From Vampirovibrionaceae bacterium NZW_1234 (GTDB lineage Bacteria; Cyanobacteriota; Vampirovibrionia; Vampirovibrionales; JAGQHJ01): a stretch of DNA of 61,064 nt. The position numbers were made by a program, and so were the translations under genes. Positions 1 through 61,064 of the stretch are shown here, in pieces (positions within the stretch are counted from its first letter, which is position 1; each line of letters begins with the position of its first letter). The notes under the pieces were generated by a model that was given only the letters and a program-made list of their open reading frames with translations, was not told the origin of the DNA and made no database searches. Where the stretch lies: the NCBI GenBank assembly GCA_041697335.1, contig JBGUGD010000017.1, positions 1 to 61,064 on the forward strand, in the 5' to 3' direction.

Positions 1-50
1 AAAGTTTTAAGGGATAATTTTCCTGCTGGAAAATTTGTTCGAGTTTTGCT

Positions 51-347
51 TTGATGGACTTCATGATTGAAAACCAAAGATACAGAATAGTCTTGTCTGA
101 GGACTTAGGCGTTCCTTCCCCTACCATCGATTATTGGGAATATCAGGAGGAGATGGAAGCCAAAAAGGTCTTTAAACGTATGAATGTACCTTCAGGATAT
201 CAACTTACCTTATGGAAACTTGAACCAAAGGAGCAGATGGTCATGGGTTTCGTACATCTTCCCTATTGGCATAAGATTGCACAAGAATCGGTTTCTCGGA
301 GTTCCCATGAAGTTTCTGTTATTTGTCTTAACTACCTCTCTTACTAG
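51..347 (+). CDS. hypothetical protein (98 aa) in AT-rich island
   Basis: Open frame in the ORF track; no recognisable motif. Confidence 0.35.
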   Translation: MMDFMIENQRYRIVLSEDLGVPSPTIDYWEYQEEMEAKKVFKRMNVPSGYQLTLWKLEPKEQMVMGFVHLPYWHKIAQESVSRSSHEVSVICLNYLSY

Positions 348-543
348 TTCTGCCTACGCTGATAAAGTCCGCAAGGTATCAGGCGGTGACACCTTCAACC
401 TATGACCTAAGAAACGGGGCTTGAAGCTGAACAAGTACCAAGAATACGCTAAAGCCAAGAGAGTTGGAGTTTGGAGGCTACCTAATGCGGGTGTTAGGCC
501 TTTGGGTTACCGTAAATCCCTTTTAAAAGGTATGATGTGCTAA
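307..543 (+). pseudogene. thermonuclease (SNase-like) remnant with large internal deletion
   Basis: Signal-peptide-like MKFLLFVLTTSLTSSAYA then KVRKVSGGDTF (SNase N-terminal V..V.DGDT-like) and a stop at 403-405; from 421, YQEYAKAKRVGVWRLPNAGVRPLGYRK resembles the SNase C-terminal A..A...G.W....P..YR motif; the catalytic middle is missing. Confidence 0.55.
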
Positions 544-558
544 GTTAATTAACCCCAC

Positions 559-1128
559 TTGGAGTCCAAAATAATGGTGATACCAGACTACGACGAGTCA
601 AATGTTACGGATGATAAAGCGAGTTTTATACTTCAACAGGCCAAAGACAGCTTGAAGCATACTTTGGACAGTTCTGACTCTTTGGATAGAAAGACATATA
701 TCCTTATACCCGTTCTGCTAACATTGATAACAGCCTTGCTCAGTTTTGAATTCAAACAACTGAACTTTAGTACAACGATACCTGGGGAAAAATGGCCCTT
801 ACTGCTAGGCGTTGCAACGTTAGTAATAGGCCTATTCTGGAGCTTCAGAAGCATAACAGAAAACGTTAAGCCAATGAACTACCAATCAATGGGTAAAGCT
901 CCGGCATTATTGATCAAAGATGAATTTCTCAAATGCGACCTAAAAGAAATTGTAATGGGAGAAGCAGAGAGCTACCAGGATAGGATTGAACAGAATGATG
1001 CTGTCAATGAAAAGAAAGCAAAGAACATTCGTAATTCTATTGAGACGGCCTTGTATAGTGTTCTTTGGGCGATTTTTGTCTTCACTGTGGCTAGTCTGAT
1101 GTTTTCCGGGGTTTGCCACTCTCGTTAG
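559..1128 (+). CDS. three-transmembrane protein, architecture like Pycsar-effector (PycTM)-type membrane proteins
   Basis: LDRK before TM1, TM2 followed by a Pro, soluble segment, N..V..KK before a C-terminal TM3. Confidence 0.55.
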   Translation: MESKIMVIPDYDESNVTDDKASFILQQAKDSLKHTLDSSDSLDRKTYILIPVLLTLITALLSFEFKQLNFSTTIPGEKWPLLLGVATLVIGLFWSFRSITENVKPMNYQSMGKAPALLIKDEFLKCDLKEIVMGEAESYQDRIEQNDAVNEKKAKNIRNSIETALYSVLWAIFVFTVASLMFSGVCHSR

Positions 1129-1479
1129 GGATAGTCAGTCTATTTGGTTGGGTATTCTTTTGAACTCGCTGCTGATCATTGTTTGGTCCTGGTACATATG
1201 TTCCTGTGTCTCGAACAAAACGCCCTTGTTGTAAAGGTTTCTGAGGTTGGTTATTGCAGGATTTTTTATCGGTCATTGATTGCACCTCTCTTATATCAAA
1301 GTAAGTCTATTTCTATTTTAATACTTTCCGAGTGCGAGAACAGTATGTCCATCACTGTTTTGTTACATATAAGTTATGAGATAGTGAATTCAAAAAAACT
1401 TCTAATCCTATTAAGGATACATATTTCCTATCTGCATAGGTTAAAATTAGCTTTTTAGAGCCAATGAGAGGGTAGCATA

Positions 1480-1710
1480 ATGAACAACTATAAGAACAGG
1501 TACACAATTACCCGTAAAGAGCTTCAAGAAATCATGCAAGAGCTTATCAGAAGTGCTAATGCAACCATCTTAGATAATGAAGAGGTCATTATACCTGGAA
1601 CGAATGTCCGAATTGCAAGTGGATTGATCAAAAAAGACGAGGAGTTAGATAAAACTCTTTTGTCTGCATTGCAATTCTTTCATAAGAAGCCAATTGAAAT
1701 CGTGGATTAA
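1480..1710 (+). CDS. hypothetical protein (76 aa)
   Basis: ATG preceded by GAGAGGG; plausible helical composition. Confidence 0.5.
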   Translation: MNNYKNRYTITRKELQEIMQELIRSANATILDNEEVIIPGTNVRIASGLIKKDEELDKTLLSALQFFHKKPIEIVD

Positions 1711-2340
1711 TCCCAACCCTTCATGGCTTCTATAACCTCTGCTGAGTAGTCATGTAGTAGCCCATCGTAGTTTTATTGTCCGAATGGCCTCAGGTAAGTA
1801 GCGGCAGAGAGTGGTCGGCCTTTGGTTGCGTTGAGTGTAGTGAAAGCATTTTTCTGGTTAGGTGGCTTAAAATGACAACTATTGAATAGTCTTTCAGGGC
1901 TGAACTAGGTTAAGAACGCCTATAGAAAGGTTTAGAAACGCTGGGATGGGGGAATAATACGTCATGACAGTTTTTTACAACTCAAAAGCGGTTCCCGAGA
2001 AAGGAAAAATGACCAACCTGGACCTGATTTAAATTCGACAAACCGCGACGATTCGCGTCGGATCGACGGTTTTTAAAACGGAAAACCTGGAAAATGCCTG
2101 ATATGACAGCGTTTATCTTGGATCACCACTAGCCAAAACGACGCGAAACCGACGTTATTTTGACGGGCAGCTGCCGCGTCGACGACGATCAACAGTCGAT
2201 GGCGAGGGTATTCGGGGAGCCTCCAAGCCACAGGCAGAGGCCACCCAAGAAATCGGCCCAGCAGACCCGCACTGCCAAAAATCGAGTTCAGCAAACCACC
2301 AGCCGGTTAAGCCGATAGCACACTATTGCATTTTGAAGAG

Positions 2341-2429
2341 TGGCGGACAGGGCGAGATTCGAACTCGCGGTGGCTCATCACCACACAGTCTTTCCAGGAC
2401 TGCACCATAGACCACTCGGACACCTGTCC
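2341..2429 (-). tRNA. tRNA-Ser (GGA)
   Basis: Acceptor stem GGACAGG/CCTGTCC, anticodon arm CAGTC-CTGGAAA-GACTG, long variable arm, GTTCGAATC T-loop, encoded CCA. Confidence 0.97.
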
Positions 2430-2543
2430 GCGAGATGACTAAGATTATTTCACAGGTCCAGAATGAAATTCAATCTCCAACTTGAATTAAATTTGAATGG
2501 GGCTTCTTAAACCCCGCCTATTTCAGGGAGTGAGCCGGTGCGT

Positions 2544-2579
2544 AAAAAGAAACCGCCCTTGTGGACTGACAAAGGCGGC
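2544..2579 (-). terminator. intrinsic terminator
   Basis: Minus strand GCCGCCTTTGT-loop-ACAAGGGCGGT followed by TTCTTTTT, just after the 2610 stop. Confidence 0.75.
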
Positions 2580-2609
2580 TTAATGGTTATGCAGAGTGAC
2601 TTGGAACGT

Positions 2610-4067
2610 CTATTTGGATTCGGGGACCACGAACGACCCACCCCAAATGGCTTTCTGATCCCACTTCTTGAAGGCCTTGGCAAAGGAATCCATATCTTTT
2701 TCGGTGACTTCACCCTTGGGCGTCACGAAGTACACCACCGTCACACGGATGGGCTCTTCCGCCCGCTGGTTCTGATAGCCGCTGCCGACGTTGTACTTGC
2801 CTTCGCTTTCACCGTGCCCAATGGCGACTTTGGCGAGCCCGGCCGAGGTGGCCATGGTCTTCCGGACCGGGGCGGCTTCCATCGCGTCGAACGCAGCGGT
2901 AGCCAGCATGGGTCCTGCCCCTAACGGCATAATGGGGCCTCCCCAAGAGGGCCAACGGGGGCTCGGCGGGGTACCCATGTTCGAGAGTTGCAAGTTACGG
3001 GCATCCTCTTTCAACGGGACTTGGATGAGGTAGTAGCGCTGGACATCCACATCCATCCCCTGGGACTTGAGTTCTTTTTCCATAGCCACCAAGTCCGGGC
3101 GATCTTCGGCACGGCTGGCGGTAAAGGGTGCTTTTTTTCCATTGATGTTGGCATACAGCAGCTGATGGCCGCCCTTGCCCACGACGGCATTGAAGCTGCC
3201 CTCAATCACATCGGTAATCACCATGGTATTGGAGCCATAGGGAAAGACGCTGAAGTTGAAGGCCACCCGGGGCGGTTTGCCTTCTTTCGAGGCCCCTTTC
3301 ATGTCCTTGGACGGGACCGGCACCACCGCAAACTGGTTCGAGACAATCACGTTCTTATCGTGCTGCTCCGAGGCCAAACCCAATTCCTTGAGCCGCTCGG
3401 CCAACGTAACCTCTTTGGTCTTTCCCCGGACCTTGGTGTGGATTTTGATGTTTTCCGAGGGCACCACCAGGACTTTGTCCCTGAAATTGCTATCCCGGCG
3501 AACCGATAAAGCCAGTTCGGCGGACTGAGGGTCGGCTTCGTTCCGGCGCACCCAGATGCCGACATCGCTGATGCGCTTGCCCACCGAGCTGCCTTGATCC
3601 CGGTCGATGTCTTCCCAGGAAATCTTCACCGGCGAGAACTTTTGCTTGGCGGTCAGGGCCAGGAATTGCCGATTCTGGTTCAGGCCCACGGTTTTTGTAA
3701 AATACTCCTCCCACGCCAGGACGGGGCGGCTGCCGGGGGTGCCGCCATTGGCAATGGTTTTCAGGGCGCTTACAATGCGATCTTTTCCGGTGGTATCCAC
3801 CGTAAGGTCCAGTTTCAGGTCCTGCGCAATCTGAATGGCCGTAAAATCGACCTGGCTGCTGTGGTTGGGGTGGGTTTTGATGACCTCGACGGCATGCGTG
3901 ACCCGAGGTTTGATGGTTTTGACTTGCTGGGGACTCAGCCTGAAATTCTGTTGCTCAAAAGCGGATTTAATCTGCGAGTTCAGCTCGTTTTTGCGACCGC
4001 CAAATGCGGGCTGGGTCATATAGCTTTTGCGAGGGCAAAGTGTTGCCGGTGTTGACTGGAGGTACAT
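2610..4067 (-). CDS. conserved hypothetical protein (485 aa) with N-terminal leader ending PAFG
   Basis: Long ORF with GC3-rich codons; AAAGGAG upstream of ATG 4067 (the track start at 4226 looks over-extended). Confidence 0.85.
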   Translation of the reverse strand: MYLQSTPATLCPRKSYMTQPAFGGRKNELNSQIKSAFEQQNFRLSPQQVKTIKPRVTHAVEVIKTHPNHSSQVDFTAIQIAQDLKLDLTVDTTGKDRIVSALKTIANGGTPGSRPVLAWEEYFTKTVGLNQNRQFLALTAKQKFSPVKISWEDIDRDQGSSVGKRISDVGIWVRRNEADPQSAELALSVRRDSNFRDKVLVVPSENIKIHTKVRGKTKEVTLAERLKELGLASEQHDKNVIVSNQFAVVPVPSKDMKGASKEGKPPRVAFNFSVFPYGSNTMVITDVIEGSFNAVVGKGGHQLLYANINGKKAPFTASRAEDRPDLVAMEKELKSQGMDVDVQRYYLIQVPLKEDARNLQLSNMGTPPSPRWPSWGGPIMPLGAGPMLATAAFDAMEAAPVRKTMATSAGLAKVAIGHGESEGKYNVGSGYQNQRAEEPIRVTVVYFVTPKGEVTEKDMDSFAKAFKKWDQKAIWGGSFVVPESK

Positions 4068-4316
4068 GCACTCATCTCCTTTGAAATACCATCGGGTGAC
4101 GTTAAGGGCCGATGGCATCCTAAATGGACCGAAGCGCGGGGTCAATGAGAAAAATTGTTTATTCAATAAAACGTAATAAAATTTAACGTTCTTTGTATTT
4201 TGCTGGTCGGGTTTCTCATACTGCATCGGATCTCATGGTCAGGTTGCCAATAGAATGCACCCTTGAAATCGGGGATAATACGGCGCACTGGGAAGCACGT
4301 TAGGGAGGAATGGTTT

Positions 4317-4694
4317 ATGGATGAGCGTGAGGCAGAACGCCAGTTTAGCCCGGGACAGTACGAAGGGCCTGCTGATGAGCTTGAAAAAGGCATTAACCCT
4401 CAAGATAGCCCTGGAAGCACCCAGCCGGACACGTTGGCCGGAACACCAGGCAGGATGGCCGGTGGACAATTCGGTCGTGAGCCGGGCTACCCAAGTCGGG
4501 TTCCGCCCTATGGCAATGTCGGTGTCGACGTTACCCCGGAAGGTACCGATGGTGGTGGGCCGACAGGGACCACCACAGGCAGCCGAACCGGCAGCACCGC
4601 CCATGGGCAAATCGGCGGGATGACCCAATACAATCGGGAGCTGGAACCGGGCCAACTGCCGCGGGATGAAGACAGTGACCGGGGCGAAGAATAG
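4317..4694 (+). CDS. Gly/Thr/Glu-rich disordered (hydrophilin-like) protein
   Basis: GGGAGG RBS before ATG 4317; low-complexity hydrophilic sequence. Confidence 0.65.
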   Translation: MDEREAERQFSPGQYEGPADELEKGINPQDSPGSTQPDTLAGTPGRMAGGQFGREPGYPSRVPPYGNVGVDVTPEGTDGGGPTGTTTGSRTGSTAHGQIGGMTQYNRELEPGQLPRDEDSDRGEE

Positions 4695-4720
4695 AGGGCT
4701 ATTGCCAATCTCAACACCAC

Positions 4721-4954
4721 TTAAAAGGGTGGTTGTTGATATTGCCCGAAGCGCTTTTGCGTCCGAGTACTGAGCCTGATGCAGACGCTCTCAAGATAAG
4801 CTTCGGCAGAAACACGGCAGGAAAAGCATTTCTCAAGCGACTCGCCTGAGGCTAAATACGGAATATACCCTTGCGGAACACGCAAGAGATAGCCGATTTC
4901 GATGCCCAGGCCGCTGTATATCGGAATGCGTGTTTCCCGCTGCTGGTTCTTCAT
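4721..4954 (-). CDS. hypothetical protein (77 aa)
   Basis: ATG with upstream GAAGAGGG; no motif. Confidence 0.5.
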   Translation of the reverse strand: MKNQQRETRIPIYSGLGIEIGYLLRVPQGYIPYLASGESLEKCFSCRVSAEAYLESVCIRLSTRTQKRFGQYQQPPF

Positions 4955-5094
4955 TCAAGACCCTCTTCAGACAATGCCTGATCCCATTATTAAATCTTAT
5001 TATGAGACACTTCGACGTGTATTTGGGTGATTTGTTGAAGGAAGAGTCTTAAATATTCATTAATAAATCCGGTGCAGATGGGGCTGGTTGAATC

Positions 5095-6294
5095 CTAGTC
5101 ATCGCTGCCGACCCCGGGACGGCGGACTTTATAGGTGAGTATGGGGCGAAACGATGCAATGACCCGAATGAGCCCATGCTGTTTCAAATCATCGATAACA
5201 CGCTCGATATTTTTATAGGCCTCTGGGGCTTCTTCATACAGCATATCTTTGTCTTCGCAGATCACCCGCCCGCCCAGCGCGGTTCGGGTCAGTTGCTCCG
5301 GAGAGAAGAGTTTGCTCAGTTTGTCTCGTAAGCCGGTTCGGGCCGCTTTTCGGCCAGCCCCATGGGCCAGGGACTTCAGGTTGACTTCGCCATCGCCCAC
5401 AGGCTCAACCAGGTAGGATAGCGTCCCTCTCGATCCCGGGATCATCAGCACCCCCCGATCTGCCGGGGCGGCGCCTTTGCGATGGAGCCACACGTTTCGC
5501 CCTGCAATCAAAGCGGGCTCCAGCAGGTTATGGCAGTTGTTCATCACCAGCTTGGCTTTGGCTTTCAGGGCTTCAAACAGTCGTTCTGCGATGAGGCTGC
5601 GATTGGCAAAAGCCCATTTCACGCCATTGTTATGGGCCTTTAGATAAGCTGCCGCTTCCGGCGAGTTCTCCGGGATGCCTTGTGTGCCGCGCTGACTTAA
5701 AACCCCGTCCAGCACATGTTGACCATAGCCGCGAGAACCGCTATGGATGAGGCTGAATACTCCTTTGGGATCCAGGCCGAGTTCTGCAAACCGCTGGGGA
5801 TCTTCGATTTGGTTGACCACCTGCAATTCCGCAAAATGGTTTCCGCCGCCAATAGTGCCTAAATCCTTGTCAAACGGTGTGGACTCTGCCTCGTGCCGGT
5901 TTAGCCATTCCGCAATATCCCCGTCCCATTGATCTTCCAGTCCGGAGAGCTTGCGCTCCAGCTTGTCCAGCTTCACGTCTTTTTGCTTCAGGCCGGATTG
6001 AAACAGGCTCATGCCACAGCCAATGTCGTTGCCGATAAGATGGGGGTAAATCTGATCGGCTGTTGCAAAGACCGCCCCATTGGGAATCCCTCGTGAGGGA
6101 TGCAGATCGGGCATCCCGGCAGCGTGGACCATCCCGGGCAATGTGGCGACCTGCTTCAGCTGGGTCACGGCCATCGGATCGACCCAGTTTCGATTCGAGG
6201 CAAACACCTTGATCGAACAAGGGGCCGTCTGGGTGTCACTTGAAAATCGAGGCGAAGATTGTGGGCGGATGGATGACAGGAACATCGGTTTCAC
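5095..6294 (-). CDS. rtcB: RtcB-family RNA ligase, short RtcB2 (release-factor-H-coupled) type
   Basis: Motifs MPDLHP, GNDIGCG, LGTIGGGNHFAE, HSGSRG, HRKGA, HGAGR, EEAPEAYK; start may be ATG 6285. Confidence 0.93.
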   Translation of the reverse strand: MKPMFLSSIRPQSSPRFSSDTQTAPCSIKVFASNRNWVDPMAVTQLKQVATLPGMVHAAGMPDLHPSRGIPNGAVFATADQIYPHLIGNDIGCGMSLFQSGLKQKDVKLDKLERKLSGLEDQWDGDIAEWLNRHEAESTPFDKDLGTIGGGNHFAELQVVNQIEDPQRFAELGLDPKGVFSLIHSGSRGYGQHVLDGVLSQRGTQGIPENSPEAAAYLKAHNNGVKWAFANRSLIAERLFEALKAKAKLVMNNCHNLLEPALIAGRNVWLHRKGAAPADRGVLMIPGSRGTLSYLVEPVGDGEVNLKSLAHGAGRKAARTGLRDKLSKLFSPEQLTRTALGGRVICEDKDMLYEEAPEAYKNIERVIDDLKQHGLIRVIASFRPILTYKVRRPGVGSDD

Positions 6295-6385
6295 AACTCC
6301 AAGGCGGTGTGTTCTGTGCCTTTAAAACACTCCTCAATCCTCAAAATTGCGTCGAAAAGATAGCAATATTATAACGTACTGAAAA

Positions 6386-7516
6386 TCACGCCGTTTCCTG
6401 TTCCCAGCGGGACTTGGTGCTGATAAATTCCGTTAAATCTTGAAGACGCAGGATGCCCAAAAGCCGATTGTCAATGGTAATGATAAGGCTTGTTTGCCCA
6501 CTGGACTGCATCTTTTCCAGGGCTTCGGAAACATCGCTTTGCGGTGTGGCTTGGGCATCCACGGGGCATGATTTCGCCAGGTCCGAAACATGATGTTTGG
6601 TCCATTCCCGGTGTGGAAGTCGCTTGATCTTGTTAATGTCCACACAACCCTTGAGTTCGCCGTCCTCAACAATGGGAACCGTGCTGGGCTGATGCCGGTA
6701 AACGATATTCTCTACAAAATCAGAAAGTGTCATGTTGGGCGGAACCGTAATGGGATTGGTTTGCATGAACTGACTGACAGGCAAGCCCTTCAAGTATTGC
6801 CGTACTTTTAACTGTTCGTAAGCACCGTTGGCCGACATACGTAAAAACGCACCCAATAAAATCCACCACAAACCGCCAACAAATAAGCCGGTGGCAATGC
6901 TCACCAAGCCCAGGATGATCAATGCCCAGGCAAACCAGGCTCCCATACGAGAGGCAATTTTGGTTGCCCAGTCCAGTTGCCCTTTCCATTGCCATAAAAT
7001 CGAGCGAAGAATACGCCCGCCATCTAAGGGAAAGGCCGGTACAAGATTAAAGATGGCCAGAACCAGGTTTATCATCCCCAGATATTGGCTGAGCGCAATC
7101 AGGGGAATCGGTAGTATCGATTGACTGGCAATAATATAGAACAGCCCGGATAAAACAAAGCTGGTGATGGGACCGGCTATTGCGATCCAAAATTCCGATT
7201 TGGGACTGGAGGGCTCTTTAACCAGTTCTGCTGCACCACCAAAAAGAAATAACGTGATACCCTGGACACCCAAACCATAGCGTCTGGCAACCAGCGAATG
7301 GCAGAACTCGTGAATAATGACCGAGGCAAACAACCCGAGAGCTCCGGCAATACCTAATACCCAATACGTATTATTTGCGAGGCTCGGGTAGTTATTCGGA
7401 AAATACCCTGCTGCTAGGCTCCAGGTAACCAGTGCAACAATAATAAACCAGCTGGGATGTAACCGAATCGGAAATCCGAAGACTTTAAAACTCCGCTTTT
7501 CTGCTTCAGTAGTCAT
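6386..7516 (-). CDS. site-2 protease (peptidase M50) with C-terminal CBS pair
   Basis: HEFCH, IAIAGP and FNLVPAFPLDGG motifs, multiple TMs, CBS-like C-terminus. Confidence 0.93.
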   Translation of the reverse strand: MTTEAEKRSFKVFGFPIRLHPSWFIIVALVTWSLAAGYFPNNYPSLANNTYWVLGIAGALGLFASVIIHEFCHSLVARRYGLGVQGITLFLFGGAAELVKEPSSPKSEFWIAIAGPITSFVLSGLFYIIASQSILPIPLIALSQYLGMINLVLAIFNLVPAFPLDGGRILRSILWQWKGQLDWATKIASRMGAWFAWALIILGLVSIATGLFVGGLWWILLGAFLRMSANGAYEQLKVRQYLKGLPVSQFMQTNPITVPPNMTLSDFVENIVYRHQPSTVPIVEDGELKGCVDINKIKRLPHREWTKHHVSDLAKSCPVDAQATPQSDVSEALEKMQSSGQTSLIITIDNRLLGILRLQDLTEFISTKSRWEQETA

Positions 7517-7692
7517 AAATTCGCTTCTCCCCTCTCCTGGTGTTTATTCTACCTGAGGTGATTGGGGCAATGTATTGGTTAGTATTGCTAAATCGATGTG
7601 ATGGCTCAGGACTAATAAATACGGTAAGAACCCGGTAAAACGCAAAGGCAATGACCGGGTTCTTACTATTAATAATACAAACTGTTCTCTTA

Positions 7693-8337
7693 CTAGGGAT
7701 AGGTCGCTTGAACAACCCCATTTTCATCTAATAGCATTTCAGAGGTTCCAATGGTTACGGTTCGCCAGCCCGCTGGCACTTGTCCGGTGGGCATTGCAAC
7801 GGTTCTTTCATTCCCCGGGCCCAATACGGCTGTTTGCTCCGATACTGGTGCTAGAGGGACACTGAAGGCCAAGGGTGCCGGGACCGTATCCGGAATATTG
7901 GCGATATCTGTCGTTGGTGTTGTCCCCAGGTTAAATGTGACCGTGGGCGAGTAGTTGTCTTCCAGGTCCGGCATCCGAACTTGCTTGTCAATCACAAGAA
8001 TTTGCGCCCCTTTGGCTACGGCTATTTTATTGGGGTGTGGTGTCAGGTTGCCGCTGGCATCGCGCATCATAATTTCAGGTTGGTTTTGCTGATTGATGGA
8101 CAACACCTCATTGGCATCAAACTCATGTGAATAGTGAAGATCCACGCCCCCATCGTTGCGGGGAGTGACTTCAACAATTTCAACACCACTGCTGAAATAA
8201 AAATCTTGATTACTGATACCGTTACTGCTGGAGATTCTACCTTGTGCCCATGCCAATGGGCTGGAGAGCAAGGTAATACTTCCCAGCGCAACCAAGGCCG
8301 TGGGTATAATTCGCATATTCATGACGCGCTTCCTCAT
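7693..8337 (-). CDS. secreted hypothetical protein
   Basis: Sec-type signal MRIIPTALVALGSITLLSSPLAWA; beta-rich mature region. Confidence 0.7.
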   Translation of the reverse strand: MRKRVMNMRIIPTALVALGSITLLSSPLAWAQGRISSSNGISNQDFYFSSGVEIVEVTPRNDGGVDLHYSHEFDANEVLSINQQNQPEIMMRDASGNLTPHPNKIAVAKGAQILVIDKQVRMPDLEDNYSPTVTFNLGTTPTTDIANIPDTVPAPLAFSVPLAPVSEQTAVLGPGNERTVAMPTGQVPAGWRTVTIGTSEMLLDENGVVQATYP

Positions 8338-8467
8338 TGCTCTTCTTCATGTGTATTTGCCTGTTGGGTATGCTACCCATCATAGATTTGTTTTAGTGCT
8401 TTACCCAGTATAAACGGGGATGATACGCCTTGGGGGCTACGTACTGGCTAATCCGGTTGAGGCATAT

Positions 8468-8713
8468 CTATGCCAGCCTGAGCAATTTCAATAACGCGTT
8501 TTTCAAATGAATAAGCCGGTTTCTCAACGAGGTATTCGGCTTTGGATTTAATATAGCGTCGGTTTCTTCAGGGAACTCTGCGAGGTAGCGGGCGACAATT
8601 TCGTCGTAATGTTCTCCCGTCATTTCAAGAACGCGCTGTTTATCCTTTTCAGAATAAGTAACACTGCGGCTAGGCGCTTTAAGCACGATGTTGTTGTTTC
8701 TGCCCGCTGTCAT
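8468..8713 (-). CDS. hypothetical protein (81 aa)
   Basis: ATG 8713 with AAAAGG upstream; no motif. Confidence 0.45.
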   Translation of the reverse strand: MTAGRNNNIVLKAPSRSVTYSEKDKQRVLEMTGEHYDEIVARYLAEFPEETDAILNPKPNTSLRNRLIHLKNALLKLLRLA

Positions 8714-9004
8714 GTAACCTTTTTGGCCTAAGAAACGAATCACGATAAAACGAATTCTCCCTGTCCTTACCATAATCAGCCGCCGGAGGGTCGACACTAC
8801 TATAACCGATGAGGCTGATTTTATAAAGATGAACGATTAACATTCACCCGTTCACAGATTGTCATAAGCTTAGATGAGTCCGATAGCCGATTTAACAATC
8901 CCATTCATTCGATGTGTGAGCAATGGCAAATTCGTTGTTCTTTGCCATAGTGGTATTGGATCACAAGTCATCCAAGAAAATGGTTGTGTTTGGAGGAGAA
9001 GCCA

Positions 9005-9682
9005 ATGCTCACGTTTAAGCATGGGTTTTTGCTGACCGTTGCCATGGTGTTGCTACTGTGGGGACTGGTTGCGTGTCAATCATCAGAACCCGACAGAGAC
9101 AGTTTGTCCAATCAGAAACGTGTTTCTCAAAAAGCAGACAACGAACATATGGTATCCAACCAGGCCTCTTTGGTATCTCAGGCATCTTCTTTGGCGGTCC
9201 GTCTTGAGCCTGGGAAAGATACTGCTTATTATTTACGTGAATTCTCTAAATCAGGCTATATTGTGGTGCGTGCCCATGAGTGGCAGGACGGTATCGAATT
9301 CGAGGTGCAACACCTTAGTGGCTCTCCAAAGGCGCTGGTGTTTTTGTTGAAGCCGGGGCAATTGAATCGTGTGTCTCGTATCGAAGTAATTCCAGTGCAT
9401 CACTTTCCCCATGAGTTTCCCGAGCCTCAAGGAAGAAAAGTCACTGAATTTAAACTTCAGGAAACGATCGAACAATTACCGCTCAACCAGGCGCTTCGGT
9501 ATTATTTGCCGGTGTTCCACAAACTCGGGCGGATTGAAGAATATCGTATGGAAGCGTCAGAAGCCATTTACCGGCTAGAGGTTAACGATCAGTATTATCG
9601 GGTGCGTCTGACCCTGGATCCCGAAACAAATTTAGTGAACCGGATTTTGATGGATCAACGTGTTATCCGATTTTCCAGCTAA
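9005..9682 (+). CDS. putative lipoprotein
   Basis: GGAGGAG RBS; hydrophobic leader ending in lipobox LVAC. Confidence 0.7.
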   Translation: MLTFKHGFLLTVAMVLLLWGLVACQSSEPDRDSLSNQKRVSQKADNEHMVSNQASLVSQASSLAVRLEPGKDTAYYLREFSKSGYIVVRAHEWQDGIEFEVQHLSGSPKALVFLLKPGQLNRVSRIEVIPVHHFPHEFPEPQGRKVTEFKLQETIEQLPLNQALRYYLPVFHKLGRIEEYRMEASEAIYRLEVNDQYYRVRLTLDPETNLVNRILMDQRVIRFSS

Positions 9683-9688
9683 TAAATA

Positions 9689-10123
9689 CTAATAGCCGAT
9701 TTGTCGATGCTCGTTTTGGGCAAACAAGGCTTTGACAGCAGGGCGTGTCAGTAAAAATAAAGCCCAGATTCCAAAAATAGTTCCGATGGGAATATTCAAA
9801 CATTGAAATAGTGCCACACCTATACAATAAAGCCGATGACGGCGCTGCCCAAGCCACAGGCCCGCTAATAGGTAAACAATGGCTAAGGCGGCCATGAACA
9901 TAACAAATACCGTCATGGAAGGCGGCATATTTTGGGGCCCATAGGTCTGCAGGAAGAGATTCGGGTTAATGAGGGCGATGAGTAAGAGTAAAATGGACAT
10001 GCCGCACATCAGATAAAAATACATGGACAGGATTTTTAACTGGATCACCTCTTTATCACCTTGATTCGAATAGTGCTCACGTCCACCTGATTGCTCAGAT
10101 GGTTTGTTTTCCGATGGATCCAT
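9689..10123 (-). CDS. membrane protein
   Basis: GGAGGGG RBS; three to four hydrophobic segments, P.GT..GIW.L..L motif. Confidence 0.75.
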   Translation of the reverse strand: MDPSENKPSEQSGGREHYSNQGDKEVIQLKILSMYFYLMCGMSILLLLIALINPNLFLQTYGPQNMPPSMTVFVMFMAALAIVYLLAGLWLGQRRHRLYCIGVALFQCLNIPIGTIFGIWALFLLTRPAVKALFAQNEHRQIGY

Positions 10124-10283
10124 GAAACACCCCTCCATTACATCCTGAACTTTTATTATGGGGTCATTGTCATTAATTTACCGTTCACCGGGTATCGGAT
10201 TGTGGGGGTTTTTAATTCAAGCATGATGCAATGACTCCTCACTTCAACAAGTTCGGCACACATAGAAAAGCAGAAGGGCCACA

Positions 10284-11288
10284 TCAATGGTGTGATAGAA
10301 TCTCAGCATACTGGGCCGCATCGACATTTCCGCCCGAAAGGATAACACCCAGTGTTTTTCCAGTGGCATCCACGTGATTCCCCAAAAGCGCCGCCAATGC
10401 GGCTGCACCACCGGGTTCCACAATCAGTTTTAAATGCTGAAAAGCCTGTTGCATGGCATGGGTCACTTCTGCGTCCGACACAGCGACAGTCTTATCAGCA
10501 AGCTTTTGAAGAATCGGAAAGGTCAGCTTGCCAGGCTCTAAAAGCATGAGAGAGTCACATAAAGTGGACGCTTCAGGGTTAATACGCTGTCGACTGCCTT
10601 TGAGAAGTGATAATGCCATGTCATCATACCCTGCAGGTTCCACGAGGATGACCTCGGTACGGGGAGATAACGCTTTGAGGGCCGTTGCACAGCCTGCCGA
10701 TAATCCTCCTCCGCTACAGGGGATAAGAACAGCGTCCATTACAATATTTTGTTTTTGTGCAAATTCGATGAGTTCCAAGGCAACCGTGCCCTGGCCCGCC
10801 ATAATCTGTGGATGGTCATATGGCGGGATTAATGTCGCATCCCGCTCCCGGCAAAGTGCATCTGCAATCGCTTCTCGGGAGTCTGTGCGGCGGTTATAGA
10901 AAACGACTTCGGCACCAAAGGCCCGGGTACCCTCGATTTTCGTCTTGGGGGCATCTTCCGGCATGACAATCAGCGCCGGAATTTGAAAACATTGGGCCGC
11001 TGCGGCAACGGCTTGGGCGTGATTACCCGAGGAATAAGCAACAACTCCCCGAGTTCGAATATCTTCGGGTAACTGGGAGATTAAGTTGAAGGCACCTCGA
11101 AACTTGAAGGAGCCAGTCCGCTGGAGGATTTCGGTCTTAAACAGCAGGCGCCCGTTGTATTGCTCATTTAGACAGGGCGATTCAAGTACAGGGGTAACAA
11201 CGTGATGACCTTGTAAGCGTTGGGCGGCCTCTTGAATTAATTCAAGAGTGACAGGGGTATCCACGGTGGGCATCTGGGCTGCGGACAT
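10284..11288 (-). CDS. PLP-dependent threonine/serine dehydratase (serine-racemase-like, no regulatory domain)
   Basis: LQRTGSFKFRGA (PLP lysine), SSGNHAQ, GQGT, SGGGL, SGGN. Confidence 0.93.
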   Translation of the reverse strand: MSAAQMPTVDTPVTLELIQEAAQRLQGHHVVTPVLESPCLNEQYNGRLLFKTEILQRTGSFKFRGAFNLISQLPEDIRTRGVVAYSSGNHAQAVAAAAQCFQIPALIVMPEDAPKTKIEGTRAFGAEVVFYNRRTDSREAIADALCRERDATLIPPYDHPQIMAGQGTVALELIEFAQKQNIVMDAVLIPCSGGGLSAGCATALKALSPRTEVILVEPAGYDDMALSLLKGSRQRINPEASTLCDSLMLLEPGKLTFPILQKLADKTVAVSDAEVTHAMQQAFQHLKLIVEPGGAAALAALLGNHVDATGKTLGVILSGGNVDAAQYAEILSHH

Positions 11289-11711
11289 GGGAAAGAGATC
11301 CTTGCAATATTAAAATCTCTTTTTATTGTATCGAAGACTGTATTGTCTGAAAACAACAGGGCCTGCTTACGGACTTCGCCCGGCCCATTCCTGAAAAGAA
11401 TAAACCCGGGGGTCCCTACTATTATTTCGGTAGCCCGGGTTTAAATCAAAAAGTCTTTTTTGCTGTTTGAGTTTGGGATAGCGTCTGGCGAAATTGAATG
11501 GTCTCAACTCCGCCAGACTTAATTTTATAATCGCTATTTTTACATCTGGATTCATCCGACATCTGGGTAGTCTTCTTCTCAGGAATTTAAGATTTGGAGC
11601 GGCTTCAAGGGTAGCTCCAAGGAGATGACACGCTGATGTTAATCATTGTGGGAATCCTCAATGCCTGAAACCCTATGTTAAGCTAAACGTACTGGAGAAG
11701 GAGATAGGGTT

Positions 11712-12770
11712 ATGGCTGACCACATAAACGAACATCGAGTCCGAATGGCCTTAGTCGGGCTGGGCCAATATGCTCAATATAAGGTTCTGCCGACACTGAT
11801 GCGTTCGAGTACAGTTGATGTAACCGCCTTGGTCAGTGGTGATGAGGAGAAACGACGTCACTTGGCGCAGCAATATCAGTCTCACTATCATTATTCCTAT
11901 GACCATTACGAGCAATGCCTGGCCAATCCGGAGGTTGATGCGGTCTATCTTTTATTGCCGCCTCACTGGCATGAATCGTTTACCATTCGAGCTGTTCGGA
12001 TGGGAAAACACGTCTTATGCGAAAAATCGATGGCGATGACCGTTGCTGCTGCTCAGCGAATGTTGGATGCGGCGCAGGAAAATCATGTCGTGTTGATGAT
12101 GGCTTATCGTATGCCGTTTGATAGTTCTTTACAGCGAGTCTATGAGGCTCTCAGAGCAAATGAGCTCGGGACAATCAAGCAGGTGAATTCTTCCATATCC
12201 TTTAATGTGCCTGACGGGTGGCGACTTCAACGGGCATTATCCGGTGGCGGGGCGTTGATGGATTTGGGGATTTATCCGATTCATACTTTATGCTGGCTAT
12301 TACAACAGGATCCTGTGACGGTGCAAGGCCATGCCTGGTCTACCGACCCCCGACGTTTTCAGGAAGTTGAGGAAAGCGTTGCATTTCGCCTTGAATTTAG
12401 CCAGGGGCTGCAAGCGCAATGTGCAGCCAGCTATGGTGTGACGGATCACAGTGCCTTGTTCATTGGCGGGGACAAAGGCTGGATTTCGATGAGCTCGGTG
12501 TATGATTTTGATAAAAACATTGTTCAGCAGACATTAACGGAAGGAAACAGTGGGATTCAAACCGAAATGATTACTCGGGGCGAAGACGTCGGTTCCATGT
12601 TGGATGCCTTTGCTCAAAGTATCCAGACAGGGCGTGTGCTGCCGGATTGTTCTGGAGAACGTGGCTTAAGGGATCAACACATTCTTGCTGCTTTGTACCA
12701 GTCCATGGCCTTGCGTCAGCCCATTGATCTGGTTGAGATGCTGCCAGAGTCCGTACTGCCTCTTACGTAG
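11712..12770 (+). CDS. Gfo/Idh/MocA-family oxidoreductase
   Basis: VGLG Rossmann start, GKHVLCEK, GGGALMDLGIY. Confidence 0.92.
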   Translation: MADHINEHRVRMALVGLGQYAQYKVLPTLMRSSTVDVTALVSGDEEKRRHLAQQYQSHYHYSYDHYEQCLANPEVDAVYLLLPPHWHESFTIRAVRMGKHVLCEKSMAMTVAAAQRMLDAAQENHVVLMMAYRMPFDSSLQRVYEALRANELGTIKQVNSSISFNVPDGWRLQRALSGGGALMDLGIYPIHTLCWLLQQDPVTVQGHAWSTDPRRFQEVEESVAFRLEFSQGLQAQCAASYGVTDHSALFIGGDKGWISMSSVYDFDKNIVQQTLTEGNSGIQTEMITRGEDVGSMLDAFAQSIQTGRVLPDCSGERGLRDQHILAALYQSMALRQPIDLVEMLPESVLPLT

Positions 12771-13614
12771 CTGTATCAGGCAAAGAGAGCATTTCGGGAT
12801 CGATGATCCATCCCTCTAGGGCATCACAATGGCTGGGAATTCCAAACGCAGGTGACGTTTGTTGATAAGCCCATGCGGCTTGAATTGCACACAGCAGCGC
12901 ATCAATTTTATCCCCACTGGGATCACCGCTAAAGCTGTCTGAACAAACAGAGTCGTCCAGCTGAAGTGTGAGCTGATAAGGAGCAAGTGCGTCTGTTGAA
13001 AGCAGAGTGTTCATGAATTGTTTACGACGGTCTTGCTGGGTTTGGGTTTGTTTCTGCCGAGTATCGGATTTATAGTTCGGCTTTTTACCCAGGATTCTCC
13101 GAGCCAATAATGCAGGGTAACCTTCCATGGCAATACGGGAATCGGCTGTGGCGCAAACTGGAAGAATACTGATACCCGACCTGTATAGGCGAGGGGCGCC
13201 TGTAAAAAACATTCGCCCCACAGGAACCCCGAACAACATCAGGGGGCTACACGCATGGGCAAGGGCATCCGTTACTCGCAGAGGATGTTTTTTACCAACG
13301 GGTTGAGCATCGCGATAGCGTGATATCGTCAACTCAAACTCTTGAGGAGAACATGCAGCCACTCTTTCAATAAAGTCACTCCAGTGAGTCGGCCAGTTGA
13401 TCGTTTCAATAAAGTGACGGGGAAGGCTGAAAGGAAAGTCAAATGCGGCAACCCAAGGTCCTGCCGTGTCGAGAAATGCTTCGAAATCATTGAAGGATGT
13501 AAGGGGATGGCATTGTGTTGTGGTTAAAACATGGTCCTGAAGGCGTGCTTCGATGCATATAATCGGTTTTGCCTTTCGGGGGGCACTGGTGAAATCGATT
13601 CCGAAAATGCGCAT
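12763..13614 (-). CDS. DUF429-type protein (predicted RNase H-fold nuclease)
   Basis: N-terminal GIDFTSAP, DFPF, EGYP, DKIDALLCA. Confidence 0.8.
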   Translation of the reverse strand: MRIFGIDFTSAPRKAKPIICIEARLQDHVLTTTQCHPLTSFNDFEAFLDTAGPWVAAFDFPFSLPRHFIETINWPTHWSDFIERVAACSPQEFELTISRYRDAQPVGKKHPLRVTDALAHACSPLMLFGVPVGRMFFTGAPRLYRSGISILPVCATADSRIAMEGYPALLARRILGKKPNYKSDTRQKQTQTQQDRRKQFMNTLLSTDALAPYQLTLQLDDSVCSDSFSGDPSGDKIDALLCAIQAAWAYQQTSPAFGIPSHCDALEGWIIDPEMLSLPDTAT

Positions 13615-13682
13615 TCTCGTTTCTTTGTTGCCTCGTTTTGTCTAAATTGACATTACGATAGCGTAAAAAACGTTTGCCTGCG

Positions 13683-14216
13683 ATGCGAATTGCTCCTACC
13701 CGCTCTTGTGTGATTTTGCCCTCAAACCTAAACCGGCAGTTACAGACCGGTTGCCTTGCCAGCCCTTCGTTCGGCAGTAGTGCTGAAACGGGGAAGGTAC
13801 TGTTGCGCAATGGGGCTAAAGCCAATCTGATGATTGTGCAGAAAACACATCGGGCTTTGCATCAATTGCTGACCAGTGGTAGAGAGACGGATTTGGTGGC
13901 GTTGGCGGATCTGATGGAGTGGGCTCGCGGAGCAGTCGAATTACCGGGGCACGAATCCATTCCGATATTGCCGTCAGAGCTTATCGATCCGAGGAGCTTT
14001 CCCCTCCTCGAAAAAAAAGAATTGATTCCAGCGGATCACTTGGTTTCAATGGACGTCTTGAATACGGTCTTATCCGCAACAGCCGGTTGCTACCCTAATG
14101 TTGCCGTCTTAAGTCCCTACCCTTCAAAGTCTTCCTCGGGAAAGGACCCTGCAAGCTCAGAACATCCGGTTGCTCGCGTTTTGAAGGCACTATTACAACG
14201 GCGGTGGCCATTTTAA
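13683..14216 (+). CDS. hypothetical protein with leader ending PSFG
   Basis: Open frame; N-terminal leader like other lineage-specific ORFs in this window. Confidence 0.6.
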   Translation: MRIAPTRSCVILPSNLNRQLQTGCLASPSFGSSAETGKVLLRNGAKANLMIVQKTHRALHQLLTSGRETDLVALADLMEWARGAVELPGHESIPILPSELIDPRSFPLLEKKELIPADHLVSMDVLNTVLSATAGCYPNVAVLSPYPSKSSSGKDPASSEHPVARVLKALLQRRWPF

Positions 14217-14223
14217 TAGGGGT

Positions 14224-14733
14224 TTAACGAACGCGGATGATCTTGTCTTTTCGTTGGCCTCGTACCAAGGCTTTCAAAAATTTTTCCGCTTCTGCCGCAT
14301 AGTCTGCTGCAGGGATTGCTGAGGACTGAATCTGATACAGGCCCGCCCGAATATGGGGGGTAACATGACCATTGCGAGGGTTTAGCTCCAAGCGCAAGGT
14401 TTTGATTGCAAAGGGGCCATGGGTTTCGACACTGAGTGGTTCATTAAATAACTGTGTTTCTGCTTGACGCAGTACGGGGTGGTTGAAATCTTCAATATGA
14501 ATAACCAGGTTGCCTTCATCCGTTATTCCGACGGATCCCATCTGGCGCCCAGCGCCATTTCGAATATAGGTTAAAGCAACCTCGGGCTTAAAGCGAGCAA
14601 TGACACTGCGAATAATGTCCGGATCAACTTGGGTATTATCAATTCCAAAGCGGGGCTGAGCTGCGGAAGAGTTCCGTTTTAAGGGCTTGGTGCCAGGGGT
14701 GTAGTTTGTAAAATACGGTTTGATTAAAGTCAT
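14224..14733 (-). CDS. hypothetical protein with leader ending PRFG
   Basis: AGGAAG RBS; 169-aa ORF. Confidence 0.7.
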   Translation of the reverse strand: MTLIKPYFTNYTPGTKPLKRNSSAAQPRFGIDNTQVDPDIIRSVIARFKPEVALTYIRNGAGRQMGSVGITDEGNLVIHIEDFNHPVLRQAETQLFNEPLSVETHGPFAIKTLRLELNPRNGHVTPHIRAGLYQIQSSAIPAADYAAEAEKFLKALVRGQRKDKIIRVR

Positions 14734-15044
14734 CGCACTTCCTAACTAACTATCTTGCTTGTTGCACGTTTTATATGGGTGCTGCTGTAGTAGGAATAAA
14801 ACCCCTGAAGCAAAAAGTTGACATGAACGTGTAAAAAAATCTGATTTGGAAGGTTTTTATTGATGTTTCTTTACATAGTAGCATCAAAACCCTTTGTTCT
14901 AACTTAATATCGGTATTCTTGGAAGTGTGGGTTGTGAGTTAAACGTTATGAACAAGATAAACCGGCTTTTGACGACCAGTTTTATTTGTTGGAAGGTACA
15001 GGTCTCCTGTAATTCCTCGTAATCCGATCTCTCGTAAAGTGGTG

Positions 15045-15496
15045 TTCGGAATTGTATTTGAACGCTCAGACAAACAGGACACCGTTAGGTGGATCTTACG
15101 ATCGATGGTCTGAGACGTGTTCGCTTTCAATTCCGGAATTGTGAGTTAGGAGAATGAATGAAAGGTGGTGTTTTTATCGATTAGTGTTAAGTGACTTGTG
15201 GATAGAATTTAGGTTGGGTGATGGGCCGCGCGTATGGCCATACGGTGTAGAAGGCCTCCGGTTAGGGGAGGTGCGTATGATGCTGTTTGCTCGGCCCGGA
15301 ACCACGTTAGATCTTGAGAGAAGATGCGAAACAATAGTATCCCTTCAGTTAACTTTCTGTGTCTGGATCGGTATAAAGATGCCGGTCCTTTTATTTTAGG
15401 TTTGTCTATACTTCAGTGCGTAAAGAATAGTCTTGTATAGAACGGTCTTCAGACAGTCATGTGTCTCGGGGCTTCTCCATTGGAGCCTGTTTTTTT
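15045..15496 (+). ncRNA. candidate structured RNA region (family not recognised)
   Basis: Series of nested stems and hairpins with G-U pairs favouring the + strand, ending in hairpin plus T-run elements. Confidence 0.3.
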
Positions 15497-15595
15497 CTCG
15501 CTTCTAAACGTCTTTTATAAACATCAATACTCCAGTATTTTCAACTTATAACCTTCTCTCACGCGTGTTTCTCGTGCAATAATTTTTTGTATTGA

Positions 15596-15925
15596 TTGAT
15601 AGAGGAAGCTGCTTTGAGAATTCTCTTTGCTTCGACTCGGTTTTCGGCTGATTTGGCTCCCCGTTGGTGCCCTTTAAAAAAAGAAGATATGCCTGCTTTT
15701 TTAGCCAGTGCTGGATTAAAAGGGGTGGATATGCCATCGGATGTATTGGAGCGACTTGCGAAGACTCCCGTTGGTGAACCCCGAACGCCCATTCCCCTGG
15801 TCTCCCCTTCTGAGGATAAATCTCAGTCTGAACCTGCTTCTGGGCCGAATAAACCTTTAGGACGAGAGCTTGCTGTTCGGATTTTTGGAACCCCTTTTCT
15901 CAAGTGCGATCGATCTTCGCAGTAA
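15596..15925 (+). CDS. possible hypothetical protein
   Basis: 109-codon frame, Pro/Ser-rich; start uncertain. Confidence 0.3.
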   Translation: MIEEAALRILFASTRFSADLAPRWCPLKKEDMPAFLASAGLKGVDMPSDVLERLAKTPVGEPRTPIPLVSPSEDKSQSEPASGPNKPLGRELAVRIFGTPFLKCDRSSQ

Positions 15926-16391
15926 TAGTGTTATCCGCGCTATGTTCGGGTGCCTTATCCTAAAAGATGGCTAAAATATATTTTCTTTTTGTCTCTCGGA
16001 TTTCTGAATCTAAATTCAATCTTAGTTTCTGAGCCGAGCTATCAAAACACAGCATTCGTGTGTGTTTATACTTGTGTAGATTGATTTGAAGATGAACACC
16101 GTGCGAACCAACAACTTGCTGCATTGGTGGTAGGCTTAGAGGCTTTAATGTCGGGATCTCGGGCTGTTATACATGCGTGCTTGATTGCTGGGTGACACGT
16201 TTTTCAATGCTTCTTGATGGGGCGTGTTGTCCATCATGCGATCTACACTTCAGGTGTTAGATAGAGGTATGTGTCATGAAGGCGACATAATTTTTCGGCT
16301 GCCCTGATTACCGTAGGCAAGGTCACATCGGAGTGAGTTCTGAATTGGTTTATGGAGTAAGTATCAGTTAAGACGCTAGGAGGCTTGACCT

Positions 16392-16658
16392 GTGAACGGT
16401 ATATTCAGCATGTTTCTTCAATTGCTTCAATCTCGAGGTGTCGGTTCCCAGCAGCAAGGGCAACGTGGATGTGGTAGTTGCTCTGAACCTGAGGAGATGT
16501 CCTGTATGAAATCCATGACGGGCTGTGGCAGTTGTTGCGATTCAGCCAATTTTTCTGAACCGATGTCCTGTTGCGGAGGTTCGTTTGATCAGGCCATGTC
16601 AGAGTTTGCAGACTGTGGCAGTGGCTGTGGCTCTCCGGTAATGGCGTGTTGTGGATAG
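16392..16658 (+). CDS. small Cys-rich protein (metallothionein-like, 12 Cys)
   Basis: AGGAGG RBS before GTG; repeated GCGSC/MSCC units; own downstream terminator. Confidence 0.7.
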   Translation: MNGIFSMFLQLLQSRGVGSQQQGQRGCGSCSEPEEMSCMKSMTGCGSCCDSANFSEPMSCCGGSFDQAMSEFADCGSGCGSPVMACCG

Positions 16659-16720
16659 AACCAAGAATTTTAGTTTTTTAGTGATGTTGGACATAGCTCA
16701 TATCATATAGTCAGTCCTAT

Positions 16721-16762
16721 AGGGCAAATGGTGATTATGGAAGTCGCCTTTGCCCCTTTTTT
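16721..16762 (+). terminator. intrinsic terminator
   Basis: AGGGCAAA-TGGTGATT / AGTCGCC-TTTGCCCT stem followed by a T-run. Confidence 0.75.
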
Positions 16763-16871
16763 TACGTGTGCATGTTAAGAAACTGTAATGGAATATTCCA
16801 AAATTCTTAACAATTGTTTTTATATATACAAAGTTTATTTGCATTGGTTATGTAAGAGAGAGAAGAAAGAC

Positions 16872-17852
16872 ATGATTGCATTTCCTAGACCTACGAATAA
16901 TCGCAGTGCCATTCTCGATCGCATCTTTCGAGGGGCAGATTCGTTGACAAATGTAGCTGGCCCCTTCTCCAAATCCAATGATGGTGCTTTATCTTTGGAC
17001 GAACTGGTGAGCTACCGCAAAAAAATTAATGAGCAGATGAATAGTCCCGTTGCCGATTATTCACGAACCCAATATCGTCTTTGGGGTGAAGAAATGCGTG
17101 AAATCGATAACCTGGTTAAAAATTTCTTCCCCACAGCTGGCCAAGACCCAATGACTGCCGTTTACTACCGTCCTGGCCAGGAACCTCCCGGTTATCTGCA
17201 AAGTTTGGCGGAGCGCCGCAATACCATGCTTCGTTATGAAGCGGATAATGTATGGCCGACGATGACTCGCCTTGAAGACTCGAGAATTGATGCTATCTTT
17301 ACAGAGGCCGATACGGAAGGAGAGCTTGTTGAAAGACGTCGTGATCATATGATGGTTGAATACTCCATCAGAAATGACGGCAAACTTTCTGATTCCGAGC
17401 TTCGTTCTTATCGAGATCGCTTGCTGGAAAGTATTCAAAATCCAGAACAATTAGCCCTGATGAGCGAGGAGCAGCGTAAGGATCAGCTTGAAAAAATCAA
17501 AGCCGTTGAGACCTTGATGGAAAGAAGAGCCCAGGCCGATTCCAATGGGGATAACTTGTTGGATAAAACCGAAGTGCGACGCTTTTCCTTTAAAAATGGG
17601 TGGGGTGCAACAGACCCGGGTATAACACCCGCTCCGGCACCCACTCCTGCACCAGTACCAACCCCGGCACCTGTTCCGGTTCCTGCACCCACACCAGTGC
17701 CCGTGCCTGCACCCACACCAGCACCGGTTCCTGCTCCGACGCCAACGCCGGCTCCAACACCGTCACCAAGCCCTTCACCCATTGACCTTCAGGAATTACT
17801 TCAAATACTTGTAAAATTGCTGAGCCTGTTGCAGGGGCTTATGGGCCGATAA
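16872..17852 (+). CDS. EF-hand-containing protein with Pro-rich linker and C-terminal amphipathic helix
   Basis: [12 protein letters not shown] canonical EF loop, plus [10 protein letters not shown] and [10 protein letters not shown]; (PA/PT/PV)n tract. Confidence 0.8.
17625..17780 (+). repeat. coding Pro-X dipeptide repeat (PAPTPAPV)n
   Basis: About 26 X-Pro dipeptides with synonymous variation. Confidence 0.9.
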
Positions 17853-17861
17853 GATAACCTT

Positions 17862-18980
17862 TTAAGAAACAGCCTTTCTATCTTTCATGGCTAGAGAGGC
17901 TGTTTTTGTTGGTGTTTTCGTTTCAAAGGGCTTAAGCACGTTTTGTCGAACAAACAGAAGCGCCCCATGGCAGAATTTCTGTAGCAGCGGTAGATCACAT
18001 CCGCCTCCTCCTTGGGTCGAAGCCCCGATTTCCGCAAAGGCCTCGGCATAGGCATGGTTTTCTTCGGGGCCTTGAAGCTGGTCAACCCGAAGAGGCACGA
18101 TAGAGCCAATGGGGTTGCCAATGGTCATGACTTCATCAGGATCCGGTAAGAGCTTATTGAGGGCTGCTTGTTGCAGATCTCCCTTAAACAGTGAACGAAA
18201 CAGCAGTGATTTTGAGAAAGCCGCTTTATTGGGCATCAGCGTTGGGCCGAGGACATCATCAATGTAATGCCAGGTTTCGTGTCGAATGATTTTTTCCAGA
18301 TTCTGAACGCTGAGATCAAAGCCATTGGATTGCCATTCGCGAAAGATGGATTCCGGTAAAACGACCTGCTGAAAAGAGTCTGAGAAAAGTGGCGCATCCA
18401 TTTGCTCCATAATCCCGGCCGCTTCGACTTTATAGAGTAGCGCTTTCATTTCATTGCGTTGAAGACTCGTCGGGTCTACTTGGGCTTTTTGGATTATGGC
18501 TTGGATACCTGGGTCTCCTGGAAAGCACCGGATAATAGGGGCAATAAAGACCTGTTGAAAACTCTCAGGCTCATGCTTTGCCAGATGATAGGCTTCTGCG
18601 ATATCTTGCTCCATTATTTTCCGATTGTAATACTGGGGAATGTGCGGGAAAAAATCCTCAGGCTGGTTGACCAGCAGGATTTTAAAGCCGCTATCCAGTA
18701 ACGCGTGTTTGAGGCCGGTTGGCTTAATTGATTTAAGAACTTTTGACGTGGCTTCCCTGACGAGGGAGCGAAATTCAGTGCTGATACCTTCCCCACTACC
18801 GGTCACTTCTTCCAATGGCAGTGTTTTTGCGGCTTTGCTGTCACTGGAAAATCGGACGGTGTCAGTGGGCAATGAGGCGCTGATATCTTGAAAGCAACCT
18901 ACGCGTTGCGATACCGGCAGCCTATGCAATCGATCTTGATGCCATGGTGAGTGTCTATGAAGGAGGTTCAGTGCATGCAT
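17862..18980 (-). CDS. zinc metalloprotease, ATLF/Pro-Pro-endopeptidase-like, with leader ending DTVRFS
   Basis: HETWH zincin motif, downstream S..F...F..D and EAFAE third-ligand motif. Confidence 0.7.
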   Translation of the reverse strand: MHALNLLHRHSPWHQDRLHRLPVSQRVGCFQDISASLPTDTVRFSSDSKAAKTLPLEEVTGSGEGISTEFRSLVREATSKVLKSIKPTGLKHALLDSGFKILLVNQPEDFFPHIPQYYNRKIMEQDIAEAYHLAKHEPESFQQVFIAPIIRCFPGDPGIQAIIQKAQVDPTSLQRNEMKALLYKVEAAGIMEQMDAPLFSDSFQQVVLPESIFREWQSNGFDLSVQNLEKIIRHETWHYIDDVLGPTLMPNKAAFSKSLLFRSLFKGDLQQAALNKLLPDPDEVMTIGNPIGSIVPLRVDQLQGPEENHAYAEAFAEIGASTQGGGGCDLPLLQKFCHGALLFVRQNVLKPFETKTPTKTASLAMKDRKAVS

Positions 18981-19081
18981 GGTTTCAGAGTGATCTTTCC
19001 CAATATCGCCAATACCTACAAGAAACCCTCTCAACCTTTGTTATTGCTAATAAACCCGTCATGGATAACGGATCTGTGAAC

Positions 19082-19117
19082 AAAAGCCTCCAACTTGAGA
19101 TAAGATGGAGGCTTTTT
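19082..19117 (-). terminator. intrinsic terminator ending the ribosomal protein block
   Basis: AAAAGCCTCCA / TGGAGGCTTTTT inverted repeat about 25 bp after the rplR stop. Confidence 0.8.
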
Positions 19118-19142
19118 GAAATCTTAACCAGAGCGGTAAGAA

Positions 19143-19511
19143 CTAGAAGTCGAGACCGGCTTCACGTGCAGCGTCAGCCAATGCCGCAATCCGGCCATGG
19201 TAAAGGTTTCCACCACGATCGAACACAACTTTGCTAATGCCTTTTTCTTGAGCCCGCTTGGACACCAACGTACCTACCGCTTTGGCAGCGTCGATATTGC
19301 CGCCATGGGAGAATTCTTTGCGCAGATCGGTATCCAGGGAGCTTGCGGAAGCCAAGGTTTCAGACGTCAAATCATTGATGATTTGAGCGTAAATATGTTT
19401 CACGCTACGGTAAACAACCAAGCGCGGACGCTCAGTGCTGCCCGACAAAGTCCGTCTTAACCGGTAGTGACGCTTACGGGCATTTTCTTTACGATTCGGT
19501 GTTTTAATCAT
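19143..19511 (-). CDS. rplR: 50S ribosomal protein L18
   Basis: [21 protein letters not shown]. Confidence 0.98.
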
Positions 19512-19540
19512 GGGTTTAAAAGCCTCTTGCGTGTTAGTTC

Positions 19541-20080
19541 TTATTTCTTACCAGATTTACCGGCTTTGCGGCGGACACGTTCGCCAGCATAACGGACACC
19601 CTTACCTTTGTAAGGTTCAGGCTGTCTGAAGCTGCGAATCTTTGCGGAGACATCGCCAACGGCTTGCTTATCATAGCCTTTAACTTCAATTTTTGTGTTG
19701 GCTTCAACAGTAATTTCAACGCCGGCTGGCGGGTCAATCTCAATGGGGTGGCTAAAGCCAAGCTGCATAATCAGCTTTTTCCCTTGAACCTGTGCCCGGT
19801 AACCTACCCCGACCATTTCCAAACGCTTGGAGAAACCTTGGCTGACACCAACCACCATGTTGTTCAACAGGGTTCGGGTGAGGCCATGAAGGGACCGGGA
19901 GGTCCGATCTTCAGATTTACGCTTGACGTGCAAGACGTTACCGTCTTTCACAATTTCCACTTCAGGACGAAAGGTCCGTGTCATGGTGCCTAAAGGACCT
20001 TTTACAGTAACGGTGTTACCTTCAATGGTCACTTCGACTTTACTGGGAACTTCGATGGGGGCTTTTCCAATCCGAGACAT
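19541..20080 (-). CDS. rplF: 50S ribosomal protein L6
   Basis: [14 protein letters not shown]. Confidence 0.98.
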
Positions 20081-20110
20081 TGTTCTACACCTGCTATGCT
20101 GTCTTAAATC

Positions 20111-20512
20111 TTACTGGACAACACAGAGAATTTCGCCGCCGACATTTTCCCGACGGGCTACTCTGTCTGTAATGATACCTTTGTTGGTGGTCAGAATGGC
20201 GACACCAGCACCGTTCAAAATGCGGGGCAGGTTGTCGACCTTGTAGTATTTGCGCAAACCAGGACGGCTGACTCGCTTGATATTGCGAATAATCGGGTAA
20301 CCTTCCTTGTCGTACTTTAAAACCACGCGAATAATCTTGAAGCGACCTTGCGGATCATCTTTGGTTTCGTAGCTCTTAATGTAGCCTTCCTGGAGCAACA
20401 CTTTCACAATTTCGATTTTAAGCTTGGAGGCAGGAAGCTCAACATGCTTATGGCCGGCTTGAGCGGCGTTTCGAATCCGTGTGAGCAGATCTGCAATGGG
20501 ATCGGTATTCAT
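20111..20512 (-). CDS. rpsH: 30S ribosomal protein S8
   Basis: DPIADLLTRIRNA, SRPGLR, GGE. Confidence 0.98.
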   Translation of the reverse strand: MNTDPIADLLTRIRNAAQAGHKHVELPASKLKIEIVKVLLQEGYIKSYETKDDPQGRFKIIRVVLKYDKEGYPIIRNIKRVSRPGLRKYYKVDNLPRILNGAGVAILTTNKGIITDRVARRENVGGEILCVVQ

Positions 20513-20570
20513 TCGCTAGGTCCTTCGCTGTTTCCTTGTTCTTCGTTACGTCTTGGCTATGATGGGGTAA

Positions 20571-20777
20571 TTACCAGCTGGATTTGGTAACACCGGGCAA
20601 AAGTCCCTGGTGTGCAAATTCTCTTAAGTGTAAGCGGCACAGGCCGAACAATCTGTAGTACGCCTTAGGACGACCGCAGATGCTGCAGCGGTTGTGAAGT
20701 CTCACTTTCGGGAATTTACCTTTGGAAGCCAGCTCCCGACGCTTTGCTTCTTTTACAATGCTGGATGTCTTAGCCAA
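20571..20777 (-). CDS. rpsN: 30S ribosomal protein S14 (short zinc-ribbon type)
   Basis: [22 protein letters not shown]. Confidence 0.97.
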
Positions 20778-20801
20778 GGGTGTTCTCCTATTTATCCTGT
20801 C

Positions 20802-21377
20802 TTATGCGACGTCTGTCTGTGGCTGGCCGGAAGAAGCCTTCTTACGGAACGGTACGCCTAAGGCTTCTAACAAAGCTTTCGCTTCCATATCGGTTCCGGC
20901 GGTGGTCACGATGGTAATGTTCATCCCACGGACCTTGTCAATTTTATCATACTCAATTTCCGGAAACACCAGCTGATCCCGGATACCGATATTGTAATTG
21001 CCCCGTCCGTCAAAGCCTTTCTCGTTTAAACCACGGAAGTCACGAATACGGGGGAATACAATCCCGTTGAGCTTGGCCATAAAGTCGTACATACGTTGGC
21101 CACGCAGGGTAACCATCGCACCAATGGGCATACCCTTACGAACTTTAAAGGTCGCAATCGACTTTTTCGCACGGGTAACCACAGGCTTTTGGCCAGTGAT
21201 CAGTTCCAGGTCCCGAAGCCCACTCTCGAGTGCTTTGGAGTTCTGAGTTGACTCGCCAAGACCAATATTGACCACAATCTTGACCAACTGCGGAACCTGG
21301 TGAATGTTCTCATATTTCAGCTCTTTTTTCAGAGCTGGAATAATATCTTCTTGGTACTGCTGCTTGAGTGTCTTCAT
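20802..21377 (-). CDS. rplE: 50S ribosomal protein L5
   Basis: [18 protein letters not shown]. Confidence 0.98.
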
Positions 21378-21424
21378 CGGACCTTTACCTGTTTGCTAAT
21401 TCATTCATTCTATAATGCACATGC

Positions 21425-21793
21425 CTAAGCATCAAACTGGGCACTGCATTTCTTGCAAACCCGGGTCTTTTTACCATTATCCAGGGTTTTTAAGGAAATA
21501 CGAGTGGGCTTGCTGCAGGACAAGCAATATAACATAACTTTTGCGGCGGGTAATGGGGCTTCCATTTCCACCAGGCCACCCTGAATACCAGCCATCGGGT
21601 TGGGACGGGTCGCTTTCTTGATTTTGTTTAAGCCTTCAACCAGCACTTTGCTGTCGTCGGAGAATACTTTACGCACAATACCGGTCTGACCTTTGTCTTT
21701 GCCAGACAGAACCAGAACGGTATCCCCGGTTTTTACATGCAAAGGATAGGCTTCTTTGAGTTTCTTACGCTGTGACCGTTTTAAACCTAACAT
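21425..21793 (-). CDS. rplX: 50S ribosomal protein L24
   Basis: KOW motif GDTVLVLSGKDKG. Confidence 0.97.
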   Translation of the reverse strand: MLGLKRSQRKKLKEAYPLHVKTGDTVLVLSGKDKGQTGIVRKVFSDDSKVLVEGLNKIKKATRPNPMAGIQGGLVEMEAPLPAAKVMLYCLSCSKPTRISLKTLDNGKKTRVCKKCSAQFDA

Positions 21794-21806
21794 TGGGGAT
21801 GCTCCT

Positions 21807-22169
21807 TTAAATCACTTCCGGGGCGAGAGAGATGATTTTCATGAAGTTTTTCTCCCGTAACTCCCGGGCTACGGGACCGAAAACACGAGTGCCGCGCGGG
21901 TTGCCATCTTTATTGATGATAACAACGGCATTGTCACCAAACCGAATGGTCGAACCGTCTTGACGACGTAAGCCAAACTTGGAACGGACGACAACGCAAC
22001 GCACAATTTCGGATTTCTTTACGGGTGCATTGGGTTGAGCCTTTTTCACAACGCCAATAATGGTATCACCAATGTTGGCCGTGGTAGACTTGCCCAGAAC
22101 CCGGATACACAAAATCTCCTGGGCACCTGAGTTATCAGCAACTTGTAATCTGGACTCCTGCTGAATCAT
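21807..22169 (-). CDS. rplN: 50S ribosomal protein L14
   Basis: [25 protein letters not shown]. Confidence 0.98.
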
Positions 22170-22173
22170 GGGC

Positions 22174-22425
22174 TTAAACCTCTTCCGTGTGCTTGATGAT
22201 TTCTTTAAGCGCCCAGCGTTTGTCTCTGCTCAAAGGACGGCATTCGATAACACGAACGACATCGCCAACTTTGGAGGCGTTTTCTGCATCATGGGCTTTG
22301 AATTTAATGGTTCTCAAGTGAACCTTGTGATACCGCGGGTGACTGGTTCGTTCTTCGATCTTGATCACACGGGTTTTATCCATTTTATCGGATACAACGA
22401 TGCCGATTTTTTCTCTTCTAGGCAT
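22174..22425 (-). CDS. rpsQ: 30S ribosomal protein S17
   Basis: [17 protein letters not shown]. Confidence 0.98.
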
Positions 22426-22630
22426 TGGCAGGTTCTCCCTGGGACAGTTTCTGGTTGAGAGCCGTTTTCAATTGGGCGATCTCGTGACGCTTGCGACGAA
22501 ACGAAGCGGTATCTTCCAACTGATGGGTGGCTTGTTTAAAGCGTGCTTCAAACAGTTCCTTGTGCAAGGTATCTATTTTTGCACGAATCTCATCTGTTGT
22601 CAGCTCTTTCAATTCAGCAAACTTTTGCAT
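22418..22630 (-). CDS. rpmC: 50S ribosomal protein L29
   Basis: ELFEARF...IAQLKT; position between rplP and rpsQ. Confidence 0.95.
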   Translation of the reverse strand: MQKFAELKELTTDEIRAKIDTLHKELFEARFKQATHQLEDTASFRRKRHEIAQLKTALNQKLSQGEPANA

Positions 22631-22632
22631 AA

Positions 22633-23061
22633 CTATTCGTCTCCTTTCGGAGTGGCTGGTAAGTAGACGATCCGGGTTTTTACCGGAAGCTTCTGAGCCG
22701 CCAATTCCATAGCACGGGTAGCGGTTTCGTTAGCAACACCGGCCATTTCAAACATGATACGACCCGGTTTTACAACGGCAACCCAGTACTCCGGGTTTCC
22801 TTTACCCGAACCCATACGGGTTTCTGCAGGCTTTTGGGTAACCGGCTTGGCAGGGAAAATCCGAATCCAGATTTTTCCGCCCCGGCGGACACTTCTTGCC
22901 ATTGCTCGTCGGGCAGCCTCGATTTGACGGCTGGTAATCCAGGCCGGCTCCAAGGTTTGCAAGCCAATTGAGCCAAATTCCAACTCGGTACCCCGGGTTT
23001 CATACCCTTTCATGGTGCCGCGCATTTGCTTGCGATATTTTGTACGTTTAGGCATTAACAT
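22633..23061 (-). CDS. rplP: 50S ribosomal protein L16
   Basis: [15 protein letters not shown]. Confidence 0.98.
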
Positions 23062-23067
23062 AAGTCA

Positions 23068-23946
23068 TTACTCCTCAGCAGATGGTTGCTGATCACTGGG
23101 TTGAGCGCCGGCTTCCGGAGCTTGTCCTTCGGGAGCCATTTGAGAATGGGTGACCGGACCACTACGTCCGCCGCCACGCTTGCCGCGACGTCCGGGTTGG
23201 TTTCTGTTGTCACCACGACGGCCACCGCCATGCAACCCTTGGGGTTGGTTAGCGCCACCGCGCTGTTCTTCATTGGGACGAGCTTTTGCCTTGACATTGG
23301 ACTCAGCCGTTTCACCAGGCAAGACTTCGCCTTTGAAGATCCAAACTTTGACACCGATAATCCCGAACAGGGTGGTTGCTTCAGCAACACCGTAGTCGAT
23401 GTCGGCACGGAATGTGTGCAGAGGGATACGACCTTCTTTGGCCCATTCGGTCCGAGCAATTTCAGCTCCACCCAAACGGCCGGCGACCATGACCTTGATC
23501 CCTTTGGCACCGGAGCGCATAGTCCGTTGAATGGCTTGTTTCATCGCACGACGGAAAGCAACCCGCTTTTCAAGCTGGAATGCAATGGCTTCAGCAACGA
23601 GCTGGGCATCCACGTCGATACGAGCGACTTCCATTACATCCAACTGGATGTCTTTGCGCTTTGTAATTTGGGTGAGCTCTTTACGCAGCAGATCCAGACC
23701 TTGGCCACCGCGTCCCACAATCATCCCAGGACGACCGGTGATGATGCGGATGATCAGTTTGGTGGATTTGCGGTCGATTTCAATACGGCTGATAAAGGCA
23801 TTTTTCAGACGTTTTTTCAAAAAACGACGGATATCATAATCTTCTTTGACGCTCTTGGCATAGCCCTGGTCGAATGCAATCCAGTTGCTTTCCCATGGGT
23901 GAATAATGCCGATGCGTACACCTTTTGGATGAACCTTCTGTCCCAC
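23068..23946 (-). CDS. rpsC: 30S ribosomal protein S3
   Basis: MGQKVHP, GRLGGAEIAR; long disordered C-terminal tail. Confidence 0.98.
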   Translation of the reverse strand: MGQKVHPKGVRIGIIHPWESNWIAFDQGYAKSVKEDYDIRRFLKKRLKNAFISRIEIDRKSTKLIIRIITGRPGMIVGRGGQGLDLLRKELTQITKRKDIQLDVMEVARIDVDAQLVAEAIAFQLEKRVAFRRAMKQAIQRTMRSGAKGIKVMVAGRLGGAEIARTEWAKEGRIPLHTFRADIDYGVAEATTLFGIIGVKVWIFKGEVLPGETAESNVKAKARPNEEQRGGANQPQGLHGGGRRGDNRNQPGRRGKRGGGRSGPVTHSQMAPEGQAPEAGAQPSDQQPSAEE

Positions 23947-23956
23947 GGGCGCGCTC

Positions 23957-24298
23957 CTATTGTTTCACCTTGACTTCTACCATTAAATGGGCGGTTGGCT
24001 TTTCAATTTTGTAAATCCGCCCTTGAGCACGGGGACGAAAGCGTCTGTAAGCGGGCCCTTCATCCACCATGATGGTGCTGATCACCAGATTGTCCGGTGC
24101 GGCCAGCTCCCCGTATTTTTGTGCTGCGTTATGGGTGGCAGCAATCAAATGTTTCAAGATCACTTTGGAAGCAAAATACGGCATGAACCGCAGCATATGG
24201 AGTGCTTCGGGTACAGCTTTCCCACGCACTTCATTGGCAACACGACGCAATTTGCGATGCGACATTAAAATATAACGCTGTTTGGAACGTGCTTCCAT
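23957..24298 (-). CDS. rplV: 50S ribosomal protein L22
   Basis: VDEGP, RPRAQGR. Confidence 0.97.
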   Translation of the reverse strand: MEARSKQRYILMSHRKLRRVANEVRGKAVPEALHMLRFMPYFASKVILKHLIAATHNAAQKYGELAAPDNLVISTIMVDEGPAYRRFRPRAQGRIYKIEKPTAHLMVEVKVKQ

Positions 24299-24306
24299 TG
24301 TACTGG

Positions 24307-24588
24307 TTACCTCTTTTTAGCCTTCTTGTCGGAGCCTGCGTGACCGCGGAAGAAGCGGGTCGGGGCAAACTCGCCAAGCTTATGTCCAATCATTTGCTCG
24401 GTGATATACACCGGGACGTGTTTGTTGCCGTTGTGAACCGCAATGGTGTGGCCAATCATTTCGGGAATGATCATGGAACGGCGAGACCAGGTTTTAAAGA
24501 CTTTTTTGTCACCTTTCTCATTCATCTCCTCGATTTTGTCCCGGAGATGCTCGTCAACAAAAGGTCCTTTCTTCAGCGAGCGTGGCAT
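24307..24588 (-). CDS. rpsS: 30S ribosomal protein S19
   Basis: [19 protein letters not shown]. Confidence 0.98.
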
Positions 24589-24603
24589 AAACTTGAATTC
24601 CTA

Positions 24604-25431
24604 TTATTTCCGACGTCTTACAATGAATTTATTGGATAATTTCTTCCGTTTCCGGGTCTTGTGGCCCAGAGTCGGCTTACCCCAAGGAGTGACAGGGCTG
24701 GGACGGCCAATAGGCGCACGCCCTTCGCCACCACCGTGAGGGTGATCGACCGGGTTCATAACGCTACCACGAACGGTGGGACGAATCCCTCTGTAGCGGG
24801 TACGACCGGCTTTACCCAATTTGATGTTTTTGTGTTCGGAGTTACCCAATGCACCCAGGGTGGCAACACAGTTTTCAGAAACCATCCGCATTTCACCACT
24901 GGGGAGTTTTAAGGTGGCATACCCGTTTTCACGAGCAACCAATTGCGCAGAACAACCGGCACTGCGAACAATTTTACCGCCATTGCCCGGGATCAACTCG
25001 ATATTGTGAACGGTCGAACCTAAGGGCATGTTTTTTAAGGGCATTGCATTACCGGCTTTAATCTCGGCATCGGGGCCGCTCATCACGGTATCACCGACTT
25101 TTAAGCCTTCGGGATGCAAAATATAGCGGCGTTCACCATCGGCGTAAAGAACCAACGAAATCCGAACATTACGGTTAGGATCGTATTCAATGGTTTCAAC
25201 AAGGGCTGGGATGCCGATTTTGTTGCGCTTGAAGTCGATAACACGGTAAGACCGCTTATGACGACCGCCCTTGTGACGGCAGGTGATGCGACCATAACTG
25301 TTACGACCGGAACGGTTGGCCAGTTTGGTCAACAGAGGCTTGTGGGGTTTATCCGTCGTGACTTCGGAAAAATCCGAAACCGACATGCCCCGTTGGCCTG
25401 GAGAGGTTGGTTTTAAGACACGAATACCCAT
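24604..25431 (-). CDS. rplB: 50S ribosomal protein L2
   Basis: [19 protein letters not shown]. Confidence 0.99.
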
Positions 25432-25437
25432 GATTGG

Positions 25438-25737
25438 TTACGCTCCTGTAAATAATTCGATGGGCTCACCTTCGATGGTGAAGATAGCTTTCTTGCCTGC
25501 TGTGGTGGTGCCGGTTTTACGACCATAACGCTTGGTTTTGGGATACATTTTGGTCGTACGGACATTTTTCACCTTGCGGCCAGGGAAAGCCAGTTCGAAG
25601 GCTTTTGCCAGTTCAATTTTATTGGCTTCGGGCAGGACCTCGAAGGAATATTGGTTTTCAGCAGCCAGACTGGTTGCTTTTTCCGTCACCAGAGGACGGA
25701 CCAACAGTTCAACTAATGCAGCGTTCTGATTAGACAT
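25438..25737 (-). CDS. rplW: 50S ribosomal protein L23
   Basis: PLVTEK, ANKIE, KKAI; ATG 25737 overlaps the rplD stop. Confidence 0.95.
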   Translation of the reverse strand: MSNQNAALVELLVRPLVTEKATSLAAENQYSFEVLPEANKIELAKAFELAFPGRKVKNVRTTKMYPKTKRYGRKTGTTTAGKKAIFTIEGEPIELFTGA

Positions 25738-26380
25738 GATTGCCAAACCTCTCGTTAATGACTTGAAGTGCTTGCTCGGTTGCAATCACGGCATCGGCGA
25801 GAATCAAATCGTGAACGCTCAGGTTCAGCGGGAGCCGAAGCTTTAATTCAGGCAGGTTCCGAGCGGCGAGGAACAAATGCTTGTTGTCATCAGACTGGTA
25901 ATCAGCCAGAATCAGCACTTTTTTGCCTTTCAAGCCGAGTGTGGAGACAAATTCATTCAACGGCTTGGTTTTGGGTTCTGTCAGGAAGGCAAAGTTTTCA
26001 ACGACCAGCATCTTGCTTTCCAGAACAGCCACCGACAAGGCGGACTTCATCGCCAGACGGCGCATTTTCTTAGGCATGTCAAAAGCAAAGCTTCTGGGTT
26101 TAGGCCCAAAAATGACACCGCCGCCTTTCCACAACGGACTGCGGATACTACCGGCACGGGCACGGCCAGTCCCTTTTTGTTTCCAAGGCTTGCGACCACC
26201 CCCACGGACTTCACCGCGGGTTTTGGTATTGGCGGAGCCTGCACGGCCATTGGCCAGTTCACGGCGTACCGCTAAGTGCATGGCGTGGGTGTTGGGTTCA
26301 ACACCATAAACTTCCGGAGCCAGATCAACAGAGCCGCTTTCTTTTCCTTGGGCTGAAATTTTCTTTGCAGTAACGGTCAT
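25730..26380 (-). CDS. rplD: 50S ribosomal protein L4
   Basis: KPWKQKGTGRARAG, GGGVIFGP. Confidence 0.98.
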   Translation of the reverse strand: MTVTAKKISAQGKESGSVDLAPEVYGVEPNTHAMHLAVRRELANGRAGSANTKTRGEVRGGGRKPWKQKGTGRARAGSIRSPLWKGGGVIFGPKPRSFAFDMPKKMRRLAMKSALSVAVLESKMLVVENFAFLTEPKTKPLNEFVSTLGLKGKKVLILADYQSDDNKHLFLAARNLPELKLRLPLNLSVHDLILADAVIATEQALQVINERFGNHV

Positions 26381-26384
26381 CGGT

Positions 26385-27041
26385 CTAGCCCTCCTTCTTC
26401 GCGTTTAAGGCTTTGCGGGGACGAACAAATACAGTGGCACCCGGCTTTCCAGGAACAGCACCTTTTACAAGAAGGATGTTCTTTTCCAGATCCACCAGAA
26501 CCACTTTGAGGTTTTCGACAGTGACATTATTGTCACCCATATGTGCGGCCATTTTCAGACCTTTGAAAACCCGACCCGGGGTGGTGCCGGCACCAATCGA
26601 ACCGGGCAGACGGTGGGATTTGGAACCGTGGGTCATCGGGCCACGGGCAAAATTGTGCAATTTGATACGGCCTTGGAACCCTTTTCCGATAGAGCGGCCG
26701 CTGACATTTACTTTTTCAATCTGGGTCAGAAATTCAGGGCTGATCACTTGACCAACTTGAAATCCAGCGGCTTCAGAGGCCTGCACCCGGAATTCCTTGA
26801 GGTGACGAAATAAACCGAGGCCGTTCTTTTTGGTGTGGCCTTGTTCGGCTTTCGACAAATGCTTTGTTTTTGCTTCTTGATAACCAACCTGGACAGCGGC
26901 GTAGCCATCTGTCTCTTTGGTTTTGACTTGCGTAACCGTCATCGGAAGCAGTTCAATGACCGTTACGGGGACAGCGGACCCTTCCTCGTTAAAGATTTGG
27001 GTCATGCCTCTTTTTTTGCCAATTGCACCTTGAAGGGTCAT
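26385..27041 (-). CDS. rplC: 50S ribosomal protein L3
   Basis: GMTQIF, GKGFQG, GSIG..TTPGRV. Confidence 0.98.
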   Translation of the reverse strand: MTLQGAIGKKRGMTQIFNEEGSAVPVTVIELLPMTVTQVKTKETDGYAAVQVGYQEAKTKHLSKAEQGHTKKNGLGLFRHLKEFRVQASEAAGFQVGQVISPEFLTQIEKVNVSGRSIGKGFQGRIKLHNFARGPMTHGSKSHRLPGSIGAGTTPGRVFKGLKMAAHMGDNNVTVENLKVVLVDLEKNILLVKGAVPGKPGATVFVRPRKALNAKKEG

Positions 27042-27131
27042 GGTTCCTGTACTTTCTTACGCTTCTTGCTCTGATACACCGTGTGGGGGTTGTTTTTCTT
27101 CCGGAAAATCCGGAAAAACACTGGAATATAA

Positions 27132-27160
27132 ACTGTAGTACAATCGCACTTCAATATCAA
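27132..27160 (-). promoter_or_regulatory. putative sigma70 promoter for rplC
   Basis: TTGATA-17 bp-TACAGT on the minus strand, downstream of the rpsJ terminator. Confidence 0.5.
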
Positions 27161-27182
27161 GCATCAGACTTGAACAATTTTT

Positions 27183-27217
27183 AAAAAGAGATGCCGTCCT
27201 GATGAACGGCACCTCTC
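27183..27217 (-). terminator. intrinsic terminator directly after rpsJ
   Basis: GAGAGGTGCCGTTC-ATCA-GGACGGCATCTC stem with G-U pairs on the minus strand, then TTTTT. Confidence 0.75.
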
Positions 27218-27228
27218 CAGATTCAGTC

Positions 27229-27549
27229 TTAGAGCTTGACTTCGATATCCACACCAGCTGGCATATCGAGTCGGCTCAGCTGTTCCATGGTGTCATGGGT
27301 GGGATCCACAATATCGATGATCCGTTTGTGGGTCCGGATTTCGAAGTGTTCGCGAGATTTCTTGTCTGCATGAGGGGAACGCAGAACGCAGAAAATTTGA
27401 CGATGCGTAGGAAGTGGAATTGGCCCAACGACTTTGCAACTGCTTTGACGGGCAACGTCAACCAGCTTGTCGGCAGATTGATCCAATAAGCGGTGATCGT
27501 ATGCCTGTAAACGGATGCGGATTCGTTGTTGTTTTTTTGCTTTGGCCAT
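27229..27549 (-). CDS. rpsJ: 30S ribosomal protein S10
   Basis: [22 protein letters not shown]. Confidence 0.98.
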
Positions 27550-27598
27550 TTTCCTATCTTCCTACGCTCGTTCAAATTTTGTTCTATTTAGTATCCAA

Positions 27599-28813
27599 CT
27601 AGGAAACGATGGTGTCAATAATACCAGAACCAACCGTTCTGCCACCTTCGCGAATAGCGAAGCGCATACCGGCTTCCATAGCTACTGGCATAATCAACTC
27701 GACTTCAACCATGATGTTGTCGCCGGGCATTACCATTTCGACGCCATCGGGTAACGTGATGGTACCGGTTACGTCGGTTGTTCTGACGTAGAACTGAGGA
27801 CGGTAGCCTTTAAAGAACGGGGTGTGACGGCCACCTTCGTCTTTGGTCAGAACGTAAACGTTAGCTTTGAATTTGGTGTGGGGCTTGATGCTACCAGGAG
27901 CAGCCAGAACCTGACCGCGTTCCACGGAGCTCTTGTCGATACCGCGGAGCAATGTACCGACGTTGTCACCGGCCATACCGGAATCCAACTGCTTACGGAA
28001 CATTTCAACACCGGTAACGGTGGTTTTACGGGTTTCACCCATACCGACGATTTCAACTTCGTCACCCACTTTGCACTGACCACGTTCGATACGGCCAGTA
28101 ACAACGGTACCACGACCGGGGATGGTGAAAACGTCTTCAATGGGCATCAGGAAGGGCTGGTCGATGGGACGCTCCGGAACCGGAATGTAAGCATCAACGG
28201 CATCCATCAGTTCGTAAACTTTATCAACCCACTCGTTTTCGCCGCGCTGGGTTTTGGGGTTGGCTTGCATGGCTTCCAAAGCTTTCAAGGCAGAACCACG
28301 GACGAACGGAATGTTGTCGCCATCGAATTGGTATTGGCTCAACAGTTCACGGGCTTCCATTTCAACCAGGTCGAGCAATTCAGGATCGTCAACCATGTCG
28401 GCTTTGTTCATCCAGACAACGATCTTCGGAACGCCAACCTGACGAGCCAACAGGATGTGCTCACGGGTTTGCGGCATCGGGCCGTCAGCTGCAGAAATAA
28501 CAAGAATGGCGCCGTCCATCTGGGCAGCACCGGTAATCATGTTTTTCACGTAGTCGGCGTGACCGGGGCAGTCTACGTGTGCATAGTGTCTGTTTTCGGT
28601 TTGGTATTCAACGTGCGCTGTTGCAATGGTGATACCCCGTGCTTTTTCTTCAGGGGCAGCATCAATCTGGTCAAATGCTTTTGCTTCCGCCCCACCGCCT
28701 GCTGCTAATACATAGGTAATTGCAGCTGTTGTGGTGGTTTTACCGTGGTCAACGTGACCAATGGTCCCAATGTTGACGTGGGGTTTCGTTCTTTCAAACT
28801 TTTCCCGGGCCAT
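27599..28813 (-). CDS. tuf: elongation factor Tu
   Basis: [25 protein letters not shown]. Confidence 0.99.
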
Positions 28814-28935
28814 TCTAGATGTCTCCTTCTAATGACTTACCGTTTACGGGTAACTTCCTTGGGTAACTTTGTTTGGGATTCACTAATAACACAAGATTAA
28901 GCACAAATAAAACACAAAAACAAGAAAAAGAAAAA

Positions 28936-29007
28936 AGCCCATGACGAGATTCGAACTCGTGGCCTTCCCCTTACCAAGGGGATGCGCTACCTCTGCGCCA
29001 CATGGGC
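28936..29007 (-). tRNA. tRNA-Thr (GGT)
   Basis: GCCCATG/CATGGGC acceptor; TCCCC-TTGGTAA-GGGGA anticodon arm; CCA not encoded. Confidence 0.95.
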
Positions 29008-29078
29008 AGAGCTTTTCTTGTTCTTGTTCTCTTTGTTAACGGATCAACTGGGTCCAGCTTCTTCGTCAACGCGGATGG

Positions 29079-29162
29079 TGGTGGGCAGGGTTGGATTCGA
29101 ACCAACGTAGCATAAGCAACGGTTTTACAGACCGCCTCCTTTAACCACTCGGACACCTGCCC
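29079..29162 (-). tRNA. tRNA-Tyr (GTA)
   Basis: GGGCAGG/CCTGCCC acceptor; CTGTAAA anticodon loop; long variable arm; CCA encoded. Confidence 0.96.
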
Positions 29163-29180
29163 AGGCTGTATCGGGAGTTA

Positions 29181-29255
29181 TGGAGCCGGTGATGGGATTC
29201 GAACCCGCAACCTACGGTTTACAAAACCGTTGCTCTGCCATTGAGCTACACCGGC
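29181..29255 (-). tRNA. tRNA-Thr (TGT)
   Basis: GCCGGTG/CACCGGC acceptor; ACGGT-TTTGTAA-ACCGT anticodon arm; CCA encoded. Confidence 0.96.
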
Positions 29256-29499
29256 GGGTGGGATTTTATCTTATTGAGTCAAGCCGCCAAGTCAATACGT
29301 TTTGCCCAGAATGCTTGTTCAATAAACAGTGGGTATTTTAGCAGCATTGCAATTTCAGGACAATGTTCTCTTAAAACCATCATCGAGGGGTTCTGAGGGA
29401 GCCTGTCTATCCCATGCGCATGTGCAGATTCACTGCCTCGGGAAAATCCCAATACTCAATACGCTACAACAAACTTTGGTTGCGTTCAAATGGTTTTTC

Positions 29500-30822
29500 T
29501 CAAGGTCTTAAGGCAACAATGATATTGCCCTCGAGTTTCGCACCTTCGCTTTGTGCTTGGGACTTTGCGCCAGGCCAATAAATGATGTCCTTGTCATAGT
29601 ACTCGCTCGGGTCTGCAATGGGGGGGCAGGCGAGCTTCCCGGCATAAATATCTCGAACCGCTTCAATGTAGTGGGTTGGGTTGCCCATATCACTCCAATA
29701 CCCGCCGACGGCTTGTGCCCAAAACGGCATGGGCTCATTGGTCTTGCTGTCCCGCAGGTTGCCTTTTTTCGATTCGTCCAATACTGCGGGAAAGAAATGT
29801 TGGGCGTAATCGTAAAGTTGCCCGGATGCCAACTGCTTGTCTCCGATTGCGATGAACAACTCGTAGACCTCGGGGGACAGGATGTAAAAACCGGCATTGG
29901 CAAACCGGCTTGTGCCTGCATCACTCAGCGATGGTTTTTCTTTAAAGGAAATAATATTTCCCGATTGTTCATCCCCACCCATTGCATCGGTTTGAATAAT
30001 GCCGAATTTATTCACATCCTCATCCGGAACAATCTGACCACCGATGGTCACGGCAGCATGGCGTTGCTGATGGGTTTTGGCCAGGAAAGAGAGATCGGCA
30101 TCGGTAATGGCATCGCCCTGAATAATAAAGATGGGTTTGCGGCGATCCACCTGATTGTTTTTTAAGGCTTTCAGCAGCCCCCCGGCTGTGCCGGAAGGAC
30201 TTTCCTCATCAATAAACGAGATGTTCAGATTGTCGAGGGCCGTTAACTGCTGCTTTAAGTGGCGGGGTTTATAAAAGGTATTCACCAGGATGTTGGAGAA
30301 ACCGTGATGTTCAAGATGCTTGGCAATGATTTGAATGACCGATTGATCGCCATAGAGAGGGACACCGGGCTTGGGGTAACTGGTGGTGTTGCCCGATATC
30401 GGCTCGAAACGGGTTGCCAGACCCGCCCCTAGAATCATGGCCTGGGACGTCAGGGTTTGCTGAGGGCCCACGTTCTGGGGATAGATCAGCGCCTCTGATT
30501 TGCCCTCAATCCGGCGACCCGGCAGTTCCACTTCAGTGTCTTCCAGGACGATCTTGCTGCCGGGCAGGCCAAAATAGACCAGTTTAGGGCTGGTGACAAT
30601 GGCACAGAATCCGCCTTTGCCTTCAAAAAAACGAACCGTATGGCGCGGGTTTTTGCGCTGATGGGCCCAGCCCAGGATATCTCCTTCTTCGGAACGCTTT
30701 ATAATGGTTTTTTCGCTGTCATCGTTCTGAGGCTCCGAGAGCATATTCAATGGAATATCCTGGTGAGCCAGAACCACGTCAGGAGAAATATCCAGGGTAA
30801 TCATGAGCGCCGCCTTTCTCAT
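29500..30822 (-). CDS. sugar-phosphate nucleotidyltransferase (GMPP-like) with about 125-aa N-terminal extension
   Basis: AMILGAGLATR..P...PKP, GTAGG, GD, FKEKP, NAGFY, YWSDMG. Confidence 0.88.
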   Translation of the reverse strand: MRKAALMITLDISPDVVLAHQDIPLNMLSEPQNDDSEKTIIKRSEEGDILGWAHQRKNPRHTVRFFEGKGGFCAIVTSPKLVYFGLPGSKIVLEDTEVELPGRRIEGKSEALIYPQNVGPQQTLTSQAMILGAGLATRFEPISGNTTSYPKPGVPLYGDQSVIQIIAKHLEHHGFSNILVNTFYKPRHLKQQLTALDNLNISFIDEESPSGTAGGLLKALKNNQVDRRKPIFIIQGDAITDADLSFLAKTHQQRHAAVTIGGQIVPDEDVNKFGIIQTDAMGGDEQSGNIISFKEKPSLSDAGTSRFANAGFYILSPEVYELFIAIGDKQLASGQLYDYAQHFFPAVLDESKKGNLRDSKTNEPMPFWAQAVGGYWSDMGNPTHYIEAVRDIYAGKLACPPIADPSEYYDKDIIYWPGAKSQAQSEGAKLEGNIIVALRP

Positions 30823-30915
30823 CCTTTTTAATCGTTTCGTAAATGCATGCGCTCGATTGTAGCAGCCTTGTCAGCTTGTATCAAAGTCCCTAGATGTCGG
30901 ATACGGTAGAGGTGA

Positions 30916-31407
30916 TTAGTCTTCTATTAAATGCTTCAGTTTGAAGTCGTTTAAATGTGATTTAATTTGAATTTTCGGGCCCTTATCCAGAAAATGCTGA
31001 ATGGCCTTGTGAATGTCGGATGGTCCGAAATCCGCATCATTGCGTATCAGATAAATAAATTCGGTCAGAGGTTCACAGCGGCGGTTTACCCGTTGTGTCA
31101 CCGGTTCTGGTAGATACAGCAGCTGGTTGACCGCCCGATGAAACGTCGGGACCAGGTCATACCACCGTTGTTTTCGTTTACTTTTATACAGACCAAGAAC
31201 CTTTTCGCTCCCCAAGTTTTTCAACTTCGGGTCGCTGATGAGTGAGCTGCTCTCCAGCTCGATGATGTCGATGACATGCGTGCCAATAGAGTCTTGCGTC
31301 TGTCGTCTCAGATCTCGGCAAAATCTAATCAGCGTTTTGAAATTATACAAACGGTCGTACCATCGACTCATGAATCGACCGTGTGTCCATGGGTTTTTAT
31401 CGGGCAT
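30916..31407 (-). CDS. hypothetical protein (163 aa)
   Basis: ATG with upstream AGGATAGAGAG; no motif. Confidence 0.55.
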   Translation of the reverse strand: MPDKNPWTHGRFMSRWYDRLYNFKTLIRFCRDLRRQTQDSIGTHVIDIIELESSSLISDPKLKNLGSEKVLGLYKSKRKQRWYDLVPTFHRAVNQLLYLPEPVTQRVNRRCEPLTEFIYLIRNDADFGPSDIHKAIQHFLDKGPKIQIKSHLNDFKLKHLIED

Positions 31408-32082
31408 TGCTCTCTATCCTAAATATTCCGTTGTGAACGCTAGTACATGTCTGAGTGAACCTCTGAATGAAATCTTCGGTACTGATATTACAAATATAGC
31501 ATTTGTTTTGTACGGCTAGAAGTCTTTGTATATCCTATGTTAACTACATGAGTGTCGGCGGCACTTCAGTAAATTAAGGCAATATGAACATATGAATGTT
31601 TAATATTACAATCATTATGGCAAAAATGGCGTATTTATTCTCTCTAAGTATGGTCAAACCATATCTTTTGCGTATGTGGACTTAAGAAAATGTTAATCTA
31701 TGACGGCTTTACAATTGCCGGATCGTATGAAATCCAATGACTATGGTTGGGTTTGTGCGGAAGGCATGTCGGCGGCACCCGGCAAGGGAGGTCAGATTTG
31801 CGCCAGCCTGCTTTAGCAGATCTGAATTGCGTGCCCATGGGCTATTGATTGAAAAGACGAATTGGGATAAATCCTTTGGACAGTTTTATCGAACCTTTAT
31901 TTAGGAGTAATATGGGAAACACTCCTGAGGGACTTCTTAGGTCATTGGCAATCTGCTTCATTTAAAAGAGTACAAATCTTTTATATCAGCCGCTCTTTTT
32001 AAAAAATCCTAGTAAGGCCCTTATCTGGATCAGTAACAATCTCTGGCCATTGTGGTGCTTGAGGCAAAAGGAGAAACAAATT

Positions 32083-32592
32083 ATGGCGACAGTAACACCG
32101 AAGTCTCGTTTGCATGAAACCCGAATCGACTTACCCGAAGCGGTCCGGGCGAAAACCATCGAGGTATTGAATCAGACCCTGGCGGTTACGCTGGATTTAA
32201 AAACCCAGGTCAAACAGGCCCATTGGAATGTTAAAGGCCGCTACTTCTTTCAGCTGCACGAGTTGTTTGATCAACTGGCCACGGAAATCGAAACCTTCGT
32301 GGACTTGTTTGCCGAGCGGGTCACAACTTTGGGCGGGACGGCCTTAGGGACGGCTCGACTCGCTGCCCAGAATTCGATTTTGCCGGAATATCCCTACGAC
32401 ATTACCAACGGTGTCGATCATGTCAGAGCCCTGGTTGAGCGTTATGCGCTTTTTGCCAAGCACCTTCGGGAGAACATTGACAAGACCACCGAGTGGAACG
32501 ATGCCGTGACGGCGGATATGTATACCCAGGTGGGGCGTGATATCGATACACGCTTGTGGTTCCTGGAAGCCCACCTGCAAGCCAACGACTAG
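32083..32592 (+). CDS. dps: DNA starvation/stationary-phase protection protein Dps
   Basis: KQAHWNVKG, LHELFD, AER...LGG, WFLEAH; AAGGAG RBS. Confidence 0.96.
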   Translation: MATVTPKSRLHETRIDLPEAVRAKTIEVLNQTLAVTLDLKTQVKQAHWNVKGRYFFQLHELFDQLATEIETFVDLFAERVTTLGGTALGTARLAAQNSILPEYPYDITNGVDHVRALVERYALFAKHLRENIDKTTEWNDAVTADMYTQVGRDIDTRLWFLEAHLQAND

Positions 32593-32620
32593 GCACACCG
32601 AGCAGGCAAGGCATAGAATT

Positions 32621-32664
32621 GTGACGGCCCGAAGGGACAGTGACTTCGGGTCGTTGCTTTTTTT
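32621..32664 (+). terminator. intrinsic terminator
   Basis: GTGACGGCCCGAAG / CTTCGGGTCGTTGC stem plus T7. Confidence 0.8.
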
Positions 32665-32762
32665 CCTTGTGTTGTCTCTGGTGTTTATTTCAAAATAAAC
32701 AAAGCTAAGTCACGTCAATCAAATCTCGCCCTAATCGTCCGAGATCTCAGGAGAATTTTATT

Positions 32763-33653
32763 ATGAGTTTAACTGTTCCCGGTTTCTCATCGTCAGTGAC
32801 TCATCGTGTTGCCTATGGGCATTTGCACTCCAATGCATCTCTTCGCTTTAAAGCAGATAGTCCGTCGGAACAAGACCAACCCGCTCGTCCGCCTATGCGT
32901 CCTCTGGCTCAGCGTCTTCTAGGTAAGCTGAGTGACTTGGGAGCCAGTGCTTCCAATACGTTTCAGGATGCCCTCGGTCTGGGTCAGTTGGTTGGGGATG
33001 CCATTGTTGCCCAAGTTACCGGGAAAATGCCGGATCGTCGTTCGGATGCAGAAGTTGAATCCGATAGAGCACGTGAAGCGGCTAAAAATGATGCCATGGC
33101 CAAAACCAATCTCTTTGTCGAACAAACCCTTCTGCCCAGTCTCCCTGCGCCACTGCAAAAACTTCCTGCCTTAGGGGCTTCGGATCGACTGCGGCTTTCT
33201 CGCTTGCCTCAGAATATGCAGGAGAACCCTGATCAATATGGCTTGCCTGGTAAACAAGGGACGATTACCCCTTATAGATTGTTGAGAGGTCTCCGTCACA
33301 TCTCACAATTGTTTAACAACAAATCGAAACCCGAGTTGGTAGCAGACAACCAGAAGCGCGGGTTTCCTTATTTGGATCTGACCAAGCCCGTTGAAATCAC
33401 ACCAGAAGGTGATATTGTCAGTGAGGGTAAGGTAACCATTCCTTCAGCCGATATTACATATGCCTTGCGCAGGGGGTTGAATGTCGGAGAAGAAACGGCG
33501 GCCAATATGCGCAACTGGGTTGTTCAGGCCGCAGCGGTAAAACCGGATTTACTGGAAGGCTTTCTGACAACGCCGCTTGCCAACGGTAATGTTGGGCTGG
33601 TAAAACGTCCTCAACCGAATTCGGCTGATACAGAAACAGCTGCCGATTCATAA
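32763..33653 (+). CDS. hypothetical protein with leader ending LRFK
   Basis: CAGGAG RBS; 296-aa ORF. Confidence 0.8.
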   Translation: MSLTVPGFSSSVTHRVAYGHLHSNASLRFKADSPSEQDQPARPPMRPLAQRLLGKLSDLGASASNTFQDALGLGQLVGDAIVAQVTGKMPDRRSDAEVESDRAREAAKNDAMAKTNLFVEQTLLPSLPAPLQKLPALGASDRLRLSRLPQNMQENPDQYGLPGKQGTITPYRLLRGLRHISQLFNNKSKPELVADNQKRGFPYLDLTKPVEITPEGDIVSEGKVTIPSADITYALRRGLNVGEETAANMRNWVVQAAAVKPDLLEGFLTTPLANGNVGLVKRPQPNSADTETAADS

Positions 33654-33690
33654 GGCACTTTCAGCCTTTATTTTTACCATTCGACTTTAC

Positions 33691-33726
33691 AAAAACCCCC
33701 GACTGATTTGTCAATCGGGGGTTTTT
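33691..33726. terminator. bidirectional intrinsic terminator
   Basis: AAAAACCCCCGA...TCGGGGGTTTTT. Confidence 0.85.
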
Positions 33727-33746
33727 AAATTTGAGTGTCAAGAACA

Positions 33747-33926
33747 CTATTGATGCAGTAAGTTCGAGGCTTTGAACTTTTCTGCCATCACTTTCTTTAA
33801 ATACGGATTGTCTTTCAGTTCCGCTGACAACCACTGGCCCAAGCGAGCTTCGGAAGCACTCCAAATGGCTTCTTTAGACGGGTTCAAGCCGAGTTGTTTT
33901 TTCTTTTTCACTTGTGTGGTCGACAT
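33747..33926 (-). CDS. small basic protein (59 aa), absent from the ORF track
   Basis: MSTTQVKKKKQLGLNPSKEAIWSASEARLGQWLSAELKDNPYLKKVMAEKFKASNLLHQ; GGAGG RBS; ends at the bidirectional terminator. Confidence 0.65.
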   Translation of the reverse strand: MSTTQVKKKKQLGLNPSKEAIWSASEARLGQWLSAELKDNPYLKKVMAEKFKASNLLHQ

Positions 33927-34336
33927 AATTTAAGGTCCCTCCACCTCCACTGGTTCTGATGAATTGTACGATATAAATAGTAGGATTGCCAGCGATTTCC
34001 AGTAAAGGTGACAAGATATTAACGTAAGTTTTTGCCCGTCGCAAGGATGACAATTGTTATTTCCAATTTTGGAACTGTTCTCAAGTTTCAAAAGTGTATC
34101 TTGGTTTCGGTCTTGTCTGATTTTTTCACAGCGAACTCGGGAGGAATCTCAACTTTTTGCTATAGTAGGTGTTCTACCTCATATAATGGAGTCATCGGAT
34201 GAAGATGCGTCCGATAAAAACAACAATGGTAATTATCATATGATTTTACAAGGTGATGTATTACCATATGACCTTTGTGCTTCATTGGCGTATTTGTTGA
34301 AGAGAGACTAATGTCCGTAGTTAGGAACTAGAGTTT

Positions 34337-35941
34337 ATGCCGCTCCCCACCGTCGCTTATTTCTCCATGGAAATTGCCATTGATGACAGTCTGCACACCT
34401 ATTCGGGTGGATTGGGCTATTTGGCTGGCAGCCATATGCTGTCGGCAGGCCATTTGAACCTGCCAATGGTCGGTATCACAATGTTGTGGACCAATGGCTA
34501 TGGCGATCAGCGCATTGCTGACAATCATGAAGTCGAGATTGTCTATATTCCCCGCGAATATGACTTCCTCAAAGAGACCGGTATCACGGTCGAGGTTACC
34601 ATTTTTGGCCAGCCGGTCAAGGTTAAGGCCTTGAAGCTGGGACCCCAGACTTTTGGGACGGTTCCCATCTACTATCTGACAACCGATATTCCTGAAAACA
34701 CCCCCGAGCATCGTCAGTTGTCGCACGTGTTGTATGACAGCGACCAGCGGGTCCGGATTGCCCAGGAAATTATTTTGGGGCGGGCGGGTATGTTGGTCCT
34801 CGAAGCGGCCAATGAACCTATCGAGGTGTTCCATATTAATGAAGGGCATGCCTTGCCGGCGTTCTTCTATTTATTGGAAAAATATCACGGAAACCTGGAT
34901 GATGTTCGCTACCGGTCGGTCTTCACCACCCATACGCCGGTGACGGCCGGAAACGAAACCCACGCGGCGCATCTGCTCGCCGAAGCCGGTTTCTTTGGTT
35001 CCATTCCCTATGACCGGGCCGTTTCACTGGGTGGCCATGACTTTTCCTTGACGGTGGCAGCCCTGCGGATGAGCCGTCTGGCCAATGGCGTGTCCCAACT
35101 GCACGGGCATGTGGCCAATAACATGTGGGAGTGGGTGGATCATCGCTGTCCCATTGTGGCCATTACCAACGCGGTGAACCTGCAGTACTGGCAGGATGAG
35201 CGGGTAAAGCAAGCCACCAAGGGCAATGGCCTGTTGGAACTGAAAAAGGAAATGAAGCGCGAGCTCTTCCACTTTGTGGGGCATCAAACGGGTCGGCACT
35301 TCGATCCGGAAGTCCTGACCATCGTCTGGGCTCGCCGGTTTACGGCCTATAAGCGTGCCGGGCTTATCTTCTCGGATATGGCTCGCATTGAGAAGCTTCT
35401 GAAAGAGAACAAGATTCAACTGATCTTTGCCGGTAAATTCCATCCCAGTGACCTGGATGGCCGGGAAACCTTTAACCATATCGTGCGCTATGCCCAGACC
35501 CTGCCCAATTTGGTCATCCTGCCCAATTATGAGCTGGAGCTCAGCAAGCTCCTCAAGCGCGGGGCCGATGTCTGGCTGAACACCCCGCTTCGTCCCCTGG
35601 AGGCCTCCGGTACGTCCGGGATGTCGGCCAACATGAACGGGGCCATTCACGTGTCCACCTACGATGGCTGGGCTGTTGAAGGGACCTATGATGGCATCAA
35701 TGGCTTCATTATTAATAAGGAAGATCAGGGAGCGACACAGTCGCTGGAAGAGCGGAATCGTCAGGATTACGAGTCGATGATGCAGATCATCGAGGACAAG
35801 CTGATCCCGATGTATTACAACGACAAGGATCGGTGGCAGTGGATGATGTGGAACGCCATTCACTCGTCGGAAGTGTATTTCCACTCCGACCGGATGGCCA
35901 TTGAGTACTTCACTCGTCTGTACAAGCACATCCGCTTATAA
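34337..35941 (+). CDS. glgP: alpha-glucan (glycogen) phosphorylase
   Basis: AYFSME, YSGGLG, NEGH, FTTHTP, ARRF..YKR, EASGTSGM. Confidence 0.95.
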   Translation: MPLPTVAYFSMEIAIDDSLHTYSGGLGYLAGSHMLSAGHLNLPMVGITMLWTNGYGDQRIADNHEVEIVYIPREYDFLKETGITVEVTIFGQPVKVKALKLGPQTFGTVPIYYLTTDIPENTPEHRQLSHVLYDSDQRVRIAQEIILGRAGMLVLEAANEPIEVFHINEGHALPAFFYLLEKYHGNLDDVRYRSVFTTHTPVTAGNETHAAHLLAEAGFFGSIPYDRAVSLGGHDFSLTVAALRMSRLANGVSQLHGHVANNMWEWVDHRCPIVAITNAVNLQYWQDERVKQATKGNGLLELKKEMKRELFHFVGHQTGRHFDPEVLTIVWARRFTAYKRAGLIFSDMARIEKLLKENKIQLIFAGKFHPSDLDGRETFNHIVRYAQTLPNLVILPNYELELSKLLKRGADVWLNTPLRPLEASGTSGMSANMNGAIHVSTYDGWAVEGTYDGINGFIINKEDQGATQSLEERNRQDYESMMQIIEDKLIPMYYNDKDRWQWMMWNAIHSSEVYFHSDRMAIEYFTRLYKHIRL

Positions 35942-35983
35942 TTGGCATCCAGCCAGGAATATAAAACTGCCCGTCAGCTTAGC

Positions 35984-36421
35984 TTAGCGATTGGGGGGTG
36001 CGTCTAATCGCACGTAAGTGACCTGTGCCACGGCGACCAGCTTGCCGTGGGTGTCTTTCAAATCCACATGAACCGGGCACAAGAGTTTGCCCAGCTTGAT
36101 GACTCGGGCTTCGGCAATGACATCGGTCAGACAAGGGGCGAGGAACCGGATGTTCATGTCCGTGGTGGCCACGTTCACGTCCGGCCCGGTCTGCGTCATA
36201 ATGGCAAAGCACGCAATGGTGTCGGCGACGGTCATCAGCATGCCGCCATGAAAGGACTCGAAGATTCCGTCAAAGTCTTTGTTGTGGGGAACACGGCCGC
36301 GGCAGGTGCCTTCGCCGAAGTGCTCCATCTGGACGCCAATGGCGTCAAAAATGGGAATGCGGCGAACCCGCTCCAGGATGGCTTGTTCCAGGTCGGGGGC
36401 GATGGTGGTGGCGTGTGACAT
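35984..36421 (-). CDS. PaaI-family thioesterase
   Basis: HGG......D hot-dog motif, T.D.NI.FL.P. Confidence 0.9.
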   Translation of the reverse strand: MSHATTIAPDLEQAILERVRRIPIFDAIGVQMEHFGEGTCRGRVPHNKDFDGIFESFHGGMLMTVADTIACFAIMTQTGPDVNVATTDMNIRFLAPCLTDVIAEARVIKLGKLLCPVHVDLKDTHGKLVAVAQVTYVRLDAPPNR

Positions 36422-36515
36422 CGGTCGGGGTCCTTTCCAGAGTGCAGTCTGATCTGACTCTGGTTATAAACCGAATGACGCGTCAATGCCAGTCGGATTT
36501 TTGGAGGCTCGGAAC

Positions 36516-37037
36516 TTATCCCGTCCGGTTGCCGATGATGCGCACCGTTGGCAGACATGGAATCGTGACGGCCGGTTTGGGCTTTTTGCTGCTGCCAAAC
36601 AGCTTGCCCAGGTCAAAGTCGTCGTCGGTCAGGAGCATCATCATCATGACGTCTCGGGACGTGACGTTGCCGAAGAACTGGCGTCCCATGCGGTTGAGTT
36701 CCGACGTCATCTGGTTCATGAAGGATGGCGGTCGGGGGCGCATGGGTTGTGGGCGCGGTCTGGGGGCCGCCATGGGCGGGGGCATGGGTGTTACCCACGG
36801 CGAGAATGACCCGGCTTTGGGGGCCAGGGTAAACTGCTGAGGCGGGCTATTGCCCCGTGTAATGGTTAGTTGAGATGGCGGTCGTGGGGCTGGGGCCCGA
36901 GGCGCTCTGAATATGACGGTTTCCTCGTAAGTCGTGGCCGGGTTGACGCCATCGACCAGGGGGCCGAATGCCTTGTAATTATACTTGACCGGCCCTTCAC
37001 GCCATGAATGCGTGTAAGTGCTCTGTCCTGAAAGCAT
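36516..37037 (-). CDS. Pro-rich hypothetical protein
   Basis: GGAGGAG RBS upstream of ATG 37037. Confidence 0.6.
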   Translation of the reverse strand: MLSGQSTYTHSWREGPVKYNYKAFGPLVDGVNPATTYEETVIFRAPRAPAPRPPSQLTITRGNSPPQQFTLAPKAGSFSPWVTPMPPPMAAPRPRPQPMRPRPPSFMNQMTSELNRMGRQFFGNVTSRDVMMMMLLTDDDFDLGKLFGSSKKPKPAVTIPCLPTVRIIGNRTG

Positions 37038-37364
37038 GAATCTTGTTCTCCTCCTCCAAGTTCGCTCCGCTTTATCCGTATCGCTATCCAATGATTTAAG
37101 GAAATAAAAACAATTGGCTGCTTAAAGTTGTGTGGATAGCCGAAGGCGCTCTGAAAAATTTACAAATTGGTTATATAGGATATAATTAATATTTCTAAGT
37201 CGCGGGTTACGCTTCGGTCTGGCGGGCAGATCGCGGCAAGACGGGTCAGGTGTCGGGGTGTATGATGTTGTGACAGAGAAACCACTTGTTCCGGCGCTGC
37301 CTTTGGTTTTAGATGGTAAGCGATAGATTCCCCCCTGACGGGACACTTGAGGAAAGGAAAGACA

Positions 37365-39443
37365 GTGAGCGCACCGACTGTGAATACAAACACCAACACC
37401 CAATTGGATACCCTCAGCATCAATGCCATTCGTTGCTTGTCCATGGATGCCATTCAGCAGGCCAACAGTGGACACCCCGGCTTGCCGCTGGGCGCAGCCC
37501 CGATGGCCTATGTGTTGTGGACCCGCTTTTTAAAGCACAATCCGGCCAATCCCCAGTGGTTCGATCGGGATCGCTTTATCCTGTCTGCCGGTCATGGGTC
37601 GATGTTGTTGTACAGTCTGCTTCACTTAACCGGGTATGACCTGACGATCGAAGATTTGAAGCAGTTTCGCCAGTGGGAAAGCAAAACTCCCGGCCACCCG
37701 GAGCGTGATTTCACCCCCGGCGTGGAAGTGACGACGGGGCCTTTGGGGCAGGGATTTGCCAACGGCGTCGGGATGGCCATTGCCGAAGCCTATTTGGCGG
37801 CCAAGTTTAACCGTCCGGGCCACGAGATTGTCAATCACTACACCTATGCCCTGGTGAGCGATGGGGATTTGATGGAAGGCGTTGTGGCCGAAGCGGCGTC
37901 GCTGGCGGGGCACCTGAAGCTGGGCAAGCTGATTTACCTGTATGATGACAACCAGATCTCGCTGGCGTCGACCACCAATCTGACCTTTACCGAGGACGTG
38001 GCCAAGCGCTTTGAAGCTTACGGCTGGCATACGGTCACAGTCAACGACGGCAATGACCTGGCGGCCATTGATGCGGCCATTGAAGCCTCGCAAAAAGAGA
38101 CCGAGCGTCCGTCGCTGATTATTGTCCGGACACAGATCGGCTTTGGGTCTCCCAACAAGCAGGGATCCTTTGAAGCCCATGGTGCGCCGCTTGGTGCGGA
38201 TGAAGTGCGCCTGACCCGGTCTAACCTGGGATGGCCTTCCGAGTCGCCCTTTGAGGTGCCCGAGGAAGTAACGAAACACACCCGACAATCTTTAGAGACG
38301 GGACGTCTGGCCGAGTCGGATTGGAACCAGCGGTTTGAAGCCTATAGCCAGGCGCATCCCGAGTTAGCCCAGGCGCTTCGTCGGGTTATGCAGAATGAGC
38401 TTCCGTCCGGGTGGGACAGTGAGATTCCGGTCTTCCCGGCGGATGCCAAAGGGTTGGCCACGCGGGCGGCGTCGGGGAAAGTCCTGAATGCCTTTGCCGG
38501 AAAGCTTCCTCAGTTGTTAGGTGGGTCGGCTGATTTGAACCCGTCTACCCAGACGGCGTTGAAGGGTTTGGGCGACTTCGAACATCCCAGCACCAAGACC
38601 GGCGTGGTTCAAGGGGCTGTAGGGGATGACTGGAGCTATGCCGGTCAGAACATCGCCTATGGGGTTCGCGAGCATGCCATGGGGTCTTTGAATAACGGGA
38701 TGGTGGCCCACGGTGGGGTGATTCCCTTCAGTGCCACGTTCCTGACCTTTGCCGACTATATGCGCCCGGCCATTCGATTGGCGGCCCTGATGGAATTGCA
38801 AAGCATTTATGTCTTTACCCATGACAGCTTTGCCGTGGGTGAAGATGGGCCGACGCACCAGCCGATTGAGCATGTGGCGGCGCTCAGAGCCATTCCCCAG
38901 CTTCAGGTGATTCGTCCGGCGGATGCCAATGAGACAGCTGTGGCCTGGAAAGTGGCTATTGAAAGTCGCAAGCGTCCGACAGCTCTGATCCTGACCCGTC
39001 AGAATGTACCGACGCTGGATCGCTCTCGCTATGCGTCTGCCGAAGGCGTGCGCCAGGGGGCGTATGTCTTGTCCGAAGCGTCTCAGGGGCAGCCGAAGCT
39101 CATCCTGATTGCGACGGGTTCTGAAGTCTCACTGGCTGTGGAGGCCCAGGGGAAGCTTGAGGCCGATGGTATCCCTACTCGGGTGGTGTCGATGCCCAGT
39201 TGGGAGCTGTTCGATGCTCAGCCCGAGGCCTATCGCGAGTCGGTGCTGCCGACAGCGGTCACGGCCCGGTTGGCGATTGAAGCCGGGTTGGCGATGGGCT
39301 GGCACCGGTTTGTCGGGCCCCAGGGCGACATCCTGTCCATCGAGCATTACGGGGCCTCGGCACCGGCGGGTGTCCTGATGCAGAAGTTCGGCTTCACCGT
39401 GGACAACGTCGTGGCCCGAGCCAAGGCGGTTCTGGCCCGCTAG
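37365..39443 (+). CDS. tkt: transketolase
   Basis: [47 protein letters not shown]. Confidence 0.98.
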
Positions 39444-39469
39444 GGGAACCCCTCTCTCCGAAAGTATCC

Positions 39470-39509
39470 AAAAAGCCCCCTGCTTGAGCCTCAAGTCAGG
39501 GGGCTTTTT
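39470..39509. terminator. bidirectional intrinsic terminator after tkt
   Basis: AAAAAGCCCCCTG...CAGGGGGCTTTTT. Confidence 0.85.
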
Positions 39510-39522
39510 CATGAACACGCCC

Positions 39523-39752
39523 CAGCACAGGGCGTTGTGATCTCCAATGTCACTTGCCAGTGAGCGAAAGGCAGTTGTGTTGAGAAGCCAAGGGTATTGT
39601 TCTATATTCGCCCAAGCTGACCGCGTGTTGCATGAAAGATGACTGGGTGATGATAGTGCATTTGGTTAAAGCTGAATAATCGTGTGCCCTCCAACCTGTC
39701 CACAGGACGCCTTGTCGGTGACGTGTCACGTCAAGCGGCCTGACGTTTTTTT
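39523..39752 (+). ncRNA. candidate structured RNA with its own terminator
   Basis: Three-way junction, long stem-loop and ACGTCA/TGACGT-T7; G-U pairs favour the + strand. Confidence 0.3.
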
Positions 39753-39832
39753 ATATGAACCCATCTGTCCTACTGGTATAAAAACAGGGACGAGTGACTT
39801 GATGATAGCCTTAATAAAAACCTAAGCTTTTC

Positions 39833-40331
39833 GGATGAGGGGGCTTTTGGGGTGAGTAAAACCGATGTTTAAACGGGAGGATTTTACTCGATTTCACTCC
39901 GGTTGGGGTTTTGGGGGAGGTGAGTTATTTTTATTTTTGCGATTTCACTTATTTTTGCTCAATTTTACTCAATTTTACTCATTTTGTTGGGGATGATGAG
40001 GGTTTTAGGGGAGGTGAGTCATTTTTTATTTTTGCGATTTTGCTCATTTTATTGGGCATGATGGGTTTTGGGGGAGGTGAGTCATTTTTATTTTTTCAAT
40101 TTCACTCATTTTTGCTCATTTTTACTCATTTTGTTGGGGATGATGGGGTTTTGGGGGAGGTGAGTCATTTTTATTTTTTCAATTTCACTCATTTTTGCTC
40201 ATTTTTACTCAGGTGCTGATTTCTAAGGGGTTCTATTCTTGGTTGCTTCCAGGGCTTTGGGGATGAATGCATCTTGAGGGTGAGCAATTTTTATTTTTTC
40301 AATTTCACTCATTTTTACTCATTTTTACTCA
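39833..40331. repeat. nested tandem repeat array (64-94 bp units containing 10-bp sub-repeats)
   Basis: Units start near 39905, 39999, 40063 and 40145, with degenerate copies at 39833 and 40276; consensus GGGGTTTTGGGGGAGGTGAGTCA-T-rich-(AWTTYRCTC-type decamer)n-ATTTTGTTGGGGATGAT. Confidence 0.92.
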
Positions 40332-40766
40332 CGCTTCGTTTATATGGGGTTTATTGGGACGTGTCTCTCATATCGGTCCGGAGATTGTGTTTGGGGCCTG
40401 GTGAGAGGCGGCATTGGAGGGTGTGTTGTTATATATTTATTATATCATGTTAAATCCTCTGAGGACAGGCTTTTTAGGATTTCTTAAGAGTCTGATGGCT
40501 CTCCTGGTGTGGAATAGGGGGGATTGTTGGGATGAAGCTCTAGAGAACACAAGCTATCTGCCCCTTGGTAGGCCTCGGAAATAGTCTGTTTTGAAACGCA
40601 CGGGAGTGCATGAAGTTGCCTTGCGCTGCGAGAGAAAATCAACATGGGGAGCTGTTTCTCGTTTTGTGACAGCGGTATCCGATTTGCATTGACACCGGGT
40701 TACCGGTCCGGATAGCATGCGACGGTTGTGGTGTTGTACCGCGTTGACTCGGGAAAAAGGATAAAT

Positions 40767-41588
40767 ATGATGCCCACTGCTGTTTCCGGACCCAAGTTTG
40801 GGGCTTGGTTGAAGATTGAAACCAGTAAAGAAATGACGCTGTATCCGGCAGGCTCGGCGCTGAATCAGGTTCAACCTGCCAACAGCCGAAATCGCTATCA
40901 CGAAATCGGGGATTTGATGGCCAAATCCGATGAGTTGAAAACGCTCCTGGCTCAAATTGACGACCACAAGGCCAGGGACATGATGATTACCATGAATGTG
41001 GCCTCTGGGACCCCCACAGCCGTCATTCGGACCCATTACGACAACGACAATCAGGCGTTGGCGGCGGAACCCGGCGAGGGGCTGTTTGAGTTTGCCAAGC
41101 GCACGTTACAGACTGCGGGTGAGATGGCTAAAAAGTTATTGACCCCGCAAGAGCGCCATGCCCTTCGCTCCACGTTGCTGAATCAAACCCTCACCGATTT
41201 TGCCACGGCGCTGGACACCGGGTCGTTGGAAAATTTGGGTAAGCTGGATCTGTGGAAGGATTGTCCCGATTTGGCCTTTCGGGTCAAGGCCGGTGGACGG
41301 GAATACGCCGTACAGAACGAAGCCAATGAGCCGGAAACGTATGAGCTGCGGTTTACCCACGATAATCGGCGTTACCAGGTGACCTTGAAGCCTCAGCAAA
41401 TTCACGTCCAGGAAACCCAGCAGTCCTCTCATGAACACCGAAGCTATAATCCCCTGGATGCTGGAAAACAAGACACCAGCCTGGAAACCGTCGCCAAGCT
41501 CATCACCCTTCGCGATCTTGGCGAAAAAGTCCGCAAAGGCCTCAAGCAACATCCCCAGTTGTTCCCAAAACTGGATCGTCGGGGGTAG
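40767..41588 (+). CDS. hypothetical protein with short leader ending PKFG
   Basis: AAAGGA RBS before ATG 40767; followed by hairpin CTCAAGC/GCTTGAG. Confidence 0.8.
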   Translation: MMPTAVSGPKFGAWLKIETSKEMTLYPAGSALNQVQPANSRNRYHEIGDLMAKSDELKTLLAQIDDHKARDMMITMNVASGTPTAVIRTHYDNDNQALAAEPGEGLFEFAKRTLQTAGEMAKKLLTPQERHALRSTLLNQTLTDFATALDTGSLENLGKLDLWKDCPDLAFRVKAGGREYAVQNEANEPETYELRFTHDNRRYQVTLKPQQIHVQETQQSSHEHRSYNPLDAGKQDTSLETVAKLITLRDLGEKVRKGLKQHPQLFPKLDRRG

Positions 41589-41790
41589 TTCGTTCTTTCT
41601 CAAGCTTTCGGCTTGAGGTTGGAAGGAAGTTTAATAATAAATGTTGCTAATGCGCTATTTAAGCCTTTGGTGTCTTTGAGGTGACTCTAAATATTATCGC
41701 TGGCGAAATCATGGCTTGAAATACAATGGCGTGCCTAGTGACGCTTGTGCACTTAAAGTATCTACTAGTGAGTACTTAACTCAAATAAAG

Positions 41791-42073
41791 CAAGTTTACC
41801 TTTTCCCTGGCACCTCTATACAGGGTCACTACATGACCATTATATGGCCCTTTCGTAAGGTTGTTGAAGCAGCCGCTCTAGATCCCTATGAGATAGCTCG
41901 GCACACGTTTCGCCATACGACATCACGCACCTTGTCCAAGCTGGAATCGAATTGCCTACTGTGCAAAGAATCTCAGGGCACAAATCCTTTCAAATGGTTC
42001 AGCGATACAGTCACCAGAACAGCCTCATATTGAAGCGGCTATGGAGAAGTTAGAACAGCATTATTCAATATGA
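41791..42073 (+). pseudogene. tyrosine recombinase/integrase C-terminal remnant (two frameshifts)
   Basis: HTFRHT, then frame change to ITHLVQAGIELPTVQRISGHKSFQMVQRYSH (HxxR, GH and catalytic Y), then frame change to HIEAAMEKLE. Confidence 0.85.
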
Positions 42074-42075
42074 GT

Positions 42076-43011
42076 TTAAGCCGCATTTGCTGATGACATA
42101 AGTTCCGCTAACTTTCTCTTCCAACCTTGTGAGTGTATGATGCGAGCCAAATGATATTTATTATTTAAGATCTCTGCTTTTGTTAATTGGGAGAACGCCT
42201 GCCAATTCTTTCCAAATACATATATCGCATTGCCTTTTTGAATACTTTCCAAAATTACCAGGTTTTTGGTAGAAAATACATATGCTAGATAATCCGAAAA
42301 GCCGCCCTCGCCCATATAAATCTCATTAGGCAGATAGGCTCGGATTGTCTCTTGTCGATCTGCAATAACTGTTGCAGTTGCTTCGGAGCGTTTTTTTAAT
42401 AGATTAAGGTAGCGTTCAACATGTGGCCATGGATCTTCACCTGGTGGTAATAACCTCCATCCTAAGCGCTTGATTGCAGGTTCGGCAAATTTGGTTAAAT
42501 CAGCTTGAACTAGATCGCAACTGCCAAAAAGCTCCAAGAACAAGTTGACGGTATGGCGGATTATTTCATGCTCTTCCGGATTGTGATGGAAAACCCGCGA
42601 CACAATGAAACTCTTTTCATCGATTTCAAGGTAAGAAATCTCAATCGAGGGAGGTGAAATAAGTTCTCGGGGATAACAGTTGCGAAAAATGTCCCGAAAA
42701 TCTTCGTGTTCTTCGACTTCACCACCACCAGCCCATTGCTTCCATTGCCACCATACAGTACGGATATACCGACTTTCCTTGGGCTTGTTTCTATGGAGTA
42801 GCCATTTCCCTTCAGAGTTGAATCGTGAGACGGACCCAATAGGAAACGGTAACAGCGTGTCGCCGTTAGATGGAGTGTCCGTGAAGCCTATCCGTGTAAG
42901 TTTATGTTGCGAATCTTGGTCGATTAGAAAAACTATTCTTAATGCACCATTTTGAGGCACCCCAGCTAGTCTGGAAAGAATATTGTTCACTCGTCTGTTT
43001 TCGATGTGCAT
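42076..43011 (-). CDS. conserved hypothetical protein (311 aa), second gene of the DUF3892 operon
   Basis: GAAAGG RBS; Trp/Pro-rich blocks SRFNSEGK, YPRE..PP, NLFLELFG, W..LPPG..PW, LES...GNA.Y.F, RIIH...W. Confidence 0.85.
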   Translation of the reverse strand: MHIENRRVNNILSRLAGVPQNGALRIVFLIDQDSQHKLTRIGFTDTPSNGDTLLPFPIGSVSRFNSEGKWLLHRNKPKESRYIRTVWWQWKQWAGGGEVEEHEDFRDIFRNCYPRELISPPSIEISYLEIDEKSFIVSRVFHHNPEEHEIIRHTVNLFLELFGSCDLVQADLTKFAEPAIKRLGWRLLPPGEDPWPHVERYLNLLKKRSEATATVIADRQETIRAYLPNEIYMGEGGFSDYLAYVFSTKNLVILESIQKGNAIYVFGKNWQAFSQLTKAEILNNKYHLARIIHSQGWKRKLAELMSSANAA

Positions 43012-43062
43012 AATGTTACCTTTCTATCTTTGCTGCCAAGGGAAGGCAAAGCCTTCCCCCAT

Positions 43063-43341
43063 TTAGTTCACACACTCGGGAAGAGAGAGAAGATTATTAG
43101 GTGTTTCGCCATCAGATTCAGTCTTAATGTACCGATTCCCATAGGGAGAGGTTGCTGTAATAACCCAGGCCGTTGAGCCACCTCGTTGTACGTAAAACCG
43201 ATGCGCTCCCGAATCAATGAAACGAACAATTTCTTGTTGCTCATATCGCTGTGAGCTACCTTCGAGACCGACAAATTGGATTCTTTCATGAGGATTTTTG
43301 CGTTCATCCTTGTGGATGCACGTAATTCGATAAGTACCCAT
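43063..43341 (-). CDS. DUF3892-family protein
   Basis: ITCI.K, FYV, Y.KT..DG...NNLLSLPEC signature; AAGGAG RBS. Confidence 0.85.
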   Translation of the reverse strand: MGTYRITCIHKDERKNPHERIQFVGLEGSSQRYEQQEIVRFIDSGAHRFYVQRGGSTAWVITATSPYGNRYIKTESDGETPNNLLSLPECVN

Positions 43342-43483
43342 TGATGAGCACTCCTTTCTGGTTTAAAATTCCTATATACATATTTTTGGGGTAGGCTTTT
43401 TGTTGAGCCTGCCTTTTCTTTGGTAACACCAAGCTATCCTGCTTAGTTTTTCTCCTTACCTAATCTGACTCTAACTGATTTTC

Positions 43484-43537
43484 ATCATACAGGCGCTTGG
43501 GTGTTTTTGCAACGTTCTTGGATGAGAATGGTATAAT
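43484..43537. promoter_or_regulatory. back-to-back divergent sigma70 promoters
   Basis: Minus: TTGCAA(43507-43512)-17 bp-TATGAT(43484-43489). Plus: extended -10 TGgTATAAT (43529-43537). Confidence 0.65.
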
Positions 43538-43594
43538 TGAAATAAGAATACATAGCTGTTTTTAGGGCCTTGTGAAGGTTTAAGGTGGTTAACA

Positions 43595-44035
43595 TTGCTT
43601 AATATTGATGGGATTCAAATAGGTGAGCGGCTTCGGATTGTGCGTGAAGACCGAGAATACTCTGTCAATGCCCTTGCAAGGCTAGCCGATATCAGCGCTA
43701 GTTATATATCTGATCTGGAGAATGGTAAAAAGGCCAATCCTTCTATAAAAGAGCTGGTAAAAATATGTAAAAGTCTTAATATTGGCCTTGATGTGCTTTT
43801 AGATGCAGGTAGATTCTCTCAGTTTAAGAACAAATCGGCTTTGGTGATACCAAATAGTCTGGTTCCATTTCTTGAAAATGGGACAATTACTTTGAGGCAG
43901 GCAAAAAAAATCTTGGAGATGTTTCCTGCCGAGACTGAAATTGCTGCACGTAGTGGTTCTGTAGAAGCTCGAAGCTCAAATTCTTGGGAAAATATCATCA
44001 AAGTCCTAAAAGAAGAAGGGGTTCTGGATGACTGA
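43595..44035 (+). CDS. XRE-family HTH transcriptional regulator (CapH/ImmR-like)
   Basis: IGERLR..RE....S...LA.LA.IS.SYISDLENG...NPS...L.KI...L. Confidence 0.92.
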   Translation: MLNIDGIQIGERLRIVREDREYSVNALARLADISASYISDLENGKKANPSIKELVKICKSLNIGLDVLLDAGRFSQFKNKSALVIPNSLVPFLENGTITLRQAKKILEMFPAETEIAARSGSVEARSSNSWENIIKVLKEEGVLDD

Positions 44036-44984
44036 TGGTGATTTGAATAAGTGGAGAGCAAAGTACGCTAACGCTTCACCAGAAGTTCTTTCTTTTCTTT
44101 CGTCTTCAGCTTTTAAGAGGCAGGTTATCAAGAAGTTTGTTTGGGAGTACCTTAGCGAAGGTCCTCATCTGAGTTATGTGGAATATGAGGAATCTGCCTA
44201 CTTACAAGAGCTTGCCTGTGTAATTTCTACAGAATTAGAAGAAGGCTACTTGCCACCACCGCAAGTGGGGCGCCTGCGATATAATCCTGAGGGAAACACA
44301 AAATTTGTGGCAACTGCTAGCAGTTTATCTACTCCGGCGCGAAAGACGTTTACTTGGTGTCATGAGATGGGTCACGTCCTTCTTGGTTTATATAAATCTG
44401 TGCCCATTGAATACAGAGACTCTCTTCATTCTGATATTTTAGAGATGGACGAATCTGTAGTTGAAATGATGTGTGACATTGCGGCTTCTTACATACTGTT
44501 TAGGCCTGATATAGTTCAACCGCCTCGTTGGGAAGATTTTGTTGAGTTTGAAGACAACGTTCAAAATTATCAAAACAGACATACTGTCTCATATTGGGCT
44601 TCCGCTAGGTATTTGACCGAGAATAACCCGCATCCAAGTAGCCTGATTATGTGTAAGCCAGGTTATCGAAAAGAAGAAATGAGACATGTTCAGTCCAGCC
44701 AAGTGAAGTTACCTCTGGGGATTAGTATGGGGCCACATAAAAAGCTCCGGGTGACTCAGAGTATAAGCTCTATAAACATGGAATATGTTCCCCTTAACAA
44801 ATCCTTGAATCCAGATTTGGTGCAAGGTGAAGGCGATGATATGCAATTCAGTTTCACTGGTCCGATTGAACTCTCACTGGCAGATTTATTTGCAATAGAT
44901 AAGGGAAGCAGTGAAATGTATCGTGTATATTCTTTGCCTTGGTATAAAAATATACCGACACTTTTGATATCTCAGAAAACTTAG
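44028..44984 (+). CDS. ImmA/IrrE/CapP-family zinc metallopeptidase
   Basis: R..FT..HEMGH, E..CD..A..IL, HTH-like linker (VS..A.ARYL), long C-terminal domain; start overlaps the HTH stop by 8 bp. Confidence 0.88.
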   Translation: MTDGDLNKWRAKYANASPEVLSFLSSSAFKRQVIKKFVWEYLSEGPHLSYVEYEESAYLQELACVISTELEEGYLPPPQVGRLRYNPEGNTKFVATASSLSTPARKTFTWCHEMGHVLLGLYKSVPIEYRDSLHSDILEMDESVVEMMCDIAASYILFRPDIVQPPRWEDFVEFEDNVQNYQNRHTVSYWASARYLTENNPHPSSLIMCKPGYRKEEMRHVQSSQVKLPLGISMGPHKKLRVTQSISSINMEYVPLNKSLNPDLVQGEGDDMQFSFTGPIELSLADLFAIDKGSSEMYRVYSLPWYKNIPTLLISQKT

Positions 44985-45039
44985 TTTGTGGGTAGGGCCT
45001 TTTTTGTTACTGTTTATTCTATGCGTGTAGGGAAATCTT

Positions 45040-45567
45040 ATGCAAGAAATCCATCTGGTTAATCAGGCATTACAAATTAATCAGCCGAAGGACTTATTTG
45101 ATTATCTTGTGGGAGCTACAACTCCATTAATTGCTCTATTGGCGGCATTCTTTGCATTTTGCCAATGGCGTACTTATCAAAAACAGTACAGAGCGATGAT
45201 TACCGATCGGATAGTAAAGAATTATGAGAAGCTGTCGAAGGCTCAAGGGTATATTATTAAACACGGAAACATTGATTTCGAGCATTTTCGTTTATTAGCC
45301 TTAGCTTTAGATGAAGCGAGGGTCTGTTTATCTCCTGAATTGGTTGAATACTTGAAAGCTATATACAGCAAAGCAGGGAGATTGTTAGAAATTCCAGATC
45401 TGATTAATGAGAAAAAAGAGCAAATTGAGGAAGTTGGAATAAAAGAAGAGGAGAAAAGTCGGTTAATCCAAGAGCGTAAGGTATTACATGATGAAAAAAG
45501 TCTACTTTTAAGGGAATTCATATATGCAGAACACTACAAGATTTATCGAAAGCTATTGGTAGCGTAG
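45040..45567 (+). CDS. hypothetical protein, single N-terminal TM plus helical domain
   Basis: PLIALLAAFFAFCQW hydrophobic segment, charged helical remainder. Confidence 0.7.
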   Translation: MQEIHLVNQALQINQPKDLFDYLVGATTPLIALLAAFFAFCQWRTYQKQYRAMITDRIVKNYEKLSKAQGYIIKHGNIDFEHFRLLALALDEARVCLSPELVEYLKAIYSKAGRLLEIPDLINEKKEQIEEVGIKEEEKSRLIQERKVLHDEKSLLLREFIYAEHYKIYRKLLVA

Positions 45568-45630
45568 TAGTTTCTTTAAGATTTCGTATTCTTCTAGACA
45601 ATTCTTTTCTTGCGAACACAGGAGCAACAC

Positions 45631-45780
45631 AGAGCTTACCGATAACCCGGTTAAGTGATTTAAGATAATCATTGCAGAACCTAACAGCCAGAAGCACTCA
45701 TGAACATCTGCATATCGTTCATATCGGATAACAAGCTTTCTAAACATTTCCAGCCAGCTGAAAACCTGGATTGAAGACCA
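45631..45780 (-). pseudogene. IS5-family transposase C-terminal remnant
   Basis: FSWLEMFRKLVIRYERYADVHECF..L matches the IS5 DDE C-terminal F.WL..FR.L..RYER motif. Confidence 0.75.
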
Positions 45781-45848
45781 TTTCCAACATCGCTATCACA
45801 GTACATCAGAAGCGAGAATCTCCAAAAATGATTTAATTAAACGTTAGG

Positions 45849-45904
45849 CTATTAAAGGATAATATGCTATCCTTTAATAGTGAGGGTGTCTTATTAAAGG
45901 ATAA
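45849..45904. promoter_or_regulatory. putative operator upstream of the Fic gene
   Basis: Perfect 13-bp inverted repeat CTATTAAAGGATA-N6-TATCCTTTAATAG plus a third half-site TATTAAAGGATAA at 45892-45904. Confidence 0.7.
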
Positions 45905-45906
45905 GT

Positions 45907-47061
45907 ATGTCAAACCCGACAGAAAGTAGATTAGGGCATTATTTAAAGGTCACTACCATGGGGGAAAGCTTTAACGCATTTGTCCCTCCGCCCTTGCCTC
46001 CCGATCCTCCAGTGAGTATAGCTGGACTTGAAGTACTTTATGAACGCGCTTCCCAAGCTTTGGGCAGATTGGACACGCTGCTGGGTTCTCTGCCGGATAC
46101 CAGTTTGTTTCTGTATATGTATGTCCGAAAAGAGGCGGTTCTCTCCTCCCAGATTGAAGGAACTCAGTCCTCTATTTCGGATTTGCTGTTATACGAGACG
46201 AAAGAAGCTCCTGGTGTGCCTGTGGATGATGTGGAAGAGGTTTGTCAGTATGTCGCTGCCATGAATTATGGGGTGAGTCGTTTAAAAGAAGGCTTCCCGC
46301 TTTCTCTTCGGCTCCTTCGGGAAATTCATGGGGTCTTAATGGCTTCCGGTCGCGGTAGTGATAAATTGCCCGGAGAGTTTCGCCGCTCCCAGAATTGGAT
46401 TGGGGGAACTCGACCCGGAAATGCCTTTTTTGTTCCCCCGCCACCCGAACGCTTAATGGAGTGTCTGGATAATTTTGAGAAATTTCTTCACGACGAAACG
46501 ACATCAACACTTTTGAAAGCCGCTATTAGCCATGTCCAGTTTGAAACCATTCACCCTTTTCTGGATGGCAATGGCCGCCTAGGACGCCTCCTGATTCCAT
46601 TCATCTTAATGGCAGAAGGCGTTCTAACCGTACCCGGGTTATATTTGAGCCTCTATTTTAAAAAGCATCGCTCTGACTACTTCCGTCATCTCCAAGAGGT
46701 GAGAGAACGTGGTGCTTGGGAATCGTGGCTTGAATTTTTCCTTACTGGCGTTGTAGAATCCGCTCAGCAAGGTGTAGGAACTGCCCAGCAAATTATTCAA
46801 TTGTTTGAAGCTGATAGGGTTAGGATAGAGACATTAAAACGAGCCAGAACCTCGGCTTTGAGGCTATACAGCTATCTCCAAAAGCATCCGATTGTTTCAG
46901 CCAGAACTGCTTCTACAGAGATCGGTCTGTCTTTTCCGACAATCCTGGCGAGCCTGAACCACCTGAAAGATTTGGGTATTGTCGAAGAAACTACCGGCAA
47001 GCAAAGAGATCGCCTGTTTGTGTATCAAAAATACTTGCAGATCCTCCAGGAGGACAGTTGA
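45907..47061 (+). CDS. Fic-family protein (Fic N-terminal + Fic + C-terminal wHTH; SoFic-like)
   Basis: HPFLDGNGRLGR catalytic motif; SSQIEG inhibitory motif; C-terminal E.TG..R.R.F.Y..YL. Confidence 0.95.
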   Translation: MSNPTESRLGHYLKVTTMGESFNAFVPPPLPPDPPVSIAGLEVLYERASQALGRLDTLLGSLPDTSLFLYMYVRKEAVLSSQIEGTQSSISDLLLYETKEAPGVPVDDVEEVCQYVAAMNYGVSRLKEGFPLSLRLLREIHGVLMASGRGSDKLPGEFRRSQNWIGGTRPGNAFFVPPPPERLMECLDNFEKFLHDETTSTLLKAAISHVQFETIHPFLDGNGRLGRLLIPFILMAEGVLTVPGLYLSLYFKKHRSDYFRHLQEVRERGAWESWLEFFLTGVVESAQQGVGTAQQIIQLFEADRVRIETLKRARTSALRLYSYLQKHPIVSARTASTEIGLSFPTILASLNHLKDLGIVEETTGKQRDRLFVYQKYLQILQEDS

Positions 47062-47186
47062 TTGTGGCGATAAATGTCCCGCAGAAGCATCGCTGATTTA
47101 AGGTAGGACGCGCAAAAATCATTGCTTTTCTGTCACAATGGGGGTTGGCTTTGCTTGGAGCAACGTATGATTTGTGGCATCGGGTT

Positions 47187-48563
47187 TTAAGCGATGGCGG
47201 CGGCTGAGGCGCAGGCGTGGATGTTGTGGACGAAGTAGCGGAAGTTGCTGAGGTGTTTATGTTCCATGGTTTTAATGGTGGTTTCGTCGACACCGGCGGG
47301 GTGGCCGTTGGGGCCGGAAGCATGTTGGGTGATGAAGAAGAATTCCTTGGAGCCTTCCAGGTAGCGGCGATCGTCGTCCTGGGCCGGGCCTTTGTCCTGG
47401 ACTGTCATGCCATGGCCATGCCAGGAGGCAAAGCCATCAAACTGAAGCGCCTGTTCGGCGGCGTCGGGGTTGTTTCCGGTGGCCAGGGCCTGCTCTCGGG
47501 CGGCTTGTTTTTGGGCGGCCACGAAGGTTTCGGCATTGGCGAAGGCTTGCTTGATTTTATCGGTCTGGGTGATCCCCTTGGCGGTTTCTTCGGGCGTGGG
47601 GGGCGTGATGCGGATGAGCTTGTCTACACGATAGGCGGCAGCTTGGGGTTGAGCGGCAAAATCGGCGGCGGATTGGACGGCGAATTGGCTGGCCACGGTA
47701 TCGGCCTCCACCCGGGCATGGCCGTTGCCGTCTTCGGTGGAAATGACAATGGCAATGCGTTTGACGTTGGGGTTGGTGTTGTCGGCTTTTTTCCAGGCCA
47801 CCGGGTTATGGCGGTTGGTGGCAATGGGTTTCTCGAAATGGGCGCCGACGGGGGGCTTGTCTAAATCATCGGGGATGGTCTCCGGGCCGTCACCCTCGCG
47901 AAGCAGGTAGTGTTGTTCAGCATGATCGATGGCGTTGTCCAGGCTGTCGGTCTGCTGAAGGGCGTTGACAAAGGTGTTGGTGCCCCAGCTCAGGGTTTCG
48001 TCACCAATGGGGGAGGAGGACCCGCCGTTTTGGCTGGAGGCGGCAATGACGCGAATGTTTTCAGGGTGTTTGATCTCGATTTCCGAAGCGTTGGGATCCA
48101 GTTTCAGGCTGTTGATTTCCTGGAGGTAGGCGGTAATGTTGGATCGGATCATCTCGACAAAGGCTTTTTGGTTGCGGGCGATTTGCCGGTAGGTGTCGAC
48201 CCAGCGATAGTGCAGGTTCATGGCGCTTTTCATCACGGCCTGGTAGGCTTCTTTCTGATCGGCGGGCAACTTGGCCAGCGCGGCCTTGGCGACCTCGGTT
48301 AATGGTTTGACGGAAATAATGCTGCGCATGATTTTCAGGCCCCGGACGGTGGGGTCGGACTCCTCGGCATGCAGGTCCTTGAAGGCGCCGGAGAGGTTGT
48401 TCTGGATAAATTCGCACGTCTCCTTCATATGGGCGCCGGTGTCTTCCTGAAGGCTTTTGTCCATCATGGGTGCATACAGGCGGCGTTTTTCCTGGGCAAT
48501 GGCTTTGGTAAGGCTGTTGGCGGGTAGGGTGAACGGCTTGATGGGTGTCGTGGGCAAGGTCAT
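47187..48563 (-). CDS. putative caspase-like (clan CD) peptidase with N-terminal helical domain
   Basis: KRIAIVI, hydrophobic strand plus HGHG, hydrophobic strand plus HACAS at the extreme C-terminus. Confidence 0.6.
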   Translation of the reverse strand: MTLPTTPIKPFTLPANSLTKAIAQEKRRLYAPMMDKSLQEDTGAHMKETCEFIQNNLSGAFKDLHAEESDPTVRGLKIMRSIISVKPLTEVAKAALAKLPADQKEAYQAVMKSAMNLHYRWVDTYRQIARNQKAFVEMIRSNITAYLQEINSLKLDPNASEIEIKHPENIRVIAASSQNGGSSSPIGDETLSWGTNTFVNALQQTDSLDNAIDHAEQHYLLREGDGPETIPDDLDKPPVGAHFEKPIATNRHNPVAWKKADNTNPNVKRIAIVISTEDGNGHARVEADTVASQFAVQSAADFAAQPQAAAYRVDKLIRITPPTPEETAKGITQTDKIKQAFANAETFVAAQKQAAREQALATGNNPDAAEQALQFDGFASWHGHGMTVQDKGPAQDDDRRYLEGSKEFFFITQHASGPNGHPAGVDETTIKTMEHKHLSNFRYFVHNIHACASAAAIA

Positions 48564-48951
48564 CTCTCTCTGGTCCCTCTTATCCTTTTTCCGGCACATC
48601 CTTATTCGGGCATATCGGATTTGCTGCTTCTGGTCCAGAAACGCGCCTCAAGATGGACTTGTGCTGTTATGTTGAAATATGTAACACGTCAAAAACAGAT
48701 CCTTTGCCAAGATGTGAGGCGGGAAAGGGCTTGTTCGGCGAGCCCAATGATGCTGGGGGAGGTTTTTTAGGAGATTATGCCGGGAATGGCGATACACATC
48801 TGTTGCAAGTTGTAACAGTTGGCACCAGGGATGGTGTTCGGGAATGAGGGTGTTTGTGCTACGGTATTGCAATCAAATTTCAGTGGAGATTTTGATTCAT
48901 TATTTAATTAAGACAGGCAATCATGTCGATTTTCGAGTCGGGAGGATAACT

Positions 48952-50604
48952 ATGCGAATTTCTCATACACCCTTGGCGCATCGTGTGTTGATGCAACCGA
49001 TGATGCCCGCATTGCGACACAATGGTTCGGCGGCAGCGCATCGGACGTCGGCGCTGGACGAGGTCCGGTTTTCCGGGGGGAAATCGACGGTTCCTGTAGA
49101 GAAACTGTTTATTAACGGTGAATTCGTTCCGTCCCGCTCCGGCAAGACCTTCAAGGTCTACAACCCGTTTAATCAAGCGGTGATTGCCAAGGCTGCGGTG
49201 GCCTCGGAAGAGGATGTGAATGATGCTGTCCAGGCGGCGCGTACGGCCTTTGATTCCGGCGTGTGGTCCGACAAACCGGCCCAGGCTCGGGCCGATGTGC
49301 TTCGCAAAATCGCCAAGGTGATTCGGGACAATGCCGAAGAATTGGCTCAGCTGGAAACCAAGAACAACGGGAAAGCCATTACCGAAGCCCGGTATGATGT
49401 GGCCGACTCGGCGCGTCACTTTGAATACTATGCCGAATTGGCGGCGAAACAGACAGGGCAAGTGATGCCGCTGGGCGATGGATCCGATGCGACGATCCAA
49501 AAAGAACCCCTGGGCGTGGTCGGTCAGATTATTCCCTGGAATTACCCGTTGATGATGGGCGCCTGGAAGATGGCCCCGGCCCTTGCCGCCGGGTGTACCG
49601 TCGTGATTAAGGCGGCGGAAGAAACACCGTTGTCGCTGTTGAAACTGGCGTCGCTGCTGAAAGAGAATTTCTCCAAGGACGAGTTGCCCCCCGGGGTCAT
49701 TAATATCCTCACCGGGCCTGGCGTGCCGACGGGGCAAGCCTTGGCGAACCACCCGGATATCGATCGTTTCTCCTTTACCGGCAGCACTCAAGTCGGTGGC
49801 CTCATTGCCAAAGCTGCCGCGGCCAACGTCAATGGCCCCAAGCCGGTCAATCTGGAAATGGGAGGCAAGTCGCCGCTTATCGTCTTTAAGGACGCCGATC
49901 TGGATCAGGCGGCCGATGCCGCCGTGTTTGGCTTTAACGTCAATGGCGGTCAGGTGTGCTCGGCTACCAGTCGGATTGTGGTGGATGCATCCATTCACGA
50001 TGCCTTCGTCGAAAAGCTGGTCGAGCGGATGAAGCATATTCGCATGGGTGAAGGTACCGATCCCAACGTGAATCTGGGGCCGTTGGTGTCCAAGGCACAG
50101 AAAAAACGTGTCCTGGGCTTCATTCAGAAGGGCCTTCAGGAAGGGGGCAAGCTGGTCGTTGGCGGTAAGGCGCCTTCGGATCCCAAATTGGCCCAGGGCA
50201 ACTTTGTGGAGCCCACGCTGTTTACCCATGTCGATCCCAAGTCCACCATTGCCCAGGAAGAGATCTTCGGGCCGGTGGCCGTGGTTCTGCCCTTTAAATC
50301 CGAAGATGAAGCCTTGGCTCTGGCCAATGGCACCAAGTACGGTCTGGCGGCTTCGATTTGGACCAACGACTTGAACCGGGCCAAGCGGGTCAGCAAGAAA
50401 GTGCAGGCCGGGGTGGTTTGGGTGAACAACAACCAGCCCGCCAACGCCGAATTCCCGTGGCAAGGGTGGAAGCAGTCCGGCAACGGCTTTGGCCGCGGTG
50501 ACAGTCTGGATTCCTACCAGAAAACCAAGACCGTGACGTTTACGCCGAATCCCTTTGGGGCGTGGTTTCAGCCCTTACCAACTGCCGGTGGCGATCAGAA
50601 ATAA
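48952..50604 (+). CDS. aldehyde dehydrogenase (betaine/amino-aldehyde dehydrogenase-like) with about 42-aa leader ending DEVRFS
   Basis: IIPWNYP, FTGST, LEMGGK, GQVC, EEIFGPV; GGAGG RBS before ATG 48952. Confidence 0.95.
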   Translation: MRISHTPLAHRVLMQPMMPALRHNGSAAAHRTSALDEVRFSGGKSTVPVEKLFINGEFVPSRSGKTFKVYNPFNQAVIAKAAVASEEDVNDAVQAARTAFDSGVWSDKPAQARADVLRKIAKVIRDNAEELAQLETKNNGKAITEARYDVADSARHFEYYAELAAKQTGQVMPLGDGSDATIQKEPLGVVGQIIPWNYPLMMGAWKMAPALAAGCTVVIKAAEETPLSLLKLASLLKENFSKDELPPGVINILTGPGVPTGQALANHPDIDRFSFTGSTQVGGLIAKAAAANVNGPKPVNLEMGGKSPLIVFKDADLDQAADAAVFGFNVNGGQVCSATSRIVVDASIHDAFVEKLVERMKHIRMGEGTDPNVNLGPLVSKAQKKRVLGFIQKGLQEGGKLVVGGKAPSDPKLAQGNFVEPTLFTHVDPKSTIAQEEIFGPVAVVLPFKSEDEALALANGTKYGLAASIWTNDLNRAKRVSKKVQAGVVWVNNNQPANAEFPWQGWKQSGNGFGRGDSLDSYQKTKTVTFTPNPFGAWFQPLPTAGGDQK

Positions 50605-50635
50605 GTTTTTTGAAGTGTAGACGAGGAGAATCCCA

Positions 50636-52171
50636 ATGGTCACAGTGCGTTCCGATGCGGCGATTATGATGCATCGCCAAGCTCATTTCCAATCCTCTAT
50701 GCCGGTTGCGGCGATGAAAAAGCCTGCCCTGACGAAACTGTCCGCGGCCAGTCAGGTTCGCTTCGCCTCGGGCCTGCCGCCCAAGACCGATTATGACGTG
50801 GCCATTGTCGGCGGTGGCTTGTCCGCCATGACGGCGGCCTATCAGCTTCGCAAGCGGGGCTATAATGTGGCTGTCATCGAAGCCGGAAAAGAGCTGGGAG
50901 GGAATGCCCGTTCCGCTGTGACCGAGGATGGGATGCCCTATACCATCGGCGCCAGTGTGTTGGCCGTTGGAGATGATCGCCAGCTGGAAATGCTGAAGGA
51001 AGTCGGGATTGATTTCGCCAATCCCAAGTACAAGATTCACCGGGACATCTCTTATGTGGACAACAAGTGGCTGTCCGTCGATCTGGACAAGCCCAACGCC
51101 ACTCGTCGGGAGCGCAAGTTTGCCGAGGCTGTGGATAAGGTCGTTCAGACCATGTTCAACATCCTGGGGGGCCCCAGTGGGACGCCGTCCTTCCCCCTGC
51201 GCAAAGCGGCGGATGATATCTTTAAGTGGAGCCGTCGCAATTTCAGCTTCCATGACTTTCTGGTGAAAACCGGCTGCCCGCCCGAAGTGCGCAAGTTCTT
51301 TGAAGTGAACTTCCGTTCCGATGTCTCCGAAGATCCGCGTAAGGTCGATGCTCTGGCCGGGATTATCGATCAGGGTGCCGATCAGGGTGTTCGGATTCTG
51401 CTGCCCAACGGCAACCACACCATCATTTTGCGGATGAAAGAAGCCATGGACAAAATGACGGGTCAGGGCAACGTGGACTTTCTGACGGATTCGCCGGTGA
51501 AGAAAGTGGAAGAAGGACCCCAGTTTGCCACTGTGCGCTATGTCCGAGACGGTGAAGAAAAAACCGTGACGGCGAAAAACGTGCTCCTTGCCCTGCCCTC
51601 GCATCGCATGCCCGAGGTCATGGACCTGCCTGCCAAAACCGCCAAGTTCCTCAAGAGCATCAAGCGGGGCTCCTACGCCATGCTGAACCTGTTCCTGAAC
51701 GAAGCGCCCTTGCAGTCCAATACCTATTACAAGTTCCCGCATGCCACCTGGGTTGCCGACATCGTCCAGAACAACCGGGATCACAACCCGGATCTGCCGC
51801 CCGGCTCCAAAGAAAAATCCATTTTGACCTGCTACATCCCCATTCCTCGGGATCTGCGCAAAGCCACGCCGCCGGAGCATCTCCTGACCGAGAAAGTCAT
51901 TGATGAAATCATGGTCGCCATGCCTTTCTTGAAAGGCAAAATCAAAGGCACCCGGATGACTTTCTACCCCGAATCCATGTCGGCACCTTCGCCGGGGCAA
52001 ATGAAAAAGCTGCGTGATTTTGATCGCCAGCTGACCCCGCACGTCCGGACCATTCACTCTGACCTGAGCGGCGTGTTTGCAGCCCGTGGCGCCATGGATG
52101 AAGCGCTGACCGCCGTGGAAGTGTTGGATGAAAAACGCAAGACCGAATCCTCGGGATCGGTTGTGGCATAA
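50636..52171 (+). CDS. FAD-dependent oxidoreductase (flavin amine oxidase family) with leader ending QVRFA
   Basis: DVAIVGGGLS..TAAY.L...G..V.V.EA...LGG; GAGGAG RBS. Confidence 0.88.
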   Translation: MVTVRSDAAIMMHRQAHFQSSMPVAAMKKPALTKLSAASQVRFASGLPPKTDYDVAIVGGGLSAMTAAYQLRKRGYNVAVIEAGKELGGNARSAVTEDGMPYTIGASVLAVGDDRQLEMLKEVGIDFANPKYKIHRDISYVDNKWLSVDLDKPNATRRERKFAEAVDKVVQTMFNILGGPSGTPSFPLRKAADDIFKWSRRNFSFHDFLVKTGCPPEVRKFFEVNFRSDVSEDPRKVDALAGIIDQGADQGVRILLPNGNHTIILRMKEAMDKMTGQGNVDFLTDSPVKKVEEGPQFATVRYVRDGEEKTVTAKNVLLALPSHRMPEVMDLPAKTAKFLKSIKRGSYAMLNLFLNEAPLQSNTYYKFPHATWVADIVQNNRDHNPDLPPGSKEKSILTCYIPIPRDLRKATPPEHLLTEKVIDEIMVAMPFLKGKIKGTRMTFYPESMSAPSPGQMKKLRDFDRQLTPHVRTIHSDLSGVFAARGAMDEALTAVEVLDEKRKTESSGSVVA

Positions 52172-52237
52172 TGGCATGATGGGGGAAACCCTGGTCATTC
52201 CAAGACAGTGTAGCGAATGCAGAAAGAGGTATTGTTG

Positions 52238-53596
52238 ATGTCACCGGAGTTGCTGACACAGGATGCGGCCTTGTTGCCGGAAATAAAAACCCCGTTGCCG
52301 GGGCCCAAGACTAAGGCGTTGATTGAAAAAGACGCTGAGTTTGTGACCCCGTCCTACCCGCGTCCGTATCCATTATCTGTTGCCGAGGCCAAGGGGTCGG
52401 TGGTGACGGACTTGGATGGCAATCGCTTTCTGGATTTGAATGCCGGTATTGCCGTCTGCTCGACCGGGCATGCCCATCCCGAGGTTGTCGAGGTCATGCA
52501 CCAGCAGGCCCAGAAGTTTATTCACATGGCCGGGATGGAATTCTATTACGACGTCATGGCGGATCTGGCCGAGCGTCTGGCCAAATCTGCCCCGGGTAAA
52601 ACCCCAAAGAAGGTGTTCTTCTGCAACTCCGGCACCGAAGCCGTGGAAGGGGCCATGAAGCTCGCCCGCTACTATACCGGTCGCCAGAAGTTTATCTCGT
52701 TTTTCCGCGGGTTTCACGGCAGAACCTTTGGCTCGATGTCGTTGACGGCCAGCAAGTCTCAGCAGCAAGCTGGTTTTTCACCGCTGGTGCCGGGTGTGTA
52801 TCACGCGCATTATCCCTATGCGTATCGCTGTGCCTTTAATACCACATCGCCCGAAGCCTGTGCCCAGGCGGCGCTGGATTACATCGAGGACACCCTCTTT
52901 AAAACCGTCGTGCCTCCCAACGAAGTGGCCGCCTTTATTCTGGAGCCCATTCAAGGGGAAGGCGGCTATGTGGTTCCGCCGGAAGGCTTTCTGAAACAGT
53001 TGCAGGATCTGGCCGAGAAATACGAAATCCTGATCATTGCCGATGAGGTCCAGAGCGGTATTGGTCGCACCGGCAAGTTGTGGGCCTCGGAGCACACCCC
53101 CGGGTTTGAGCCCGATATTATCACCAGTGCCAAGGGGCTGGCCTCCGGCATGCCCTTGGGCGCCATTATTGCCAAGAACTACATTATGAGCTGGGAGCCC
53201 GGCGCCCATGCCACCACCTTCGGCGGCAATCCCGTAAACTGCGCGGCAGCGCTAAAGACCCTGGATTTGGTCGAAAACGGCTTGATGCAAAACGCCGAAC
53301 GCCAAGGCAAGCGTTTGATGGACAAGCTCCATGGCTTGATGGCTGAGTGCAACGTGATTGGCGAAGTTCGCGGCAAAGGTCTGATGATTGGCGTGGAGTT
53401 TGTCCTGGATAAACAGACCAAGGAAAAGGCCGTTGCCCTTCGCAATAAAATTGTCCAGGACTGCTTCGAGCAAGGGCTGTTGCTTTTGGGTTGCGGCGAA
53501 AATAGCATTCGCTTCAGTCCCCCCCTGGTCATCACCGACGAGCAAATCGACTATGCCTTTGAGGTGTTTCGCAGCGTCGTCTTGAAGAACCAGTAG
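52238..53596 (+). CDS. class-III PLP aminotransferase (GABA/putrescine/acetylornithine aminotransferase family)
   Basis: NSGTEAVE, FHGRT, EPIQGEGG, DEVQSG.GRTG, AKG, TFGGNP. Confidence 0.95.
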   Translation: MSPELLTQDAALLPEIKTPLPGPKTKALIEKDAEFVTPSYPRPYPLSVAEAKGSVVTDLDGNRFLDLNAGIAVCSTGHAHPEVVEVMHQQAQKFIHMAGMEFYYDVMADLAERLAKSAPGKTPKKVFFCNSGTEAVEGAMKLARYYTGRQKFISFFRGFHGRTFGSMSLTASKSQQQAGFSPLVPGVYHAHYPYAYRCAFNTTSPEACAQAALDYIEDTLFKTVVPPNEVAAFILEPIQGEGGYVVPPEGFLKQLQDLAEKYEILIIADEVQSGIGRTGKLWASEHTPGFEPDIITSAKGLASGMPLGAIIAKNYIMSWEPGAHATTFGGNPVNCAAALKTLDLVENGLMQNAERQGKRLMDKLHGLMAECNVIGEVRGKGLMIGVEFVLDKQTKEKAVALRNKIVQDCFEQGLLLLGCGENSIRFSPPLVITDEQIDYAFEVFRSVVLKNQ

Positions 53597-53613
53597 ACTT
53601 CCGAATTTTAATT

Positions 53614-53657
53614 CTGAAGAACCGTTTCATGGATTTCCTATGAAACGGTTTTTTCAG
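53614..53657 (+). terminator. intrinsic terminator
   Basis: GAACCGTTTCAT / ATGAAACGGTTT stem with T-run. Confidence 0.8.
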
Positions 53658-53768
53658 ATCGGGTGTATCAAAATTTATAGATTTGTCTATAAATATGAGT
53701 TTTGATTCTATGTCTGTGGTAATTTAGTGCCATACCGTTTTTATCGCTTTTGGTGTGATGAGGAGAAA

Positions 53769-54398
53769 ATGATGATTGGCTCACTACGTTTTGGACAGGT
53801 GTATCGGTTGGAAGCCCGTGCTGAAGATGGGCTTTTAGATACGAAAAAGCCAGCTGACCAATTGCAAAAGGATAAGTATTTTCTGGAACAACAATCGGCG
53901 CGTGATTTGGCCGATCTCTTTATCAAAAATGGGATTCCTGCCAAGGTTGTTCACATGGGCGGGATGAATGGAAATGGGACTGAAGATACGTATCTGGCCG
54001 ATGTTGTTCAGGGGTCTGAAAATGGCGGGATTTCAGCTGCCCAAGATTCGCAGTTTTTTGTATTAACAGGTTCTGACTTGGAAGAGGACAATCGGTGGCG
54101 GAGTTCCATTGCTCAAAAAGGACTCAATTTTGCCAAAGATAAACCTGCAGATCACTCGAATAGGCATGACCTTAGTACGGCCTTTTCCCTGGATGCACTT
54201 TTAGTGGAGATTCGACGTTGGCGGGCCAGTTTGTTGCCGATGCTGAAATTGAAAGCGATCCCTGTGCATCCCATGCCCGGTCAGGAAAAATTCTCCTTCC
54301 ATCAACCTGATTATAGCGAGTTGGCAAAACTTCCAAATGCCGTGGCCTATACAGGACCTGAACGCAAATATTTTCCGCAGTCCAAACTTGCCGAGTAA
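53769..54398 (+). CDS. hypothetical protein, tandem paralog A (leader LRFG)
   Basis: GAGGAG RBS; aligns by eye with 54538..55134. Confidence 0.8.
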   Translation: MMIGSLRFGQVYRLEARAEDGLLDTKKPADQLQKDKYFLEQQSARDLADLFIKNGIPAKVVHMGGMNGNGTEDTYLADVVQGSENGGISAAQDSQFFVLTGSDLEEDNRWRSSIAQKGLNFAKDKPADHSNRHDLSTAFSLDALLVEIRRWRASLLPMLKLKAIPVHPMPGQEKFSFHQPDYSELAKLPNAVAYTGPERKYFPQSKLAE

Positions 54399-54537
54399 AT
54401 TAAAAAATCACGTCTGTTTATACTCTATCTGTCTGCTGACTAAGATGCCTGCAGGTGTCTCTGAATGAGGTTTTGTTTTTGGTAAGCTGATAGGTGATGG
54501 ATTTCGCCATTGTTGGGGATGCTTGTAGGGGAGTGCT

Positions 54538-55134
54538 ATGGTTCAGGCAATTGGAACGATGAAACCGATTCGGTTTGGGCAGATTTATCGGGCAGTGCTT
54601 AGACGCGACGCCACGACCGCTCGCAGCCCATTACCGCCCTATTTGAAAGAGCCCTATGTTGTTGAGAAAAAGGCGTCCGAGCTTTTGGCCGATGCCTTTC
54701 AGAAGCAGGGCATACCTGCGAAAGCGGTTCATATGAGCGGGATGGAAGAGACCAATGAGGCTTATTTTACGGAGTTGTTCACCGGCTCCGACTGGAATCA
54801 CATGCCGGCACGATCGTCCTCGCAGTTTTTTGTCTTGACCGGGCCGGAGCTGGTGCGCGATCAAACGGCGCGCGCTGACTTAATCTTGAAAGCCCAGCTT
54901 TTGGCTGAGGATAATACCACGGATACCTTGGGCAAATGTCATGAATACAGCACTTCACTGGCGCTGAATCGCTTGATGGGTGCTATTCGGCGCTGGCGAT
55001 CCGGGTTGCTGGCCGATCTGAAAACCAGGGCGATTCCCGTGTATGTTACCCCCGATCCCAAAGACGGGTTTACGTATCATCCGGCGGACTATTCCGAACT
55101 TCAAAAGTTGGCCAATGCGACACCTTTGGTGTAA
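54538..55134 (+). CDS. hypothetical protein, tandem paralog B (leader IRFG)
   Basis: Shared blocks GIPAK.VHM.GM, SQFFVLTG, IRRWR, AIPV, DYSEL.KL.NA. Confidence 0.8.
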   Translation: MVQAIGTMKPIRFGQIYRAVLRRDATTARSPLPPYLKEPYVVEKKASELLADAFQKQGIPAKAVHMSGMEETNEAYFTELFTGSDWNHMPARSSSQFFVLTGPELVRDQTARADLILKAQLLAEDNTTDTLGKCHEYSTSLALNRLMGAIRRWRSGLLADLKTRAIPVYVTPDPKDGFTYHPADYSELQKLANATPLV

Positions 55135-55173
55135 CGGAGTGTGTGGCCATATTGATGATCACTATCGGCTGAT

Positions 55174-56748
55174 TTAGCTCGACATGACAAAGTCGTGGTC
55201 GATATCGGCGCGGGCTTTGTCCAGCCAGGGTGCAGACTGGGAGCGGGTGTCCATCTTCTTGATGAGCTGCTTGACAGCGGTTTTGACGCCAAACATGGCT
55301 TCGTCCACGGCCGTCAGGATCGATGGAATTGCACCGCCATCGCTGTTAATCAGGGTCACATTGCCAAAGGTGCGGGGCATTTCCCGAAGTTTTTTGACCT
55401 GGCCCGGTTTGGGGGAGGCCATGGAATACTTGAATTGCGAGATGTTGACGCCGTCAATCATCTCCGGCTGAATTTCGGGAAAGTGGGTCAGAATGTCTTT
55501 GACGACTTCTTTTTCAAAGGCTTTTAAATTTTTGCGGCGTCCGGTGTGGGGGATGTAAATGGACATCACCGAGGGCTTTTCCGGATCGGCCTTGTGGTTG
55601 GCTTCCGCCTCGTCGGTGTGGACGTACAGATCGGCAATCAGTTTGGACTCCGGCAACATATAGAACTGACGGGTTTTTAGCGGTGTTTTGTTCAAATACA
55701 GATTGACGATGGAATACGAGCTTCGCGGCAGGGACGTCATAAGTGACGCCACTTTGTCCGGCAGCTTCATCAATCGGGGCACCTGATTATAAGGGGCGGC
55801 CATAAGTACGGTATCTGCAGAAATAACGTGAAGCGAACCGTCTCGGCCCCGATATTTGAGATAGACCTTGTCCTTGTCCTGTTCCACCTGCTCGACGGTT
55901 TTGGACAACTGTAAAACCGGCTCTGCCGAGCCAGCGGCTCGGTTGATTTCCTCTTTCAACCGCGTAACGACATCGGCGTTGCCTCGGGGGAAGACATAGC
56001 GATCGTGAAGGAGATCGCCCAAGTCGTTCATGGCCACATAGCTTGAGGACGCGTCACTGGGGGCTGCTAAATCCGACTGCAGGTATTTGTCCGCCATCGT
56101 ATAGACCATGGGCCCATAGGGTTGCGAGAGTTCGGAAAAGGGTTTTTTATCCCATAAGCCAAAAGCATGCGGCTTGGCATTCTGGATGGGAATGACCGGT
56201 GAGCTTTTCTTGCGGGCAAAAATACGGCCGATTTTTTTCAACAAGCGAAGGAAATCACGGGCTGCACGTTGGCCTTCTTCCGTTTGGGGTTTAAACTCGG
56301 CCAGATCCTCTTTGGTCCCAAAGGCCGTAAACCGCTCCCCATTTTTGTAGACAAAGATTTCCGGCTTCAGCAGGTATTCCCGGCGCAGGTCCAATCCCAG
56401 CTCTTTCCAGAGGATCCGATGGTTCTCGTTGCCCGGGAGAAAAATAGTGGCCCCTGCTGAATGAGGAATACCTGAGGGAGATTCGCCTTGATTGCAGTTG
56501 CCGCCCAGTCGCTTCCCCGCTTCCAGTAAGACGGCCGGAATGCCTCGGCGTTTGACCAGATCGTACATGGCCACCAGACCCGCATTGCCACCGCCGACAA
56601 CAACGGCAGGATAGTGTTTTTCAACCCGTTTCTCCAACGGATGGGCTGCAAATAAGACTTGCCCTGAAAACGGCTTGCGCCGATACTGCCACTCATTCCC
56701 TTTGGGATTTGCCTTCGTTGCGAAGGCAATCTGACGTGTGATTTCCAC
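55174..56748 (-). CDS. FAD-dependent oxidoreductase, paralog of 50636..52171
   Basis: VVVGGGNAG, LEAGKRLGGN; shared SY...NL.LN..PL and SM..P.PGQ.KKLR; GTG 56748 with AAGGGG upstream. Confidence 0.88.
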   Translation of the reverse strand: MEITRQIAFATKANPKGNEWQYRRKPFSGQVLFAAHPLEKRVEKHYPAVVVGGGNAGLVAMYDLVKRRGIPAVLLEAGKRLGGNCNQGESPSGIPHSAGATIFLPGNENHRILWKELGLDLRREYLLKPEIFVYKNGERFTAFGTKEDLAEFKPQTEEGQRAARDFLRLLKKIGRIFARKKSSPVIPIQNAKPHAFGLWDKKPFSELSQPYGPMVYTMADKYLQSDLAAPSDASSSYVAMNDLGDLLHDRYVFPRGNADVVTRLKEEINRAAGSAEPVLQLSKTVEQVEQDKDKVYLKYRGRDGSLHVISADTVLMAAPYNQVPRLMKLPDKVASLMTSLPRSSYSIVNLYLNKTPLKTRQFYMLPESKLIADLYVHTDEAEANHKADPEKPSVMSIYIPHTGRRKNLKAFEKEVVKDILTHFPEIQPEMIDGVNISQFKYSMASPKPGQVKKLREMPRTFGNVTLINSDGGAIPSILTAVDEAMFGVKTAVKQLIKKMDTRSQSAPWLDKARADIDHDFVMSS

Positions 56749-56987
56749 GTGAGGCCCCTTTTTCCTTAATCGTTCTCCGTTGGTTTTCTCAGTGGGTGTC
56801 AATATGAAAGACACTTTTCAAAAACGTCTACAAGTGTACCAGAAACGAGAAGGACAGAGGGGGGTTGTAACGATGCATTAAGCTGGATTGGTCAAACCTT
56901 CAAGCAGGCTGCTTTGTCACTTGGTGTCTGAGTAGGGATGCTGATAAAATGAGAGGGCTTAAATTTTAGGAAAGGGACGATATTCTC

Positions 56988-58547
56988 ATGACCTCTGCAC
57001 TTCAGCCTACAGATTCCTCATCTGCGGTGTCAGAAAGAACCATTTCGGCGTTGACGACGGCAACACTGCCGGATTTGCAGTTGACCCTGCCCGTGACGGA
57101 CGCCTCTGTCGTGCTGCCGAACATCTTGGATGGGGCTCCGTGGTTTTTTGAATCCCCGGACTGTCAGAAGGTTATGAGCCCGGCAACCGGTGAATTACTG
57201 GGACAGGTTTCTGTTTTGTCGGCAGGGGCCGTTTCGGATATCGCCAGAACAGCATTGTCAGGATTTAAGCAGTTTCGTCAGGTGCCACGGTTACAGCGTG
57301 CCGTGATTCTGGACAACCTGGCCTTGTTGCTTGAAGCGCATCAGGAGTCCTTGAAGCGCTTGATTGCCCTTGAGGTGGGAAAACCGTTGAAATATGCCGC
57401 CATTGAGGTTCAACGGTCCATACGTTTAGCACAGCGTTATGCCGAACGGACACGCTACCTGGGGTATGAAGAGCGCGGAGAGCCGCGAGAATTGGATGAA
57501 GGGGTTGAGGTTTATGAGACCTTGCGGCCTTTGGGGCCTGTGCTGGCCTATACGCCGTTTAACTTTCCCTTGAATCTGGTGATGCATAAGCTTGCTCCGG
57601 CCATTGGGGCCGGGTGCTCTTTTGTTCTGAAACCAACTCCGAGAGCCCCTTTAACAGCTTATTATCTCACTCGCTTGGCCATAGCGGCCGGGTATGATGT
57701 TATTAGTTTGGTCAATCTGGATAATGATGCAGCCGCGCACCTGGTAGCGCGGCCGGAGTTCAAAGTCTTTTCCTTTACCGGGGGTGCCGTTGGCTGGGAT
57801 CTGGCTCGCAGGGCTCCTGTTGACACGGTTAAAATCTTGGAGCTCGGCAGTAATGCTGCGCTGATTATTGAAGATCTTTCTCCCGGCATGTCTGTTGATT
57901 CGGTGGCGAAGAAAGTTGCTGCCAGTGCCTTTGGTTTTGCCGGACAAAGTTGTATTTCCACGCAGCGGGTTTATGTGAACGAGGCTCTGTACCCGGATTT
58001 CGTTGATGCGATGGCTCGCGCCATTGCTAACTTAAAGCAAGGGGATGTCTTGGATTCGGGAACGGATTTGGGACCCATGATCTGTCCCGAGGCATCGGCC
58101 AGAACCCTCGCCAAGGTTGAAGCGGCCCTTCAACAGGGAGCTACTCTGGTTGGGTTGGAACCGTCTGCTCTTAAAACATCGGAAGGCTGGCTTAAGCCGG
58201 TGGTGCTGACCAATACCAAGCCATCCATGGCGGTCAATGCTGATGAGTTGTTTGCACCGGTTGTGACGGTGACACCTTACACGTCATTTGAGACGGCTCT
58301 TGGGCTGGCGAATCAAACGGCACTGGGGCTTCAATTTGGCATCTTTACGCAATCCCTGGCCAAGGCGGCCCAAGCCCAAGACGTCTTACTTGTGCGGGGG
58401 CTGAATATTAATGAAGTACCCTCCACCCGCGATGACAGGCTGCCTTATGGCGGTGTCGGCGAGTCCGGTATGGGGGTCGAAGGGGTCGAGACCGGGATTG
58501 AGTCCTATTCGGAAAGGGTTTACCGGGTTCACTATAAAAACGTCTAG
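56988..58547 (+). CDS. aldehyde dehydrogenase (TPFNFP subtype)
   Basis: TPFNFPLNL, FTG, LELG, GQSCIS, ELFAPV, PYGG..ESG. Confidence 0.92.
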   Translation: MTSALQPTDSSSAVSERTISALTTATLPDLQLTLPVTDASVVLPNILDGAPWFFESPDCQKVMSPATGELLGQVSVLSAGAVSDIARTALSGFKQFRQVPRLQRAVILDNLALLLEAHQESLKRLIALEVGKPLKYAAIEVQRSIRLAQRYAERTRYLGYEERGEPRELDEGVEVYETLRPLGPVLAYTPFNFPLNLVMHKLAPAIGAGCSFVLKPTPRAPLTAYYLTRLAIAAGYDVISLVNLDNDAAAHLVARPEFKVFSFTGGAVGWDLARRAPVDTVKILELGSNAALIIEDLSPGMSVDSVAKKVAASAFGFAGQSCISTQRVYVNEALYPDFVDAMARAIANLKQGDVLDSGTDLGPMICPEASARTLAKVEAALQQGATLVGLEPSALKTSEGWLKPVVLTNTKPSMAVNADELFAPVVTVTPYTSFETALGLANQTALGLQFGIFTQSLAKAAQAQDVLLVRGLNINEVPSTRDDRLPYGGVGESGMGVEGVETGIESYSERVYRVHYKNV

Positions 58548-58670
58548 AATCCTCTTACGGCCAATCGGATCGTTTCTTGACTCTGGTTTGGGCACTAAGT
58601 ATAGTTGGGTTAGACTGCGCATCTTTTTTCGCAACCCCTTCAATTCCCTCAAACCTTAACCTATTTCACA

Positions 58671-59675
58671 ATGACTTTACTTCTCGATCAGCCGATTTTT
58701 ATTGGTGGTACCGGGCGTTCCGGCACCAGTATTATGGCGCTGATTTTAAATGCGCATCCGGAAATCTTTTCCACCGCCTATGAATTGAAGTTGATTGTCC
58801 AACCTCCGGGTTTGTTGTGGTTGGCAGATTCGTTGACGACCCGATGGGGGATCTCTGAAGGTCATTTGGCTATTCGGGATTTTATGACCCTTCAACGACG
58901 CTTGCGGCAACAGGGCTTTGTCGATAAACCGCTGCAAGGATTGTCAAAAATTGTGCGATCCAAGCGGGATAAATTTTGGCGTCGACTCTTTCCGAATCGG
59001 CTTTACTCGCATCATGGCGTTGCGCATCGCTTTGGTGAAGCGCATTACGATGCCTGTGCCCAGTGGCTGATTGACCAGCTGGTGTTTTATACCGATTACG
59101 AGCATCCCTTGAGCCGAGACATTGCGCGTAGTCCCTACTATATTACCCATCGCTTCGACCGCTCAGAGTTGCTTGATATTTTTCGTGTGTACCTGAGCAA
59201 GCTCTATAGCAAACCTATGATCAAGCGAGGGAAACGCCGTTGGTGTGATGATACACCTCGCAATTTTATGCATGCCGACTTTCTCTATGAACTCTACCCC
59301 AAGATGAAATTGATTCATATGGTACGCGATCCCCGGGATGTGATGGCTTCGTACCAATCCTTAGGATGGGCCAGTTCCGAGATAACTGCCAATGTCCACA
59401 TTATGAAAACCTATTTTGAGCGTTGGAATGAGCTTCGCACTCTGTTGCCCGATGATACCTATTTGGAGGTACGTCTGGAAGACCTGGTCAACGATACCCA
59501 CGCGACCTTGGAACGGGTGTGTGCCTTTCTGGACATTGAACTGCATCCGAAAATGCTTGGGTTTGATTTGAGTCACAGCCATTCCGGTCGCTATCGGAAA
59601 GACCTCTCTGCGGAGTTGATTCGAGGGCTGGAAACCGGGCTAAGGGATTGGATGACAGAAAAAGCCTACTTCTAG
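58671..59675 (+). CDS. sulfotransferase family protein
   Basis: PAPS-binding IFIGGTGRSGTS and HMVRDPRDV..S, R.EDLV. Confidence 0.88.
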   Translation: MTLLLDQPIFIGGTGRSGTSIMALILNAHPEIFSTAYELKLIVQPPGLLWLADSLTTRWGISEGHLAIRDFMTLQRRLRQQGFVDKPLQGLSKIVRSKRDKFWRRLFPNRLYSHHGVAHRFGEAHYDACAQWLIDQLVFYTDYEHPLSRDIARSPYYITHRFDRSELLDIFRVYLSKLYSKPMIKRGKRRWCDDTPRNFMHADFLYELYPKMKLIHMVRDPRDVMASYQSLGWASSEITANVHIMKTYFERWNELRTLLPDDTYLEVRLEDLVNDTHATLERVCAFLDIELHPKMLGFDLSHSHSGRYRKDLSAELIRGLETGLRDWMTEKAYF

Positions 59676-59800
59676 TTCCTTGAACGACAGCTCTGTATCT
59701 TTGCATTTATTTCTATTCCCAAGTCAGGATTTAAAGAGGCTCGACAGCAGCCTGAAGAAAAAATTTGCTTGCAGGATCAGGGCGACTGCGTTATTTAAAT

Positions 59801-59824
59801 ATTTACGTTAGTACTTACATAAAT
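59801..59824. promoter_or_regulatory. putative MarR operator
   Basis: ATTTACGTTAGTACTTACATAAAT, 24-bp near-palindrome (20 of 24 positions symmetric) upstream of the MarR-GNAT gene. Confidence 0.6.
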
Positions 59825-59889
59825 TCTTTCGGAAGTTCTGAACGACATGACGTTCTGACTCGAAACGATATTGATGGAGACTTTTCGCA

Positions 59890-60894
59890 ATGGATATTAT
59901 TCAACAACTGGGTGAGCTGGCGTTAGGAAGCCGTTTGCGGCGTTTATCGGAGCGGTTGGCTCAGGATGTTGCGGCTATCTACAGCGATTTAGACCTTGAT
60001 TACGAGCCCCGCTGGTTTCCTGTGTATTACCTGTTGCTTCAGAAATCGCCTATCTCTATTTGCGATGCGGCACAGGAACTGGGTATCACCCACCCGATGG
60101 TCAGCCAGATTGCCTCTGAGATGGTGAAGCGAGGCGTCGTTCTTGAACTTCGGGATGAGAATGATAAACGCAAAAAGATGATTGCCTTATCCGAAAAAGG
60201 ACTCTCGATGAGCGAAAAGCTTGCAGAGCGCTGGGCTGATGTAGATGCAGCAGCGAAGGAGTGGACTGCTTCTACCGGATTCGACGTGCTCGCTGTGTTG
60301 GATCGCCTGGAGCAGGCTTTGGATGCCAAAAGTTTTCAATCTCGGATCCAGGACCACACGCGCAAGCGGCGTTGGGATGCCGTGACGATCCTAGACTATG
60401 ATCCCCATTTCAAAGAGGACTTTAAAACCATTAATACCGAGTGGATTGAACAGCATTTTACCCTTGAGGAAGCCGATCGGCGAATCCTCTCCAATCCGGA
60501 GACCGAGATCATTGAGCCCGGTGGGCACATCTTTTTTGCACGCTATAAACAGGAAATCGTGGGGACCTGTGCCTTGATCCGATGCTCGGACGGTTCCTAT
60601 GAACTGGCCAAGATGGGGGTGCTGGAAAAAGCCCGTGGGTTGCAAATTGGCAAAAAATTGTTGGCCGCCAGTATTCGAAAAGCCAAAGAAGATGGTGTAC
60701 CCTATATGACACTTGAAACCAGCAGCAAGCTGAGCACGGCCATTGCCCTATACCGAAAAATGGGCTTTGTGGCCATCCCCTTCGACCCCGATCACCCCTC
60801 TGAGTTTGCCCGTGCCGATGTGCGGATGAAGCTCGATTTAAGCCGCTACTGCCCCTACGGAGAACAAACGGATGCGATTCTTCAACGGGTTTGA
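59890..60894 (+). CDS. bifunctional MarR-type HTH / GNAT acetyltransferase
   Basis: LGSRLRRLSE, wHTH D..DKR, GNAT ELAKM.V...ARG..IG and A..LY.K.GF. Confidence 0.92.
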   Translation: MDIIQQLGELALGSRLRRLSERLAQDVAAIYSDLDLDYEPRWFPVYYLLLQKSPISICDAAQELGITHPMVSQIASEMVKRGVVLELRDENDKRKKMIALSEKGLSMSEKLAERWADVDAAAKEWTASTGFDVLAVLDRLEQALDAKSFQSRIQDHTRKRRWDAVTILDYDPHFKEDFKTINTEWIEQHFTLEEADRRILSNPETEIIEPGGHIFFARYKQEIVGTCALIRCSDGSYELAKMGVLEKARGLQIGKKLLAASIRKAKEDGVPYMTLETSSKLSTAIALYRKMGFVAIPFDPDHPSEFARADVRMKLDLSRYCPYGEQTDAILQRV

Positions 60895-61064
60895 TACCAA
60901 GACCCTGGCCTATGTGGCCCTTTTCACGGTATATCTTATCTGGGGCACCACCTTTGGTGCCATCCACATTGGCGTCGAGTCATTTCATCCGGCGCTTCTG
61001 GTGACGTTGCGTTTTGGTTTGGTGGGATTGCTTTTACTGACCGGATGCTTTCTCTGCGGGCATC
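60872..61064 (+). CDS. EamA/DMT transporter, N-terminal part (runs off the window)
   Basis: MRFFNGFDTKTLAYVALFTVYLIWGTTFGAIHIGVESFHPALLVTLRF; absent from the ORF track. Confidence 0.85.
   Translation, partial: MRFFNGFDTKTLAYVALFTVYLIWGTTFGAIHIGVESFHPALLVTLRFGLVGLLLLTGCFLCGH

Follow-up and report, generated by a model that had tools for sequence, protein, structure and literature searches.

A second, motor-less flagellar export machine as the most likely reader of a candidate N-terminal export tag in a member of the Vampirovibrionales

Why should about a dozen different proteins, encoded within one stretch of 61,064 nucleotides (the window; contig JBGUGD010000017.1 of Vampirovibrionaceae bacterium NZW_1234), begin with similar leaders, and which machinery could read them? 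A first-pass annotation of the window had described 12 acid-poor leaders rich in Ser, Pro, Arg and His and ending in F-[G/S/A/K], and had proposed a lineage-specific export signal for effectors, possibly delivered into a eukaryotic prey. All 12 motifs were in frame at the proposed start codons. When scored by the same model as the whole genome (cut-off, score of at least 7), 11 of the 12 reached 9.8–16.6; the twelfth, GQVLFAA of an amine-oxidase paralogue (56647–56748, minus strand), failed with 0.8; if it belongs to the set at all, it is degenerate. The other minus-strand leaders belong to a 485-aa protein encoded at 2610–4067 (QPAFGG, F at residue 22; 3999–4067; score 11.3), to RtcB2, encoded at 5095–6285 with a start at 6285 (ATG) or 6294 (GTG) (SPRFSS; 6241–6285; 16.2), to a 169-aa protein without a Pfam family (QPRFGI; 14644–14733; 12.3) and to a 372-aa protein with a HETWH zinc-protease-like motif (DTVRFSS; 18846–18980; 9.8). 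On the plus strand they precede three proteins without a Pfam family, of 177 aa (SPSFGS; 13683–13775; 12.1), 296 aa (SLRFKA; 32763–32852; 14.8) and 273 aa (short leader GPKFGA; 40767–40802; 9.8), an aldehyde dehydrogenase (DEVRFSG; 48952–49074; 16.6) and a flavin amine-oxidase-family protein (SQVRFAS; 50636–50767; 13.2). Two further short leaders are SLRFGQ (53772–53795, start 53769 or 53772; 10.6), whose gene is a paralogue of the next one (40% identity), and PIRFGQ (54538–54579; 10.1). The window also encodes a leaderless aminotransferase, whose gene is co-transcribed with those of two tagged enzymes, and the Ser/Pro/Thr-rich start of the product of 47187–48563 fails the model (score -0.3).

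For the genome as a whole, our own gene calls gave 3176 genes. The leader, defined as an acid-free, Ser/Pro/Thr-rich N-terminus closing with [VPLI]-R-F-[GSA]-[GSA], was present on 373 of 2946 proteins, i.e., on about one in eight (ca. 12% of the proteome). At a score of at least 8 there were 352 such proteins against 17 expected from internal-Met decoys, and a model trained on half of the genes recovered, at the same score, 148 of 1458 held-out proteins compared with 7 decoys and 14 shuffled N-termini; the shared leader is thus real, genome-wide and enriched at N-termini above background. Among 2749 proteins the top N-terminal trimer was RFG, with 147 occurrences in residues 4–45 versus 16.5 expected from composition (log10 p = -65), an expectation which rises to about 23 once the internal excess is allowed for. 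The bare F-[GSAK] was hardly enriched, so the informative core is [VPLI]-R-F-[GSA]-[GSA]. With 2.5% D+E and 33% S+P+T (proteome-wide about 11% and 18%) the leaders are indeed acid-poor and Ser/Pro-rich; His showed no notable enrichment. I, L or V occurred within residues 2–4 in 82% of the longer leaders versus 51% of others. A hydrophobic core of about 12 residues, of the Sec/Tat type, was seen in 5 of the 240 leaders long enough for testing, in agreement with the annotation, which had also excluded ribosomal proteins, Tkt, GlgP and Dps from the tagged set: these proteins (fifteen ribosomal ones) and EF-Tu all scored 2.1 or less, and 1 of 174 conserved proteins carried a leader. Literature searches on this group gave no description of the leader, which is in line with the earlier statement that no formal one was known.

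The tag is a signal at the level of the peptide, since all synonymous codons are used, RFG occurs 158 times in frame 0 versus 21–62 times in the five other frames, and a rival start codon further downstream exists in only 2 of the 373 genes. It is an add-on, grafted in front of ordinary domains: among 119 RtcB2 homologues 117 are without it, and in 25 of 31 cases the alignment with a leaderless paralogue begins at the F or further on; 59 tagged proteins have a leaderless twin. The motif can be retained while the remaining leader turns over, as in two RtcB2 homologues and in an orthologue of the aldehyde dehydrogenase (genome G003), with an unrelated leader closing with DSVRFSS. In the 485-aa protein (2610–4067) the leader takes the position of a Sec-type signal peptide, present in a 55% identical paralogue (contig C10, 154719–156221).

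A strand-specific promoter-like element, a signal independent of the leader, was found before 50 of 186 held-out leader genes compared with 53 of 2159 other genes, and on the reverse strand before 8 of the 186. In total it precedes 127 of the 373 leader genes (about a third); GCA and TT are spaced 23 nt apart, and 124 of the 127 sites end at least 26 nt upstream of the start codon. At the sequence level it thus has the two boxes, fixed spacing, sense-strand position and bounded start-codon distance of promoters for alternative sigma factors. Four elements lie on the minus strand of the window, two of them of class A (GCAA-n9-TTGAGG-n-TTTT), upstream of rtcB2 (6319–6356; score 26.9) and of the gene starting at 18980 (19016–19053; 22.0), the others upstream of 14733 (14791–14828; 12.9) and of 47187–48563 (48633–48670; 13.4). 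Of the genes preceded by class B, those that fail the leader threshold outnumber those that pass it. The link between promoter and leader recurs in loci of gut Gastranaerophilales (median p 3e-4); in a fresh sample of 86 genes from a related family, f7, it was not seen (p 0.4–0.5), and in several f7 genes the element lies just a few nucleotides from the ATG.

The leader proteins span 330 unrelated families, and 93 of 134 had no Pfam family, versus 17 of 60 controls without a leader, judged by an identical cut-off. The recognisable cargo comprises Lon-, FtsH- and Clp-like proteases, lipases, alpha-glucan enzymes, dehydrogenases, nucleotide enzymes, and transcription and ribosome-repair factors, besides many orphans. 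Much of it could equally function in the cell's own cytoplasm. Further tagged proteins are a sigma-70 protein, PrfH and RtcB2 (encoded on separate contigs, both with a leader and a strong promoter) and the genome's two sigma-54-type activators; RpoN was found neither in the genome nor above the cut-off in 22 relatives. Judged from its sequences, the cargo seems effector-like, and a lineage-specific tag on such a repertoire, as first proposed, is well, though indirectly, supported by the enrichment, the near absence from conserved proteins, the domain grafting, the exchanged Sec signal, the shared promoter and the candidate exporter described below. A eukaryotic prey as destination received no support over a bacterial or organellar one: ankyrin, LRR, F-box and U-box families were absent from the 257 of 373 leader proteins scanned, and the sigma-70 protein, PrfH with RtcB2, and sigma-54 activators without RpoN are among the cargo, the latter two suggesting delivery to bacteria or organelles no less than to a eukaryotic cytosol.

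Could the leader instead work inside the cell and mark a developmental or stress regulon, as a degron, a pro-segment removed by a protease, or a docking motif for a scaffold or compartment, on proteins of one life stage (attack phase, dormancy) acting in their own cytoplasm? PrkA/YeaH/SpoVR, PrfH/RtcB2, trehalose and glycogen enzymes, CheR, citrate synthase and NAD enzymes are normally cytoplasmic and stress-linked, any regulon would fit the shared promoter, and leader length is very variable. This appears rather unlikely, since the leader replaces a Sec-type signal peptide, the sigma-54 activators have no RpoN partner, 59 tagged proteins duplicate a leaderless one, and so many unrelated families, mostly orphans, are more typical of effectors.

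The genome encodes two full type III export sets (FlhA/B, FliP/Q/R, FliH/I/J, FliF), and a complete set for a motile flagellum (system 1) is present. System 2 consists of an export core (FlhA2, FlhB2, FliO/P/Q/R2, FliH/I/J2, FliF2), rod and basal parts (FliE2, FlgB/C2, two FlgF/G-like rods, a short FlgE-like protein), a FliN/SctQ-like protein and a lytic transglycosylase. No second FlgK, FlgD, FlgH, FlgI or FliG was found in the genome by tblastn, nor a second flagellin, and no outer-membrane ring of system 2 was identified there. System 2 as a motile flagellum was rejected on the absence of these second copies and on its retention in family f7 (see below). An injectisome of the SctV/U/J/N type was likewise rejected: FlhA2 gave 678 bits with FlhA versus 586 with SctV, both below the respective cut-offs, FlhB2 passed the flhB cut-off, the system as a whole scored nearer to flagellar FlhA/FlhB/FliF/FliI, and its rods are FlgB/C/F/G-like. 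The system-2 transglycosylase carries a leader (score 9.6); the flagellar cap FliD (8.5), a FlgJ-like (5.6) and a FlgM-like protein (4.7) also score above background. The tag is not a general signal of type III export, since in both systems the majority of rod, hook and flagellin subunits stay below a score of 5.

Two FlhA copies were present in 39 of 41 members of the order. Family f7 keeps system 2 at 62–65% identity; FlgK was found in 0 of 10, flagellin and MotA in 0 of 4 of its genomes, and no full-length FlhA1 was found. Leaders were present in families f1, f2, f3 and in gut loci (small samples), with 5 of 434 genes in f7 versus 1.3 expected, and 7 of 422 versus 0 in other gut loci. In gut lineages S, N or T takes the place of the motif's Arg. 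The f7 leader signal is weak under this genome's model (p 0.04). Family f5, which has no FlhA, yielded 4 of 304 versus 1.3 (p 0.1; 304 genes from three genomes, probably a single loss); no leader was found in the small samples from f8, f9 and f6 (0/167, 0/172 and 0/34), with a divergent FlhA2 of 37–43% identity. The persistence of system 2 and leaders in f7 without FlgK, flagellin and MotA is counted in favour of system 2 as the exporter. That the motile flagellum exports the cargo as a side job is very improbable: the complete system 1 and the scores of FliD, FlgJ-like and FlgM-like proteins would fit, while leaders and promoter persist in f7, where parts of that flagellum were not found, and the f7 gene sample already points towards leaders without it.

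The inventory of secretion systems called for by the first-pass annotation comprised, besides the two type III sets, two secretin loci, of which one is Tad-like and the other resembles those of type IV pilus/type II machinery; VirB4 was not found in the genome and occurs in 3 of 35 relatives, and VipB and a contractile sheath were not found. Tad pili participate in prey killing by myxobacteria, and the co-occurrence with system 2, resting on few independent gains and losses, could reflect shared ancestry; a Tad pilus, type IV pilus/type II machinery or an unrecognised exporter might then read the leader. Such a reader is improbable, considering that type II substrates must first pass through Sec or Tat, for which the hydrophobic core is lacking in nearly all longer leaders, that VirB4, VipB and sheath were not found, and that an unstructured N-terminal signal is a hallmark of type III export. 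The leader is N-terminal, in frame, acid-poor, Ser/Pro/Thr-rich and without a Sec/Tat core, as are type III substrate signals.

We therefore favour, at a probability of roughly 0.6 and from sequence comparisons, the leader as a type III export tag of an effector regulon read by system 2, separately from the motile flagellum. A divergent FliA-like sigma factor, with two paralogues, one adjoining flhB2, co-occurs with system 2 (26/26 versus 0/12 genomes). It would transcribe the cargo genes from the GCAA...TTGAGG...TTTT / GCAATTTT...GTTTTTAT promoter, a pairing that we infer; before the system-2 operons themselves no such element was found. The leader, which is unstructured and acid-free and has a hydrophobic residue at 2–4 and R-F-G/S, would dock on the system-2 apparatus without a cognate chaperone; the cargo would be unfolded and would pass through gate and rod-like conduit to enter an attached cell, prey or host, where ATP- and NAD-dependent proteins may digest and reprogram the recipient cytoplasm.

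How does this compare with known systems? The gate-recognition consensus of flagellar substrates is F-x-x-x-hydrophobic. Early flagellar substrates carry a bipartite N-terminal signal, in Salmonella FlgD residues 2–5 and a gate-recognition motif at 36–40 (PMC8983047). The leader resembles it in being N-terminal, unchaperoned (as proposed) and hydrophobic near the start, with a Phe-centred motif further on. It differs, as far as the published account goes, in its core sequence, and a gate-recognition motif with F about 30 residues after the hydrophobic signal was rejected: the spacing is often much shorter, with F located before residue 15 in 123 and before residue 20 in 157 of the 373 leaders, and just 72 of them have a hydrophobic residue at F+4. 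Moreover, the leader sits on hundreds of non-structural proteins and is mostly absent from rod and hook subunits. These lengths also bear on a further reading, combinable with the preferred one, in which the motif mimics an organellar transit peptide and acts after delivery to a plastid or mitochondrion of the prey. R-F|S/A-S resembles a mitochondrial processing site, the leaders are acid-poor and Ser/Arg-rich, and cargo for 70S ribosomes, sigma factors, starch and the TCA cycle would find organelle targets. Vampirovibrio chlorellavorus, moreover, feeds on Chlorella (PMC4451040). Such mimicry, examined by composition and length, is quite improbable, many leaders being too short and the Arg being replaced in gut lineages, for which no algal prey is known.

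Needle-less type III systems occur in myxobacteria. Filament-less flagellar systems export toxic enzymes in Lysobacter enzymogenes OH11 (PMC7688988) and are reused for secretion as Buchnera basal bodies (PMC8109811). System 2 shares with these gate, ATPase and rod genes without a filament and a link to predation or host association; unlike them, as described in these sources, it is an ancient duplicate beside a complete flagellum, conserved across several orders, with its own sigma family and a tag, defined by its sequence, that marks about 12% of the proteome. To our knowledge, injectisome signals have no shared consensus. Their disordered, Ser/Pro/Thr-rich N-termini without a cleavable Sec core, and metabolic enzymes as cargo, are otherwise similar; the glycogen enzymes GlgA, GlgX and MalQ of Chlamydia trachomatis carry type III signals (PMC4829429). 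Di Rienzi et al. listed 13 flagellar genes common to all four of their genomes (flgG x2, flgC, fliF, fliH, flhA x2, fliI, flgE, fliP/Q/R, flhB; PMC3787301), a set which matches the make-up of system 2; the flagellar set of the melainabacterium MEL.A1 is partial, lacking filament, cap, junction and L/P rings, which is regarded there as ongoing genome reduction, while here a separate, conserved paralogous system is seen. The present genome is not V. chlorellavorus, as had been implied, but another member of the Vampirovibrionales (conserved sigma factor 70% identical; 3.70 Mb versus 3.03 Mb, PMC4451040). For that species Soo et al. presented a type IV secretion model, with hydrolytic enzymes passing into the prey via an attachment pad and spike (PMC4451040); delivery of enzymes into prey is common to both proposals, whereas VirB4 is rare in the relatives and two FlhA copies are nearly universal in the order. 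New here are the promoter-like element, the filament-less second export set kept by relatives without flagellin and motor, and the co-occurring FliA-like sigma factor.

On a more far-reaching reading, at somewhat less than even odds, the Vampirovibrionia may have built, independently of injectisomes, a delivery machine from a duplicated flagellar basal body, with its own sigma factors and a consensus tag on up to about 370 proteins, among the largest tagged repertoires known. It would be the true apparatus of predation or symbiosis (the "spike" of V. chlorellavorus), including in uncultured gut Gastranaerophilales, and would deliver complete functional modules (ATP-dependent proteases, transcription activators, ribosome repair) to the cytoplasm of a bacterium or an organelle. 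If true, this would explain in concrete terms how enzymes of Vampirovibrio-type predators reach the inside of the prey, and it would challenge the plasmid type IV model, its marker being rare in the order. A type III signal with a real consensus, unlike those of injectisomes, would be at hand, together with an extant case of a flagellum becoming a secretion system, and effector repertoires should become predictable from genomes via tag and promoter. The gut Gastranaerophilales, which kept the machine and lost motility, could be cell-attached parasites or predators, which would help to explain their resistance to culture.

The genome of Vampirovibrionaceae bacterium NZW_1234 (G000; 3.70 Mb, 41 contigs, 94.75% complete) includes the window as contig C21. 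Genes and starts were called by a script of our own, and part of the starts will be wrong. Among residues 4-45 of 2749 proteins, RFG was the top-enriched trimer, seen 147 times against about 23 expected (log10 p -65), followed by PRF, VRF and LRF. The iterated leader model took the form M-x-[IL]...(S/P/T/A-rich, almost no Glu)...[SPA]-[VPLI]-R-F-[GSA]-[GSA], with the F residue at a median of about 24 (5-95% range 6-57). A score of at least 7 was reached by 373 of 2946 proteins, a few percent of them false (e.g., the enzyme motif of a phosphomannomutase), and a score of at least 8 by 352, against 17 from decoys; of the held-out genes, 148 of 1458 were picked out, where decoys gave 7 and shuffles 14. 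The first-pass annotation had seen a leader ending in F-[G/S/A/K] on about 12 window proteins: all 12 motifs are in frame, and 11 of the proteins pass the model, the exception being that at 56748. Ribosomal proteins, EF-Tu, Tkt, GlgP and Dps fail it and are untagged, as had been stated for all but EF-Tu. The N-terminal enrichment above background, which that annotation wished to see checked, held against decoys, shuffles and the held-out half; together with the other reading frames these rule out a gene-calling artefact or chance, against which an upstream in-frame control gave 0.47 versus 1.31 per 1000.

The tag is a peptide signal that has been added onto domains. RFG occurs 158 times in frame and 21-62 times in each of the five other frames. 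A repeat at the DNA or RNA level is excluded by the full synonymous codon set in use for the motif and by the 330 unrelated leader families. True starts 3' of the motif, named earlier as a possible refutation, are ruled out, an equally good later start being present in only 2 of 373 genes. Of 174 proteins conserved in distant families, one carries the leader. For RtcB2 of the window, 117 of 119 homologues begin at the domain itself; two, the best match among them, have other leaders, ending PRFSGG and PQFGAS. Similarly, the orthologue of the window's aldehyde dehydrogenase in another genome (G003) has a leader unrelated in sequence, yet ending DSVRFSS. Alignments with leaderless paralogues begin at the leader F or beyond in 25 of 31 cases. 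The protein at 2610-4067 of the window shares 55% identity with a protein of contig C10, whose Sec-type signal peptide stands in the exact place of the leader; a hydrophobic N-terminal stretch was found in 10 of 59 leaderless paralogues, a few of these pairs being spurious.

A promoter-like element, absent from the first-pass annotation and new here, exists ahead of leader genes. GCA-n10-TTGA was found upstream of 44 of 326 leader genes versus 15 of 1402 others. A promoter matrix trained on half of the leader genes marked 50 of 186 held-out leader genes and 53 of 2159 genes lacking a leader (reverse strand, 8 of 186); over all genes it marked 127 of 373 leader genes, the site ending at least 26 nt before the start in 124. 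Two classes were apparent, both counted in-sample: class A (TAGCAA-n9-TTGAGgg-nTT), with 75 of 110 sites preceding leader genes, and class B (GCAATTTt...GTTTTtaT), with 52 of 125. Four window genes have the element upstream. It also stands ahead of leader-like genes in the coded families of relatives f2, f3 and f7, and of four exact matches in the Vampirovibrio chlorellavorus record, one precedes a gene with a leader score of 10.8. The exact class-A pattern gave 12, 2, 16 and 14 matches in four f1 genomes (controls 0-1), 21 versus 3 in ten f3 genomes and 13 versus 4 in sixteen larger f5 genomes; the 0-1 matches in f6-f9 and f11 are those of a pattern which misses the AT-rich variant. A second matrix, trained on f7 tiles, was applied to 59 other gut-type loci with one gene per family; leaders were carried by about 12 of 53 genes with the promoter and by 21 of 371 without it (median p 3e-4; 4 of 47 on the reverse strand). 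The link was not seen in 86 newly sampled f7 genes, nor did the promoter matrix find the element upstream of the system-2 operons of G000. Many genes with strong elements and no R-F-G begin with low-complexity stretches rich in Pro, Tyr, Gly and Met (e.g., C10:152710, C25:67248, C9:116048; window 47187-48563), which are perhaps a second tag class.

Besides a complete flagellar set, G000 has a second, divergent export set (system 2), distributed over four contigs: C32 with two flgF/G-like genes, flgB, flgC, a transglycosylase, fliE, fliF, an uncharacterised gene, fliH, flhA and fliI; C8 with fliN/sctQ-like, fliO, fliP, fliQ and fliR; C29 with flhB and a FliA-like sigma; and C30 with fliJ, an unassigned gene in the fliK position and flgE-like. 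A second FlgK, FlgD, FlgH, FlgI or FliG gave no match in G000. FlhA2 has DPTYGA in place of EPAFGL of FlhA1, at a site which, by its motif and by residue correspondence with Salmonella, is probably the chaperone-binding cleft. Such a cleft of FlhA is described in PMC5932034. Di Rienzi et al. (PMC3787301) name the gene types of system 2 as those flagellar genes that are shared with filament-less MEL.A1, and interpreted them as decay.

Several details of these loci may be recorded. The autocleavage site of FlhB2 (L145:231-1310, a fetched locus; G000:C29:178730-179812) is NPIH, not NPTH; across copies, NPIH is present in 17 of 20 from Vampirovibrionales and NPTH in 42 of 50 of gut type. Between fliF2 and fliH2, in the fliG position, lies a 385-aa protein (L006:9375-10529; G000:C32:14371-15528) without a Pfam or NCBIfam family, for which the ESM Atlas gave Melainabacteria clusters only, any FliG leads being weak and below 0.8. 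All ten f7 and both f4 genomes have a protein of about 495 aa with an unrelated N-terminal part, of which only the remainder matches FlhA, in its cytoplasmic half (e.g., G065:C3:317649-318671; L074:12223-13701). It was not found in G000 and is possibly a soluble sorting factor or an FlhA1 remnant. Secretins occur in two clusters, one Tad-like (G000:C2:141071-150242) and one type IV pilus/type II-like (C19:7737-13625).

Leader, promoter-like element and second export set are broadly co-distributed. At least two FlhA matches were present in 39 of 41 members of the order; FlhA was not found in f5 (0/16), by inference from size, GC and identities the Obscuribacterales, or f10 (0/1). Identity of FlhA2 across the class is 64-78% in f2, f3, f4 and f7, the last presumably, on the same grounds, a gut family of Gastranaerophilales, and 37-43% in f6, f8, f9 and f11. 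A FliA-like sigma accompanied FlhA2 in 26 of 26 relatives and occurred in 0 of 12 without it; two copies were present in f1, f2, f3 and f7, as well as in one of two f4 genomes. In 70 of 80 cases the sigma locus contained FlhB2. One sigma factor of G000 shares up to 84% identity with Vampirovibrionales, 57-66% with Gastranaerophilales and 70% with V. chlorellavorus, so that G000 belongs to Vampirovibrionales but is not V. chlorellavorus. We infer that the FliA-like sigma reads the element. When the G000 leader model was applied to relatives (score at least 7, decoys from each group itself), leaders were found in f1 (2/26, 0 expected), f2 (5/155, 0.8), f3 (9/145, 0.5), f7 (5/434, 1.3) and gut-type sigma loci (7/422 families, 0). 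Vampirovibrionales sigma loci showed no enrichment (6/123, 4.0 expected), and none scored in f8 (0/167), f9 (0/172) or f6 (0/34); in f5 (4/304, 1.3 expected) the best-scoring cases resemble doubtful ORFs or signal peptides. The motif of the gut loci has drifted to [VIN]-[SNT]-F-[KGT] (16 versus 5.3 in 387 families). In relatives, a loose regular-expression rule was no better than N-terminal shuffles in any of the families, and de novo trimer search in 140-330 genes per family yielded no motif; signal came only from pooled patterns, from scoring with the model and from the link to the promoter. The leader thus partly follows, in small samples with few independent events, the clade with close FlhA2 and two sigmas, including its non-motile members. 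FlgK was not found in f7, f8 and f9 (0/26), nor flagellin and MotA in four f7 genomes; that the motile flagellum, complete in G000, exports the cargo would appear scarcely probable.

By the features tested, the leader falls outside the gate-recognition-motif, Sec/Tat and injectisome families. It behaves like a type III substrate signal, whose reader would be system 2, and type III export of the tagged proteins by this system is our preferred reading, with a probability of about 0.6. That a different exporter reads the leader seems improbable, and that the leader is a transit-peptide mimic very unlikely. A type IV system was suggested for V. chlorellavorus by Soo et al. (PMC4451040); VirB4 was found in 3 of 35 relatives, not in G000. 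At 94.75% completeness, G000 yielded no marker of a type IV, type VI or contractile system. In the literature on this group, with subscription journals largely outside and supplements aside, no description of leader, element or second export system was found.

The tagged set is biased in its cargo. The Pfam scan covered the 257 of 373 leader proteins within fetched loci, and 160 had no family (67/123 at 1e-4; 93/134 at 1e-6); among 60 randomly drawn neighbours lacking a leader, 17 had none at 1e-6. Families matched included proteases (two each of Lon-like, FtsH-like, ClpB-like, subtilase and calpain, three trypsins, ClpP, M1, M16, M20, S9), lipases and acyltransferases (one of the latter found homologues in 2 relatives only), alpha-glucan enzymes (GlgA-like, MalQ, TreZ-like), HEAT and TPR proteins, a VanX-like peptidase, two CheR, a sigma-70 protein and PrkA/YeaH/SpoVR. 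Enzymes of central and nucleotide metabolism (citrate synthase, malate and glutamate dehydrogenases, PRPP synthase, NAD enzymes) were also tagged. Such enzymes could suit a tag acting inside the cell, which is unlikely, though the most plausible alternative to export through system 2. Ankyrin, LRR, F-box and U-box families were absent from the 257 proteins scanned.

Other observations concern single loci. For window 12000-20000, a look for RNA runs turned up none. In an operon of SpoVR, YeaH/DUF444, PrkA and ClpP (L019:151-8020; G000:C5:198089-205961), each gene has its own leader. Zinc-protease-like features were seen in tagged proteins at window 17862-18980 (HETWH, no Pfam match), L057:3702-4679 (Pfam ATLF, E 7e-8) and C29:180811-181581. 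At window 48952-53596 a tagged aldehyde dehydrogenase and amine oxidase lie with a co-oriented, untagged class III aminotransferase. A stand-alone 106-aa protein (L038:8283-8600; G000:C20:54089-54409) combines a flagellar rod N-terminal motif with a leader score of 8.1. The region 42076-47061 of the window, where GC is lower, resembles a mobile or defence island; it encodes a Fic-motif protein (HPFLDGNGRLGR) besides several ORFs without annotation. The protein at 16872-17852 has repeats of EF-hand-like type and a tail of Pro-Ala/Thr/Val repeats, with an amphipathic end segment of 15 letters.

PrfH and RtcB2 both passed the NCBIfam cut-offs; their E. coli counterparts are reported to be a 16S rRNA repair module (PMC13166195, PMC9304027, PMC9223846). 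In G000 prfH and rtcB2 lie on separate contigs, each with a leader and a strong promoter element. The only two sigma-54-type activators of G000 are both tagged; RpoN was not found in G000, and none was above cut-off in 22 relatives. As to the presumptive destination of the cargo, its ATP- and NAD-dependent members would require a cytoplasm, and PrfH/RtcB2 and the sigma-54-type activators would require one of bacterial type.

Follow-up and report, generated by a model that had tools for sequence, protein, structure and literature searches.

Within the window, i.e. the whole analyzed stretch of 61,064 nucleotides, four genes between positions 42,076 and 44,984 are best read as an inducible defense locus of the Rhea type, a reading to which we assign a probability of roughly 70%. 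An operon encoding a DUF3892 protein and a homolog of Rhea, a validated single-gene anti-phage system of dairy bacteria (Grafakou et al. 2024, PMC11381338; Mosterd et al. 2025, PMC12184496), would be controlled by a divergent repressor/peptidase pair resembling CapH/CapP and, once expressed, would block late phage development, probably packaging.

Gene content and surroundings of the locus

The features of the locus are collected in Table 1. The four open reading frames lie in an AT-rich island (GC content of 40.7% between positions 41620 and 45900 versus 52.1% and 53.2% in the flanks) together with integrase and IS5 remnants and a Fic gene, and in all these points the ORF list, the GC content and the HMM and similarity matches agree with the preliminary description of this DNA. 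The IS5 remnant is 50-52% identical to annotated IS5 transposases over 44 aa and gave no Pfam match; no tRNA was found near the island. The DUF3892 and 311-aa genes have the same orientation and are separated by 51 bp, and the peptidase ORF overlaps the HTH ORF by 8 nt. Starts and junctions of all four genes were inspected, and a purine-rich, SD-like stretch was seen upstream of the 311-aa, DUF3892 and HTH starts. The repeat search of the control region gave no operator repeat, and both promoter-like signals (10 found, 9.7 expected) and terminator-like signals in the region (4 found, 3.6 expected) were at chance level. The hairpin between the two operon genes could possibly serve as an attenuator or mRNA stabilizer.

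Table 1. Features of the Rhea-type locus and its surroundings (window positions).
Feature	Position	Strand	Basis
Broken tyrosine-integrase gene, C-terminal remnant, convergent with the Rhea-like gene	41892..42053	+	PF00589 E 2.8e-7
Rhea-family protein, 311 aa, two domains	42076..43011	-	Homology to L. cremoris Rhea gene, AlphaFold2 model
C-terminal domain, about residues 184-311, TnsE-CTD-like and ZorC EH-signature-like	42079..42462	-	HMM, profile, structure
N-terminal domain, residues 1-172: small alpha/beta core, long Trp-rich beta-hairpin (79-112)	42496..43011	-	Model
GC-rich hairpin, 8 bp, between both operon genes, directly after the DUF3892 stop	43040..43058	.	Hairpin scan
DUF3892 protein, 92 aa, exchangeable first operon gene	43063..43341	-	PF13031 E 2.5e-17
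Divergent control region, 253 bp, 37.5% GC, hairpin at 43388-43415	43342..43594	.	Sequence scans
XRE-family HTH putative repressor, CapH/DdrO/ImmR-like, 146 aa, TTG start	43595..44035	+	HTH_3, PADLOC capH
M78 (IrrE/CapP/ImmA-like) zinc metallopeptidase, 318 aa	44028..44984	+	PADLOC capP E 9.5e-13
ORF, 175 aa, co-oriented 3' of the peptidase	45040..45567	+	Pfam: weak matches only, below cut-off
IS5-family transposase remnant	45553..45792	-	Similarity to annotated IS5 transposases
SoFic-like Fic protein, island edge	45907..47061	+	PADLOC SoFic E 1.5e-119

Identity of the 311-aa protein

BLASTP aligned the 311-aa protein over 309 columns with the product of a 303-aa gene of Lactococcus cremoris (30% identity, E 4e-51). 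This gene was recognized as Rhea by its length and by the published Rhea cloning primers, which match exactly the first and last 20 nt of the 303-aa ORF in locus L138, and not from the pUCCL617 record. The family HMM matched the same ORF over positions 1-305 (E 5.6e-86). All nine invariant columns of an alignment of 143 sequences are intact in both proteins, which are identical at 30 of the 33 family-conserved positions checked; position 255 is Glu in the window protein and Asp in lactococcal Rhea. Judged by these comparisons, the two proteins are almost certainly homologous. The family comprises 2,055 representatives at E<=0.001 and 385 at E<=1e-30.

The 311-aa protein had been described as undescribed and of no recognized family. 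The first label has to be dropped for a full-length homolog of a named system; the second is correct for four HMM libraries apart from a weak ZorC match (no family was found in Pfam, NCBIfam or PHROGs) and incorrect for the literature. Similarly, of the proposed new anti-phage module the anti-phage part stands, this copy very probably serving in phage defense, and the newness is given up, the effector belonging to Rhea. PDB sequence searches with the 311-aa protein gave nothing significant, and the best ESM Atlas score (0.83) is a lead only.

With lactococcal Rhea, the EOP is about 1e-6 to 1e-8 for TP901-1 and for all 11 Skunaviruses listed. The phenotype is Abi-like, phage being stopped once their DNA has entered; escape mutations fall in the terminase ATPase domain, and sk1 terminase expressed alone was no trigger (PMC11381338, PMC12184496). 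Phage replication, transcription and translation are unaffected according to a 2026 review, in which the mechanism is listed as unknown (PMC13064643). It speaks against the inducible reading that the tested Rhea is only 30% identical to the window protein, belongs to another branch and is active in the absence of a regulator or accessory gene.

Fold of the 311-aa protein and likeness to TnsE and ZorC

The AlphaFold2 model of the 311-aa protein has a mean pLDDT of 90.6, and Foldseek returned no match to it at E<=0.001 among PDB structures and viral models. The best structural matches of the N-terminal domain (UvrA interaction domain and ATP-grasp lid, Z 5.4-6.0) are within the range of common arrangements. 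A likeness to beta-pore toxins was considered and rejected, as the weak Foldseek rows cover the long hairpin only (TM about 0.1). The homodimer prediction score was 0.00 against a mark of 0.42, which counts neither for nor against a dimer.

Conserved in the C-terminal domain are R219, Y241, E255, N261, Y264, K278, R290, H293 and W297. The TnsE CTD (5d16) matched residues 185-311 of the window model with a middling Z of 5.5, and the published Rhea model also retrieves it with a middling Z of 6.2 (PMC11381338). ZorC was matched over residues 190-310 (Z 5.6, rmsd 3.7, 113 aligned), tied with unrelated folds, and its profile alignment (hhalign) reached E 5e-4 at a probability of only 30%, with the acid, the GNA-x-aromatic motif, the His and the Trp aligned. 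The PADLOC ZorC model matched weakly (best E 3.4e-4; E<=0.1 for 15 of 143 members), and Pfam EH_Signature matched no family member. The reciprocal ranking of the family and ZorC is clean, though each single score is weak. The E255 column is an acid and the H293 column a His in 100% of the sequences, and both align with ZorC's Glu and His; E400 and H443 of ZorC are required for dsDNA binding and defense (Hu et al., PMC11946911). This weak but concordant evidence from HMM, profile and structure suggests that the Rhea C-terminal domain is related to the EH-signature DNA-binding domain of ZorC. In the open literature we found no paper pairing Rhea with ZorC, and the EH signature in connection with phage led to Zorya papers and a genome report only.

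The C-terminal domain might instead be a toxic enzyme directed at RNA or the ribosome, causing dormancy or suicide upon stress, with DUF3892 or DUF2188 as RNA/ribosome sensor and terminase escape as an indirect effect. In its favor, the domain is fused to IF2_N (in some cases with C2H2-like fingers) in 6 of the 10 fusion or partial candidates scanned, and the invariant Arg, Lys, His and Tyr together with the acid could form an RNase site. The IF2_N-like matches may, we presume, simply be small nucleic-acid-binding helical domains, which would count against such an enzyme. Longer fusions of the domain (546-2000 aa) were absent among 203 candidates, a weak negative as a 691-aa fusion surfaced by another route. 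A paper that likens DUF3892 to dsRBD and HPF proposes that it senses modified ribosomes or viral RNA (10.1101/2025.01.14.632903), in keeping with an RNA-directed role; however, Rhea leaves phage transcription and translation unaffected (PMC13064643), and the structural neighbors with known ligands (ZorC, TnsE CTD, MotA CTD) are DNA binders. RelE- or barnase-type RNases were absent among the 50 structural matches listed (VIA-align). We consider an RNA-directed enzyme unlikely, and action on DNA at the packaging stage a tentative assignment at slightly less than an even chance.

The divergent HTH/peptidase pair

The HTH gene product matched HTH_3 (E 3.7e-14) and PADLOC capH (E 3.5e-10). The peptidase matched PADLOC capP over residues 67-215 and, under the curated cut-off, Pfam M78 (E 8e-4); it carries the motif HEMGH at H112-H116 plus E146, and a Tyr where CapP has its switch cysteine. 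Its PDB sequence matches were just three, CapP and two IrrE (E 0.013-0.049), and the nearest Atlas clusters (score 0.96-0.97) consist of M78 proteins 289-328 aa long. Matches to CapP reach about residue 215 with none over 215-318, and the length of 318 aa fits the peptidase-HTH-GAF arrangement of CapP, of which the GAF part, expected in the preliminary description, is putative here. Close relatives were found neither in the protein database (only the peptidase itself) nor among plasmids, and phmmer gave no match among the first 41 family loci. The earlier assignment of the pair as CapH/CapP-like is supported.

The position of such a pair in front of the effector gene is also conserved in the family: a divergent HTH and M78 pair was present in 38 of the 64 scorable family loci (59%), mostly close homologs, and missing from 24. 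The 59% rate reflects the sampling of close homologs, because only 2 of the 14 more distant loci have the regulator. Pfam confirmed HTH_3 and M78 in the subset of regulated loci scanned. Regulated loci include the distant member L130 and the fused form L131, the peptidases occur in long, short and fused forms, and on the family tree the regulator is found on several branches with 11 label changes, at least five of them forced by starred branches. Unregulated homologs have neighbors typical of defense: Type ISP RM (L138, L143), OLD-ATPase and UvrD pairs (L135, L140, L145) or, in L129, AAA and HNH together with the specificity subunit of a Type I RM system; the homolog in L134 lies in a prophage, in the slot that separates integrase from cI.

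The pair could also be an ImmR/ImmA switch left over from an integrative element that has decayed, beside which the Rhea-like gene would be constitutive cargo. An integrase remnant indeed flanks the locus, the L130 unit also adjoins an integrase, the pairs at homologous loci are no close relatives of the one in the window, and lactococcal Rhea needs no regulator. The recurrence of the divergent layout in 38 of 64 loci, on several branches and with all three peptidase forms, argues otherwise, as does the integrase remnant itself, which lies on the other strand, past the 3' end of the Rhea-like gene; the DUF3892-Rhea unit therefore faces the repressor. A leftover switch is improbable in our judgment, and by analogy with CapH/CapP the divergent pair very likely controls the Rhea-like operon.

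The first-gene slot of the operon

The preliminary description implied a two-gene effector; a role of DUF3892 as its conserved half is contradicted by its occurrence in none of the 133 other family loci. Among the 38 regulated loci the slot is filled by DUF2188 in 14, the other 24 being without DUF2188. Among homologous loci, a YjzC-like protein occupies the slot in L001 and L130 and KTSC in L140, and at some it is empty. Four DUF3892 plasmid loci were inspected, one with an HTH and ImmA/IrrE pair directly upstream. An obligate two-component module, toxin-antitoxin or sensor-effector, would agree with the co-orientation of the two genes 51 bp apart and with the frequent presence of a small gene in the slot, but besides the counts for DUF3892 and DUF2188 it has against it that the four plasmid loci carry no annotated Rhea-sized gene directly downstream and that lactococcal Rhea protects as a single gene. 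We regard such a module as highly improbable, and DUF3892 would be a dispensable accessory.

Proposed mechanism and its implications

By analogy with CapH/CapP, the XRE protein would repress the divergent promoter until the M78 peptidase, activated by ssDNA that damage or phage replication produces, cleaves the repressor. As the layout suggests, DUF3892 and the Rhea homolog would then be expressed, and the Rhea protein alone would stop phage after DNA entry, an activity established for lactococcal Rhea only. The probability given at the outset applies to these four steps jointly. In a fifth step, the C-terminal domain may bind DNA at packaging intermediates (terminase-engaged ends or concatemers) and stall or damage them via the conserved R219/Y241/E255/N261/Y264/K278/R290/H293 surface.

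A wider proposal, doubtful as a whole, is that the C-terminal domain of Rhea and the EH domain of ZorC belong to a single mobile family of defense modules that engage DNA and are possibly catalytic, Rhea's attacking terminase-engaged DNA. A large Rhea branch would be wired to the CapH/CapP switch, which senses ssDNA; the same damage signal by which prophages are induced would then arm a block of packaging, directed at incoming phages and at induced temperate ones, with the small, nucleic-acid-binding DUF3892, DUF2188, YjzC-like and KTSC proteins as swappable tuners.

The results extend Rhea from dairy plasmids to a broad family not modeled by PADLOC 2.0, Pfam, NCBIfam or PHROGs, and provide a short list of invariant residues for mutation. 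They tentatively link Rhea to the ZorC EH domain and would add it to the effectors under CapH/CapP-type control. Why a late-acting defense should be damage-inducible becomes a directly testable question. No paper linking Rhea with CapH/IrrE and no earlier description of a CapH/CapP-controlled Rhea branch was found in the open literature; Burroughs and Aravind 2020 or the supplements of Lau et al. may already show the operon type.

Comparison with known systems

ZorC of type I Zorya is a ~560-aa part of a four-gene membrane-motor system, and only about 120 residues are comparable with the window protein; zorA, zorB and zorD were absent from the six locus proteins scanned with PADLOC and from the ORFs flanking the locus. 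DdrO/IrrE and ImmR/ImmA share the repressor-peptidase logic, and two of the three PDB matches of the peptidase are IrrE chains, but these pairs control a DNA-repair regulon or element excision and not an adjacent defense gene.

CapH/CapP, as described by Lau et al. (10.1101/2022.04.27.489752) and Calloji et al. (10.64898/2026.05.16.725639), has the same order of HTH and M78 genes, upstream of and divergent from a defense operon; the effector is CBASS there and Rhea-like here, and the window's divergent peptidase lacks the switch cysteine, which 33% of CapP have. Lau et al. already report CapH/CapP upstream of DUF3892 or DUF2188 operons, so that this combination, previously put forward as new, is not; the DUF3892 example given there carries two DUF3892 genes, and the 'DUF2188 + hypothetical' example may be a locus of the present kind.

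The closest likeness in the effector is to Rhea itself, which the window protein resembles over its full length, in size and in the TnsE-like C-terminal domain. Whereas lactococcal Rhea follows a Type ISP RM gene on its own, with neither regulator nor accessory gene, the window copy belongs to another branch and is preceded by DUF3892 and a CapH/CapP-like pair.

Identity of the 311-aa protein

The four genes of the locus are present with intact reading frames, as the preliminary description had them, and its assignments of three of the products were borne out: the 92-aa product is a DUF3892 protein (PF13031, E 2.5e-17), the 146-aa product an XRE-type HTH protein (PADLOC capH, E 3.5e-10) and the 318-aa product an M78 peptidase with an HEMGH motif (PADLOC capP, E 9.5e-13). 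They lie in an AT-rich island (40.7% GC against 52-53% on either side) that holds an integrase remnant, an IS5 remnant and, at its edge, a SoFic-like gene. The 311-aa protein had been described as belonging to no recognised family; searches of Pfam, NCBIfam and PHROGs indeed returned no family for it, yet it is a homologue of the lactococcal anti-phage protein Rhea. Relatives were abundant (355 matches among 1,061 candidates; 2,055 cluster representatives reaching E<=0.001 and 385 reaching E<=1e-30), and a plasmid search gave 20 records, including 303-aa Lactococcus cremoris ORFs whose alignments covered 99% of the query at 30% identity. Because one such ORF (locus L138) matches the gene-specific portions of the two primers used to clone Rhea exactly, with 20 nt at each end (0 expected by chance, 200 shuffles), we assign it as Rhea or a near-identical allele, identified via the primers and not via the pUCCL617 record. 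BLASTP aligned the window protein to it with 94/309 identities (E 4e-51), and 30 of the 33 family-conserved positions checked were identical, the exceptions being G42/K, F238/Y and E255/D (window/Rhea). By sequence, the window protein is thus a Rhea homologue.

Coordinates of the window genes and of features in the comparison loci (L-numbers)
Feature	Location	Strand	Remark
311-aa gene	window 42076-43011	-	Rhea homologue
DUF3892 gene	window 43063-43341	-	92 aa
HTH gene	window 43595-44035	+	146 aa
M78 peptidase gene	window 44028-44984	+	318 aa
AT-rich island	window 41620-45900		
175-aa ORF	window 45040-45567	+	3' of peptidase
ORF resembling it	L130:13033-13758		by eye only
T-rich tract	window 39860-40330		
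Fic-family gene	window 45907-47061	+	near Rhea homologue
Fic-family gene	L141:4165-5394		plasmid, near Rhea homologue
Fic-family gene	L146:10088-11671		plasmid, near Rhea homologue
Fused HTH-M78, ~410 aa	L001:5192-6418		co-oriented, upstream of Rhea homologue
Fused HTH-M78, ~410 aa	L120:4366-5601		co-oriented, upstream of Rhea homologue
Window-like locus	L130:7139-10188		same-class genome
Prophage locus	L134:5931-10331		
HTH, ImmA/IrrE, DUF3892	L147:2805-4276		Nitrosospira plasmid
C-terminal domain, IF2_N-like fusion	L041:1411-3483		C2H2-like fingers
C-terminal domain, IF2_N-like fusion	L109:5146-6456		
C-terminal domain, IF2_N-like fusion	L112:3675-4934		
C-terminal domain, IF2_N-like fusion	L115:4780-6414		C2H2-like fingers
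C-terminal domain, IF2_N-like fusion	L116:5149-6411		
C-terminal domain, IF2_N-like fusion	L118:934-2040		
Tandem protein, 445 aa	L133:7735-9069		ends in C-terminal domain
Tandem protein, 453 aa	L133:9111-10469		ends in C-terminal domain

Elsewhere in the window, the 175-aa ORF starts with a hydrophobic helix, and translations of the T-rich tract repeat several times, which suggests a degenerate tandem array of ~80-bp units.

Neighbourhoods and the regulator pair

The loci gathered comprised 41 from genomes, 63 from metagenomes, 2 from viruses, 7 regions from whole-genome searches and 9 taken from the 20 plasmid records. A full-length homologue was present in 87, reduced to 81 after removal of identical proteins and to 64 with at least 1 kb upstream (17 dropped for short flanks). 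A divergent HTH and peptidase pair stood directly upstream of the family gene at 38/64 loci, scored with regulator HMMs trained on 20 loci from within a set that retains near-copies; in the subset scanned with Pfam, HTH_3 and M78 were recognised independently of these models. Two loci carried a co-oriented, fused HTH-peptidase, so that the family is coupled to this kind of regulator in two ways, and 24 had neither arrangement. The sample is skewed to close homologues (36/50 regulated, against 2/14 distant ones). Regulator genes were split at three regulated loci (L003, L008, L013), and the 36 peptidases classified were long (24), short (5), fused (1) or truncated/other (6).

A quick maximum-likelihood tree of 65 proteins places the window copy amid regulated homologues, most of them alphaproteobacterial (SH-aLRT 92, not starred), and lactococcal Rhea elsewhere; of the 11 changes that the regulated state requires, starred branches force at least 5. 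No close relative of the window peptidase was found, so the pair was probably swapped with the layout kept. In PDB sequence searches the peptidase matched three chains in all, one of CapP and two of IrrE (E 0.013-0.049). It is unlikely that the HTH and peptidase are a relic ImmR/ImmA switch. At L130 a distant family member is arranged as in the window, with an integrase, the Rhea-like gene, a small YjzC-like gene and a divergent HTH and M78 pair, which suggests independent arrival at the same arrangement.

The family is patchily distributed across genomes (2/61, 3/401, 5/301, 1/201 and 1/201 with a member, the centre genome counted each time). Neighbours of unregulated copies, anecdotally, include Type ISP restriction genes, OLD-ATPase and UvrD pairs, a Type I specificity gene with AAA and HNH genes, and a prophage position between integrase and cI. 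The prophage copy, at L134, adjoins a DUF4041 and T5orf172 protein, which we take to be a defence protein itself, and the OLD-like ATPase and UvrD pairs, presumably Gabija-like, directly adjoin Rhea homologues at three unrelated loci (L135, L140, L145).

The small-gene slot

DUF3892 and the 311-aa protein had been proposed to form a two-gene effector, which did not hold, as DUF3892 occurred in 0/133 other family loci. Searched with an HMM built from five DUF3892 proteins, the six-frame translations of these loci, among them duplicates and short contigs, contained no copy; the control locus that did score had belonged to the training set. The two best scores (E 0.16-0.17) both came from loci related to each other, and the one followed up was a Phd/YefM antitoxin. 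At L113 a Phd/YefM antitoxin gene follows a protein related to the IF2_N-like fusions. The slot is occupied by DUF2188 at 14/38 regulated loci (three more confirmed by Pfam), by a YjzC-like gene at L001 and L130 (below cut-off) and by KTSC at L140. DUF3892 is an exchangeable accessory, and that it is an obligate partner of the 311-aa protein is very improbable. On the Nitrosospira plasmid it lies directly 3' of a co-oriented HTH and ImmA/IrrE pair, just before the record ends, and is therefore shown to travel with regulators of this type. DUF3892 and DUF2188 operons behind CapH/CapP, one example being 'DUF2188 + hypothetical proteins', are already reported by Lau et al. (10.1101/2022.04.27.489752), citing Burroughs and Aravind 2020.

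Proposed mode of action

Rhea is listed as a 303-aa single-gene system with no InterPro or HHpred hits and a TnsE-like C-terminus (Grafakou et al. 2024, PMC11381338). It reduces plating to ~1e-6 to 1e-8 for all 11 Skunaviruses listed and TP901-1, gives smaller plaques with c2 and P335, leaves LC3, Dub35A and 63301 unaffected and has an abortive-infection-like phenotype. Phages escape through mutations in the terminase ATPase domain, and expression of sk1 terminase by itself did not trigger the system (Mosterd et al. 2025, PMC12184496). A 2026 review, citing the primary study, gives phage replication, transcription and translation as unaffected, proposes that Rhea acts later, for instance at packaging, and classes its mechanism as unknown (PMC13064643).

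Rather than an undescribed system, the locus combines a Rhea-family gene with a CapH/CapP-like switch and an exchangeable small gene in first place. Direct observation covers the gene layout, the homologies and the lactococcal phenotype, and repression, cleavage, DNA binding and any catalysis are inferred. The most likely course is that the HTH protein would repress the divergent operon, ssDNA would activate the peptidase, as reported for CapP (Lau et al., 10.1101/2022.04.27.489752; Calloji et al., 10.64898/2026.05.16.725639), the activated peptidase would cut the repressor, and the accumulating Rhea homologue would stop phage growth at a late step. Escape through terminase, which is no trigger on its own, and the resemblance of the C-terminal domain to TnsE and ZorC suggest that Rhea may sense or attack the DNA on which the packaging motor works.

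The C-terminal domain and ZorC

The AlphaFold2 model (143-sequence alignment; mean pLDDT 90.6, pTM 0.62) has two domains predicted with confidence and, between them, a linker of low confidence. The N-terminal model contains a long Trp-rich hairpin and found no convincing structural match. The C-terminal model matched an integron cassette protein (Z 6.3), ZorC (Z 5.6, rmsd 3.7, 113 residues) and the TnsE CTD (Z 5.5), three tied matches with scores within the range of common folds. Among these, ZorC appears singled out by sequence evidence. It was the sole PADLOC match of the window protein (E 0.01) and, in the family as a whole, the most frequent one (15/143, best E 3.4e-4); hhalign against 12 ZorC-family proteins aligned 73 columns (E 5e-4, probability 30%; 10% with a narrower alignment); and a ZorC EH-region HMM scored at least 5 bits in 65/269 family proteins against 1/2,229 background ORFs. 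The reverse HMM ranked four ZorC proteins first, with several others within background.

Since the Rhea C-terminal domain is fused to IF2_N-like and C2H2-like modules and stands at L133 in two tandem proteins with unassigned N-terminal parts, it is a mobile unit. In most IF2_N-like fusions E255 is replaced by Asp; at the positions of K278 and R290 a basic residue is present in 100% of the alignment. Action on RNA or ribosomes seems improbable for this domain, and true homology to the ZorC EH domain likely. Searches of the open literature yielded no paper that connects Rhea with ZorC or with CapH/IrrE. The comparison widens the Rhea family, names residues for testing and links two defence domains: E255, N261, Y264, H293 and W297 align with the acid, GNA motif, His and Trp of ZorC, whose E400 and H443 in E. 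coli are, according to Hu et al. (PMC11946911), required for sequence-independent dsDNA binding and defence, and a D-x-x-R-L motif in fused forms parallels, by eye, ZorC D332/R335.
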